From: Candidatus Saccharimonadota bacterium
GTDB taxonomy: Bacteria; Patescibacteriota; Saccharimonadia; Saccharimonadales; Saccharimonadaceae
Direction: 5' to 3'
Length of the DNA stretch: 32,000 bases
NCBI GenBank assembly: GCA_016700015.1
Contig: CP064995.1
Span: 300,001-332,000 of the forward strand
Part shown: positions 1 to 32,000 of the stretch, piece by piece
Position numbering within the stretch: the first letter of the stretch is position 1
How the letters are laid out: the number at the start of each line of letters is the position of its first letter
Notes under the pieces: generated by a model
Databases searched by the model: none
Told to the model about the DNA's origin: nothing
Seen by the model: only the letters and a program-made list of their open reading frames with translations
Translations under genes and position numbers: made by a program

Positions 1-301
1 GGCCAGGGCCAAGCTCGGTGATCAATTCGGATGGCGTACAGACAGTAGTGTCTATCACGGCCAGGTATGAAGCTGCGCCCATCGGGCGATGCTTGAATAA
101 GTCGTAGGACGCGGGGCGCACCACATACCGACCATCAGATTGCAAAGCAACCTGTTCCGTAAGGGCAGCCAAAAAAGGCTCCCATGCGCGACGGCGAGAG
201 ATAAAGGCAGACAAATCCCTGGGGACCTCCCAGCCGGCGACGATAGCCGCGGCGTACCCAATAGCAAACGTATTGGCAAATGCAAACGAGCTTCCGTTCA
301 T
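1..301 (-). CDS. hypothetical protein, N-terminal part only (ORF runs off the left edge)
   Basis: Complement ATG at 301..299 is preceded by GAGAAAGGGA (SD-like) and by the promoter at 341..369. The frame stays open for all 100 codons to position 1 (MNGSSFAFANTFAIGYAAAIVAGWEV...). It is absent from the ORF track because no stop lies in the window. Confidence 0.6.
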   Translation of the reverse strand, partial: MNGSSFAFANTFAIGYAAAIVAGWEVPRDLSAFISRRRAWEPFLAALTEQVALQSDGRYVVRPASYDLFKHRPMGAASYLAVIDTTVCTPSELITELGPG

Positions 302-340
302 TTCGAATCCCTTTCTCGGGTTCCAACAGATTATGTACAT

Positions 341-369
341 ATTTTAATACTTTTTATTTATACTGTCAA
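341..369 (-). promoter_or_regulatory. sigma70-type promoter TTGACA-N17-TAAAAT
   Basis: On the minus strand, TTGACA is the complement of 364..369 and TAAAAT the complement of 341..346, with a 17-nt spacer. It lies about 40 nt upstream of the ATG at 301. Confidence 0.6.
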
Positions 370-429
370 TAATTTAAACAAGGAAAGCACTTATTGGCAA
401 CGTACTAGCCCCTACGGCAGTGGCCATTG

Positions 430-458
430 TTGACAGTGCATGATATGTAGCGTACAGT
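430..458 (+). promoter_or_regulatory. sigma70-type promoter TTGACA-N17-TACAGT
   Basis: TTGACA at 430..435, a 17-nt spacer, then TACAGT at 453..458. The predicted TSS is near 465, downstream of the track ORF's ATG at 440, which favours the ATG at 491. Confidence 0.6.
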
Positions 459-490
459 ATGGTTATTCAATCGACAGGAAGGTGATTGGA

Positions 491-736
491 ATGGCCGAGT
501 TCTTTCAACTTGTGCGAACCGTGCCCGACTTCAGCACTGGAAGCGCTAAGGTGGTAAGTAGCGGTCCAGTTGTGCTCGCGGTTGGAACCCGGGAATACTG
601 TGAGCGGGAGCGGAGGATCTACGAGGCAGCAGATCGGGCGACTGCTGAGACGTTCTCTGGTACTATCACTGGAATCAGTGGTACGCTTGCACAGTATGAG
701 ATCTGCCCGATTCCGGTTCAGACCGAGCCGAAATAG
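491..736 (+). CDS. small hypothetical protein (81 aa)
   Basis: In-frame internal ATG of track ORF 440..736, preceded by AGGAAGGTGA. Followed by the strong terminator at 756..785. No recognisable motif. Confidence 0.55.
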   Translation: MAEFFQLVRTVPDFSTGSAKVVSSGPVVLAVGTREYCERERRIYEAADRATAETFSGTITGISGTLAQYEICPIPVQTEPK

Positions 737-755
737 TAAGTAAGCGACGAACACA

Positions 756-783
756 GCCCGCTCAGCAATGAGCGGGCATTTTA

Positions 784-785
<2 letters not shown>
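756..785 (+). terminator. rho-independent terminator
   Basis: 9-bp stem GCCCGCTCA / TGAGCGGGC (756..764 and 769..777), loop GCAA, then ATTTTATT. Confidence 0.8.
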
Positions 786-2034
<1,249 letters not shown>

Positions 2035-2036
2035 TT

Positions 2037-2045
2037 AGTATACCA
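2037..2045 (-). promoter_or_regulatory. extended -10 promoter (TGgTATACT) for leaderless tgt
   Basis: The complement of 2037..2045 reads TGGTATACT. Only 8 nt separate it from the tgt ATG (2028) and there is no SD. Confidence 0.55.
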
Positions 2046-2048
2046 GAG

Positions 2049-2077
2049 TTGCCTATATGCAGAATACATGGTATTAT
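2049..2077 (+). promoter_or_regulatory. sigma70-type promoter TTGCCT-N17-TATTAT (TGn-extended)
   Basis: TTGCCT at 2049..2054 and TATTAT at 2072..2077, preceded by TGg. Upstream of the GAGGAG SD and the ATG at 2108. Confidence 0.55.
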
Positions 2078-2107
2078 TTGTTCGACTTGTACCTTCGACA
2101 GTGAGGA

Positions 2108-2446
2108 GTGAGCATGCTCAACAACATAAAGGTGTGGTCTCGAGCGCACGCTGAAAAGCTGGCCCTGGCACTAGTAGTAGGTTTTGCGCTCTACGGCGCA
2201 ATCAATACCTACACCGACGTGCAGGTGTGGCATCAGGACCCCCAGTGGCAGTCATTTTCGGACACCGCTGGTAGAGCGGTGTGGGGATTCTATCTGATGG
2301 TGTGGGTTGGTTATGTCGCCCCGCCGCTCCTGATAATGATGTTTCTGCTCGCAATTACCATGGTCGTCGTGGCCGTCGGTATCTTGCTTGAACCGCGAGG
2401 GCCGAAAGGCCGCGTGACGTCGACTTCGCCGATAGCGAAAGACTAA
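2108..2446 (+). CDS. small integral membrane protein (112 aa), unknown function
   Basis: GAGGAG SD lies 5 nt upstream of the ATG. Two long hydrophobic segments are present (LALALVVGFALYGAI, and VWGFYLMVWVGYVAPPLLIMMFLLAITMVVVAVGILL). Confidence 0.75.
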   Translation: MSMLNNIKVWSRAHAEKLALALVVGFALYGAINTYTDVQVWHQDPQWQSFSDTAGRAVWGFYLMVWVGYVAPPLLIMMFLLAITMVVVAVGILLEPRGPKGRVTSTSPIAKD

Positions 2447-2469
2447 GCTGTTGGCATATCACCAGCTCG

Positions 2470-2500
2470 CCCCTGTATTCAGTGATACAGGGGCATTTTA
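2470..2500 (+). terminator. rho-independent terminator
   Basis: 9-bp stem CCCCTGTAT / ATACAGGGG (2470..2478 and 2485..2493) followed by CATTTTAT. Confidence 0.8.
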
Positions 2501-2514
2501 TACGCTTCTCATTA

Positions 2515-2543
2515 TTGACAAATAATGTAAAGTATGATACAAT
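2515..2543 (+). promoter_or_regulatory. sigma70-type promoter TTGACA-N17-TACAAT
   Basis: TTGACA at 2515..2520 and TACAAT at 2538..2543. The ATG at 2550 is only 6 nt downstream, giving a leaderless geometry. Confidence 0.65.
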
Positions 2544-2549
2544 AAAAGA

Positions 2550-3440
2550 ATGAAAGCAATTGACTCATGCACACATGATTTCTATTACGATAATCGTGCG
2601 GTTAATGAGGCTCAAGCCCTTAGCAAAGAGATGGCCGATTACTATGAATACCTTCGGTATACGGCGCAGCCTGACGAAATTCACCTTACACTCACCGGTA
2701 TCGACGGGCTTACGGTGGTTGATGAACAGACAAACACGCTTGTTAACGCAACAATACGTCAACTGCGCGCAGAGTATGCTGCCGACGGTACGCTTAGCTG
2801 TGTTGTGGTGATGCAAATGAACGAGAGTCTGTATGTTTATCGTCATAGCCCCGAAAAGGGCTGGACGCTGAATGGTGATGCCGGTGAGGACGAGGAAGCG
2901 CGGTTGACTCATGCTGATGTTGTGGGAGAACTCGCACGCTGGATCGATACGGATCGATGGCCAAAAGAAGCGCGCCACTACCTCGACAGAACAGAGCTCG
3001 ATGCAAAGGAGCTAGTCTGCTTTATCGAAGACGTCCTATTACCACAGGCAACACGGTTCAGGAAAGAATTGATCTACACCGCATCGGACTATGGAGCTTT
3101 GTCGTCGACGCTTTGTGGCGACACGCGGGTGTGTCTGCGTTCCGTGACCGAAGGCCGGGTTCGCACTGGTGAGCCACAGGCAGACGAAGACTATGTGTAT
3201 CTTGCCGTCGAGCAGCCCGCGCTGGAAAATGGTACGCCCGCTCAGGTGACGCAGGCGATTGTAAAAAGTGCGTTTGGCACTACATCAACTGAGTCGATTG
3301 TAGATGACGGCAGTGGTCGGCGCGTACAGCATATCGACCAACCAGACGCCTATTTTCTTACCATGAAGACAGGGTTGGGCGTGCTTCAGACACAAAAAAC
3401 CATCGACACAATCCTCACAGGAGGCTCACTAAATGAGTAA
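2550..3440 (+). CDS. hypothetical protein (296 aa), acidic, no recognised domain
   Basis: Long ORF with its own promoter. Its stop overlaps the start of the downstream GNAT gene (ATGAGTAA). Confidence 0.75.
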   Translation: MKAIDSCTHDFYYDNRAVNEAQALSKEMADYYEYLRYTAQPDEIHLTLTGIDGLTVVDEQTNTLVNATIRQLRAEYAADGTLSCVVVMQMNESLYVYRHSPEKGWTLNGDAGEDEEARLTHADVVGELARWIDTDRWPKEARHYLDRTELDAKELVCFIEDVLLPQATRFRKELIYTASDYGALSSTLCGDTRVCLRSVTEGRVRTGEPQADEDYVYLAVEQPALENGTPAQVTQAIVKSAFGTTSTESIVDDGSGRRVQHIDQPDAYFLTMKTGLGVLQTQKTIDTILTGGSLNE

Positions 3441-3912
3441 GAGTCCTGAAGTAACAGATCTGACGATCAGCCGTGTGGCGGTCGAAAGTGATAATGTTTA
3501 TGATGACCCACGGTTTACCGAACTAGCTCGGCTGTATGCACAGCTCCTTGATGCCTCATGGGACAAGACTAGTCTACCGCCTGAAGGTGAAGTCACATCG
3601 GTACTGCAAATGATGCGAGAATGCACCGATACCTTTGCTATAGAAGACCAGGGGATTGTACAGGGTGTCGCGGTAGTAGGCATAAATGAGACAACCTGGC
3701 TTGAGGTGCTAGTGGTCGACGCCGCAAGGCGTGACCAAGGAATTGGGCAGCGCGCACTGGTACTAATAGAGGAAGTCGTACGCGCGCAAGGCGCAAAAAG
3801 GATATTGCTGAGCCCTACACTTCGTGCGATACCTTTCTACGAACGAGCAGGGTACGGACCTATCGATGATTTAGATTGCTCGCTCATTTATCACAAAATA
3901 CTTGACGAGTGA
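3433..3912 (+). CDS. GNAT-family N-acetyltransferase
   Basis: AGGAGG SD lies 8 nt upstream. Acetyl-CoA binding motif A is present (VVDAARRDQGIGQRAL, then FYERAGY). Confidence 0.8.
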   Translation: MSKSPEVTDLTISRVAVESDNVYDDPRFTELARLYAQLLDASWDKTSLPPEGEVTSVLQMMRECTDTFAIEDQGIVQGVAVVGINETTWLEVLVVDAARRDQGIGQRALVLIEEVVRAQGAKRILLSPTLRAIPFYERAGYGPIDDLDCSLIYHKILDE

Positions 3913-4949
3913 TCGGTGTCGTCGATAATCAACATACTGTCGCCATAACTAAAGAAGCGATATTTTTCGGCTACGGCGTGTTCGTAGGCAGGTTTAAGCT
4001 TGTCCCAGCCAGCAAACGCTGCGGTAAGCATAAGTACGGTACTATCGGGCATATGAAAATTAGTCAGCAACCCGTCGATGACTTTAAATTTGTAGCCAGG
4101 GTACATGAAGATATCGGCTTCGCCAGATATGGCGACCGCGGGGCCGTGCAACATAGCCTCGTGCGCGTACTCAAGCGTACGTGTGACGGTAGTACCAAGC
4201 GCAATGACACGGTTGCTGGACTGTTTGGCGTGCTGAATGGCGGCAATTGTGGCGGCAGGTACTTCGAAGTATTCTTTGTGCATGGTGTGATCGGTAAGGT
4301 TGTCAACACGAATTGGCAAAAAAGTGCCGAGCCCGACGTGGAGCGTGGCGTATACTACCTCAACTCCCTTGTCGCGGAGTTTTTGTAGTGTCGTTTCGGT
4401 CATGTTGAGACTGGCGGTAGGGGCAGCCACACTACCTTGTTCGCGGGCGAATACTGTTTGGTAACGCTCGATGTCAGCTGTGGTGGCATCACGACGCATA
4501 TAGGGTGGCAGAGGTACTGAACCATGAGCTTCGGCAATTTCCAAGAGGTCACGCTCGCTTTCGATGATCGCCATACCGTCACCTAGTAATTCCTTGACAA
4601 GAAGTTTATTGTCGCCGACTAGTAGCGTGTCACCTGGCTTGAGCTTGCGGCGATAGATCACTTTGTGGGTGTGCCAGTCGTCGATACGACCGTGTTTCTC
4701 TACGAGCACCAGCTCGCGCTCGCCGCCGCTTGGCTTGTGAGCAATGAGCCGCGCTTTGATGACCTTTGTGTCATTGATCACTAGTACGTCGCCAGCATTA
4801 AGGTAATCTACTATATCACCATAGAGTCTATCACTGACTGCGCCAGTCGTGCGATCAAGCACAAGTAACCGTGCTTCGCCGCGAACTTTTGGGGGTGCGG
4901 TAGCAATAAGTTTTTCGGGGATGTGGTAATGAAAATCACTGACTCGCAT
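3891..4949 (-). CDS. queA: S-adenosylmethionine:tRNA ribosyltransferase-isomerase
   Basis: This is the internal Met of track ORF 3891..5573. From MRVSDFHYHIPEKLIA onward it is typical QueA (LPPYM, ERYQTVFA, GSVAAPTASLNMT, HVGLGTF, YRFFSYGD). The upstream 208 codons are antisense to nusA and its promoter. Confidence 0.93.
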   Translation of the reverse strand: MRVSDFHYHIPEKLIATAPPKVRGEARLLVLDRTTGAVSDRLYGDIVDYLNAGDVLVINDTKVIKARLIAHKPSGGERELVLVEKHGRIDDWHTHKVIYRRKLKPGDTLLVGDNKLLVKELLGDGMAIIESERDLLEIAEAHGSVPLPPYMRRDATTADIERYQTVFAREQGSVAAPTASLNMTETTLQKLRDKGVEVVYATLHVGLGTFLPIRVDNLTDHTMHKEYFEVPAATIAAIQHAKQSSNRVIALGTTVTRTLEYAHEAMLHGPAVAISGEADIFMYPGYKFKVIDGLLTNFHMPDSTVLMLTAAFAGWDKLKPAYEHAVAEKYRFFSYGDSMLIIDDTDHSSSIL

Positions 4950-4973
4950 AACTGCACCAGTATAGCGTATTTC

Positions 4974-5002
4974 TTGACACCGGCCCATAGGTTTGCTACT
5001 AT
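4974..5002 (+). promoter_or_regulatory. sigma70-type promoter TTGACA-N17-TACTAT
   Basis: TTGACA at 4974..4979 and TACTAT at 4997..5002, upstream of the nusA SD (AAAGAAAGGA). Confidence 0.65.
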
Positions 5003-5069
5003 ACGTAGGTACACATCCGGCCGGCAGGTCGGATATTTTCGTAGAAATTCTAAAGAAAGGATACTCGCT

Positions 5070-6191
5070 ATGGAAGATCTCAACATTAAACAACTCACTC
5101 TTGCAGTGCGCACCATTGCCGAAGAAAAAAACTTGCCCGAAGAAACTGTGCTCAGCGTTATTGAGCAGGCGATTGCCGCTGCATGGCGTCGCGACAATGG
5201 CGAACGCGACCAAGAAGTTCGCGCTGAGCTCAATATCAACGACGGTACAGCGAAAGTATTTGTTGCTCGAGAAGTTGTAGAAGCTGTCGGTATCGACGCC
5301 CTCGAAATCAGCCTTGACGATGCAAAAAAGCTGAAGAAGGATGCTGCACTTGGCGATACCGTCGAAGAAATGCATGAAGTGACGCAGTTTGGTCGTGTAG
5401 CCGCACAAACTGCTAAACAGGTGGTACTCCAGCGTCTGCGCGAAGCAGAGCGTGAAGTGGTGCTGGCCGAGTTTGAAGACAAGATCGGCACTGTGGTCAA
5501 TGGTGTTGTGCAGCGTGTTGAACCGCGCGTAGTCCGAGTAGAACTGGGCAAGGCAATTGGTATTTTGCCGCAAAGTGAGCAGATCCAGGGTGAATTCTAC
5601 AGTGTGGGTAGCCGCATGAAAGTGTTTATCAAGGACATCGAGCGCGATAACCGTGGGCCACAGCTTATACTGAGCCGCGGCAATGAAGCGTTTGTTGAGT
5701 ACTTATTCCGCCAAGAAGTACCCGAAATGGATACTGGTGCGGTCGAAATCAAGGGCATTGCCCGTGAGGCTGGTCGCCGTACTAAATTGGCTGTAGCCAG
5801 CACCGTACCCGGTGTCGACCCGGTCGGTACCTTTGTTGGTGGTCATGGGACGCGTGTCAACGCTGTCATGCACGAAATCGGTGAGCAGGAAAAAATTGAC
5901 ATCATTACCTACGACGAAAACATCGATAGTTACATTCGTAACGCTTTGAGCCCTGCCGAAGTGGTGAAGGTCGAGATCGACAAAGAAGCGAAGCGCGCTA
6001 AGGTATTTGTGAGCGAAGACCAGCAAAGTATTGCCATTGGCCGTGGCGGCCAAAATGTACGCCTAGCGGCGCGCCTTACTGGCTACGAACTTGACATCGA
6101 AACAGCTGTCGCCGCTAAGCCTGCCGACAAAAAGCCGAAGAAGAATATTGAAGACGGGTTGTTTGCCGCTATTGAAGAACAGGGAGAATAA
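5070..6191 (+). CDS. nusA: transcription termination/antitermination factor NusA
   Basis: Met50 of track ORF 4923..6191. It has the NusA N-terminus (LTLAVRTIAEEKNLPEE), an S1 domain (GTVVNGVVQRVEPRVVRVELG) and two KH motifs (VGGHGTRV, IGRGGQNVRLAARLTG). Confidence 0.93.
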   Translation: MEDLNIKQLTLAVRTIAEEKNLPEETVLSVIEQAIAAAWRRDNGERDQEVRAELNINDGTAKVFVAREVVEAVGIDALEISLDDAKKLKKDAALGDTVEEMHEVTQFGRVAAQTAKQVVLQRLREAEREVVLAEFEDKIGTVVNGVVQRVEPRVVRVELGKAIGILPQSEQIQGEFYSVGSRMKVFIKDIERDNRGPQLILSRGNEAFVEYLFRQEVPEMDTGAVEIKGIAREAGRRTKLAVASTVPGVDPVGTFVGGHGTRVNAVMHEIGEQEKIDIITYDENIDSYIRNALSPAEVVKVEIDKEAKRAKVFVSEDQQSIAIGRGGQNVRLAARLTGYELDIETAVAAKPADKKPKKNIEDGLFAAIEEQGE

Positions 6192-6205
6192 GTACTAACG
6201 AAGAG

Positions 6206-6251
6206 CGCCCCGCACCACCTGGCTCCCGTAGGAGCTGGTAAGTGCGGGGCG
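6206..6251 (-). terminator. long GC-rich hairpin downstream of the cassette-1 ORF
   Basis: CGCCCCGCAC (6206..6215) pairs with GTGCGGGGCG (6242..6251). An inner GCTCC/GGAGC helix lies between them. The hairpin sits 18 nt after the minus-strand stop, followed by only a weak T-rich tail (CTCTTCGTT). Confidence 0.55.
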
Positions 6252-6268
6252 ATCCCCAGAGCGAGAGG

Positions 6269-6556
6269 TCAGGCGGCGGTGTTGAGTCGCACGTAGACCT
6301 CTGCGCCGATTCCGACGTCGTGGAAGGCGTCGGCCTCCCGGGCGGCCGCGGCGAGTCGCTTCTCCGCCTGCTCGAGCTTGTCGAGCAGGGCGTCGACGAC
6401 CTTGTCGCCGCGCCCGGCGTGGGTGGCCCGGGCGACGGCGCTGGCGGCCGCGTCGACGGCGCGCTGGGCGGTCGCGACGTCGGCCTGGAGCTGGTTCCAC
6501 CGGGTCAGGTTGTTCTTGGCCTTGTCGATGGTCGGCATCGAAACGGGGTACGACAT
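6269..6556 (-). CDS. orphan high-GC protein, 95 aa, Ala-rich and predicted helical (cassette 1)
   Basis: Met31 of track ORF 6269..6646, preceded by AAAGAGG-N6. By my count 90 of 95 codons end in G or C. The other frames give Arg-rich or Gly/Val-rich shadow ORFs. Sample line 6361..6420 is 43/60 G+C, against 29/60 for a nusA line. Confidence 0.7.
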   Translation of the reverse strand: MSYPVSMPTIDKAKNNLTRWNQLQADVATAQRAVDAAASAVARATHAGRGDKVVDALLDKLEQAEKRLAAAAREADAFHDVGIGAEVYVRLNTAA

Positions 6557-6617
6557 TGGGTGCCTCTTTCTCTGGGGTGCATACTGCTCGGCAAGTCGCC
6601 TCGCAGCTTCAGTATTC

Positions 6618-6646
6618 ATTATAGCACAACCACAATAAAATGTCAA
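6618..6646 (-). promoter_or_regulatory. perfect TTGACA-N17-TATAAT promoter, with -35 formed at the IS junction
   Basis: On the minus strand, TTGACA is the complement of 6641..6646 and TATAAT the complement of 6618..6623, with a 17-nt spacer. Bases 6643..6646 of the -35 box belong to the IS terminal repeat. Confidence 0.65.
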
Positions 6647-7641
6647 TAGCTACGTAATGGTTCACACCCTTGGCAACAAAAAGCAGGCCTCTCTACACTA
6701 GATAGCGTCAACTAATCTATGTAAGGAGAGCCTGCTATGAGCTATTCTAGCAGCCCCTATGCACCCCGTGCCAGACGAGACGCCGTCAACCGGGTGCTCC
6801 GCGGGGAGACACGAGTGGCAGTAGCGCGTAGTGTGGGTGTCCACCCTTCCACCATTGGTAAGTGGATGTGCAAACGAACAGCACTGCACTTAGATGGTCG
6901 TGAGTGTATCCCTACACTTCCATCCATTGCCCATACCCACCCTAACCAACTACAACCAGAGGTTGTGGCTGCCATTATTCACGAACGCGAACGGAGCGGA
7001 AGATGCGCTGAGCTCGTCTGGTATGAACTGCGCGACCAAGGTATTGCAGTGAGCCTCTCTAGCGTCAAACGGACCTTACGTCGTCATGGTCTCACACGCA
7101 TTCAAAGCAAATGGAAACGGTACCGCCCACCTGTCCCGCGCCCCGAACCAGACACACCAGGCGCGCTTGTGCAGATGGATACCATCCATTTTATGCGACC
7201 AGATATGACGCGCTTCTACGTATTTACCCTCATCGATCTCTATTCCCGAGCGGTATATGCCGAGTATGCTCCTCGCTGCACGCAGCAAGCGAGTCTTGAG
7301 GTTGTTGCAAGGGCACAAGACTATCTCGGAATACCTTTTGCCATAGTACAGACCGACAACGGCGGTGAGTTTGCGGAAGCATTCCGTGCGCAACTCAGCA
7401 TGTGGGGTATTGTGGTGCGACACACTCGGTTGCAGCGCCCTAACGACAATGCGCACATTGAGCGGTTTAACCGCACAATCCAGGACGAATGCCTTTCGCC
7501 ATTCGTCGATGAACAAACCGTACCAGGCAAAGTAGCTTGGTATCTTATCTACTACAACTGGCACCGAAGACATCTTGGCATACATGGCAAGTTACCCGGG
7601 CAGATGTTGCCATGGCGCTGAACCTAGTACGTAGCTATTGA
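6643..7641 (+). mobile_element. IS481-family-like insertion sequence (999 bp)
   Basis: Perfect 14-bp terminal inverted repeats: TCAATAGCTACGTA at 6643..6656 and TACGTAGCTATTGA at 7628..7641. Further imperfect matching extends inward to GGTTC/GAACC. They bracket a single DDE transposase ORF. Confidence 0.85.
6737..7621 (+). CDS. DDE transposase (integrase-core/rve fold, IS481-like single ORF)
   Basis: AAGGAG SD. N-terminal HTH (VAVARSVGVHPSTIGKW). Catalytic triad contexts are VQMDTIHF, VQTDNGGEF and NAHIERFNRTIQDE. Confidence 0.9.
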   Translation: MSYSSSPYAPRARRDAVNRVLRGETRVAVARSVGVHPSTIGKWMCKRTALHLDGRECIPTLPSIAHTHPNQLQPEVVAAIIHERERSGRCAELVWYELRDQGIAVSLSSVKRTLRRHGLTRIQSKWKRYRPPVPRPEPDTPGALVQMDTIHFMRPDMTRFYVFTLIDLYSRAVYAEYAPRCTQQASLEVVARAQDYLGIPFAIVQTDNGGEFAEAFRAQLSMWGIVVRHTRLQRPNDNAHIERFNRTIQDECLSPFVDEQTVPGKVAWYLIYYNWHRRHLGIHGKLPGQMLPWR

Positions 7642-7703
7642 AATAATCTACTAAGTTCTACCTTAGAGGCTACGAAAGGAACAACAGGGTACACGTTGAG
7701 AGT

Positions 7704-8465
7704 TTACTTAGCGAAGTATTCTTCCCAAAAATCAAGATCAACGTAGTACTGATGCGGATCGGTTTTATTGATATATACCCTTGCCGGAGTGCCTACCTGA
7801 AGCCATTTATAATATGACCAAACTTTATCAGATGAGTACCGATCGAGCATGCCATCTTTTGACACGGTTGGCGCTACATGTATCGTTGTGAATACCGTGC
7901 CTTTGCCCACGTGACCGATTGTCGTGCCAACAACTGTTGCTTCGATCGCAGTACCGTTAGCGATGAGCTGTGAAATAGCGCGCGTACGTAACATGTTTTT
8001 GCGCCACGCAATGAAGCCGCCAATGATAACGCTAACACCAAAGATGAACGAAAAAACTAGTAGCAAAATATATAGCGGAAGAGCGATTTCGGGTGAGTAG
8101 CCTAGCTGTGGATTTGAGGGGTCGTAAAGCACAGTGTGGGATTTACCAATCTCTGCCTCATCGTTTCTCCGGTGTGAAGTGCTGTGCGTGAGTATGGAGT
8201 AGACTATGTCATTAACCTTGTACTCGCAAATGTAGCCACCGACAACCTGGGGGTTATATGCGTATTCAGTGACATGGCAAGTAGCTTGTGGCCACGTAAG
8301 GTGTTGTGGGCGAGGTTCCTGAGAAAAGGTAATCCATAGCAATAGACCTGCACTGACAAGAAACGTCGCTAGCCAAACCGCGCCGAATTGTTTGCGGGGC
8401 ATGACGTAAGGATTGCGTGATAGGTATTTTAGTAAGGTATGCATAACCATAGTAAATCCTAACAC
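7704..8465 (-). CDS. membrane protein, DUF3592-like architecture (two TM segments each followed by a beta-rich module)
   Basis: 253-aa ORF with a GTG start after GGAGG. TM segments are AVWLATFLVSAGLLLWITF and LPLYILLLVFSFIFGVSVIIGGFIAW. The family call rests on architecture only. Confidence 0.7.
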   Translation of the reverse strand: MLGFTMVMHTLLKYLSRNPYVMPRKQFGAVWLATFLVSAGLLLWITFSQEPRPQHLTWPQATCHVTEYAYNPQVVGGYICEYKVNDIVYSILTHSTSHRRNDEAEIGKSHTVLYDPSNPQLGYSPEIALPLYILLLVFSFIFGVSVIIGGFIAWRKNMLRTRAISQLIANGTAIEATVVGTTIGHVGKGTVFTTIHVAPTVSKDGMLDRYSSDKVWSYYKWLQVGTPARVYINKTDPHQYYVDLDFWEEYFAK

Positions 8466-8516
8466 ATACCTCCAGTCAGATACAATAAAGACCGATCAGA
8501 TGACTAGCACTCTCAC

Positions 8517-8545
8517 TTGACGAGTGCCAACATGCCCTGTATAAT
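8517..8545 (+). promoter_or_regulatory. sigma70-type promoter TTGACG-N17-TATAAT
   Basis: TTGACG at 8517..8522 and TATAAT at 8540..8545. It is followed by a 40-nt leader with a small GGGT/ACCC hairpin and an AGGAGGG SD. Confidence 0.65.
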
Positions 8546-8585
8546 CGAGCGTGTAAAGGGTGAAAAACCCTGACAGGAGGGCAGT

Positions 8586-11051
8586 ATGCCAGACGATTTT
8601 GCAGATTTTATTTCACATCTTACCGAGAACGCTAAGCTGAGCGTGCAGCACGCTGATGCGATTGCTCGTGGTAATGGCAGTGCGTATATAGGTACAGAAC
8701 ACCTATTGCTTGGATTATTGGCGCAGGGGAGTAGCATGGGCGCAAAAGTATTGGCTGATGCAGGAGTTACGCTGCCGCGCGCTGAGCAGGCTCTAGGGCT
8801 TGAGCCGCAGCAGGTCGTCGTTAGTACGGGTGCGGTAGGGCTAAGTGAGACAGCTCTACTGACACTACGTATGGGGTGGGAAGTCGCGAAAGAGTACAAC
8901 CAAGACTTCTTGGGCACTGAGCATATTCTATATAGTCTGCTTCGACAAAGTAATGCACGCGCCACTACTTTGTTAAGAGAATTAGGAGTGGACGTGGATG
9001 ACGCTATGAGCGAAATTGAGAGCTATCTCGATCGTACGCGCGGCGAACATGGGGATGTTGCAACCGAGCCCAAGCAGCGCACTGTGCGTGGCGGCGCGCT
9101 AACTACATTTGGCATTGACCTAACATCAAAGGCCAGTGCGGGAGAGCTCGACCCGATGATAGGTCGCGCTAAAGAGTTAGAGCGCATGATTACTATTTTG
9201 AGTCGACGTACTAAAAATAACCCAGTATTGATTGGTGAACCTGGCGTCGGAAAAACAGCAATTGTAGAGGGCCTGGCGCAGCGAATCGTGCAAGAGCAGG
9301 TGCCCGATCATTTACTTGACCGTCGTGTGATTATGCTCGATATGGCAGCGATGATCGCCGGAACGAAATATCGTGGTGAGTTTGAAGACAGGCTAAAAAA
9401 AGTTATTAGCGAGATTAAGAAACAAGGTAACATTATCGTATTTATCGATGAGCTCCATTTGCTTGTGGGAGCCGGGGCAGCCGAGGGTAGTATGGACGCC
9501 GCCAATATCCTAAAGCCGGCGCTTGCACGAGGCGAACTGCATATGATCGGCGCTACGACACTTGACGAATATCGTAGGCACATAGAGAAAGATACGGCAT
9601 TAGAGCGTCGTTTCCAAACGATTATCGTTAAGGAACCGACCACGAAAGACACAATTGCTATATTGAAAGGTTTGAAGGTTTACTACGAGAAGCACCATGG
9701 TGTCAGTATGAGTGACGATGTACTCGAAAGTGCTGTCTATATGAGTGATCGCTACATCGCCGATCGGTTTATGCCAGATAAAGCGATTGATGTGATTGAT
9801 GAAGCAGCGGCGAGAGTGCGAGTTCGAGTAGGGCACCGCCCGAGTCGCCAACGTGAGCTCCTGAAAGAACTCAAAGGCCTCAATGAGAGAATGGATGATG
9901 CCGTGGCAAGCGAGGACTACGAGCGAGCAGCGCTCTATAAGCAGCGTGTCAGTCAGATTAATGCCAAGCTAGAGGCTGAGCGAGAAGCGATGGAAAGTAA
10001 GGTGCCAATTGCGCTGACCGAAGATGATATCGCCCATGCAATCGCAATCATGACACACGTGCCGGTCGAGAAGGTGCAAACCAGTGAAGCGCGTTTACTT
10101 AAATCGCTCGAGAAACACCTTGGCAAGTATATTATTGGTCAACAGGAAGCAGTAGAAAGGGTAGCGAAGGCAATTCGTCGTACCAGGAGCGGTATTGCCA
10201 GCCAGAAGCGTCCGATAGGTAGCTTTGTGTTTATGGGACCAACCGGAGTTGGCAAGACTGAGCTCGCGAGAGTGCTTGCACGAGAAGTGTTTGGCAGCGA
10301 CGAGGCACTCATTAAAATCGATATGAGTGAATTTAGCGAACGCCACACCACCAGCCGTTTGGTCGGTGCTCCAGCGGGCTATGTTGGCTACGAAGATGGT
10401 GGTAAGCTTACTGACAAAGTACGTCGTCAGCCTTACAGTGTGGTGTTGTTCGACGAAATTGAAAAAGCTCACCCCGATGTGTTCCAACTACTACTGCAAC
10501 TACTCGAAGACGGTCAACTCACAGACGCAAAAGGCCGGGTGGTGAGTTTTCGCAATACGATCATTATCCTTACCAGTAACCTAGGTGCTGATAAAATGAT
10601 GAGAGAAAGTGCCCTTGGGTTCCAAGCAGATACGTCGAAGAAGCAAGTGAACGACCTACACCAGAGAAACGCTAGCTACGCGCGTGAAGCACTCGACAAA
10701 TTCATGCGACCCGAGCTTATCAATCGCTTTGACGGTATTGTAACCTTCCGTGCTCTGACGCGACAAGAGGTGGGCAAAATATTCGATCTCCTTGTTGGTG
10801 AAATCCGTATGCGCTTAGTGCGCCAAGGGTTGGGGCTCGTAGTAAGGCCACATGCAAAATCCTACCTTATCAACAGGGGCTACAGTGCGAAGTTTGGTGC
10901 TCGCGCGCTGCGTCGTGTTATAGAGGATGAACTAGAGCATCTTATTGCCGAAGGAATCTTAGGCGGAAACTATGAAAAAGGCGCTATACTGGAAGTAAGT
11001 ACGCGGGAAGGGGCACTCTATATTGAACAACGAATCGAAGCAACCACCTAA
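8586..11051 (+). CDS. clpC: ATP-dependent Clp protease ATP-binding subunit ClpC
   Basis: 821 aa with Clp_N repeats ([22 protein letters not shown]), Walker A sites GEPGVGKT and GPTGVGKT, Walker B sites FIDELH and LFDEIEKAH, and a UVR-like linker ([12 protein letters not shown]). Confidence 0.93.
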
Positions 11052-12030
11052 GTCGACCCACCAAGTGCGCCGTGCACTCATACTGTTGGTGGTAACATTG
11101 GCGATTAGTGCCTTTCTTATTCTTTACGGCCAGCGCGGCGTCGATATCGTACTTTCGCGCCTGTATCAGCCATCACCACAGATCGCGGATATTAACGCAC
11201 GGCTTGCTATGACGCACCTCGGCACTGATTTGTTTTACGCTAGTGCACCGAAAATTGAAGATAAAACTCAGTTTAACGCTAGCTGCGAAACCGAGGAAAG
11301 GACAATAGCAATTCTTGGCTGCTATTTCCGACGGCATATTTATTTGTTTGACGTAAAGAATAAAGAATTAGATGGCACGCTCGAAGTGACGGCTGCACAT
11401 GAAATGCTGCACGCGGCGTATGAACGGCTTAATTTCTTCGAACGGACACGAGTTAATAGTTTAATAGAGGCGGAATACGCTACACTGCAAGACAGCCCAT
11501 CGCTGAAGCAAGTGATGGCGTACTATGCAAAATCAGAGCCGGGTGAGGAAATTAACGAACTTCACTCTTTGCTTGGTACGACAGTCGTGCACCTTTCGCC
11601 GGAGCTTGAAGCCTACTATTCACAATACTTTAAAGATCGTGCGAGTGTTGTCGCTCTCAATGCTAAATACAACGCTGTTTTTGACAGCTTGAGGAAAAAG
11701 TCCGATGAGCTGCAAAAACAATTGGTCGCACTGCGTGCTCCGCTCGAATCCGATCTTGACCAGTACGAGTCAGATCGTGAGCAAATAGAACTAGACATAG
11801 CGTCATTCAATGAACGTGCAAAGACAAATGGCTTTCCTTCGCAGTCTAGTTTCACAGTAGCTCGAAACTCGCTCATTATGCGAGTTGAAACTATGAATAC
11901 TCGGCAGGCTGATATTAATCAGAGGGTAAAAGATTTCAATACCATTGTCGAGCAAATAAATGCGCTCGCAGTGCGTGCGAATGAGCTTAGTAGTAGCATT
12001 AATGGTGCCACGACCACGAAGGGGCTATAG
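11023..12030 (+). CDS. membrane-anchored HExxH protein with C-terminal coiled coil (putative metallopeptidase)
   Basis: TTG start overlaps the clpC end by 29 nt; an alternative GTG lies at 11065. It has an N-terminal TM (ALILLVVTLAISAFLILY), the motif TAAHEMLHAAY and a heptad-rich tail. Confidence 0.65.
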   Translation: MNNESKQPPKSTHQVRRALILLVVTLAISAFLILYGQRGVDIVLSRLYQPSPQIADINARLAMTHLGTDLFYASAPKIEDKTQFNASCETEERTIAILGCYFRRHIYLFDVKNKELDGTLEVTAAHEMLHAAYERLNFFERTRVNSLIEAEYATLQDSPSLKQVMAYYAKSEPGEEINELHSLLGTTVVHLSPELEAYYSQYFKDRASVVALNAKYNAVFDSLRKKSDELQKQLVALRAPLESDLDQYESDREQIELDIASFNERAKTNGFPSQSSFTVARNSLIMRVETMNTRQADINQRVKDFNTIVEQINALAVRANELSSSINGATTTKGL

Positions 12031-13382
12031 TGGCGAAAACACGATCCTCATTTGTCTGCCAAAATTGCGGTGCAAGTTACCCAAAATGGGTAGGTAAATG
12101 TGAAAACTGTGGAGAATGGAATTCGCTTGTAGAGCAGGCTGTTCAGTCAACTGGTAACTCTGCGGTGGCCCGCGGTGCTTATAGTGGTAAGGTACTCGCG
12201 GCTCAGTCTATGAAATCAATTCGCGCTGAAGATGAAATTCGACGCATGAGTACAGGCATGGTCGACCTTGATATTGTACTCGGCGGCGGCGTATTACCCG
12301 GCGGAGTAATTCTACTGGCAGGCCAGCCCGGTATCGGTAAAAGCACTCTCCTTATGCAGGTTGCGGGGACGGTTGCGGCCAACTATCCTGTGCTCTATGC
12401 TAGTGGCGAGGAATCAGCGAGTCAGGTAAAATTACGCGCTACTCGACTTGGTGCCGATGTAGATGATGATCTCGCGTTTGTGGCGAGCACTAGTGCTGAT
12501 GACATTGCTGCGACGATACGAAGCGGCAAATACAAGCTGGTTATTATCGATAGTATCCAGACGCTTAGCCTTGACGAAATTACAAGTGCTCCGGGCACTG
12601 TCAGCCAGATTACCAACTCTGCAAACGTTATCATACGCGCGGCCAAGGAAAGTAATGCCGCTGTCGTACTAGTGGGCCATGTTACAAAGGAGGGTAGTAT
12701 CGCCGGGCCAAAGGTACTCGAGCACTTGGTCGATGTGGTACTGCAGTTTGAGGGTGATCGCTATGGTGGCTTTAAAGTAGTGCGTGCTATTAAGAATCGC
12801 TACGGCAGTACTAGTGAGGCCGCAATTTTCGAAATGGTAGATGACGGATTAAGAATTGTCGAGAACCCTTCAGCAGCGTTGCTCGCTGAACGTCATGACA
12901 GTGACGGCTCGGTAGTGCTAGCGACGCTCGAAGGAAACCGACCTATTCTAGTAGAAATTCAAGCACTTGTCAATTCGACGAATTTCGGGTATCCTAAGAG
13001 GACGGCGAGTGGGTTTGATATAAACCGCCTCAATCTACTCATCGCGGTGCTCGAGAAGCGCACCAAACTGAATTTATCTGACAAAGACATCTATATCAAT
13101 GTCGTTGGTGGGTTACGGCTTCAGGACCCGGCGGCTGACCTTGCCATTGCAATGGCTATTGCCAGCGCGGCTGCTGGGCGAAAGCTCGATACTGGGCTGG
13201 TGGTTTTTGGCGAAGTAGGGCTTGGGGGAGAAATTCGTAGCGTCAGCCATGTCGATCGCCGCGTGGCCGAGGCGAAAAAATTGGGCTTTACTAAAGCCCT
13301 CGCACCCGAACAGGGTAAAAATACATTTATCAAACCAGTGAGTGACCTCCGTCATGCACTTATCGACTATCTGAAAAGCTAG
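12030..13382 (+). CDS. radA: DNA repair protein RadA/Sms
   Basis: GTG start overlaps the upstream stop by 1 nt. It has a zinc finger (CQNCGASYPKWVGKCENCGEWNS), Walker A (GQPGIGKST), the KNRFG-type motif (AIKNRYGSTSE) and a Lon-like C-terminal domain. Confidence 0.93.
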   Translation: MAKTRSSFVCQNCGASYPKWVGKCENCGEWNSLVEQAVQSTGNSAVARGAYSGKVLAAQSMKSIRAEDEIRRMSTGMVDLDIVLGGGVLPGGVILLAGQPGIGKSTLLMQVAGTVAANYPVLYASGEESASQVKLRATRLGADVDDDLAFVASTSADDIAATIRSGKYKLVIIDSIQTLSLDEITSAPGTVSQITNSANVIIRAAKESNAAVVLVGHVTKEGSIAGPKVLEHLVDVVLQFEGDRYGGFKVVRAIKNRYGSTSEAAIFEMVDDGLRIVENPSAALLAERHDSDGSVVLATLEGNRPILVEIQALVNSTNFGYPKRTASGFDINRLNLLIAVLEKRTKLNLSDKDIYINVVGGLRLQDPAADLAIAMAIASAAAGRKLDTGLVVFGEVGLGGEIRSVSHVDRRVAEAKKLGFTKALAPEQGKNTFIKPVSDLRHALIDYLKS

Positions 13383-13399
13383 TCAAAAAGGAAATTATT

Positions 13400-14353
13400 A
13401 TGGAAACAAAAGATTTGGCTTTACTTGCAGTCACATTACTCATCTTGGGCGAAGTGTCTTACTTGCTGGCAAAGCTTCCAAAGACAAGTAACAAATTTAA
13501 AGGCCGCTCTGTGCTTGTCGATACGTCGGTATTAATGGACGGACGAATAGTATCAATTGCGGCGACCGGATTTATTGGGGGTACGCTTATCATACCTAGG
13601 AGTGTCGTTGGTGAGCTTCAGTTTCTTGCCGATAACGCTGATGCCGACAAACGTGCTCGGGCGCGTGCCGGGCTCGATGTTGTGACTGAACTTCAGAAAA
13701 TGCCAGGTGTCGACGTGGAGTTACTGCAAGACGGCAGCAAGGCACAAGAAGGCGTCGACGAACGACTGTTAAAGCTTGCCAAACAATATACCGCAGCGAT
13801 TTGTACCATTGACTACAACCTCAACAAGGTTGCGGCTGTTGAGAATATACAGGTACTCAATATCAATGAACTGGCGCAGAGTATGCGCATGAGCTACCTA
13901 CCTGGCGAGCAAATGATGGTTGAACTTGCGCAAAAGGGCCAGGATTCACACCAGGGCGTGGGCTATTTGGCTGACGGCACTATGGTAGTTGTCGAGCAGG
14001 CTAGTGGTCAGATTGGCCAGCAGGTTCATGTCGAAGTGGTACGAAGCTTGCAAACCGCTGCTGGCCGTATGATGTTTGCGCGAAAAGTGTCTGCCAAGCC
14101 ACCTGAAACGCGAGGTTCCAGCCCATTGTCGACGGCCAGACAGTCACCGCGTAAATCTCATGCCATCTCACGTCCTCAGAGCAACCGTGCTAGCCAACTA
14201 TCGACCACGCATCAGCAAGATGAATCGCGACTCCGTACTCAGAATGTACGCAAAAGCACAACAGCTCCCGCAAAATCATATGCTCGCAGGCAGCGTCCGG
14301 TGCAAAGCGGGGCTCAACGAGAAGCGGCATTTGTTGAACTAGCGAATAAATAA
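13400..14353 (+). CDS. PIN and TRAM domain protein (YacL-like) with Ser/Arg/Gln-rich tail
   Basis: N-terminal TM, a PIN core (VLVDTSVLMDGRI ... ICTIDYNLNKVA) and a TRAM-like segment (GVGYLADGTMVVVEQA...VHVEVVRSLQTAAGRMMFAR). It sits after radA, as in Firmicutes. Confidence 0.8.
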   Translation: METKDLALLAVTLLILGEVSYLLAKLPKTSNKFKGRSVLVDTSVLMDGRIVSIAATGFIGGTLIIPRSVVGELQFLADNADADKRARARAGLDVVTELQKMPGVDVELLQDGSKAQEGVDERLLKLAKQYTAAICTIDYNLNKVAAVENIQVLNINELAQSMRMSYLPGEQMMVELAQKGQDSHQGVGYLADGTMVVVEQASGQIGQQVHVEVVRSLQTAAGRMMFARKVSAKPPETRGSSPLSTARQSPRKSHAISRPQSNRASQLSTTHQQDESRLRTQNVRKSTTAPAKSYARRQRPVQSGAQREAAFVELANK

Positions 14354-14361
14354 ACCGCTAG

Positions 14362-16983
14362 TTACTTGGGCGTATAGGACAGTTGGTTGCTCGGCGCACT
14401 GTAATAACCGGCGTCGGTTATTGTAGCACCGAGTGTACAACTTGTGGAAACGCTCGATAAATCAATGACGTTATCGCCGCTCACAGGTGTGATTGTAGAT
14501 ACAACTTGACTACCACAAGTGACAGTTAATGTTTGAAGATTGAATTTGCCGCCACTTGTTGTCGTGACGATTGCCGTGTGCTTTTTCTGATCAACAGAAC
14601 TAATTGATGCCGTCGGCAGCGGATCGCCACAGGCGTGACTGTCATCATCCTTTGTCGGATCGTAGCCGTCGGGCGCCGATACAACAACCTGTTTAGTGAA
14701 GGGATCGTTGCTTTTTGTCACGCCTACTTCTATCTTGGCGCCGTCGGGAGTACAACTAGTAGCTTTCTTCTTTGATACTTTATCGAAAACCATCTTATCA
14801 TTGGTTATGCCTGTCGATTTATTATAGTAGGACGGATAAACTTCACCACCAATACGCTGGATGCCGGCAGGTGCGCTAAACCACGACATATCGATTCCAG
14901 CCTCCTTATACTTTTGTAGAGTATAGGCCATTACTGGGTCTAGAACACGCGCAGGGATCGATGAATTGCCGTTGGCAAGCGGCGAGGTGTCGGGGTTGCC
15001 CAGCCATACACTCATAGAGATTTGCGGTGTATAGCCGACGGTCCAAATGTCCTTAGGTTTACGGTCTTTATCTGACGTACCGGTTTTGATTGCAATTTTA
15101 TACCCAGCTGCTTCACTAATGGGGATAATTGTTCGACCGAAGAGCAAGTTGCGTGAGTTGCCGTCGCCGAGGATGTCACTTACCACGTAAGCTGCTTGAG
15201 GGTCAATCACTTGTTTCGTCTCACTTTTGTATTTTTTTAGTACTTCACCAGTACTACTGCGCACTTCTAAGATTGTGCTGGTAGGCATGTAGACGCCCAT
15301 ACGGCCGAGTGACGCAAGTGCATTGGTGTGATCAATCATGCGTGTACCACAACCACCAATTGCGCTTGACAGCCCAGCTTGGGCATCTGCACCTTGCGTG
15401 CAGTAATAGGTATTGCCGAGATCACGAATAGTTTTCCAAGCCGCATCTTTACCTACCACCGCCATCGCCTTAATGGCAGGGATGTTACGCGACATGTCGA
15501 GCGCTTTTCGGATATTGATATTGCCTTTGAAACCACCATCAGCATTATTGGGCTTCCAGTTATACTCAAAGGTAGTAGGGGTGTCTGCAAGAACCGAACC
15601 GCTGCCGAAGTTTAATTTACCCTCACCTTGATTCTGGAACAGCTGTGCGTAGACAAATGGCTTTATTGATGAGCCTGGCTGAATAAAGGCAACTGCTGCA
15701 TTGTCTTGGCCGAAGCCCTCGTAGTTGTAGTCACGACTCCCTAAGAGCCCAATGATTTGGCCAGTTTTTACGTCTTCCACAACAGCCGCACCATTAGTGA
15801 AACCTGCATAGCCTGGCCAGTAAGAGCTAAACATAGCATTCATTTGCTCCTCAAGCTTGGCCTGTACATCGAGGTCGAGCGTGGTTTTGACGATAAGTCC
15901 GCCATTGCCGACGACTGTCTTGCCTAGAGATTTTTCGAGCTGTGAGCGAACCATCAGTACAAAGTGGGGCGCTTTGATGCCGGCTAACTGATCGGTCCGC
16001 GGTTGGACGGTATCAAGGATAGCTACCTTTTTCGCCTCGTCAGCCTGCACTTGCTTGATATAGCCCATCTCAACCATATTATCGAGTGTTTTGTGCTGGC
16101 GTGCCAACAATGCCTCATGTCCGTCGATATTGTATGGATCGTAAAGGCCTGGCTGATTGGGGATTGCGGCGAGCAAGGCCGCTTCTGCTAGTGTGAGGTC
16201 TTTAGCGGTTTTGCCAAAATAAGCTTGCGCCGCCGATTCAACACCATTACGCCGCCCTCCATAAGGCGATTCATTTAGATAGAGATTTATGATTTGTTCT
16301 TTGCTGTACATACGCTCTACTTCAATAGCCAAAATCATTTCTTTTATTTTGCGGGGGATACCTGCAAGACCACGTTGCTGAGCCTCTTCCTTGGGGAAAA
16401 AGACTTGCTTTACTAACTGCTGAGTAAGAGTGGAGCCACCTTGTGTACTATTGCCCTGCGCATTGCTAAGCACGGCTCGCACAAGTCCGGTAGGGCTGAC
16501 GCCGCCGTGCTTATAAAAATCTTTGTCCTCGATAGCGACAGTTGCCTGTTTCATGTAGGGACTGATTTTGTCGCCATCAACAACGAGCGTGTAGTCGCCA
16601 TCGCCCTTATCTTCCCATAAGAGCTTATCATTGCGGTCATAGTATCGTGTGACTGTAGTTTTTACACGCTGTGCAAGTGTGCCGGGGCGAATAGCATCGA
16701 GGTCTTTGCGATAGTAGGCGAATAGCGCAAGGCTAAGAAGCAGCAAAATGAGCAGGAATGCCGCAATACCTTTGAGGAGTGCGAACAAACCCTTCTTACT
16801 AAACCAGAACTGAGCGACACGTCGTGGATGCATACGATATACCAGCCGTTTGAGCGGATGTTTTGGGAGACTAGCAAGATACTCCGCTTTTTTGCGAGCC
16901 TTTACATCTTTCTTGCTGCGACGTTTAGATGCCAAGTTCGCATACACACTGACAGCTCGTGCCGGTTTTTTTGCTTTAACCAC
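14362..16983 (-). CDS. class A penicillin-binding protein (glycosyltransferase + transpeptidase)
   Basis: 873 aa with a GTG start. GT51 motifs are EDKDFYKHGG, GGSTLTQQL and RKIKE. Transpeptidase motifs are SSIKPF (SxxK) and KTGTS (KTG). It has an N-terminal TM and a Cys-containing C-terminal extension. Confidence 0.92.
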   Translation of the reverse strand: MVKAKKPARAVSVYANLASKRRSKKDVKARKKAEYLASLPKHPLKRLVYRMHPRRVAQFWFSKKGLFALLKGIAAFLLILLLLSLALFAYYRKDLDAIRPGTLAQRVKTTVTRYYDRNDKLLWEDKGDGDYTLVVDGDKISPYMKQATVAIEDKDFYKHGGVSPTGLVRAVLSNAQGNSTQGGSTLTQQLVKQVFFPKEEAQQRGLAGIPRKIKEMILAIEVERMYSKEQIINLYLNESPYGGRRNGVESAAQAYFGKTAKDLTLAEAALLAAIPNQPGLYDPYNIDGHEALLARQHKTLDNMVEMGYIKQVQADEAKKVAILDTVQPRTDQLAGIKAPHFVLMVRSQLEKSLGKTVVGNGGLIVKTTLDLDVQAKLEEQMNAMFSSYWPGYAGFTNGAAVVEDVKTGQIIGLLGSRDYNYEGFGQDNAAVAFIQPGSSIKPFVYAQLFQNQGEGKLNFGSGSVLADTPTTFEYNWKPNNADGGFKGNINIRKALDMSRNIPAIKAMAVVGKDAAWKTIRDLGNTYYCTQGADAQAGLSSAIGGCGTRMIDHTNALASLGRMGVYMPTSTILEVRSSTGEVLKKYKSETKQVIDPQAAYVVSDILGDGNSRNLLFGRTIIPISEAAGYKIAIKTGTSDKDRKPKDIWTVGYTPQISMSVWLGNPDTSPLANGNSSIPARVLDPVMAYTLQKYKEAGIDMSWFSAPAGIQRIGGEVYPSYYNKSTGITNDKMVFDKVSKKKATSCTPDGAKIEVGVTKSNDPFTKQVVVSAPDGYDPTKDDDSHACGDPLPTASISSVDQKKHTAIVTTTSGGKFNLQTLTVTCGSQVVSTITPVSGDNVIDLSSVSTSCTLGATITDAGYYSAPSNQLSYTPK

Positions 16984-17099
16984 GTAACTCTCTTCCCATA
17001 AGCAATATTAGTTTTTATTATAGCACTCGCACGCCAGTGCGATAAAGTATATTTTGTGCTACTATTTGACCAGAAGAAACAAGAAAGGAGAGTTTCACT

Positions 17100-18308
17100 A
17101 TGACGCTATCTGAAGAACTAGCGTGGCGTGGCTTTGTCAATCAAACGACATTTACCGATATCACTGAACTAGATAAAGAGACTCGGACTTTCTATTACGG
17201 TGTTGATCCAAGCGCATCGAGTATGCATATTGGTAACTTGGCGGGTGTGATGCTCGTCAAGCACCTTGTTAATTATGGATACAAGGCTATTGTACTAGTG
17301 GGTGGCGCAACTGGTATGATTGGCGACCCAAAACAAGACGTGGAACGTGACTTGAAAACACTGGAAGAAATTGACTTCAATAAAAAAGGCATTGCTGCTG
17401 ACTTTCGGCGAGTTTTAGCCGACGGCTCATTTGATCTTGTCGATAACTATGACTGGTTTAAAGAGATTCATTACTTGGACTTTCTTAGAGACATTGGCAA
17501 ACATTTCAGTATGACACAGCTTCTTAGTCGCGAATTTGTAAAAGCTCGTATAGGCGAAGATAGTAGTGGTATTAGCTATGCGGAATTTAGTTACGGGTTA
17601 ATCCAGGGCTACGATTTTCTTCATTTGTATCGTACGAACAATGCTACTCTGCAAATAGGCGGTAGCGATCAATGGGGCAATATGGTTAGTGGCACCCAAA
17701 TGATTAAAAGACTAGACGGTGCAGATACTCATGTTATGACCGTTCCGCTTATTATCGATAAATCGACCGGCAAGAAATTTGGCAAAAGTGAAGGTAACGC
17801 AGTTTGGCTCGACCCTGCCAAGACAAGTCCATACAAGTTTTACCAATTTTGGCTCAATTGCGACGACGCGACCAGTGAAACTCTCGTAAAAATTTACACC
17901 ATGCTTGAGCGTGATTCTGTCGAGCGACTCATAGCTGCACATAGAAAGAGCCCGGGTTCTCGTGAGCTTCAACGCACCCTGGCACGTGAAGTGACCGATC
18001 TTGTGCATGGAAGAGACCGACGCGAGTCAGTCGAGAATGTGACTGAAAGTTTATTTGGTGCTCGCCCCGTAACAGAGCTAAGCAGCGAAGATTTGGATAC
18101 ACTTGCCGCTGAAATACCAACTGTTGCAGCTACTACGGTTGTTGGTGCACTTGTTGACGCAGGAGTTTGTGCAAGTAACGGTGAAGCCAAGCGACTTATT
18201 GCGGGCGGGGCTGTTGCAATAAATGGTCAAAAAATTACTGAAGACCAGGAAATAAAAGATTTGAGTTTAGTCAAAAAAGGTAAAAATAGTTTCGTCCTAG
18301 TGCGATAA
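17100..18308 (+). CDS. tyrS: tyrosine--tRNA ligase
   Basis: HIGH-type motif (SMHIGNL), KMSKS-type motif (KFGKS) and a C-terminal S4 domain (KRLIAGGAVAINGQK). AAAGGAGAG SD. The upstream -10 is TACTAT at 17060..17065, preceded by TGc. Confidence 0.93.
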   Translation: MTLSEELAWRGFVNQTTFTDITELDKETRTFYYGVDPSASSMHIGNLAGVMLVKHLVNYGYKAIVLVGGATGMIGDPKQDVERDLKTLEEIDFNKKGIAADFRRVLADGSFDLVDNYDWFKEIHYLDFLRDIGKHFSMTQLLSREFVKARIGEDSSGISYAEFSYGLIQGYDFLHLYRTNNATLQIGGSDQWGNMVSGTQMIKRLDGADTHVMTVPLIIDKSTGKKFGKSEGNAVWLDPAKTSPYKFYQFWLNCDDATSETLVKIYTMLERDSVERLIAAHRKSPGSRELQRTLAREVTDLVHGRDRRESVENVTESLFGARPVTELSSEDLDTLAAEIPTVAATTVVGALVDAGVCASNGEAKRLIAGGAVAINGQKITEDQEIKDLSLVKKGKNSFVLVR

Positions 18309-18319
18309 AGGAGTATACA

Positions 18320-18406
18320 ATGGCAGAGTCACTTATTGCGTACGACCCATGTGCATTCGATGCCGTAGAAGCGGCAAGGCAAACCGAAGACGTAAAAGAG
18401 CCATAA
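18320..18406 (+). CDS. candidate micro-ORF, 28 codons (MAESLIAYDPCAFDAVEAARQTEDVKEP)
   Basis: AAGGAG (18308..18313) overlaps the tyrS stop and lies 6 nt before the ATG. The micro-ORF's own TAA is embedded in the next gene's SD (TAAGGAG). Too short for compositional support. Confidence 0.35.
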   Translation: MAESLIAYDPCAFDAVEAARQTEDVKEP

Positions 18407-18414
18407 GGAGAAAT

Positions 18415-19176
18415 ATGAAAAAAGTTATTGCCTTTGATGTTGATGACACACTTGTCAAATCCAAAAACCCCATGACAACAGAGATGCGCGATTTAGTCGC
18501 AAAACTTCTGGCGCATTACGAAGTTGCCATTATTTCCGGTAGTCGGTTTGAAGTATTTGAAGTCAATATTATCGATCCGTTACGTGAGACATCGGCACAC
18601 TTGCTTGACCACTTGCATATACTACCGACCTGCGGTACTCGCTACTATACACATGACTTAGAAGTAAACACGTGGGATATAGTGTATGCTGAAGACTTTA
18701 CCGAAGAGGAGAAGAGACACATTATTGAAGTGTCAGAGCGGCTTGCAAAGGAATCTGGCCTATGGCCCGAGAAGCCATGGGGAGAGGTCATTGAAGATCG
18801 CCTAAGTCAAATTGCCATCTCGATGCTTGGGCAAAAAGCACCCGCAGAAGCAAAATACGAGTGGTATCAGGCGCACAACGAAGACGCAATTCGTTTGCGT
18901 AATGCGATAGCCGAAGCGCTACCGGGATATGAAGTACGTAACGGTGGCACAACAACCATTGACATTACTCCAATCGGCGTCGACAAGGCCTATGGTATGC
19001 AAAAGCTAATTGAACAACTAGGCGTTATGAAAGAAGAGGTGTTGTTTATTGGCGACCGACTCGAAAAGGGCGGTAATGACTATCCTGTCAAAGCTATGGG
19101 TGTGGAGTGTATCGATGTCGATGGCTATCAAAGCACGCCATATGTAGTGCGGGGCATCCTGGGTGTAACTGACTAG
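18415..19176 (+). CDS. HAD-superfamily hydrolase, subfamily IIB (phosphomannomutase/Cof-like)
   Basis: Met23 of track ORF 18349..19176, after an AAGGAG SD. HAD motif I is FDVDDTL and motif IV is GDRLEKGGNDYP. Confidence 0.8.
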   Translation: MKKVIAFDVDDTLVKSKNPMTTEMRDLVAKLLAHYEVAIISGSRFEVFEVNIIDPLRETSAHLLDHLHILPTCGTRYYTHDLEVNTWDIVYAEDFTEEEKRHIIEVSERLAKESGLWPEKPWGEVIEDRLSQIAISMLGQKAPAEAKYEWYQAHNEDAIRLRNAIAEALPGYEVRNGGTTTIDITPIGVDKAYGMQKLIEQLGVMKEEVLFIGDRLEKGGNDYPVKAMGVECIDVDGYQSTPYVVRGILGVTD

Positions 19177-19193
19177 ACAAATACACAAATATC

Positions 19194-19202
19194 TGATATA
19201 AT
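19194..19202 (+). promoter_or_regulatory. extended -10 promoter TGaTATAAT, leaderless geometry
   Basis: TGATATAAT at 19194..19202, with 8 nt to the ATG at 19211 and no SD. Confidence 0.55.
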
Positions 19203-19210
19203 AAATAGAT

Positions 19211-19858
19211 ATGAGTCGTGAACTGCAGCAGATTGCCGACAAGGCAACACCACTTGTTGAAGGTGCTATCCATAGCTACCTACAGCATAGTGGTGTAAAT
19301 GCTAATCGTACCCTTCGCTCACAGGTGTGTGGGCTGGCCTCTGCGGTATTGGGTACACATCTGGCAGATGAATACGGGATTGAAACCGACCAATATATTG
19401 CGGTACTTCAAGCGTATCCGCGTACCGATGGCTACACGATGACCCATGTTTTGCTGCGCGAGCGACAGACGGGCGCCACTATTGACCCAAGCTACACACA
19501 GTTTTTAGGTCTTGTCGGCCTATCTCAGTATGTACTCGATGCCATGCCAGCGCTTGAGCGGTTTTGTCCTGCGAGCAAGATAGCAGTGATTGATAAGGGT
19601 GAGGAACTGACTTTTGGCATCCGCTACGCCGAATACGCGATTCGAGTGGCACCAAGCGTGCGTACAGAACTAGGTCGCACAGGTGTGACACTCATGCCGC
19701 CTATGGGTAGCTTGTTGCAGGCCACGGACCGCTATGTTCACCAGGTGTATGACAGTATTTGGACACCAGGGCTCTACCAGCCATATGCCAGGCTTGTAGA
19801 CGAGGACGCAGAGCGGACTGTCACAACATGCCTTGCCCGTGCAAAGGCGCTATACTAG
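19211..19858 (+). CDS. hypothetical protein (215 aa), possible transglutaminase-like Cys-His-Asp fold
   Basis: ORF with a leaderless-type promoter. Candidate triad contexts are QVCGLASAVLG, MTHVLL and TIDPSYTQF, with His-Asp spacing of 13. The fold call is weak. Confidence 0.7.
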   Translation: MSRELQQIADKATPLVEGAIHSYLQHSGVNANRTLRSQVCGLASAVLGTHLADEYGIETDQYIAVLQAYPRTDGYTMTHVLLRERQTGATIDPSYTQFLGLVGLSQYVLDAMPALERFCPASKIAVIDKGEELTFGIRYAEYAIRVAPSVRTELGRTGVTLMPPMGSLLQATDRYVHQVYDSIWTPGLYQPYARLVDEDAERTVTTCLARAKALY

Positions 19859-19863
19859 AGAGT

Positions 19864-21897
19864 GTGAATCTCCAGACAAATCTCGAGCAAATCAAAGGAG
19901 TCGGGCCAAAAACCGCTGAGCGATTGCACGTGGCGGGGTTAGTAAGCGTGGATGATTTGTTGACTTTTTTGCCGCGTCGACATGAAGATTACACTGGTGT
20001 CATCGCTATTGCCGACATTAAGCCTGGTAAAGCGACAATTAAAGCACGCTGCGAGAAAATAGAAACTCGTATGGTTCGGCGCGGACTCAAACTCACAAAA
20101 GCCGTGCTGTCTGATGCGAGCGGCAAGCTTAACGCAGTCTGGTTTAACCAACCATATCGAGTGCAGCAGTTATCGGCAACTGATGAAGAATTTTATTTCA
20201 GCGGCGAGTTCGAATACAACTATGGTCGTTATCAACTCACCAATCCTAGCGCCGAAATTGCCAAAGAACTGCCAGTGCAGGCTGAACGACTAGTGCCCGT
20301 GTATCGGTCGGTGCATGGACTCAAAAGCCAGCTTGTACGGAGTATCCTTGCCGAGCTACGTCCACTCATGACTGTGTTACCCGAGACATTGCCGCAAAGT
20401 GTCATGCAGTCCGAAACACTTATAAGTCGATCCGAGGCGATTAGTACGATGCATTTCCCCAAGCGTATTGAAGATGTCGCAGCGGCCCGTGAGCGGCTCG
20501 CATTTGAAGAGTTGTTCGAGCTGCTGCTAGCAAGTCAGCTCAATAAACTCGAGAATCAAAAACTCACAGGCTATCACATTCCGTTTGAAGTTGCCACGGT
20601 CAAAGCGTTTGTTGCATGCTTGCCATTTCAGCTGACCATAGCTCAAAAACGCGCGGCGTGGGATATTTTGCAAGACTTTGAAAAATCGACACCGATGAAT
20701 CGCTTATTACAGGGAGATGTTGGTAGTGGCAAAACGGTGGTAGCGGGATTAGCGGCTCGCCAGGCGGCGAGTCATGGCTACCAGACGGCGTTTATGGCCC
20801 CAACAGAGATACTGGCGACTCAGCATGCCGAGACGCTCGATACATTGCTGAGCCCGTTCGGGGTGCGCGTAGGCCTACTAGTTGGAAGTGTGAAAGGCAA
20901 GGTGCGTAAGATTCTTTATCAGCAGATTGCCGACGGTGAAGTTGATGTTGTGGTGGGTACGCACGCACTTATTCAAGATACTGTCAGCTTCAAGCGGCTT
21001 GGCTTTGTAGTAATCGATGAGCAGCATCGGTTCGGCGTCGCCCAGCGCCAGAAGCTGCTTAGTAAATCTGGCGTGCTTCCACATCTTCTGGCGATGACTG
21101 CTACGCCTATCCCGCGGAGCCTTGCGCTGACTGTCTATGGCGAGCTTGATGTGAGTGTGCTGAATGAGCGACCAGCTAACAGGTTGCCGATCGTGACGAA
21201 GATCGTGTCTCCGGTATCTGCAAAAACAATCTATGGCCATATTGATCAAGAAATTACTAAGGGCAGACAGGTCTATGTAGTGTGCAGTCTGATCGACGAC
21301 AACCCAGACAATGACACGAAAAGTGTGCAGGCTGAGTACAAGCGGCTCAAAAATAGCGTGTTTGGGCATCGGCAAATCGGTCTATTGCACGGCAAGATGA
21401 AGCCAAGCGAAAAGGATCAGACGATGCAGGACTTTAAAGCAAAAAAATACGATATTCTCGTCAGTACTACTGTGGTAGAAGTAGGGGTGGATGTTCCTAA
21501 TGCTACTGTGATGATTATCGAAAACGCCGATCAGTTCGGTCTCAGCCAGTTGCATCAGCTACGCGGGCGAGTGGGACGAAGCGAACACCAGAGCTATTGC
21601 TACCTGATGATGAGCTCGACCAACAAGCCATCGCAGCGTCTGCGCGAGATCGAAAAAAGCAACGACGGGTTTCACCTTGCCGAAGTCGACATGGAACTGC
21701 GCGGCCCGGGTGAAATATATGGCAAAGCCCAGCATGGGGCGCTTAATTTGCAGATTGCGACACTCGCCGACACGCAGTTGATTGCTCGTGCCCAAAAAGC
21801 CGTGCGGCGGTTTATAGAAGACGGCGCTGCTATCGAACAATACTCGGCACTGGCGAGCCAGGTGCGCTACTACCAGCGACTAACTACCCTGAACTAA
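19864..21897 (+). CDS. recG: ATP-dependent DNA helicase RecG
   Basis: I place the start at GTG 19864, just after the upstream stop. The track ORF start at 19759 would overlap the previous gene by 100 nt. Motifs are GDVGSGKT, VIDEQHRFG, LHGKM and QLHQLRGRVGR. Confidence 0.9.
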   Translation: MNLQTNLEQIKGVGPKTAERLHVAGLVSVDDLLTFLPRRHEDYTGVIAIADIKPGKATIKARCEKIETRMVRRGLKLTKAVLSDASGKLNAVWFNQPYRVQQLSATDEEFYFSGEFEYNYGRYQLTNPSAEIAKELPVQAERLVPVYRSVHGLKSQLVRSILAELRPLMTVLPETLPQSVMQSETLISRSEAISTMHFPKRIEDVAAARERLAFEELFELLLASQLNKLENQKLTGYHIPFEVATVKAFVACLPFQLTIAQKRAAWDILQDFEKSTPMNRLLQGDVGSGKTVVAGLAARQAASHGYQTAFMAPTEILATQHAETLDTLLSPFGVRVGLLVGSVKGKVRKILYQQIADGEVDVVVGTHALIQDTVSFKRLGFVVIDEQHRFGVAQRQKLLSKSGVLPHLLAMTATPIPRSLALTVYGELDVSVLNERPANRLPIVTKIVSPVSAKTIYGHIDQEITKGRQVYVVCSLIDDNPDNDTKSVQAEYKRLKNSVFGHRQIGLLHGKMKPSEKDQTMQDFKAKKYDILVSTTVVEVGVDVPNATVMIIENADQFGLSQLHQLRGRVGRSEHQSYCYLMMSSTNKPSQRLREIEKSNDGFHLAEVDMELRGPGEIYGKAQHGALNLQIATLADTQLIARAQKAVRRFIEDGAAIEQYSALASQVRYYQRLTTLN

Positions 21898-21913
21898 CTA
21901 CAGGTAAGCAAAC

Positions 21914-21960
21914 AGCCCCCGGTGACCCGGAGGCTGAATGCCTGCGACGGGACGGGGGCT
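21914..21960 (-). terminator. long GC-rich hairpin at the 3' end of the cassette-2 ORF
   Basis: AGCCCCCG (21914..21921) pairs with CGGGGGCT (21953..21960). Inner CCCG/CGGG and GGC/GCC helices lie between them. The hairpin overlaps the stop codon and is followed on the minus strand by GTTTGCTT. Confidence 0.5.
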
Positions 21961-22219
21961 AGTAGGTGCCGACCTTTACGGTCGTTCCGACGTACATGTA
22001 GAAGTCGGAAAAACGGAACGCGATTGTCGTCCCACCCCTGGTCTTGATTTCGAAGACCACGTGGTTGGCGGGGTTCGCGTTTGTGAGCTTGTAGAGTTCA
22101 TTTTCGAACTCGCGGACGACATCTCGCGGGACGGCGAGCGCATGGTCGGTCAGCTGCGCTTCGCGGTACCCGTGAAACTTTACGGTTGCGCCGTTCAGGA
22201 GATGGGTGAACTCGGGCAT
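21959..22219 (-). CDS. orphan GC-elevated protein, 86 aa, beta-rich (cassette 2)
   Basis: Met8 of track ORF 21959..22240, preceded by AAAGGAG-N5. Sample line 22021..22080 is 36/60 G+C and third codon positions are G/C-biased. No recognised motif (MPEFTHLLNGATVKFHGYREAQ...). Confidence 0.65.
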   Translation of the reverse strand: MPEFTHLLNGATVKFHGYREAQLTDHALAVPRDVVREFENELYKLTNANPANHVVFEIKTRGGTTIAFRFSDFYMYVGTTVKVGTY

Positions 22220-22271
22220 GGGTGCTCCTTTAGTGGTCAAGGTGCGTAGTGGTGAAACTATTCTGAATTAT

Positions 22272-22300
22272 ATTATATCAAAATACAGCGTATTTGTCAA
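22272..22300 (-). promoter_or_regulatory. perfect TTGACA-N17-TATAAT promoter
   Basis: On the minus strand, TTGACA is the complement of 22295..22300 and TATAAT the complement of 22272..22277, with a 17-nt spacer. It sits in an AT-rich divergent promoter region. Confidence 0.65.
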
Positions 22301-22343
22301 TACATCGGTGAAATCTGGTTGTGTTTCTGGTATGATAGACAAA

Positions 22344-23150
22344 ATGTATAGTGGTACAACTTTTCGTAAACAATCCGGCGGGTTTATTGGGGTGCACCAA
22401 AAAATCGATAGGGTGGCGCGCCGCACATTGCAATCTATACCAGGTGTTGGCCCGGGGTTTCCGGCAATTAAAGACATATTGCATTTCGAAGGCAATAACG
22501 GCCCTGATGGCATAAAGCGTAAAAGCCCCAGCCAAGACGAGCCGTGGCACTACATTGACCCTACGAAGCCTGACGATCGGCAGCTTGTCGACATGATTGC
22601 AGACCACCACCATAACCTTGTGGAGGCACTGCGGACAGGCAATGAACAGCGGGCGGCGTTTGAAGCGGCGTGGATTGCTCATGCTATCGTCGACGGGCTG
22701 ACGCCAGCGCACCACTATCCACTTGGCGACAAGATCGAAGAATTGTGGGGTAAGCCCAAAGAAGAGCGCCTAACGATCAAAGAAAAAAACTACATCAAAG
22801 GCGAGAGCGCTCGCGACACGCTCGGCAAAAACTGGCAATACTGGGGTGCAAAGGGAGTGTTTGTGACCCATGTGCTGTTTGAGTTTGGGGTGGCGACAAG
22901 TATTAAAACTACACGATTTACAAAACTCGGCATGTCGCCAGACTGGGTACGCCAGGCCGAAACGATGGGCCTGGAGCGACTGTTTTTGCGTTCGGTGCAG
23001 CGGATTTACGCGCTTGATATGTATCACAACTTCTGGCAGGAAGGCTGGACAGCGAAGCTAGCTAGGCAAGCGCGCACGCAGTTGGTGCCGGAAATTATAC
23101 GCATTGTCACGTATGCTTGGTACAGCGCGTATAAAGAAGCGGGGTTATAA
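22344..23150 (+). CDS. hypothetical His-rich protein (268 aa), possibly phospholipase C / P1-nuclease-like metal site
   Basis: I prefer ATG 22344, which lies 7 nt after TGgTATGAT (22328..22336). An in-frame alternative is at 22332. The track start at 22206 overlaps the cassette-2 start and promoter. His clusters are ADHHHNLVEAL and AHAIVDGLTPAHH. The product call is weak. Confidence 0.65.
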   Translation: MYSGTTFRKQSGGFIGVHQKIDRVARRTLQSIPGVGPGFPAIKDILHFEGNNGPDGIKRKSPSQDEPWHYIDPTKPDDRQLVDMIADHHHNLVEALRTGNEQRAAFEAAWIAHAIVDGLTPAHHYPLGDKIEELWGKPKEERLTIKEKNYIKGESARDTLGKNWQYWGAKGVFVTHVLFEFGVATSIKTTRFTKLGMSPDWVRQAETMGLERLFLRSVQRIYALDMYHNFWQEGWTAKLARQARTQLVPEIIRIVTYAWYSAYKEAGL

Positions 23151-23696
23151 GTGTATATTCGGATAATTGCCGGCAAATATGGTGGCCGCAAAATCGATGC
23201 ACCCGACAACAGCCGTACTCACCCTATGGGTGAACGCGTGCGCAATGCCATGTTTAATAGCCTGGGTAGCCGCATAGAAGGTGCAGAGGTACTCGATGCA
23301 TTTGCTGGTACGGGAGCAGTAGGGCTTGAGGCAGTTAGCCGAGGTGCGAAGCACTGTACATTTATAGAACGCGATAAAATTGCGCAAAAAGTATTGGCAA
23401 AAAATGTGGTATTGCTAGGTACCGAAAATGACACGACAATTGTAAATAGATCTGTTGCTTCATGGATCAATGAAAATTTGGATGCTCGCTACGACATAAT
23501 TTTCGCCGACCCGCCATACCACGACTTGCAGTTATCCACAGTCTCGTTACTTTTTGGGCTTCTCAAACCAAACGGGCTTATGGTATTATCCCATACAGGA
23601 AGAGGTGAGGGACCAAATCTGCTAAACGGAATTGTTGTGGTGGACAATCGTAGTTATGGATCTGCATACCTCACCTTCTTCCGCCGAGAATCATAG
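23151..23696 (+). CDS. rsmD: 16S rRNA (guanine966-N2)-methyltransferase
   Basis: GTG start directly after the upstream TAA. RsmD pattern: RIIAGKYGGRKI, RPMGERVRNAMFNSL, VLDAFAGTGAVGLEAVSRGA, and the DPPY motif in FADPPY. Confidence 0.88.
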   Translation: MYIRIIAGKYGGRKIDAPDNSRTHPMGERVRNAMFNSLGSRIEGAEVLDAFAGTGAVGLEAVSRGAKHCTFIERDKIAQKVLAKNVVLLGTENDTTIVNRSVASWINENLDARYDIIFADPPYHDLQLSTVSLLFGLLKPNGLMVLSHTGRGEGPNLLNGIVVVDNRSYGSAYLTFFRRES

Positions 23697-23715
23697 GACC
23701 AAACGGTCCTTTTTT
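23696..23715 (+). terminator. rho-independent terminator
   Basis: GGACC-AAAC-GGTCC followed by TTTTTT. Confidence 0.8.
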
Positions 23716-23724
23716 GATTATGCT

Positions 23725-23752
23725 TTGACCTCTGTTTTGTCTGCGCTATACT
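23725..23752 (+). promoter_or_regulatory. sigma70-type promoter TTGACC-N16-TATACT
   Basis: TTGACC at 23725..23730 and TATACT at 23747..23752. An ATG lies 8 nt downstream at 23761 but is out of frame with the long ORF. Confidence 0.55.
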
Positions 23753-23776
23753 AGCCAGGTATGACGAGTCGCCTTT

Positions 23777-24382
23777 TTGCGTGAATCCCCACTGGTTGTT
23801 GCCGCCCAACAGTCGCATGACACGTGGCGGGGGTTTGATGAGCGGCAAAAACGAGCTGCAGTCGCTGCCTCTGCAGTCACCTTTGGTCGTCTTGGTCTTC
23901 GGTTGGTTGTAGAGGCCGCGACTCGTACTGGTAGGTTGTCGCGCAAGCAGCGTTTTGTTGCTAATTTAGCGCTTGATATGGCAGATAGTATCGACGGCAA
24001 AATAGCGAGACATTTTGACGCTGTGACACCGTTCGGCAAAGTTGCCGACCCGCTGGCTGATAAGATTGATTTTGCTATTCAGGAATACGGTAGAGTTATG
24101 CGTGGTGAGCTGGATGCCCCGACCGCTGCCGTGCGTAGCGCCCGCGACCTTGCATCCACTCATGTGCGCCACGAACAAAGCTTACGAGCCGCCCGCGGCG
24201 AGATTGCCGATGCCGATACCGGTGCACGGCCATTGAACAAGTGGACGTCTGCTTTTCGTGCCGCTTCTTTGCGCGTAGATGATTTATTTCCTGGTAGTAG
24301 ACTGGCGCAGGGAATGCAACATACGGCGACTGCCGCGCTCATTGCGTCGGGTTTATCAAATGTCAAAGAATATCGTCGATAA
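23777..24382 (+). CDS. protein with CDP-alcohol phosphatidyltransferase signature, atypically non-hydrophobic
   Basis: TTG start as in the ORF track. There is an exact match to D-x2-DG-x2-AR-x8-G-x3-D-x3-D (DSIDGKIARHFDAVTPFGKVADPLAD, nt 23984..24061). The start is uncertain; see findings. Confidence 0.6.
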   Translation: MRESPLVVAAQQSHDTWRGFDERQKRAAVAASAVTFGRLGLRLVVEAATRTGRLSRKQRFVANLALDMADSIDGKIARHFDAVTPFGKVADPLADKIDFAIQEYGRVMRGELDAPTAAVRSARDLASTHVRHEQSLRAARGEIADADTGARPLNKWTSAFRAASLRVDDLFPGSRLAQGMQHTATAALIASGLSNVKEYRR

Positions 24383-24395
24383 GTCAATACAAAAA

Positions 24396-24418
24396 GGCGA
24401 GCAAACGCTCGTCTTCTT
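24396..24418. terminator. bidirectional rho-independent terminator
   Basis: GGCGAGC-AAAC-GCTCGTC (one G-U pair), flanked by AAAAA upstream and TTCTT downstream. It lies between the + strand CDS and the minus-strand tRNA. Confidence 0.6.
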
Positions 24419-24422
24419 GGGT

Positions 24423-24507
24423 TGGTGCGGATGACTGGACTTGAACCAGCACGCCCGAAGGCATATGCTCCTAAGGCATACGTGTATACCAATTTCACCA
24501 CATCCGC
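24423..24507 (-). tRNA. tRNA-Leu (anticodon UAG), CCA encoded
   Basis: Manual cloverleaf: acceptor GCGGATG/CATCCGC; anticodon arm TATGC-CTTAGGA-GCATA; long variable arm TGCCTTCGGGCGT; T arm GCTGG-TTCAAGT-CCAGT; then ACCA. Confidence 0.9.
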
Positions 24508-24600
24508 ACGGGGTGTGAATGTATTTTAACAGATATACTAAAAAAGTGAAACGTATCAACGCTTATGGTATACTAATGGTAATGAAAAAACGAGGGAATA

Positions 24601-26229
24601 ATGAGTAAAATCGCTTCTTACCTTAGCGGTCACTTGGCGGGTGAAGTGTCAACGCGCAGCGATGTACGCGAAGCAATAAGTACAGACCTTGGTATTTTGA
24701 AACTAAAACCAGACATGGTTATTTACCCACGAAATACTAATGATATCCGAAAAGTTTGTCGATTTGCCTGGCAGTTAGCCGAAAAAGGCCACACTCTGCC
24801 TGTGACGGTGCGCGGTGCTGGCACCGATAGTACTGGGGCGGCACTGGGTAAGGGAGCTGCGGTCGTCATGACGGCTCACATGAACCGTATTTTTGAGTAC
24901 GAGCCCAAGCAAAAACTCGTCCGTCTGCAACCAGGCGTGGCAGTTGGCGCTTTGCAACAGTCACTTGCACTACACGGAACTTCAATCATGCCGCTTGTAG
25001 GCTCACATGCGTTTGGTACGGTCGGCGGAGCAGTAGCCAATGCGGTCGCTGGGTTAATGGCCGGCAAATATGGCACGGTAGACAAAGCTGTCGATCAACT
25101 TGAAGTTGTGTTAGCAAGCGGTGATGTTATACAAACCGGCCGCATAAACAAACGCGAACTAAGCCGACGCAAAGGCATGCAAGGGTTTGTAGGTGATATT
25201 TACCGTGGAATCGACGCTATTATTGAAGAAAACACCGACCTGCTTGATACACTTCGCGCCAACGATGCGACCGGTTACAACACTATTGCTGATGTCAAGC
25301 AAAAAGATGGGAGCTTCGATCTGACACCATTGTTTATCGGTAGCCAAGGCACGCTCGGCATTATTACCGAAATGATTATGCGCGGCGAGTTCCGCAGCCT
25401 TCATATGGGCGTGGCAGCGATGGTGTTTGCAAGTAGCAATACTGCCCGCGATGCGCTAGACGAACTTTGTAGTATGACACCGGCGTTTGTAGAATACTTC
25501 GACGCCGAGCTGTTTGAAACGGCCGCTAAGTGTGGTCGCCAGTACGAATTTTACAAGCGTGCGCTTGATGAAATTAAGGCCCCTGCATCGGTAGTGATTG
25601 TCGGGTTTGACGAATTTAGCGACCGCGTTCGTGCAAAGCGGCTGAAAAAAGTTGTTAAAACATTTGCCAAGTATGAAGATGTCGTATTTTCAACCGCCGA
25701 CGGTGATGAGGCGCAGGATATGCTCGCTGCACTCGACGTTACCTACTATACAGCCCTGCCTGGGGAGCAGAGTGAGGGGGCTCCAGGAATCTTTACTGGG
25801 TTCCACGTTCCTACAGAGCGACTCGAAGATTTTGCAAAGTCAGTTGATTTACTTGCTCAAAAGCATCATATAGCTCTGCCTCTGGCTGGGCATGTGTATA
25901 CTAATACCTATGGGGTGTATCCGACGTTCGATCTTCACAAAGTGGGCGACAAGCAAACAGTGCTCAAGCTCCTCGACGCACTTACACAAACAGTATACTC
26001 ACACGGTGGTACTATGGTGGCCGAAGGTGGCGAGGGCCGACTCAAGTCAAGGTTTATTTATAATCAACTCGACGCACGCATTGTAAAGCTGTATCAAGAA
26101 GTACGTAAAGTGTGTGACCCGCATGGCTATATGAATTCGGGGGTGAAAGAATCAATAGAGCTGCGGCATCTGGCCGAAATGATTCGTGACAGCCACGATG
26201 CCGGACAGTTCGCTCGTTTCGGGCTATAA
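24601..26229 (+). CDS. FAD-binding oxidoreductase (GlcD / D-lactate dehydrogenase-like, PCMH-type)
   Basis: 542 aa with a GAGGGA SD. The FAD_binding_4-type N-terminal domain includes VTVRGAGTDSTGAALG. Substrate unknown. Confidence 0.8.
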   Translation: MSKIASYLSGHLAGEVSTRSDVREAISTDLGILKLKPDMVIYPRNTNDIRKVCRFAWQLAEKGHTLPVTVRGAGTDSTGAALGKGAAVVMTAHMNRIFEYEPKQKLVRLQPGVAVGALQQSLALHGTSIMPLVGSHAFGTVGGAVANAVAGLMAGKYGTVDKAVDQLEVVLASGDVIQTGRINKRELSRRKGMQGFVGDIYRGIDAIIEENTDLLDTLRANDATGYNTIADVKQKDGSFDLTPLFIGSQGTLGIITEMIMRGEFRSLHMGVAAMVFASSNTARDALDELCSMTPAFVEYFDAELFETAAKCGRQYEFYKRALDEIKAPASVVIVGFDEFSDRVRAKRLKKVVKTFAKYEDVVFSTADGDEAQDMLAALDVTYYTALPGEQSEGAPGIFTGFHVPTERLEDFAKSVDLLAQKHHIALPLAGHVYTNTYGVYPTFDLHKVGDKQTVLKLLDALTQTVYSHGGTMVAEGGEGRLKSRFIYNQLDARIVKLYQEVRKVCDPHGYMNSGVKESIELRHLAEMIRDSHDAGQFARFGL

Positions 26230-26398
26230 ATTGTTGCAAACTAAAAAGACGAGCTAAGGCTCATCTTAATAGTTTTGGTGCTCATAAGGTTATTGTTGTT
26301 GAATCAGATATGCTGAAAAAAGATTATATCAGCTGCTAAGTAATTACGACTCTTGCGTAGAACAGCTGAAACATCTCGTTACGAATGACCTAAAGGGG

Positions 26399-26427
26399 TT
26401 GCATAAGTTTAATAACTATGTTATAAT
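26399..26427 (+). promoter_or_regulatory. sigma70-type promoter TTGCAT-N17-TATAAT (TGt-extended), leaderless geometry
   Basis: TTGCAT at 26399..26404 and TATAAT at 26422..26427, with 9 nt to the ATG at 26437 and no SD. Confidence 0.65.
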
Positions 26428-26436
26428 CGATCCATT

Positions 26437-26898
26437 ATGTCAAGAAGTGTTGCGGAAGTTACAGGTAAAATGCCATTCGCTGGAAAGTATATAGTTAAAT
26501 ATTTGTATCAAAAGGGTCGTGAAGCCTCTAGAAACGGTGAGTATACAGGTAAAATTACGAGTGCAACTGCTTTAGGTGCGCTTGCCGTCTTACACGCCGT
26601 GCAGCTTAAAATGGGAATAAGAGAGCTTGTATATGACGGCGGACAAAACCCCGCACTCGTTGGGGTTGATGCACTTTACACAGCTGCGAATGCCATGGTT
26701 ACATACACGCAAGCCTATTTAGCCGCTAAAGTCGTTGCGACAGCGAAAGAGCCTGCGATGGTCACCCCTGAGGGTGTGACATCTCACGATGTCGACCAAG
26801 ATAATAACCGACCAAATATCAAGTTAGGCGTTCCAAGCCCAATGGACTTTATCGTAACTGCGGGTGGTCAAGCTATCTTTCTTGCGACGCTGCACTAG
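26437..26898 (+). CDS. hypothetical protein (153 aa), lower GC than its surroundings by eye
   Basis: ORF with a strong leaderless-type promoter. Ala-rich amphipathic or hydrophobic segments. No recognised motif. Confidence 0.65.
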   Translation: MSRSVAEVTGKMPFAGKYIVKYLYQKGREASRNGEYTGKITSATALGALAVLHAVQLKMGIRELVYDGGQNPALVGVDALYTAANAMVTYTQAYLAAKVVATAKEPAMVTPEGVTSHDVDQDNNRPNIKLGVPSPMDFIVTAGGQAIFLATLH

Positions 26899-27045
26899 CC
26901 CCCACTTGCCACACTTAAATTATATAAAAAGCCCGTAAACTCGCTACCTACCTAAAAATATGTCAGTGGTGTTAAAGACCTGATCCTTAACAGATGAGAA
27001 AAGTCCGATTTTTTGAATTTTACTACTTAAAGACAGGGAATAAAT

Positions 27046-27070
27046 AAAAAAAACGAGCGCAAATGCGCTC
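27046..27070 (-). terminator. rho-independent terminator downstream of tRNA-Leu(CAG)
   Basis: The minus strand reads GAGCGC-ATTT-GCGCTC followed by T8 (complement of the A-run at 27046..27053). Confidence 0.75.
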
Positions 27071-27093
27071 AAATTTCCCGAAAAGTTCGTTTT

Positions 27094-27180
27094 TGGTGCG
27101 GATAAGAGGACTTGAACCTCCACGTACTTGCGTACACTAGCACCTGAAGCTAGCGCGTCTACCAATTCCGCCATATCCGC
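27094..27180 (-). tRNA. tRNA-Leu (anticodon CAG), CCA encoded
   Basis: Manual cloverleaf: acceptor GCGGATA/TATCCGC; anticodon arm CTAGC-TTCAGGT-GCTAG; variable arm TGTACGCAAGTACGT; T arm GGAGG-TTCAAGT-CCTCT; then ACCA. Confidence 0.9.
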
Positions 27181-27227
27181 ATATGTATAACACCTAAAGA
27201 GCGCGTGAATTTTTAGGGCTTGCGGCG

Positions 27228-27358
27228 CTAGCTTCTGAAGCTAGGTCACGTTCCGCGACCCCGCGAGCCAGCCTATCGAGCATAGCTCTCTGGTGACATC
27301 GCCTTGCGAACTGCCGACTGACAGTTCTCACGTCTACCAATTCCGCCATATCCGCATA
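27228..27358 (-). pseudogene. scrambled partial copy of tRNA-Leu(CAG) (5' 25 nt + anticodon-arm-like palindrome, no T arm)
   Basis: 27331..27358 is identical to 27156..27183 (28 nt: tRNA positions 1-25 plus 3 upstream nt). 27228..27244 (CTAGCTTCAGAAGCTAG in tRNA sense) matches the anticodon arm except at two loop bases. About 85 nt of unrelated GC-richer sequence lies between the two pieces. Confidence 0.7.
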
Positions 27359-27518
27359 GATAAAGGACACTACTTAACGCGATATTCCTACGCATTATAC
27401 AACGCGCAGCGCGTCTACGACTATTTACGTTTCGCGCAGCCGTCATAGCTGCATACCAAACTATCATAGCAAATACCAGAGGTGGTGGCAAGAATAGCAA
27501 AAAACTTACACAAACATA

Positions 27519-27547
27519 TTGACAAAAAACACAGCTTGTGCTATAAT
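27519..27547 (+). promoter_or_regulatory. perfect TTGACA-N17-TATAAT promoter (TGc-extended)
   Basis: TTGACA at 27519..27524 and TATAAT at 27542..27547, with a 17-nt spacer. It shares the 15-mer TTGTGCTATAATGAA with the cassette-1 promoter. Confidence 0.7.
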
Positions 27548-27652
27548 GAAATTATGCAGTCAGGAGTGGGGCACCCGCCCCGCCGAAGACCGCACCTGAA
27601 TAATCCATCGCTACACAACCCGCCCCCCCGGTGGGGCAGAGAGAGGTTCATC

Positions 27653-28318
27653 ATGAACCGTACCGCCAACTTCGTCGGGCTCAACAAGGCCGCCAAGGAC
27701 GCCGCCATCAAGGAGGCCGTCGCCAAGGCCGAGGCCGGCTTCGCCGGCCGTCTGGCCTTCGAGGCCAGCACCAGGGCCAACCGCGCCCTCGTCGCCGACC
27801 AGGCCAAGCGGTCGTCCGCGCTGCGGACGATCCACGCCGGCCCGGCCCGGGCGCTGGTCGAGAAGGCCCTGGCGTTCTACGCCGAGGCGCCGCTGGCCGA
27901 ACGTGGTGAGGTCTCGACGACCATCGTCGTGACCGACCCGGTGACGCGCAAGCGTCACGCCGTCCCGGTGCAGCTCCCCCAGCTCATCACCGTCGACCCA
28001 CGCGAGTGGGCCCGCATGGAGGCGCTCGCTGCCCTCCAGGGGACGCCCGGCCTGGACGCCAAGGCGGTCGATTTCGCGCGCGGGCGGTTCGCCCGGGCGC
28101 TCGACCGCGGTGTCGAGCGGCTTGCGCTGCTCAACGGCGGCGTCGAGGTCCCCGACAAGGACCCGCTGCCCGAGCGCAAGCCGAAGGCCCAGGATGCCGC
28201 GCCGGTCGACAAGCCGGCCGAGCCCGCGAGCGACAAGGACTTCGACGCCAAGGTGGCGAAGTTCCTGAAGGAATCTCCGCAGCCGCGGAGCAAGCGGGCA
28301 GCCGCCCGCGCCTCCTGA
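27653..28318 (+). CDS. orphan high-GC protein, 221 aa, Ala-rich with Lys/Pro/Asp-rich tail (cassette 3)
   Basis: Met58 of track ORF 27482..28318, preceded by GAGAGG-N6. From this codon onward almost every codon ends in G/C. Sample line 27721..27780 is 45/60 G+C. An in-frame ATG at 27554 lies 6 nt after the -10 box and is an alternative leaderless start. Confidence 0.75.
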   Translation: MNRTANFVGLNKAAKDAAIKEAVAKAEAGFAGRLAFEASTRANRALVADQAKRSSALRTIHAGPARALVEKALAFYAEAPLAERGEVSTTIVVTDPVTRKRHAVPVQLPQLITVDPREWARMEALAALQGTPGLDAKAVDFARGRFARALDRGVERLALLNGGVEVPDKDPLPERKPKAQDAAPVDKPAEPASDKDFDAKVAKFLKESPQPRSKRAAARAS

Positions 28319-28325
28319 TCCCTCC

Positions 28326-28439
28326 TCTCACCTGAGCCCTTCGGGGCAAAGGTGAGATACAAGTAGCGGTGGAATCCCGGGGCGGCGACGAGTTAGTATG
28401 AGGTACCCAGTCCTCAGCAAACACCGTCGTCGCCCTGGG
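28326..28439 (+). other. two stable GC-rich hairpins in the cassette-3 3' region (possible structured RNA or imported terminators)
   Basis: Hairpin 1 (28326..28357): TCTCACCT/AGGTGAGA enclosing GCCC-TTCG-GGGC. Hairpin 2: a 15-bp stem, CCCGGGGCGGCGACG (28376..28390) with CGTCGTCGCCCTGGG (28425..28439), two G-U pairs, and an apical TGAGG/CCTCA helix. Confidence 0.5.
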
Positions 28440-28462
28440 TAACACCCATCTTCCCGACAGTT

Positions 28463-28485
28463 CACCCCAGCAAGGGGTGTTTTTA
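28463..28485 (+). terminator. rho-independent terminator
   Basis: CACCCC-AGCAA-GGGGTG followed by TTTTTATTT. Confidence 0.75.
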
Positions 28486-28507
28486 TTTGCTATAATAGCC
28501 TATACCA

Positions 28508-29125
28508 ATGGCACACTTTTACCTAGTACGGCACGCTGAATCGGTTGCCAACACGCACCCCGAACGTGTGGGAGGTCGCTCGAATCACTCGCCACTAACC
28601 GAGCGCGGCAAAGCGCAGGCCAGGCAGCTCGGTAAATTTGTGCGCGAATACGACATTCAGTACGACAGAGTACTTAGTTCACCAGCAAAACGGACGCTTG
28701 CAACCGCAAAGTATGCCTTCAACCGCACGGGACGCGACATTATTGTGCTTAACAAACTACAAGAAATATCACAAGGTATCGCCGAAGGCATGCCGCGAGT
28801 TGAAGTCTACACCCCTGAGGTACTAGCAATGATCGAGAAAAAGGGGCGCGACTTTGCTATGCCAGGCGGCGAATCGACCCGACAAGTGGGAGCGCGTATG
28901 CTGAAGTGTTTGTCGCGGGTTGCCGACTGGGCGAGTGACGAAGTGCCGCATATGGTAGTGACCCACGGTACGGCAATCAAAAGCTTGGTGGCCGAGCTCG
29001 AGGACCGCTCGCAGCAGTGGATATATGCGGCTCCCATGCCAAATGCTTCGCTGACACACGTGGAAATACGCGGACTAGAGGGCGTAGTACATGACTACGC
29101 ACGGGACACGCAGCGCGATGACTGA
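28508..29125 (+). CDS. histidine phosphatase family protein (phosphoglycerate mutase-like)
   Basis: N-terminal catalytic motif (YLVRHAESVAN) and a later VVTHG segment. TGcTATAAT at 28488..28496 lies 11 nt upstream of the ATG and there is no SD. Confidence 0.85.
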   Translation: MAHFYLVRHAESVANTHPERVGGRSNHSPLTERGKAQARQLGKFVREYDIQYDRVLSSPAKRTLATAKYAFNRTGRDIIVLNKLQEISQGIAEGMPRVEVYTPEVLAMIEKKGRDFAMPGGESTRQVGARMLKCLSRVADWASDEVPHMVVTHGTAIKSLVAELEDRSQQWIYAAPMPNASLTHVEIRGLEGVVHDYARDTQRDD

Positions 29126-29651
29126 GCTTGCCGATACGCGTAATGTCGTCGACAACTACAAGGGAATGCCCCTAGACGATATTGTGACTGATCTTGACCG
29201 GCAGGATAGTGGACTCGAAATTGCCGTAGAAAATCTGGAGCGCGATTTCAACATGGGAACGATTGTCCGTACGGCGAACGCTTTTGGGGTGCGGCATGTG
29301 CATGTGATAGGCCGTCGCCAATGGAATAAGCGCGGCGCCATGATGACCGACAAATACCTGCATGTGCACCACTACGCCTCGGCCGAGGCGTTTATGGCAG
29401 CAATTGCAGCTAAACCACTAATCGCAGTGGACAACATTGAAGGATCGATACCGCTTAGCCAGGTAGCGCTGCCAATGTCATGCGTACTACTGTTTGGCGC
29501 CGAGGGGCCGGGGATTAGCGCTAAACTTGCTAGCCAAGCAAGCCAGATTGTGGCGATCGAACAATATGGTAGCACCCGTAGTATTAACGTGGGCGTGGCC
29601 GCGGGCATTGCTATGTACGCCTGGCTGCAACAGCATAGATTGCGAACATAG
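29091..29651 (+). CDS. SpoU/TrmH-family RNA 2'-O-methyltransferase
   Basis: SPOUT motifs: NMGTIVRTANAFG, LLFGAEGPGIS and GSTRSINVGVAAGIAMY. GAGGG lies 8 nt upstream. It overlaps the previous gene by 35 nt; an alternative ATG is at 29118. Confidence 0.82.
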   Translation: MTTHGTRSAMTELADTRNVVDNYKGMPLDDIVTDLDRQDSGLEIAVENLERDFNMGTIVRTANAFGVRHVHVIGRRQWNKRGAMMTDKYLHVHHYASAEAFMAAIAAKPLIAVDNIEGSIPLSQVALPMSCVLLFGAEGPGISAKLASQASQIVAIEQYGSTRSINVGVAAGIAMYAWLQQHRLRT

Positions 29652-29698
29652 CTTTATATATGCCTATGCTTGCAACAAAAGCAAAATAGTGAGACAAT

Positions 29699-31048
29699 AT
29701 GTCTACTATGAGTTCACTCAGTAGTGATCCCTATAAAGGTGCCCGCGACTGGTACCCAGAAGACATGCGGCTTCGCAGTTACATATTTGCTGTATGGCAT
29801 AAAATTGCTCGTAGCTATGGCTACGAAGTGTACGACACACCACTGCTTGAGCCTGTCGATGTGTATGCCGCCAAAAGTGGGCAGGAGCTTGTGAACGAAC
29901 AGACCTATCAATTTGTCGACAGGGGTGAGCGACGGGTGGCAATTCGACCGGAAATGACACCAAGTGTTAGTCGCATGATAGCTGCGCGTCGCCAGGAAGT
30001 GGCGCTGCCGGCCCGGTGGTATAACATCGGTCGGTTCTTACGTTACGAACGACCACAAAGGGGCAGGGAGCGCGAGTTTTGGCAGCTTAACTGCGATATA
30101 TTCGGCTGCGATGGCGTGGCGGCAGAAGCCGAAATCATCACAATGGGCAGCGAAATCATGAAAGCGTTTGGCGCCAAAGACGACATGTTCACTATTCGTA
30201 TTAATAACCGAAGTATCATCGACTATATGATGGCGCATTACCTGGGGCTGGACACCGTGCAGGCGCAGCTGATGATGAAACTGTTTGATCGGAAAAACAA
30301 GATTGCACCCGAATCGTTTCGCGATCAAGCGATTGATATTTTTGGTCCCGAACAAGCTGCAGGTGGGCTGCAAAAAATAGCTCAGTTACTTGCCGCTCGA
30401 ACGATGGCAGATCTACCCGAAAGTATCCGTGATAGCGAGCCGGTGCGCGATATTCAGGTGCTCTTTACCTACCTTGAGCGTGCCGGCATAAAAAACGCTG
30501 TCTTTGATATCACACTGATGCGCGGCCTGGACTACTACACTGGAACAGTGTTTGAGTTTTATGACACCCATCCCGAGAACAGTCGCTCATTGTTTGGCGG
30601 TGGTCGCTACGACGGTCTTGTGGGGCTATTTGGTGCCGAGCCGCTTAGTGCTGTAGGATTTGCTCCAGGGCTCACGATGATGCAGCTATTCCTTGATGCG
30701 CATGATTTGCTGCCAACATTTCACTCGACGACCGATATTTATATGGTTGTGATCGGCGAAACAATGCGTGGCGCTATGCGACTTGCCGATGAGCTACGTG
30801 CCGAAGGTGTCAATGTAGAACTCGACATCACTGATCGAAAACTTGATAAACAGCTAAAAACCGCAGCCAAGAAGGCTATTCCCTACATGCTATTTGTTGG
30901 TGAAAAGGAACTAGACAGCGAAGTATACCCGCTGAAAAATACCATCAGTGGCGAAGAAAAGCAGCTCAGCGTTGCTAGGATTGTCAGTACAATTCGAGAC
31001 CATCGCCAGCGTGGTGAAGAAGAGTTCGACATCGCGTCGGAAGAGTAA
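29699..31048 (+). CDS. hisS: histidine--tRNA ligase
   Basis: Class II motifs: RPEMTPS, FLRYERPQRGREREFWQ and GGGRYDGL. A C-terminal anticodon-binding domain is present. Confidence 0.92.
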   Translation: MSTMSSLSSDPYKGARDWYPEDMRLRSYIFAVWHKIARSYGYEVYDTPLLEPVDVYAAKSGQELVNEQTYQFVDRGERRVAIRPEMTPSVSRMIAARRQEVALPARWYNIGRFLRYERPQRGREREFWQLNCDIFGCDGVAAEAEIITMGSEIMKAFGAKDDMFTIRINNRSIIDYMMAHYLGLDTVQAQLMMKLFDRKNKIAPESFRDQAIDIFGPEQAAGGLQKIAQLLAARTMADLPESIRDSEPVRDIQVLFTYLERAGIKNAVFDITLMRGLDYYTGTVFEFYDTHPENSRSLFGGGRYDGLVGLFGAEPLSAVGFAPGLTMMQLFLDAHDLLPTFHSTTDIYMVVIGETMRGAMRLADELRAEGVNVELDITDRKLDKQLKTAAKKAIPYMLFVGEKELDSEVYPLKNTISGEEKQLSVARIVSTIRDHRQRGEEEFDIASEE

Positions 31049-31062
31049 GCTGCTTACGGCTA

Positions 31063-31091
31063 TTGACCCTAGCAAGGGGATTTGCCATAGT
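31063..31091 (+). promoter_or_regulatory. sigma70-type promoter TTGACC-N17-CATAGT, leaderless geometry
   Basis: TTGACC at 31063..31068 and CATAGT at 31086..31091, with 8 nt to the pilin ATG at 31100 and no SD. Confidence 0.5.
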
Positions 31092-31099
31092 AGAGCTAT

Positions 31100-31705
31100 A
31101 TGCGCATAGCTCAAAAAGGTTTCACACTTATCGAACTACTGGTGGTAATTGTAGTGATTGCGGTACTCGTGGCGGTGACCGCAACAATGTATCAGAATGC
31201 ACAGGTGCAAGCACGCGACACGCAGATCAAAGATGCTGCCGATAAGTTTGCTGATGCGATAATGCTATGGAGCGCAAATCATAACGGAGCAATACCTAGC
31301 GGCGGCTCGGCAACCGCAGGCACTAATGGTCTAAATGCGCAGAGTGATAACTGTATTACTGGTACGATAGGGTGGCAAGGTTACCGCGTCATTGATATCG
31401 CTGCCACGTATCAGTGTACGATCGGAGATGTGATGGTCGCCTCAGGGTACCTACCAGCAGAAATGTTTGATAAGTTACCGATCAATACAATCGCACTATC
31501 ACTATCAAACCGTCGCGTCTTTATGATTTATGGATGCCCGAGTAATACGTCATACAGAATCCTGATGTATACGCTCGAAGATCCAACAGCTGGGGACACC
31601 AGCAACTACAATCAGATACACACAAATTGCTCAACAAGCGCAGGTGACCTGACTAACTATCAAAACTATGGTATGCGTGCTGCAATTCTACTCAAGTTCG
31701 CCTAG
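31100..31705 (+). CDS. type IV pilin / pseudopilin (prepilin-type N-terminal methylation domain)
   Basis: Short leader and cleavage/methylation motif (MRIAQKG-FTLIELLVVIVVIAVL), followed by a variable globular domain containing Cys residues. Confidence 0.9.
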   Translation: MRIAQKGFTLIELLVVIVVIAVLVAVTATMYQNAQVQARDTQIKDAADKFADAIMLWSANHNGAIPSGGSATAGTNGLNAQSDNCITGTIGWQGYRVIDIAATYQCTIGDVMVASGYLPAEMFDKLPINTIALSLSNRRVFMIYGCPSNTSYRILMYTLEDPTAGDTSNYNQIHTNCSTSAGDLTNYQNYGMRAAILLKFA

Positions 31706-31716
31706 TGGCGTATTAG

Positions 31717-31725
31717 TGGTACAAT
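31717..31725 (+). promoter_or_regulatory. extended -10 promoter TGgTACAAT, leaderless geometry
   Basis: TGGTACAAT at 31717..31725, with 8 nt to the ATG at 31734 and no SD. Confidence 0.55.
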
Positions 31726-31733
31726 AAGTCTTT

Positions 31734-32000
31734 ATGAAGACATCTGTAAAACACTTATCTGATACACGCGTTGTGGTGACTATCACTATTGGACAAGAAG
31801 AGTTAACTGCAGCCGAGCAGGTCGCGCTCAAAAAACTTGCTAAATCAACCAAAGTAGCTGGCTTTCGTAAAGGCCATGTGCCACTCGAGGTTGTGGCGAA
31901 GCATGTCGATCCCAATACTCTTGCACAGGAAACACTCGACAATGCGCTTAGTCGGTCGGTCGCCGAAGCGTTTCTTGGCCAAAACATTCAGGTACTCGAA
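31734..32000 (+). CDS. tig: trigger factor, N-terminal part (runs off the right edge)
   Basis: MKTSVKHLSDTRVVVTITIGQEEL...VAGFRKGHVPLEVV matches the ribosome-binding N-domain signature GFRxGxxP. The frame is open to the window end. Confidence 0.85.
   Translation, partial: MKTSVKHLSDTRVVVTITIGQEELTAAEQVALKKLAKSTKVAGFRKGHVPLEVVAKHVDPNTLAQETLDNALSRSVAEAFLGQNIQVLE

What the first reader, a model, noticed from the sequence alone, without database searches (positions are those of the whole stretch)
6203..28485. Three dispersed high-GC single-gene cassettes built to one plan
Three short segments (about 6203-6646, 21914-22300 and 27519-28485) stand out sharply from the native background. Sample 60-nt lines give 72%, 60% and 75% G+C, against 48% for a nusA line. 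Each segment has five parts.
(a) A perfect TTGACA-N17-TATAAT promoter in AT-rich, native-looking DNA.
(b) A 45-105 nt leader.
(c) An SD.
(d) A single ORF with strongly G/C-biased third positions and no motif I recognise.
(e) A long GC-rich hairpin at or just after the stop.
Native genes in the window have near-consensus promoters, but none is perfect at both hexamers. Three self-contained foreign genes under optimal local promoters, scattered among housekeeping genes, look like a recruited gene set rather than random debris. If the chromosome is Saccharibacteria-like, whose known hosts are high-GC Actinobacteria, acquisition from the host or a host phage is an obvious hypothesis (inference). 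The same regularity is also what a chimeric assembly or a designed insertion would produce.
Basis: partly seen in the sequence, partly recalled or inferred. Interest (0 to 1): 0.88.

Follow-up and report, generated by a model that had tools for sequence, protein, structure and literature searches.

The report
GC-rich orphan-gene slots in Saccharibacteria
Three small genes written in a GC-rich, host-like codon dialect sit behind perfect promoters in the genome of a tiny parasitic bacterium; they are not recent imports or assembly errors but a conserved, actively maintained class of strongly folded transcription units whose job is unknown and probably concerns life on the host.

Summary
Exact TTGACA-N17-TATAAT occurs three times in the window, only at the three cassettes. 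C1 and C3 are strong GC outliers (GC3 0.93-0.94 against 0.38-0.58 for native genes); C2 is weaker (GC3 0.78).

- C1 and C3 recur identically in several independent metagenome assemblies, and all three proteins are annotated on a 1.01 Mb Saccharibacteria MAG contig. They are not chimeras or designs.
- They are not recent host imports. The same units lie at the same syntenic sites across Saccharimonas-like species, with the same promoters, leaders and 3' stem-loops.
- The ORFs have diverged to 36-43% identity or been swapped for unrelated families.
- Fourfold sites have turned over, yet GC3 stays at 0.83-0.96.
- No actinobacterial or phage homolog exists in any search.

New findings:
- Cassette coding RNA folds far more stably than codon-shuffled controls. 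Native genes and ordinary GC-rich phage genes do not.
- In C1 and C3 the leader pairs with the post-stop region.
- The C3 3' RNA element follows the locus, not the protein.

Best reading: fixed, moron-like expression slots producing abundant, highly structured mRNAs for fast-evolving orphan proteins. Function is unknown.

The parts
6618..6646 (-). C1 promoter: TTGACA-N17-TATAAT with extended -10 (TGCTATAAT)
   Evidence: Exact match. The identical 29-mer occurs in L012, L013 and L014.
6557..6617 (-). C1 leader: 5' hairpin (about 6583-6607), CCCCAGAG box (about 6570-6577) and SD AGAGG
   Evidence: Fold. A compensatory change in the hairpin stem, GCTGC/GCAGT in the window against GCTGT/ACAGC in L012. 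The box pairs with the post-stop sequence.
6269..6556 (-). C1 ORF, 95 aa, Ala-rich and probably helical (helicity is my inference from the sequence, no prediction run); GC3 0.94
   Evidence: Orthologs at 77-89% identity lie next to nusA in L012 and L014. dN/dS is 0.7-1.15.
6199..6268 (-). C1 post-stop anti-SD box (CCTCTCGCTCTGGGG) and a 3' stem-loop of about 60 nt without a U-tract
   Evidence: MFE -43.7, z -4.5. Compensatory GCAC/GTGC against GTAC/GTAC. Leader to post-stop duplex z -3.5.
22272..22300 (-). C2 promoter: TTGACA-N17-TATAAT with extended -10 (TGATATAAT)
   Evidence: A perfect promoter is also present in the L016 ortholog.
22220..22271 (-). C2 leader with CGCACCTTGAC box and SD AGGAG
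21959..22219 (-). C2 ORF, 86 aa; GC3 0.78; under purifying selection
   Evidence: dN/dS 0.21 against L016, with substitutions mainly at third positions. 76% ortholog in a Ca. Saccharimonas sp. MAG.
21906..21958 (-). C2 3' stem-loop followed by GUUUGCUU
   Evidence: MFE -28.9, z -3.5. About 96% identical in L016, which is more conserved than the ORF.
27519..27547 (+). C3 promoter: TTGACA-N17-TATAAT with extended -10 (GTGCTATAATG)
   Evidence: Perfect promoters with the same -10 context occur in L019, L100 and L103.
27548..27652 (+). C3 leader: two GC-rich hairpins and SD GAGAGG
   Evidence: Identical in L019 apart from a few bases.
27653..28318 (+). C3 ORF, 221 aa (P3a family); GC3 0.93; folded core at residues 11-160 and a disordered basic tail
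   Evidence: Family alignment with conserved VDPRKWA and FAEGRF motifs. AlphaFold pLDDT 78.8. No fold match.
28326..28357 (+). C3 3' hairpin 1; its 5' side (CCTCCTCTC, starting at about 28322) is complementary to the SD region
   Evidence: Compensatory CACCT/AGGTG against CACCC/GGGTG in L019. Duplex z -4.0.
28363..28451 (+). C3 conserved 3' RNA element: a short outer stem, a long CCCCGGGG-initiated stem enclosing a variable hairpin, then a ...CTGGGTAACAYCC tail
   Evidence: Covariation in 3 of 15 pairs. The covariance model finds it downstream of cassettes of different protein families at the same locus in other species. No Rfam match.
28463..28488 (+). Canonical intrinsic terminator (CACCCC-AGCAA-GGGGTG plus a T-run) that closes the C3 unit
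   Evidence: Read from the sequence. Conserved in L019.

Best explanation
The three segments are genuine, long-standing parts of the chromosome of a Saccharimonas-type Saccharibacterium. Each is a self-contained, single-gene expression slot that resembles a phage moron.

Anatomy. A maximal-strength sigma-70-type promoter (TTGACA-N14-TGn-TATAAT) starts a transcript that begins with a 5' hairpin. It then carries an SD and a small GC-rich ORF, and ends in one or more very stable stem-loops. In C1 and C3 the SD region of the leader also pairs with the sequence directly after the stop codon, so the coding region is closed into a loop.

Evolution. The slots sit at fixed intergenic sites: after nusA, between recG and the next gene, and upstream of the His_Phos_1/SpoU/hisS genes. 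They are inherited across the clade. The ORFs inside them are orphan, evolve fast and are exchangeable. This most likely happens by homologous recombination after natural transformation, using the conserved ends as arms (inferred).

Composition. The GC-richness is not a fading trace of a recent import. It is maintained, together with an excess of secondary structure along the whole coding RNA. The most likely cause is selection at the RNA level for abundant, strongly folded and long-lived messages (inferred).

Function. The products are small proteins specific to this lineage. Their fast turnover and strain-level replacement point to a role in conflict or contact with the actinobacterial host or with phages (inferred; no test was possible).

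What is shown: the anatomy, conservation, synteny, coding status, maintained composition and excess structure. What is inferred: high expression, mRNA stability, the recombination route and the biological role.
For: Real, not an artefact:
- Identical C1 and C3 in 6-7 independent contigs each.
- All three proteins on a 1.01 Mb NCBI MAG contig.

One plan:
- The only three perfect promoters in the window.
- Across related loci, 22 of 33 genes with a 0-1-mismatch promoter and an SD are small ORFs with GC3 >= 0.77. Perfect promoters occur on 15 of those 22 against 3 of the other 11.

Synteny and conservation:
- Orthologs at the same sites with the same promoters, leaders and hairpins.
- 3' stems with compensatory changes.

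Hot spots:
- The recG|g314 junction is 2-50 nt in L022, L026, L043 and L046. It is filled by C2 in the window and L016, and by a different unit in L039.
- The centre of the C3 ORF is replaced between strains whose flanks are about 98% identical.
- The C3 3' element lies downstream of ORFs from different families.

Coding:
- GC3 far above GC1, which is above GC2.
- C2 dN/dS is 0.21.
- P3a family motifs are conserved and the AlphaFold core is confident.

Maintained composition:
- Orthologs at 36-46% identity keep GC3 at 0.83-0.96.
- At conserved fourfold codons, G<->C swaps (10-21 per pair) compare with identical G/C (20-26), and only 15-29% of sites involve A/T. In hisS the same sites are randomised near 50% GC.

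Not native expression bias: tig, clpP, rpoB, nusA and clpB have GC3 of 0.44-0.54 and flat codon usage.

Excess RNA structure in cassette coding pieces:
- Mean z -2.57 against dinucleotide shuffles; native genes +0.02 (p 5e-6).
- Mean z -2.35 against codon-order shuffles; native genes -0.22.
- phiC31 GC-rich genes -0.34 (p 1.5e-4).

5'-3' pairing: C1 z -3.5 and C3 z -4.0; 8 of 22 cassettes reach p <= 0.05 against 0 of 10 control genes.

Natural competence of Saccharibacteria is published (PMC10633639).
Against: - No expression data. Promoter strength, mRNA stability and protein abundance are all inferred from sequence.
- RNA-level selection explains the GC-rich UTRs and the excess structure. 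It does not by itself explain why codon choice matches the actinobacterial dialect so closely (AAG, ATC and TTC at 100%).
- C2 has only moderate GC and no 5'-3' pairing, so the three cassettes may not share one explanation.
- Covariation inside the C1 coding region is inconclusive.
- The 5'-3' pairing loses significance when one cassette per family is used (p 0.08).
- The single GC-rich control (phiC31, GC3 about 0.77) is less GC-rich than C1 and C3.
- The proteins have no signal peptide that I could see by eye and no recognisable domain, so a host-interaction role is a guess.
- Only about 32 kb of this genome and the homologous parts of relatives were examined. How common the slots are genome-wide is unknown.
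Confidence: 0.55

Rival explanations
1. Recent horizontal acquisition from the high-GC actinobacterial host or one of its phages. The GC-richness is an un-ameliorated donor signature, and each gene happened to be captured behind a strong local promoter.
For: - Codon usage is of the actinobacterial type.
- The 3' hairpins of C1 and C2 lack a proper U-tract, as many actinobacterial terminators do (the comparison rests on my own knowledge).
- Wastewater Saccharimonas has been linked to Tetrasphaera-type Actinomycetota by CRISPR spacer matches and HGT analysis (10.64898/2026.09.16.751625).
- Saccharibacteria are naturally competent (PMC10633639).
Against: - No homolog outside Saccharibacteria in any search.
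- The units are syntenic across species whose flanking genes have saturated dS.
- Fourfold sites have turned over while staying G/C.
- The AT-rich, native-type promoter and the leader are conserved parts of the unit.
- The excess RNA structure is absent from ordinary GC-rich phage genes.
Confidence: 0.06
2. Ancient capture followed by continuing re-supply from an unsampled GC-rich reservoir, such as a plasmid or phage that shuttles between hosts and epibionts. The families would then diversify under a GC-rich regime elsewhere and be re-imported into the slots by recombination at the conserved ends.
For: - Allelic replacement with conserved 5' and 3' ends.
- Unrelated ORF families occupy one slot.
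- C1 and C2 have lower dS than their flanking genes.
- The composition matches that of potential donors.
Against: - A full HMMER search of 1.84 billion representatives, including sludge metagenomes, finds the C3 family only at this Saccharibacteria locus.
- A reservoir would also have to carry the same AT-rich promoter or the same conserved ends.
Confidence: 0.09
3. The units are made for use in the host. Transcripts (or DNA) would be transferred into the actinobacterial host and translated there, so host-type codon usage, SD and terminators would be kept by selection in the host cytoplasm.
For: - The host dialect is maintained at equilibrium.
- The whole transcription unit, and nothing outside it, is host-like.
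- The messages are strongly folded, with protected ends, and so could be durable.
- A macromolecule conduit is plausible. RNA uptake from the host, and general codon complementarity of Patescibacteria to GC-rich hosts, are reported in 10.64898/2026.06.21.733656. A conjugation-type T4SS in Patescibacteria is the subject of 10.1101/2025.01.22.634366 (listed; I did not read it).
Against: - There is no evidence of export in that direction.
- GC1, GC2 and the UTRs are also GC-rich, which translational selection alone does not need.
- The units are scattered among housekeeping genes, with no oriT or export signal identified.
- The promoters are of the epibiont's own extended -10 type, as on its native genes.
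Confidence: 0.06
4. The conserved product is RNA, not protein. The slots would be strongly expressed structured RNAs, and the ORFs would be incidental or secondary. This applies above all to C1 and to the C3 slot.
For: - Promoter, leader and 3' structures are more conserved than the ORFs.
- C1 has dN/dS of 0.7-1.15, with changes spread evenly over codon positions.
- Structure is in excess along the whole coding region.
- The L022 slot runs from a perfect promoter to the 3' element with no substantial ORF.
Against: - Strong codon periodicity, GC3 0.93 against GC2 0.5, in every family.
- SD and ATG are conserved.
- C2 is under purifying selection.
- The P3a family has conserved protein motifs and a confident predicted fold.
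- ORFs stay open in all orthologs despite heavy divergence.
Confidence: 0.12
5. A local mutational or repair bias, such as GC-biased gene conversion at recombination hot spots or a transcription-coupled process, drives the GC-richness without selection on function.
For: - The loci are recombination hot spots with mosaic alleles.
- All codon positions and the UTRs are enriched in GC.
- The boundaries coincide with the transcription unit.
Against: - Flanking genes that would lie in the same recombination tracts have normal GC3.
- Native genes behind one-mismatch promoters (clpB, the 296-aa gene) are not GC-rich.
- A bias does not explain folding stability beyond composition.
Confidence: 0.08
6. 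Chimeric assembly or a designed (synthetic) insertion.
For: The regular architecture and the razor-sharp compositional boundaries.
Against: - Identical sequence and junctions occur in many independent assemblies from different samples and assemblers.
- Diverged orthologs with the same plan occur in other species.
Confidence: 0.01

Closest known systems
Phage 'morons' (Hendrix and colleagues): autonomous promoter-ORF-terminator units inserted between neighbouring genes, usually with atypical base composition. The description is from my own knowledge.
   Same: - Single ORF with its own sigma-70-type promoter and its own terminator.
- Inserted precisely between two genes that are adjacent in relatives (C2).
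- Composition differs sharply from the neighbours.
- The ORFs are orphans.
   Different: - The units lie in a cellular chromosome among housekeeping genes, not in a phage or prophage.
- They are conserved at fixed sites across species.
- Their composition is maintained over long divergence.
- Promoters are perfect consensus.
- Coding RNA is hyper-structured, with 5'-3' end pairing and a conserved 3' RNA element.
Genomic islets or accessory-gene hot spots exchanged by homologous recombination in naturally competent bacteria
   Same: - Presence/absence and allele replacement at fixed intergenic sites flanked by core genes.
- Saccharibacteria are naturally competent (PMC10633639).
   Different: Islets normally have no common expression architecture and no shared, maintained compositional anomaly.
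Integron gene cassettes
   Same: Small, single-ORF, exchangeable units occupying defined slots.
   Different: - Integron cassettes have no promoter of their own, carry attC sites and depend on an IntI integrase with attI and Pc.
- Here each unit has its own promoter, and no integron integrase was seen among the neighbouring genes. The only recombinase is an IS481-family transposase next to C1, and only in this strain.
- attC was not searched for specifically.
Expression sites of antigenic-variation systems with atypical G+C, for example Borrelia vlsE (from my own knowledge)
   Same: - Conserved ends flanking a replaceable central coding segment (C3).
- Composition far from the genome average.
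   Different: - No silent donor cassettes were seen.
- Alleles are stable and identical across many samples.
- The alternative alleles are ancient families, not shuffled segments.

Membership tests
Phage moron | Own promoter upstream of a single ORF | tested here: met
   Perfect TTGACA-N17-TATAAT upstream of each ORF. This is a sequence match only; no transcription data.
Phage moron | Own terminator downstream of the ORF | tested here: met
   Stable 3' stem-loops, z -3.5 to -6.4. A canonical U-tract is present only after C3 (28463-28488) and weakly after C2.
Phage moron | Inserted between two genes that are adjacent in related genomes | tested here: met
   For C2, recG and g314 are 2-50 nt apart in L022, L026, L043 and L046, and 437 nt apart in the window. 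The SpoU|hisS site likewise varies between empty and filled.
Phage moron | Resides in a phage or prophage genome | tested here: not met
   The neighbours are nusA, clpB, recG, hisS, tRNA genes and the like. No phage match.
Recently transferred gene from Actinobacteria or an actinophage | Detectable homolog in the donor lineage | tested here: not met
   None found in 5.8 billion proteins by word-indexed search, in 1.84 billion representatives by full HMMER for the C3 protein, in GenBank phages, in IMG/VR or in JGI metagenome contigs. For the C1 and C2 proteins, sensitivity to distant relatives is limited.
Recently transferred gene from Actinobacteria or an actinophage | Patchy presence, with composition decaying towards that of the recipient | tested here: not met
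   Syntenic orthologs across the clade keep GC3 at 0.83-0.96 despite turnover at fourfold sites.
Integron cassette | Promoterless ORF with an attC site, and an IntI integrase with attI nearby | tested here: not met
   Each unit has its own promoter. No integron integrase appears among the called neighbours. attC was not specifically modelled.
Known RNA family (Rfam 15) | Score at or above the family's gathering threshold | tested here: not met
   Only two tRNA-Leu genes reach threshold in the window. Permissive scans of the three units give nothing near threshold.
Known anti-phage defence protein (PADLOC-DB 2.0) | HMM match to a defence-system component | tested here: not met
   No match at E <= 0.1 for the three proteins or for two relatives.
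WXG100/Esx-like small helical secreted proteins (considered for the C1 protein) | Pfam WXG100 match and a central W-x-G motif | tested here: not met
   No such Pfam hit at E <= 1. The centre of the sequence reads HAGRGDK, not WxG.
Diversity-generating retroelement target | Nearby reverse transcriptase and a template/variable repeat pair with adenine-specific differences | not tested
   I ran no dedicated repeat or RT search. None of the neighbouring genes whose Pfam families were listed is a reverse transcriptase. The allelic differences are whole-segment replacements, not A-specific changes.

The most novel reading that the evidence does not exclude
The cassettes are host-directed genes. The epibiont would transcribe them massively into unusually stable, end-protected messages written in the host's codon dialect. 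These messages (or the corresponding DNA) would pass into the actinobacterial host through the contact apparatus and be translated by host ribosomes. That would be a bacterial analogue of T-DNA or of mRNA effectors. On this reading, the maintained GC3 of about 0.9 in a 50% G+C genome is the footprint of translational selection acting in another organism's cytoplasm.
Probability: 0.06. Interest if true: 0.97.

Novelty: new variant of a known kind. Interest (0 to 1): 0.72.

Why it matters
Saccharibacteria and other Patescibacteria are a large and poorly understood part of bacterial diversity. They live on other bacteria by mechanisms that are mostly unknown.

This work gives a sequence-defined, clade-wide class of candidate genes whose features all suggest importance:
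- the strongest promoters seen in these loci;
- protected, hyper-structured messages;
- fast-evolving orphan proteins that differ between strains.

Their persistent host-like codon usage runs directly against the recently proposed rule that Patescibacteria keep codon usage complementary to their GC-rich hosts (10.64898/2026.06.21.733656).

The finding is also a clean natural case of a compositional island that is maintained rather than ameliorating. That matters for HGT detection, because methods that equate atypical GC3 with recent transfer would misread these loci.

Finally, the fixed slots (promoter and leader at one end, a 3' RNA element at the other) suggest natural landing pads and expression parts for the new genetics of Saccharibacteria.

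Tried and rejected
- **Family and structure searches for the proteins.** Pfam, PHROGs, PADLOC and NCBIfam gave nothing significant. PDB sequence profiles gave only a weak coiled-coil hit for the C1 family (5y05, E 0.009) and a designed-TPR hit for another family; I treat both as compositional.
- **Donor or reservoir searches.** All were negative: blastn and tblastn against phages, IMG/VR, JGI metagenome contigs, and a full HMMER search.
- **Native expression-linked codon bias.** Rejected, because tig, clpP, rpoB, nusA and clpB have ordinary GC3.
- **Excess folding as an artefact of GC content or codon periodicity.** Rejected by the codon-order shuffle null and by phiC31 genes.
- **P3a and P3b as diverged alleles of one protein.** Only faint support (hhalign probability 9%). 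Neither family is related to the SpoU|hisS-site family.
- **Covariation inside the C1 coding region.** Inconclusive with three sequences.
- **The CCCGAC leader box as a protein-binding or regulatory motif.** It is better explained as one strand of the leader to post-stop helix.
- **Literature.** Searches found no prior description of these cassettes.

Full report

Yes. The window averages 50.4% G+C. Two sharp islands (about 6190-6600 and 27560-28440) and a weaker one (21900-22200) stand out.

The exact pattern TTGACA-N17-TATAAT occurs three times, against 0.01 expected. The three sites are 6618-6646(-), 22272-22300(-) and 27519-27547(+), one in front of each island. Five other sites have one mismatch. 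All three also have the extended -10 TGn.

Each promoter is followed by these parts:
- a leader of 52-105 nt;
- an SD;
- one ORF of 95, 86 or 221 aa;
- a very stable stem-loop (z -3.5 to -6.4).

GC3 is 0.94, 0.78 and 0.93, against 0.38-0.58 for 25 native genes. C2 is therefore a moderate outlier in G+C (58%, z 2.4) but a clear one in GC3. C1 and C2 are on the minus strand.

**2. Not an artefact, and where it comes from**

The exact C1 and C3 proteins are encoded on 6-7 independent public contigs (ENA and Logan, different samples). Those contigs match the window at 99.9-100% across the junctions. All three proteins are annotated (IPM09_01695, IPM09_01755, IPM09_01795) on a 1,011,181-bp contig of a Candidatus Saccharibacteria MAG. 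This excludes a chimera or a designed insertion.

**3. Not a traceable import**

Every search for a donor was negative:

| Search | Result |
|---|---|
| Word-indexed search of 5.8 billion proteins | only a handful of homologs, which lie in Saccharibacteria-type genomic contexts |
| Full HMMER of the C3 protein against 1.84 billion representatives | four hits; one is a spurious repeat ORF and three are small proteins |
| GenBank phages, blastn and tblastn | no match |
| IMG/VR viral contigs | no relative |
| JGI metagenome contigs | no relative |
| Pfam, PHROGs, PADLOC, NCBIfam, PDB profiles | nothing significant |

The three genuine relatives of the C3 protein all lie at the same locus in other Saccharibacteria.

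**4. Conserved, syntenic units**

- The C1 homologs (77-89% identity) lie next to nusA in L012, L013 and L014.
- The C2 homolog (76%) lies next to recG in a Ca. Saccharimonas MAG (L016).
- C3 relatives (36-42%) lie upstream of His_Phos_1/SpoU/hisS in L032, L100 and L103.

In every case the relative has a perfect or near-perfect promoter. The C1 29-mer is identical in three lineages, and the C3 relatives share GTGCTATAATG. Each also has a similar leader, a GC3 of 0.82-0.96 and the 3' stem-loops. Promoter, leader and 3' structures are more conserved than the ORFs, and the stems show compensatory changes.

**5. Hot spots with exchangeable content**

A HisRS-anchored scan gave about 27 Saccharimonas-like loci. 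Most carry GC islands (0.67-0.76 on a 0.47-0.53 background). These hold ORFs of 92-195 aa with GC3 of 0.8-0.93, behind promoters with 0-1 mismatch.

The recG|g314 junction varies between species:
- It is 2-50 nt long in four species.
- It holds the 437-nt C2 unit in the window and in L016.
- It holds a different two-ORF unit in L039.

Between the window and L019 the flanks are about 98% identical. The centre of the C3 ORF is nevertheless replaced by an unrelated GC-rich sequence (P3b), while the first 7 and last 45 codons and the UTRs are shared.

At least three protein families occupy these slots.

A covariance model of the C3 3' element finds it in five further species (E 2e-4 to 0.012):
- All five matches are on the + strand and just upstream of His_Phos_1 or SpoU.
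- In four of them (L021, L034, L039, L045) the match lies directly after a cassette ORF of a different family.
- All ten copies fold alike, with different stem sequences.
- In L022 the stretch from the promoter to the element holds no substantial ORF.

GC islands are about four times rarer in the non-Saccharimonas control loci.

**6. They code for proteins, but evolve oddly**

The pattern GC3 >> GC1 > GC2 holds in all families.

- **C2.** dN/dS is 0.21, with third-position changes dominating.
- **C1.** dN/dS is 0.7-1.15, with changes spread evenly over codon positions, and a mosaic pattern against L014.
- **C3.** dN/dS is about 1 because of the replacement.

The P3a alignment has conserved motifs. 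AlphaFold gives a confident core (pLDDT 78.8; residues 11-160 mostly above 85). The core is a long helix, a beta-hairpin and further helices, followed by a disordered basic tail. No fold match was found in the PDB or BFVD.

**7. The GC-richness is maintained**

I compared cassette orthologs at 36-46% identity, looking at conserved fourfold-degenerate codons. G<->C swaps number 10-21 per pair, against 20-26 identical G/C. These sites have therefore largely turned over, yet only 15-29% of them involve A or T. In the adjacent hisS the same class of sites is randomised around 50% GC.

The flanking recG and clpB have saturated dS, while C1 and C2 keep their GC3. Native genes, including tig, clpP and rpoB, show no such bias. 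Native genes behind one-mismatch promoters are not GC-rich either.

**8. A positive clue: the RNA**

Cassette coding pieces (17 pieces of 300 nt or less, from several families and species) fold more stably than controls:

| Null model | Cassette mean z | Comparison group |
|---|---|---|
| Dinucleotide shuffle | -2.57 (17 of 17 negative) | native genes +0.02 (p 5e-6) |
| Codon-order shuffle | -2.35 (16 of 17 negative) | native genes -0.22 |
| Codon-order shuffle | -2.35 | phiC31 genes, GC3 about 0.77: -0.34 (p 1.5e-4) |

In C1 and C3 the SD region of the leader is complementary to the sequence right after the stop codon (z -3.5 and -4.0). Across all cassettes, 8 of 22 show such pairing at p <= 0.05, against 0 of 10 control genes. 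The recurring CCCGAC leader box (6 of 20 leaders against 0.57 expected) is one strand of this helix. No Rfam family matches.

**9. Interpretation**

The best-supported reading is a clade-wide class of fixed, moron-like expression slots. Each has a maximal promoter, end-protected and internally hyper-structured messages, and fast-evolving, exchangeable orphan ORFs.

Two things are inferred and not shown. The first is that selection acts on the RNA for abundance, structure and stability. The second is that the role lies in host or phage conflict.

The actinobacterial flavour of the codon usage is not fully explained. An ancient origin from a host is possible but untraceable.

Published context makes the anomaly sharper. 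Patescibacteria are reported to keep codon usage complementary to their GC-rich hosts and to take up host RNA (10.64898/2026.06.21.733656). Wastewater Saccharimonas is linked to Tetrasphaera-type Actinomycetota (10.64898/2026.09.16.751625). Saccharibacteria are naturally competent (PMC10633639).

The most novel reading not excluded is that the units are made for expression in the host. I give it about 6%.

**10. Verdict**

- Novelty: a new variant of a known kind (chromosomal, conserved, moron-like units whose composition is maintained).
- Interest: 0.72.

Noticed in passing
window 6653-7631 (rve ORF 6737-7621, + strand): An IS481-family insertion sequence (NCBIfam E 2e-53, below the curated cut-off). 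It has imperfect terminal inverted repeats (6659-6678 / 7605-7624) and an apparent 6-bp TAGCTA target duplication. It inserted into a palindrome (ATTTCAATAGCTATTGACAT, intact in L014) that abuts the C1 -35 box. It is absent from L012 and L014. L009 diverges from the window exactly at its outer end (7632), so the IS is probably multicopy or polymorphic.
   Followed up: partly
window 27094-27180 (-) and 27156-27183 / 27331-27358: tRNA-Leu(CAG). Its 5' 25 nt plus 3 flanking bases are repeated as a 28-bp direct repeat about 150 bp away, roughly 160 bp upstream of the C3 promoter. This could be a relic of an old integration or duplication at the C3 hot spot.
   Followed up: no
L006 15639-16010 (same strain, just beyond the window start, between the Vut_1 and GmrSD_C genes): A fourth unit built to the same plan: TTGACT-N17-TATAAT with TGn, a leader, a 77-aa ORF and a hairpin with a T-run. 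In L012, L013 and L014 the same promoter position drives an unrelated 44-aa hydrophobic ORF. G+C is only about 0.60-0.65.
   Followed up: partly
L039 2670-3390 (recG|g314 junction): A different two-ORF unit, in the opposite orientation and with its own extended -10 promoter and terminator, occupies the site that C2 fills in the window. Its layout resembles a toxin-antitoxin pair, but I did not test that.
   Followed up: no
window 29651-29699 (SpoU|hisS junction) compared with L021 9369-9875, L022 9312-9860, L029 2817-3389, L100 about 8390-8960 and L103 1815-2417: This junction is empty (47 nt) in the window. In several relatives it holds another GC-rich cassette family (GC3 0.83-0.93) with basic C-terminal tails and a leader to post-stop CCCGAC/GTCGGG helix.
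   Followed up: partly
L022 7693-7962: An apparently ORF-less version of the C3 slot. A perfect promoter is followed about 170 nt later by the conserved 3' RNA element, with only a 9-codon ORF in between. This hints that the promoter-plus-RNA scaffold can exist without a protein gene.
   Followed up: no
first 12-16 nt after the -10 in many cassettes (for example window 27548-27563 and L100, L021, L035, L045, L039): Unrelated cassettes share an initial transcribed sequence of roughly G-AAAT-YAYGAT, immediately followed by a 5' hairpin. CACGAT and TCACGAT are enriched among the leaders.
   Followed up: partly
window 28483-28507: A second TGCTATAAT (28489-28497) sits between the C3 terminator and the His_Phos_1 start codon (28508). 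The -10 motif of the C3 promoter is thus repeated at the far end of the unit. It probably serves as the promoter of the downstream genes.
   Followed up: no
ends of public contigs relative to the window: L008 ends at 6201, L011 at 6192, L005 at 28317; L002 and L004 start at 27144: Several short-read contigs break at or near cassette borders or at the tRNA repeat. This fits strain-level variation, or a coverage drop at the GC-rich islands, in the source metagenomes.
   Followed up: no
C-termini of cassette proteins: Many end in basic, probably disordered tails and in ...AAS...AA or ...AMA (for example RSKRAAARAS, RRPQAVVAAS, VRLNTAA). This may be only an effect of composition. It could also be a degradation tag or an export signal.
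   Followed up: no

Follow-up and report, generated by a model that had tools for sequence, protein, structure and literature searches.

The window (the whole 32,000-nt stretch of DNA that was analysed, part of a Candidatus Saccharibacteria chromosome) carries, between the conserved genes nusA and clpC, a small minus-strand gene with a promoter and a putative terminator of its own. We refer to it as unit 1. It is joined in the same interval by an insertion sequence (IS) and by an older accessory gene. The features of the locus, from left to right, are the following:

5070..6191, plus strand: nusA, 373 aa, the conserved left flank (Pfam NusA_N/S1/KH; length matching that of the genes called in relatives)
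6203..6254, minus strand: GC-rich hairpin, a putative terminator, with its core stem at 6206-6251 (from fold energy, z-score and a compensatory change)
6269..6556, minus strand: coding sequence (CDS) of a 95-aa orphan protein (GC3 0.94, AlphaFold2 pLDDT 87.6, three allele lineages)
6557..6611, minus strand: 5' UTR of about 55 nt; a small GGC-N5-GCC hairpin in it is conserved (three-lineage alignment)
6563..6569, minus strand: Shine-Dalgarno (SD) sequence AAAGAGG, read directly, 6 nt upstream of the ATG
6618..6646, minus strand: sigma-70 promoter, with TTGACA (6641-6646), a 17-nt spacer and TGC-TATAAT (6618-6626), a 12/12 match to the consensus with TG extension
6647..6652, no strand: left copy of the TAGCTA target-site duplication (comparison with the empty site in the relative L003)
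6653..7631, plus strand: insertion sequence of 979 bp with imperfect terminal inverted repeats of about 26 bp (CGTAATGGTTCA...) (comparison with L003)
7632..7637, no strand: right copy of the TAGCTA target-site duplication (comparison with the L003 empty site)
7704..8465, minus strand: DUF3592-like membrane protein, an older accessory gene (Pfam PF12158 and tblastn map)
8586..11051, plus strand: clpC-type AAA+ chaperone, the ancestral right neighbour of nusA (comparison across the class)

The real start of nusA lies at 5070, and clpC has a promoter of its own at 8517-8545, which matches the consensus at 11 of 12 positions. The gene for the DUF3592-like protein is present in the relatives L003 and L011 and absent from L001.

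The initial annotation had expected infB downstream of nusA. This expectation proved wrong for the class: when the nusA locus was retrieved from 80 species-level Saccharimonadia genomes, 74 of the 80 loci carried both genes in the order nusA, clpC, orfX (a 335-aa ORF) and radA, so that clpC is the gene that follows nusA in 74 species. No infB was found within the 32-kb window. The proposal that the local order had been broken by an insertion was, for its part, borne out by the nusA-clpC adjacency in the relatives, among which the region downstream of nusA has clpC next and unit 1 occurs in three lineages only. In 41 loci nusA and clpC lie 200 bp or less apart; in 22 the gap is 200-1000 bp and in the other 11 it exceeds 1 kb. 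Its median is 163 bp, and it is close to 139 bp in the oral Nanosynbacter group. Judging from these gaps, the ancestral spacer would have been about 140 bp long. Different species hold different lineage-specific ORFs in it, and the spacer is a recurrent insertion site. In UBA1944, for example, it is occupied by an SPFH gene (672 aa, GC3 0.90), whose nearest named relatives outside Patescibacteria are in the Acidimicrobiales, at 54-58% identity.

The IS encodes a DDE (rve) transposase (6737-7621; Pfam rve/rve_3/HTH) and entered at a point 3 bp upstream of the -35 hexamer of unit 1. It is absent from both L003 and L001, and L003 has unit 1 together with the uninterrupted site TGTCAATAGCTATTG. 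Since the IS is bounded by its own 6-bp duplication and the empty site is intact in L003, it represents a later, separate insertion, and the same two observations rule it out as the carrier of unit 1. The earlier description of a cassette and an IS behind nusA was therefore correct in that an IS does adjoin the unit, but it merged two events into one. Note that L001 has another element, a Y1 transposase with REP-like hairpins, on the opposite side of unit 1.

Unit 1 stands out from its surroundings by composition. The GC content is 0.44 at 6151-6200, rises to 0.70 at 6201-6250, peaks at 0.88 (6426-6475) and is down to 0.36 by 6601-6650, in agreement with the GC jump that had been reported immediately after the nusA stop (6191). 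Overall, positions 6201-6560 have a GC content of about 0.71-0.72, compared to 0.504 across the whole 32-kb window. The edges of this foreign composition are sharp, with the nusA stop on one side and the 5' UTR on the other, and the UTR and the terminator of unit 1 are GC-rich as well. Within the ORF, GC1/GC2/GC3 are 0.73/0.48/0.94, and our recount of the codons ending in G or C gave the figure reported previously, 90 of 95. For comparison, GC3 is 0.47-0.58 in nine native genes of the window. This codon usage and composition are those expected of a horizontally acquired gene, and the GC periodicity of the ORF resembles that of genes in genomes with a GC content near 70%.

The 3-nt GC periodicity is confined to the minus-strand frame listed above, and the other five frames lack it. 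The openness of the ORF was dropped as evidence of coding, nearly all six frames being open at about 72% GC; a long shadow ORF on the plus strand is broken in one relative. We accept the 95-aa frame because the GC3 periodicity, the SD and ATG, the 6-nt indel in frame and the conservation of the hydrophobic core all agree on it, and these sequence features indicate that it is the coding one. The translation quoted in the initial annotation was reproduced exactly from 6269..6556, and an identical 95-aa protein is annotated as IPM09_01695 in an NCBI metagenome-assembled genome, on a 1.01-Mb contig.

Our analysis also revealed a feature that had previously been missed, the perfect promoter at 6618-6646. 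Only three perfect sigma-70 matches were observed in the 32 kb, where 0 are expected. The promoter of unit 1 is identical at 29 of 29 nt in all three allele lineages, in which the synonymous divergence of nusA reaches 0.35 differences per site. Its style is native, since native genes, clpC among them, have promoters matching at 11 of 12 positions as well. Past the -35 hexamer, away from the gene, the lineages have unrelated sequences because the neighbour differs in each of them. The transcription start was placed about 7 nt past the -10 hexamer by inference. The resulting 5' UTR is about 85% identical between lineages and folds no better than shuffled sequences (z -1.2), and the idea of a structured 5' UTR was dropped. 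The AAAGAGG motif noted earlier is indeed present, 6 nt before the ATG, in a 20-nt SD region that is the same in the window and in L001.

At the other end of the unit, the hairpin at 6206..6251 exists as had been claimed, but it is longer than the 10-bp stem attributed to it, with 19 pairs (10 + 3 + 6). Its dG is -43.7 kcal/mol on the minus strand (z -5.4) and -36.8 on the plus strand (z -4.6), relative to shuffles. On the minus strand the hairpin is followed by CUCUUCGUU, in which the U-tract is weak. L001 retains the terminator stem via a compensatory change from G:C to A:U. Moreover, the hairpin was not found in the relatives L013 and L014, which do not carry the gene, and it therefore belongs to the insert. 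Because its foot is only 11 nt past the nusA stop (6191), with which it is convergent, we propose that the hairpin at 6203-6254 probably also ends the nusA transcript. As the alignments show, the promoter, the SD and the terminator of unit 1 are all under constraint, and the unit has the predicted promoter and the predicted terminator of an autonomous transcription unit.

The protein encoded by unit 1 has a mass of 10.1 kDa and a pI of 6.7, has no Cys and is rich in Ala (23 of 95 residues, 24%). Neither a signal peptide nor a transmembrane segment was detected in it, the longest hydrophobic stretch being of 5 residues or fewer. AlphaFold2, run on the three alleles, predicted a helical hairpin with a pLDDT of 87.6 (helix 10-46, the turn HAGRGD, helix 51-77 and helix 79-94). 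None of the 20 large hydrophobic positions changes class between alleles (three of them show conservative swaps), whereas variation is seen at 21 of the remaining 67 (Fisher p = 0.002), and both the turn HAGRGDKVV and the motif ADAFHD are invariant. This pattern of substitutions suggests a folded protein with a fast-changing surface.

Family searches assigned the protein to no known group. A word-indexed search of 5.8 billion clusters returned homologues only among the Saccharibacteria copies, and in a HMMER profile search of 1.84 billion representatives only these copies were judged real; the sole other match, a repetitive coiled-coil protein of 1454 aa, was judged spurious. No significant match was obtained in Pfam, PHROGs or NCBIfam, the PADLOC defence-system models gave zero matches with any allele, and tblastn against phage and plasmid collections and IMG/VR found no relative. 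Foldseek against PDB and BFVD returned only generic hairpins with E above 0.09, including the seryl-tRNA synthetase arm, AcrA, designed hairpins and small actinophage proteins. The sole sequence match in PDB was MSMEG_4306 (PDB 5y05; E = 0.009), over an Ala-rich coiled-coil stretch of 53 residues. Homology to it was dropped as compositional similarity over a biased coiled coil; this mycobacterial protein of 262 aa has a zinc ribbon, unlike the 95-aa protein. The prediction, profile and structure results support the description given in the initial annotation, which had advised such searches, of a two-helix hairpin of about 95 aa with no WxG motif and no assignable family.

Next, we examined the distribution of unit 1. 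It is found on 10 independent contigs from at least eight samples and several assemblers, always with the same nusA junctions; the contigs were drawn from JGI, ENA, Logan and NCBI assemblies. By amino-acid identity they fall into three allele lineages, at 100% (six contigs), 89% (two) and 77% (two), with 83-96% identity between lineages in the CDS and a single indel, of 6 nt, in frame and confined to one allele. All copies have a GC3 of 0.91-0.96 in loci of 51-52% GC; relatives carrying the same gene at native GC, which would have spoken against a foreign origin, were not among them. Unit 1 was not found in any of the 80 GTDB species loci retrieved with nusA, and this restriction to three allele lineages is the patchy distribution expected of a horizontal acquisition. 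The dS of the ORF (0.11 and 0.24) is not above that of nusA in the same genome pairs (0.13 and 0.47), a result that fits a single acquisition ahead of the lineage split, with inheritance thereafter. Of the 9 changes polarised to the window branch, 8 go from GC to AT, the bias expected for decay in a genome of 50% GC.

Our results suggest, with a probability of about 0.6, that unit 1 is a horizontally acquired, self-contained, moron-like accessory gene from a high-GC and probably actinobacterial donor, or from a phage of that donor. Saccharibacteria are obligate epibionts of Actinobacteria and have tiny genomes. The donor would, by analogy, most plausibly be the actinobacterial host of the epibiont or a phage of that host; Saccharimonadia are known to parasitise Actinobacteria such as Gordonia (PMC11880426). 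Such a donor is made plausible by the high-GC3 SPFH gene with Acidimicrobiales relatives in the same spacer of UBA1944, and by the transfer reported from Actinomycetota to Saccharimonadia in wastewater plants (bioRxiv 10.64898/2026.09.16.751625). Note that this origin is argued from composition and analogy because no donor sequence was found: no search returned a homologue outside Saccharibacteria contigs, and none pointed to a donor lineage.

We propose the following course of events. About 360 bp from a genome of about 70% GC would have entered the nusA-clpC spacer of about 140 bp in the ancestor of a narrow Saccharimonadia clade. The imported DNA would have consisted of the SD region, the 95-codon ORF and the hairpin terminator, placed behind a promoter of native style. 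RNA polymerase with the housekeeping sigma factor would start about 7 nt past TATAAT (6618-6623) and make an mRNA of about 420 nt, translated from AAAGAGG and the ATG at 6556, and the hairpin (6254-6203) would stop transcription and insulate the convergent nusA. The product would be a soluble, antiparallel helical hairpin of 10 kDa, with buried hydrophobic residues that stay fixed and a surface that changes fast. It might bind another macromolecule, as do the small modulators that mobile elements deploy in phage and host conflicts. We favour binding among the possible roles because the core is fixed while the surface changes fast; a binding or modulating function for this protein is nonetheless a tentative suggestion, and we hold it with much less confidence than the acquisition itself.

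The remaining two perfect promoters in the window each precede a small ORF of atypical composition with a terminator:

27519-28480: unit 2, with its promoter at 27519-27547 and an orphan ORF at 27653-28318 (221 aa, GC3 0.93)
21959-22219, minus strand: ORF of unit 3 (86 aa, GC3 0.78), with its promoter at 22272-22300

Unit 2 could be compared with that of L091, a genome almost identical to the window outside this unit. The promoter, the UTRs, the first 5 codons and the last 50 codons are 97-99% identical in the two genomes, and the cores between them (about 135-160 codons) are unrelated, with a GC3 of 0.94 in both. The conserved tail of 50 residues had no match outside Saccharibacteria contigs, and by BLASTP the protein of unit 1 does not resemble that of unit 2. 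The conserved GC-rich ends are GCACCCCAGAGAAAGAGGCAC and GGAGCCAGGTGGTGCGGGGCGCTC, together with the last 150 nt of unit 2. We also considered a mobile promoter module common to units 1 and 2, both of which carry TTGTGCTATAATGAA, and rejected it. A broad metagenome scan yielded unrelated promoters, at least 120 of them, spread over many phyla; GC did not rise sharply behind them, and they did not resemble the units. Since the matched promoters are unrelated, the shared TTGTGCTATAAT is just the common extended -10 motif (TRTGn). Finally, other species of the class likewise have small GC3-rich ORFs that follow promoters with an 11/12 match.

The main rival to a single acquisition is repeated import or allele exchange, in which the locus would serve as a landing pad refreshed again and again from a high-GC pool (host or phage DNA, or other strains) by transformation and recombination through the conserved ends. 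We consider this unlikely, and the evidence that speaks for it comes from how the alleles differ. Between L001 and the window, 16 of 46 differences are exchanges between C and G (35%) and the transition/transversion ratio is 0.64, compared to 4 of 114 (4%) and 2.2 for nusA in the same two genomes (p = 5e-7 for the contrast). Base composition alone cannot yield this spectrum; it is what is expected for divergence inside a high-GC genome, or for selection keeping G and C, and it is not predicted by simple vertical descent in a genome of 50% GC. In L003, a patch of 65 nt over the SD and the first 14 codons is only 63% identical to the window, against 95.6% for the remaining CDS, and the flanks are discordant (pS of 0.35 for nusA and 0.78 for clpC), which may reflect exchange between lineages and suggests a recombination breakpoint at this locus. 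Moreover, L001 has a decayed copy of the nusA 3' end, of about 35 nt, joined to the unit. Together, these four observations hint at allele exchange or repeated import, and the swap of the unit 2 core between two very close genomes points the same way. However, no member of the supposed pool was found outside Saccharibacteria contigs, not even one with the readily detectable 50-residue tail of unit 2. The numbers are also small (three alleles of unit 1 and two of unit 2), and selection for keeping G and C could mimic the spectrum.

A second alternative is that unit 1 is a transcribed relic, foreign coding DNA lying behind a strong promoter, with an ORF that has no function of its own. The dN/dS of the ORF is 0.7-1.1, indistinguishable from 1 at 95 codons, compared to 0.06 for nusA, and the substitutions are spread nearly evenly over the codon positions (10/9/14). 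These values look close to neutral and, taken alone, would allow a relic; chance open frames are expected at 72% GC, and the protein has no homologues beyond its own copies. Against a relic stand a hydrophobic core that has stayed intact although a third of the remaining positions differ between alleles (p = 0.002), an indel that stays in frame, the invariance of the HAGRGDKVV turn and the ADAFHD motif, and a promoter, SD and terminator conserved well past the neutral expectation. For these reasons we regard a relic as improbable.

It is very improbable that unit 1 works through its GC-rich transcript of about 420 nt, as a structured or antisense RNA, instead of through a protein. An RNA would be suited by the consensus-perfect, conserved promoter, by the weak constraint on the protein and by the folding of the full transcript, which is stronger than that of shuffles (z -5.0), but the terminator by itself accounts for approximately half of this excess in folding energy. 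Rfam gave nothing at the gathering thresholds and, at E up to 10, two matches at the level expected by chance. Moreover, the GC periodicity, the SD with its ATG and the hydrophobic-core pattern point to translation. The three sequences available are too few for covariation.

We also weighed whether the protein might be a divergent WXG100/ESAT-6-like type VII substrate taken from the actinobacterial host. Its size (about 95 aa) would fit, as would its helix-turn-helix hairpin and an origin in high-GC DNA. Against this, the turn reads HAGRGD in all alleles and contains no W-x-G, Pfam WXG100 (PF06013) gave no match at E up to 0.1, no ESX-type protein appeared among the Foldseek PDB matches, all of them at E above 0.1, and neither the 32-kb window nor the related loci (20 kb) contained a partner or a type VII secretion gene, which leaves this already disfavoured reading with hardly any credit. 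Finally, that the high GC is an artefact (a chimera or binning contamination), or that a native gene was raised to it by amino-acid content or biased gene conversion, is refuted for practical purposes: metagenome-assembled genomes can contain chimeras and the protein is rich in Ala, but the nusA junctions are identical in 10 contigs from at least eight samples and several assemblers, GC3, a measure independent of amino-acid content, reaches 0.94 where the neighbours have about 0.5, and the GC-rich stretch takes in the UTR and terminator and has sharp edges.

If our preferred reading, the horizontal acquisition of a self-contained gene, is correct, then a very small foreign ORF can become fixed in a housekeeping spacer under the strongest possible promoter of native type. 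Unit 1 would moreover have persisted for long enough to split into alleles with a fast-evolving surface. Foreign DNA that is kept in the tiny genome of an epibiont likely matters for the partnership. To our knowledge, almost no host-interaction or conflict factors have been described in Saccharibacteria, and the three units found in 32 kb represent clonable candidates for such proteins. They also provide a search image for further units, namely a GC3 spike directly behind a consensus promoter. Unit 1 deserves attention for its unusual substitution spectrum, and unit 2 for the swap of its core.

A more far-reaching, speculative picture, which we think has little chance of being right, is that the window holds expression sockets. 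Each would consist of a perfect native promoter and conserved 5' and 3' ends with a terminator, between which high-GC coding DNA from the gene pool of the actinobacterial host is repeatedly swapped in by natural transformation; unit 1 would be one such socket and unit 2 a second. If this were true, an epibiotic CPR bacterium would gain a rapidly renewable supply of small proteins in the style of its host, which could serve in manipulating or evading the host or the phages of the host.

How does unit 1, read as an acquired accessory gene, compare with known systems? The morons of phages, reportedly described by Hendrix and colleagues, are independent promoter-gene-terminator units of deviant composition between two prophage genes. 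As occurs with morons, unit 1 pairs one small ORF with a strong promoter and a terminator of its own (both predicted), departs in composition from its neighbours, and is an accessory element inserted between two conserved genes and absent from close relatives. Unlike them, it is located in a housekeeping spacer of the chromosome; its neighbours are nusA, clpC, radA, queA and tgt, no phage genes were found near the unit, and PHROGs yielded nothing significant.

An integron gene cassette has an attC site, a nearby IntI tyrosine integrase and an ORF that lacks its own promoter. Unit 1 resembles such cassettes in being small, in having a single ORF and in differing between close relatives. It differs from them in having its own promoter and terminator hairpin, and the term cassette, as used in the initial annotation, fails in the integron sense. 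Moreover, no attC site was apparent, and there is no IntI, the only recombinase nearby being of the DDE (rve) type.

With the WXG100/ESAT-6 proteins, the 95-aa protein shares its size and the predicted antiparallel two-helix hairpin; it differs from them in having no WxG motif, no family match, no secretion system and no paired gene. On the predicted model, the likeness would be at the level of a generic fold only, as it is with the SerRS arm, the AcrA hairpins and designed hairpins.

A parallel in recipient and donor style is offered by the transfers seen in wastewater plants, presumably the same type of habitat as that from which the source genome comes. Transfer from Actinomycetota to Saccharimonadia has been reported in such plants, and a Saccharimonas-Tetrasphaera_A pair was named (bioRxiv 10.64898/2026.09.16.751625). 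The regions transferred there match an identified donor at more than 99% nucleotide identity, and they are multi-gene regions that carry recombinases and adjoin tRNA genes (bioRxiv 10.64898/2026.09.16.751625). Unit 1, unlike these, consists of one ORF with no donor match and no recombinase of its own, and it is old enough to have given rise to three alleles. As in those transfers, however, the recipient class is the same and the DNA is of actinobacterial style (bioRxiv 10.64898/2026.09.16.751625). The capture of such DNA by Saccharimonadia is already documented, and unit 1 is not a new system.

Comparison of the regions on either side of the nusA-clpC spacer (window 5070-6191 and 8586-13382) with the related locus L001, which carries an allele of the 95-aa gene, revealed that the two flanks have diverged very unequally between these genomes. 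The nusA gene retains 90% nucleotide identity with a pS of 0.35, whereas clpC has dropped to 76% identity with a pS of 0.78, which is saturated, and radA to about 73%. The nusA-clpC spacer or its immediate vicinity must contain a recombination breakpoint.

We also compared two alleles of the 95-aa gene (window 6269-6556 and L001 10001-10288), taking the neighbouring nusA from both genomes as the reference gene. Exchanges between C and G accounted for 35% of the differences between the alleles, with a ti/tv ratio of 0.64, against 4% and 2.2, respectively, in nusA (p = 5e-7). Either divergence within a high-GC genome or selection keeping G/C would fit this C<>G-rich spectrum.

In relatives, the nusA-clpC spacer has other occupants, as follows:

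L012 (UBA1944) 7705-9723, minus strand: SPFH/flotillin-like membrane protein gene, 672 aa, GC 0.65, GC3 0.90
L014 (close relative) 7215-7640, minus strand: 169-aa ORF at native GC
L011 (close relative) 7184-7666, plus strand: 160-aa ORF at native GC

The 672-aa SPFH protein has homologues in other Patescibacteria at 57-99%, and in Acidimicrobiales (Dermatobacter, Iamia, Microthrixaceae) at 54-58%. This gene likely represents a transfer from Actinomycetota into the same spacer as the 95-aa gene. The ORFs of the two close relatives differ from each other; that of L014 has its own TTGACA-N17-TATAAA promoter and terminator and, like the 95-aa gene of the window, is convergent with nusA.

In L001, the stretch that separates the real nusA stop from the terminator of the cassette (10352-11384) has three features: a decayed copy of a nusA 3' end (about 35 nt, 27/34 identical), a low-complexity CT-rich stretch, and a Y1 transposase gene (IS200/IS605- or RAYT-like), with the hairpin TCTCAAGGGTNNNACCCTTGAGAT flanking it in three copies. 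On the short contig L008 (1-2940), the IS and the 95-aa gene are present, yet the genes beyond the IS are not those of the window, a 359-aa and a 94-aa ORF being found where the window has the DUF3592 gene. These different genes suggest that either the IS is multi-copy, with assemblies switching between copies, or the rearrangement is real. Note that small ORFs with a GC3 of 0.81-0.89, called by an automatic script and uncurated, were also seen in other Saccharimonadia species (L039 813-1238, L041 525-1004 and L053 1152-1529), directly downstream of AT-rich promoters matching 11/12 consensus positions.

Outside the nusA-clpC spacer, the window contains the following features:

341-369, minus strand: promoter matching 11/12, directed toward the left window edge
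21920-22300, minus strand: third unit, with a perfect promoter (22272-22300) and the SD AAAGGAG
21959-22219, minus strand: third-unit ORF, 86 aa, GC 0.57, GC3 0.78
near 21920-21945, minus strand: third-unit terminator
27519-28480, plus strand: second high-GC unit, GC about 0.72
27519-27547, plus strand: perfect promoter of the second unit
27653-28318, plus strand: second-unit ORF, 221 aa, GC3 0.93

The first 300 bp of the window have a GC of 0.57, and another small unit, truncated by the left window end, may lie within 1-369. The 86-aa ORF of the third unit had no family match, and this unit may be an older acquisition, partly ameliorated. It also extends over the GTG annotated as the start of a divergent 314-aa ORF (22206..), whose true start is probably further downstream.

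The second unit adjoins a tRNA gene (27097-27180, minus strand) and encodes an orphan protein. The ORF, with GAGAGG as SD, follows a GC-rich 5' UTR some 100 nt long, and the 3' UTR of about 170 nt forms three hairpins, the last being a terminator with a U-tract. When this region (window 27180-28520) was compared with that of the very close relative L091 (2560-3860), the promoter, the 5' UTR, the first 5 codons, the last 50 codons and the 3' UTR were 97-99% identical, whereas the central 135-160 codons were unrelated, with a GC3 of 0.94 in both cores. The gene core has been swapped, with conserved ends on either side.

Follow-up and report, generated by a model that had tools for sequence, protein, structure and literature searches.

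Why should a Candidatus Saccharibacteria genome of about 50% GC hold, among housekeeping genes of ordinary composition, a small gene of GC 0.728 behind a perfect promoter, and is that composition a relic of import or a property that is kept? Saccharibacteria, like other Patescibacteria, live as abundant epibiotic parasites, and hardly any of the genes with which they manipulate their hosts are known; the Saccharimonadia are known as epibionts of high-GC Actinomycetota. The unit in question, cassette 3, belongs to a stretch of 32,000 nucleotides ("the window"), in which it has tRNA-Leu(CAG) on one side and a histidine phosphatase gene on the other; its flanks are an FAD oxidase, tRNA-Leu, His_Phos_1, a SpoU methylase and HisRS. 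It consists, in order, of a promoter, a 99-nt hairpinned leader, a 221-amino-acid ORF and a 165-nt 3' untranslated region (UTR) with three hairpins. The features of the locus are as follows.

26437-26898: native-GC orphan gene, 153 amino acids
27094-27180, minus strand: tRNA-Leu(CAG)
about 27200-27360: degenerate second tRNA-Leu copy
27519-27547, plus strand: consensus sigma-70 promoter, TTGACA, 17-nt spacer, TATAAT, with TGn extended -10 (exact pattern match)
27555-27594, plus strand: 5'-terminal leader hairpin, core GUGGGGC/GCCCCGC within AUGCAGUC.../...GACCGCA (MFE and centroid folds)
27619-27635, plus strand: leader hairpin proximal to the Shine-Dalgarno sequence (SD), CCCGCC/GGUGGG (fold)
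27641-27646, plus strand: SD, GAGAGG (read from the sequence)
27653-27670, plus strand: first six codons, MNRTAN, conserved with the family B allele of locus L001 (window-L001 alignment)
27671-28186, plus strand: exchangeable ORF core, the family A domain, residues ~7-178 (GC3 0.93)
28187-28318, plus strand: C-terminal tail module, about 44 codons, ending ...SKRAAARAS and a stop codon
28326-28357, plus strand: 3' UTR hairpin 1 (fold)
28368-28446, plus strand: conserved 3' RNA element, with P1 GGUG/CACC, internal loop GAAU/UAA and a 15-bp P2 at 28376-28439
28463-28484, plus strand: intrinsic terminator, CACCCC-AGCAA-GGGGUG followed by UUUUU

The anatomy described in the initial annotation was borne out: promoter, structured leader, ORF, structured 3' UTR and terminator make up an autonomous cassette in an accessory gap (26230-28507), which also holds the tRNA-Leu(CAG), the degenerate tRNA copy and the native-GC 153-residue orphan attributed to it. 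An exact pattern match returned the perfect promoter, and the complementary runs of the leader (27568-27571, 27574-27584, 27619-27629 and 27630-27636), the SD and the ATG at 27653 are all where they had been placed. The ORF (27653-28318) is as rich in GC as claimed, with a GC3 of 0.928 against 0.40-0.58 in neighbouring genes, and it ends in the Pro/Lys/Asp-rich tail that had been noted (residues ~165-221, predicted to be mostly disordered). Cassette 3 had been called the largest and most GC-extreme cassette; it is the largest, but cassette 1 is equally extreme (GC3 0.95). The sequence of cassette 3 is repeated nowhere else in the window and is single-copy there.

Perfect sigma-70 promoters number three in the 32-kb window and none in shuffled sequences, and the remaining two each stand upstream of a small high-GC ORF. 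A perfect promoter and a high-GC3 composition go together: 21 of the 25 units with such a promoter have an ORF with GC3 of at least 0.75. The promoter of cassette 3 is identical in L001 and near-identical, in the same place, in L002, L007, L088 and L089.

The gene had been taken for a lone high-GC orphan, a claim that does not hold. Other genera of Saccharimonadia have homologues with 33-42% identity in the same syntenic place, and the same gene order, with the same build of promoter, leader and 3' hairpin, is found in at least eight independent genomes from several environmental genera of this group. We refer to the site, between tRNA-Leu(CAG) and the His-phosphatase, SpoU and HisRS genes, as the slot. 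An assembly chimera was rejected as the source of the locus, the identical protein with the same flanks being present on at least seven contigs from independent samples and on a 1.01-Mb NCBI contig. Only some of the environmental genomes yielded the slot, which leaves its age uncertain. Our search of the published literature found no description of such cassettes.

The contents of the slot are exchanged between close relatives. On its two sides the cassette is flanked in the window and in L001 by DNA of 98.7% and 97.6% identity, but in the ORF core the two have no similarity: the window carries family A and L001 an unrelated family B (hhalign probability 9%). Nor does the core resemble L089 at the DNA level, despite flanks that are 98% identical. 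The family A core is homologous to proteins P0003, P0004 and P0006. Family B comprises nine clusters, of which all seven with known context lie in the slot, and every member of families A and B whose context was read lies in the Saccharimonadia slot. Further ORF families occupy it in L020/L123, L083, L124, L125 and L135, and in L009 and L100 it holds no ORF.

What surrounds the exchanged core is shared. The motif M(x)N(R/K/T)T opens most proteins of families A and B, and the tail module is common to the family B allele, with 88% amino-acid identity to the tail of P0002; tail and 3' UTR together (28187-28490) have 92% DNA identity with L001. The tail module is absent from the family A members of other genera. 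The parts of the cassette that the window has in common with L001 differ by 8% and the flanks by 1-2%, which suggests that the whole cassette was imported. The exchange junctions between the window and L001 lie within the ORF, which points to homologous rather than site-specific recombination, most likely with DNA from other Saccharimonadia.

The leader raises a separate question, since its complementary G and C runs had led the initial annotation to speculate that alternative pairings hide or expose the SD. Besides the runs themselves, a mini-hairpin at 27645-27659 speaks for such a riboregulator: it spans the AUG, pairing the last two G of the SD plus UUCA with UGAACC, and it is kept in L001. 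In the ensemble the first four of the six SD bases are nevertheless mostly unpaired (unpaired probabilities across the six are 0.65, 0.88, 0.59, 0.79, 0.0 and 0.0), and a fold in which the SD is made to pair is 4.5 kcal/mol worse. The proposed alternative pairings of the G and C runs, when forced, carry a penalty of 9-20 kcal/mol, and the fold of the leader only marginally beats its shuffles (z = -1.9). No Rfam family matched cassette 3 at gathering score or at E <= 5, and orthologous leaders have no conserved sequence core, so that switching of this kind is highly improbable here. What the leaders do share is architecture. A hairpin starts within a few nucleotides of the inferred transcription start in all 16 cassette leaders folded, and most slot leaders folded have a counterpart, different in sequence, of the hairpin just 5' of the SD; both hairpins are kept in the leaders of other genera. 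This pattern accords better with stabilisation of the mRNA than with control by a ligand or switch.

At the other end of the transcript, the three hairpins that had been reported are confirmed by a fold of -83 kcal/mol, far below shuffled sequences (z = -7.0). Hairpin 1 differs from its L001 counterpart by a compensatory change of U-A to C-G and has further counterparts in L089, L013 and L094, and the terminator is kept in L001 and L089. The hairpin between them is a covarying RNA element, a candidate structured RNA absent from Rfam (Rfam 15 gave no family match). It is flanked by GGUGGAAU...UAACACC, its stem base is CCCGGGG/CCCUGGG, and P2 has a G.U at the fourth pair and a variable distal part. 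In sequences aligned to our covariance model R1, 11 of the 15 pairs of P2 have changed on both sides with 89% of cells paired, a level reached in 0 of 500 shuffles. The model scores the cassette 3 element at 85.6 bits (E = 1e-19). Its plus-strand matches, 12 in 12 loci at E <= 1.5e-8, all lie in the slot, upstream of His_Phos_1 or SpoU, and metagenome loci gave three more. A search of 683 kb of viral DNA with R1 returned no match; a short pattern for the element gave only chance matches in IMG/VR, none of them recovered by the covariance model. A hand-written hairpin descriptor was dropped as too unspecific (13 matches against 3-7 in shuffles). The P1 helix, the internal loop and the G.U at the fourth pair suggest recognition by a specific factor.

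Where, then, does the ORF come from? AlphaFold models residues 11-160 with block pLDDT of ~84-96 and the tail module mostly at low pLDDT, and it places a short helix there at 195-207. Neither the protein nor the representatives of families B, C and D, cassettes 1 and 2 or the 153-residue neighbour had a match in Pfam, PHROGs, NCBIfam or PADLOC. A sequence profile search of PDB returned nothing and Foldseek found no fold match in PDB or BFVD; the protein lacks a signal peptide, and the gene has no linked secretion system. An exhaustive HMMER search of 1.84 billion representatives gave five matches, namely the query, three slot homologues and one repetitive protein that is probably spurious. No homologue of family A or B was found outside the Saccharimonadia. 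Comparison with 50,697 phage genomes by blastn and tblastn gave no sign of a phage origin, and two scans of IMG/VR proteins revealed no homologue on a viral contig. Peptide-pattern scans for family A in GTDB genomes and for His_Phos_1 in JGI metagenomes came back empty; scans anchored on SpoU succeeded in their place. Homology searches may miss distant donors of small, fast-evolving, compositionally biased proteins; the cassette ORFs nonetheless look like fast-evolving orphans specific to the Saccharimonadia, in lineage-specific families.

These results bear on the idea that the ORF is a recent or repeated import from a high-GC actinobacterial host, a plasmid or an actinophage, that it has yet to drift to the resident composition, and that its promoter was acquired or co-opted on site. 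Orphans are common among small phage genes, and the GC1/2/3 of L088, 0.72/0.51/0.91, matches the values typical of genes in genomes of ~70% GC. Gene transfer between Saccharimonadia and Actinomycetota is reported in the literature, and the tRNA-adjacent site has integration scars, with an island encoding a large serine recombinase there in relatives. Atypical composition beside a tRNA and an integration scar is thus present as in a recent islet, but no homologues were found in a donor lineage, in phage genomes or on viral contigs. The same families sit in the same slot in different genera at saturated synonymous sites, the junctions within the ORF would need homology arms of Saccharimonadia type, and the UTRs bear an RNA element specific to this group. 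The initial annotation had expected native-GC copies in the core genome of relatives if the gene were not foreign; related genomes do have the gene at the same site, but unameliorated, at GC3 of 0.83-0.96 in other genera (0.8-0.97 across the families). Recent import is, in our judgement, very unlikely.

Four-fold sites under conserved residues are at an identity near the expectation from composition alone, i.e. saturated, and their GC is 0.80-0.95. Because the homologues in relatives are also high in GC3 despite this saturation, high GC is best read as a maintained property and not as the trace of a recent import. The high GC is limited to the ORF. Averaged over 30 cassettes, GC1/2/3 is 0.66/0.48/0.88, compared with 0.61/0.41/0.51 in core genes, while leader and 3' UTR are at ~0.54 GC and the promoter segment at 26%. 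High GC would also arise, with no selection acting on codons, if GC-biased gene conversion or a locally skewed mutation pattern operated at a hot spot of recombination. Recombination at the slot is demonstrable, the neighbouring His_Phos_1 and SpoU genes are slightly raised in GC3 (0.58 vs ~0.48), and Saccharibacteria are reportedly naturally competent. A process of this sort is hard to square with composition boundaries that coincide with the ORF, with non-coding parts of the same transcripts at 0.54 GC beside four-fold sites at 0.8-0.95, and with a GC3 shift of 0.37, which to our knowledge far exceeds the effects reported for bacterial gene conversion; we regard it as even more doubtful than import.

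The codons themselves set the cassettes apart from the resident genome. Relative to tig, clpP and rpoB, three core genes taken as highly expressed, the cassettes use TCC at 31% vs 2%, CCC at 42% vs 7% and CGG at 22% vs 3%. An extreme case of the genome's own translational selection was rejected, as those three genes prefer CGT, GGT and CCA and avoid TCC, CCC and CGG. The codon usage of the cassettes appears to be of actinobacterial type.

Such usage might mean that the ORFs are decoded by host machinery, either because mRNA or DNA is delivered into the host or because imported host tRNAs gate translation, in which case the protein would be made only while the parasite feeds on its host. The usage runs counter to that of the three resident genes presumed to be highly expressed, it persists beyond synonymous saturation but only within the ORF, and the predicted hairpins would protect the mRNA ends strongly. 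Against decoding by the host, both the promoter and the SD are of an ordinary bacterial kind and would work in the parasite itself, and we know of no route of RNA or DNA export from Saccharibacteria to a host. The literature offers some support: Patescibacteria are reported to take up host RNA, and their codon usage to complement the one found in GC-rich hosts (bioRxiv 10.64898/2026.06.21.733656). CRISPR spacers of Actinomycetota target Saccharimonadia ORFs of unknown function, and spacer-bearing Ca. Phosphoribacter MAGs encode an RNA-targeting type III-E system (bioRxiv 10.64898/2026.09.16.751625); the published protospacers, however, come from multi-copy regions in a different genus, and cassette 3 is single-copy in the window. 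On balance decoding by the host is unlikely, though less so than import or gene conversion, and we give similarly low credence to a fuller version in which the 3' hairpin is a handling or transfer signal and the host CRISPR spacers are a counter-measure.

Our preferred reading, held with about even confidence, is that cassette 3 represents one of the alleles of a slot that is conserved yet hypervariable, from which a host-interaction protein would be expressed and whose UTRs would stabilise the mRNA. A fixed shell (AT-rich sigma-70 promoter, two-hairpin leader, strong SD, covarying 3' element and intrinsic terminator) would enclose an exchangeable ORF, which may be of family A, family B, another family or none, and selection on codon choice would uphold its high-GC, actinobacterial-type codon usage. 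The consensus promoter would drive transcription at a high level, and stem-loops at both ends would shield the monocistronic message from exonucleases. Its product, in which a helical domain of 160 residues precedes a basic, disordered tail, would be abundant and would act in host interaction under diversifying pressure. What we infer beyond the observed anatomy, conservation, exchange, codon pattern and RNA covariation is the level of expression, the mRNA stabilisation and the role in host interaction, this last from hypervariability, orphan status and context. An insert that is swapped while its high-GC codon style is kept suggests a fast-evolving host-interaction gene and not a recent stray import.

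The locus defines a recognisable class of gene, with a consensus promoter, hairpinned UTRs, a small orphan ORF and host-like codon usage, that is hypervariable among strains in a slot conserved among genera. If its codon usage is indeed selected, it would be a rare subset of genes held at a foreign codon equilibrium within one genome, and would bear on proposals of RNA exchange and complementary codon usage between parasite and host. The combination of a perfect promoter with GC3 of at least 0.75 offers a simple screen for candidate effectors in wastewater and soil Saccharimonadia, and the 3' element adds a candidate structured RNA that Rfam lacks.

Several known systems share part of this organisation. 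Phage morons are likewise monocistronic, with their own promoter and terminator between unrelated genes, as in cassette 3, and they too differ in composition from their neighbours (here GC3 0.93 vs 0.40-0.58) and vary in presence or content among close relatives. Unlike a moron, cassette 3 is flanked by chromosomal housekeeping genes without prophage or phage similarity, its slot is fixed across genera, and its atypical composition is old and maintained. Integron gene cassettes resemble it in that small ORFs are exchanged at one set place in the genome and an imperfect hairpin follows each of them. They are promoterless and rely on a common Pc, however, whereas every cassette here has its own consensus promoter; moreover, on inspection the hairpin lacks the attC cores RYYYAAC/GTTRRRY, the junctions fall inside the ORF, no integrase was identified among those ORFs of the window that were scanned, and the large serine recombinase at the tRNA in relatives belongs to another enzyme class than the IntI tyrosine recombinase. 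A diversity-generating retroelement target differs also, as the window holds no repeat of the cassette and the alleles differ wholesale and not at adenine-templated sites.

If host decoding were the correct reading, the T-DNA genes of Agrobacterium would be a parallel, being parasite-borne with host-like features related to expression; T-DNA has host-type promoters and a defined transfer machinery, whereas the cassette is host-like in codon usage only and has a generic promoter and SD. With the stabilising ompA leader and with protective 3' stem-loops, the cassette shares its hairpins at the 5' end, next to the SD and, in stable form, before the terminator, but generic protective stems do not have the P1 helix, GAA/UAA internal loop and G.U fourth pair of the 3' element. 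Capsule and O-antigen loci and effector or immunity islands of naturally transformable bacteria, which are swapped by homologous recombination, likewise place non-homologous alleles between conserved flanks in near-identical strains, with imported tracts more diverged than the flanks; the slot described here differs from them in holding a single small ORF within a conserved regulatory shell, and in alleles that share a codon usage foreign to the genome.

The 221-aa product of cassette 3 (27519-28485) is identical to the NCBI entry "hypothetical protein IPM09_01795", and the longest contig on which it is found measures 1,011,181 bp. An assembly artefact was ruled out, as independent samples gave at least seven contigs that carry the identical protein between the same flanks. 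The promoter, leader runs, SD, ORF, three 3' hairpins and tRNA/orphan surroundings described in the initial annotation were confirmed, and two other cassettes in the window have the same build.

Features of cassette 3 and of two other cassettes in the window
27519-27547, + strand: promoter, exact TTGACA-17-TATAAT with a TGn extended -10
between promoter and ORF, + strand: leader of ~99 nt, with G and C runs where the initial annotation placed them
between leader runs and ORF, + strand: SD GAGAGG, read from the sequence
27653-28318, + strand: ORF of 221 aa, GC 0.728, GC3 0.928
28376-28439, + strand: P2 helix of the 3' RNA element, 15 bp, base CCCGGGG/CCCUGGG
6188-6650, - strand: cassette with a perfect promoter and a 95-aa ORF, GC3 0.95
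21938-22300, - strand: cassette with a perfect promoter and an 86-aa ORF, GC3 0.78

Perfect promoters occur three times in the 32 kb, and dinucleotide shuffles yielded none. The window, part of a Candidatus Saccharibacteria genome, has a mean GC of 50.4%, and the genes neighbouring the cassette 3 ORF have GC3 values of 0.40-0.58, compared with 0.928 in the ORF itself. The 165 nt past the stop codon fold into three hairpins (-83 kcal/mol, z = -7.0 relative to shuffles), the last of which is an intrinsic terminator. The two smaller cassettes carry a short leader, an SD, a small ORF and a terminator-like hairpin, and are inserted between native-GC genes; they had no protein family match and no homologue among the fetched loci. 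GC3 is at least 0.75 in 15 of the 17 units of perfect promoter, SD and ORF found in 87 Saccharibacteria loci and the window, and in six of eight such units from 80 further metagenome loci. These high-GC3 perfect-promoter ORFs belong to environmental, Saccharimonas-type genomes, and none were seen in oral Nanosynbacter loci.

Upstream of cassette 3 lie tRNA-Leu(CAG), a degenerate second copy of it and a native-GC orphan of 153 aa. The degenerate copy (~27200-27360, minus strand) has a recognisable 5' end and anticodon arm and an insertion of ~85 nt, and short-read contigs with cassette 3 tend to break there. At the same tRNA-Leu, two other Saccharimonadia loci (L089 and L009) have a large serine recombinase island. 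The orphan (26437-26898, plus strand, GC 0.47) has a -10-like TATAAT just upstream and is conserved in loci L001 and L097, without a match in Pfam, PHROGs, NCBIfam or PADLOC. Directly past the cassette 3 terminator U-run (region 28478-28510), a TATAAT at 28482-28487 appears to serve the histidine phosphatase gene (ATG at 28508), whose leader would be ~15 nt and lack an SD.

Cassette 3 is an autonomous unit in a conserved slot, between tRNA-Leu(CAG) and the His_Phos_1/SpoU/HisRS genes, where non-homologous ORFs are exchanged between near-identical strains. The Logan contig L001 matches the window at 98.7% and 97.6% identity in the two flanks and shares with it the promoter, leader, first six codons, last ~44 codons, 3' UTR and terminator, while the core of its ORF (P0002, family B) is completely unrelated to that of the window, with a GC3 likewise of 0.93. 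The cassette parts common to both diverge by 8%, versus 1-2% in the flanks, which suggests that a whole cassette came from a more distant relative via homologous recombination.

When 1.84 billion representative proteins were searched exhaustively with HMMER, the window protein had only three true relatives (P0003, P0004 and P0006; 35-42% identity), which with it constitute family A. Their genes, from three different Saccharimonadia genomes, each lie immediately upstream of His_Phos_1 or SpoU and HisRS; in L002 and L007 the gene is also downstream of tRNA-Leu. Each of the three has a promoter close to consensus, hairpins in its leader and a long hairpin on the 3' side. Family B comprises nine clusters, and all seven with known context occupy the same slot, though families A and B have no detectable relation (hhalign probability 9%). 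Further ORF families fill the slot in other genomes, and in L009 and L100 it holds promoter, structured RNA and terminator with no ORF. The ORF families were found only in Saccharimonadia, and searches of phage genomes and viral contigs turned up no family A or B member. The idea of a "recently acquired accessory gene" gives way to a slot that is both conserved and hypervariable and in which host-like codon usage is maintained.

The ORF-less slots (L009 3990-4300, L100 ~2235-2312) contain ~250 nt of structured RNA (z = -3.8) that includes the conserved 3' element; each is either a deleted cassette or an RNA shell with a function of its own. The SpoU-HisRS gap, an empty 47-bp spacer in the window (29652-29698), is a second cassette slot in relatives (L002 7919-8960, L088 1815-2417, L091 2355-4241), occupied by ORF families C and D, with up to three cassettes in L091. 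In the close relative L089, a further cassette with its own promoter separates the tRNA from the slot (9424-9800); its 100-aa hydrophobic product (GC3 0.79) is probably a membrane protein.

The AlphaFold model built on a four-sequence alignment averages a pLDDT of 79, and the block averages across residues 11-160 are ~84-96. In the predicted fold, an N-terminal helix of 40 residues and a second helix precede a long beta-hairpin and two further helices; the protein ends in a basic, mostly disordered C-terminal tail with a short helix at 195-207. Foldseek returned nothing at E < 0.01 in PDB or BFVD, and profile libraries gave no match. Since the ~44-codon tail is shared with the L001 family B allele and absent from family A members of other genera, the window gene must itself be recombinant, with an A core joined to a B-type tail. 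The otherwise unrelated families also have in common an N-terminal M(x)N(R/K/T)T(P)xxVG motif (window 27653-27670), which could be a targeting signal, a translation-initiation constraint or the footprint of a recombination junction.

The foreign codon usage of these ORFs is maintained at a divergence near or beyond saturation of synonymous sites. HisRS is 72-75% and SpoU 65-69% identical when the window, L002 and L007 are compared, whereas family A proteins share only 32-43%. At four-fold sites of conserved residues in families A and B, third-position identity is near the expectation from composition only (within 0.06 in 9 of 12 pairs, 0.08-0.13 above it in the other three), indicating that synonymous sites are saturated or nearly so. 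GC at those sites is nevertheless 0.80-0.95, versus 0.53-0.80 in flanking core genes. A relic of a single ancient import is rejected, because its GC would have decayed. Repeated import from outside would have to reach this one slot each time by means of homology arms found only in Saccharimonadia, and its donors would have to be missing from 15 billion proteins. Under a regional mutation bias or biased gene conversion, non-coding positions free of constraint would be expected to gain GC as well, which they have not: in 30 cassettes, ORF GC1/2/3 is 0.66/0.48/0.88 (core genes 0.61/0.41/0.51), but leaders and 3' UTRs have a GC of 0.54 and promoters 0.26.

The cassettes prefer GCC (59%), GTC (66%), ACC (60%), CCG (50%), CCC (42%), TCC (31%), ATC (93%), AAG (98%) and TTC (97%), a table that we take to be the usage of high-GC Actinobacteria. 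Preferences are opposite in tig, clpP and rpoB, three resident genes assumed to be highly expressed (CGT 39%, GGT 42%, CCA 40%, TCC 2%, CCC 7%, CGG 3%), so the cassettes do not just mark the far end of translational selection native to this genome.

The middle 3' hairpin is a conserved, covarying RNA element composed of P1 (GGUG/CACC), an internal loop (GAAU/UAA) and the 15-bp P2. A covariance model located it in 12 genomes (E <= 1.5e-8), every time in the slot, and in three more metagenome loci, with no match in 683 kb of viral DNA. In P2, both bases vary in 11 of 15 pairs and 89% of cells are paired; none of 500 shuffles attained the observed values, and slid controls were ~50% paired. Compensatory changes between the window and L001 occur in 3' hairpins 1 and 2. 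Because the element accompanies different ORF families and the empty slot alike, it is part of the shell (promoter, leader, 3' element and terminator). Across homologous elements, P2 retains a wobble at its fourth pair (G.U in 7 of 12, U.G in 2 of 12, A.C in L002), and an internal loop of GAA/UAA type is preserved where P1 meets P2. These patterns suggest that a specific factor recognises the element.

Each of the 16 cassette leaders folded has a hairpin that starts at most a few nucleotides from the inferred start site, and there is usually a second one just 5' of the purine-rich SD; the leaders share no sequence core. The window leader has no Rfam match and folds only marginally beyond shuffles (z = -1.9). 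Riboregulation by alternative G/C-run pairings, as initially speculated, is unsupported: enforcing those pairings costs 9-20 kcal/mol, and the first four bases of the SD are mostly unpaired. A small GGUUCA/UGAACC hairpin covers the SD end and the AUG. We interpret the leader as stabilising the 5' end and providing the translation-initiation region rather than acting as a switch. Right after the stop codon, CCUCCUCUC (28321-28330) is complementary to the SD region AGAGAGAGG (27638-27646). The complementarity is kept in L001, has a variant form in L089 and is absent from distant relatives; it may reflect a 5'-3' interaction or chance.

The finding holds up and is of greater interest than an isolated import would be, in another way than initially proposed, and the searchable literature yielded no description of the cassette gene class or the 3' element. 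We infer that the cassette is highly expressed, that terminal stem-loops would stabilise its mRNA, and that the product may act in host interaction, under diversifying pressure. That the ORFs are decoded with host translation resources is rather improbable: we know of no route for RNA or DNA transfer from Saccharibacteria into the host, and published protospacers have not been demonstrated to be such cassettes. Those protospacers come from a 2026 preprint in which Actinomycetota CRISPR spacers match Saccharimonadia ORFs of unknown function, the spacer-carrying Ca. Phosphoribacter MAGs encoding an RNA-targeting type III-E system (bioRxiv 10.64898/2026.09.16.751625). A second 2026 preprint reports that Patescibacteria take up host RNA and that their codon usage complements the one seen in GC-rich hosts (bioRxiv 10.64898/2026.06.21.733656). 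Against this background, genes that keep host-type codons are striking.
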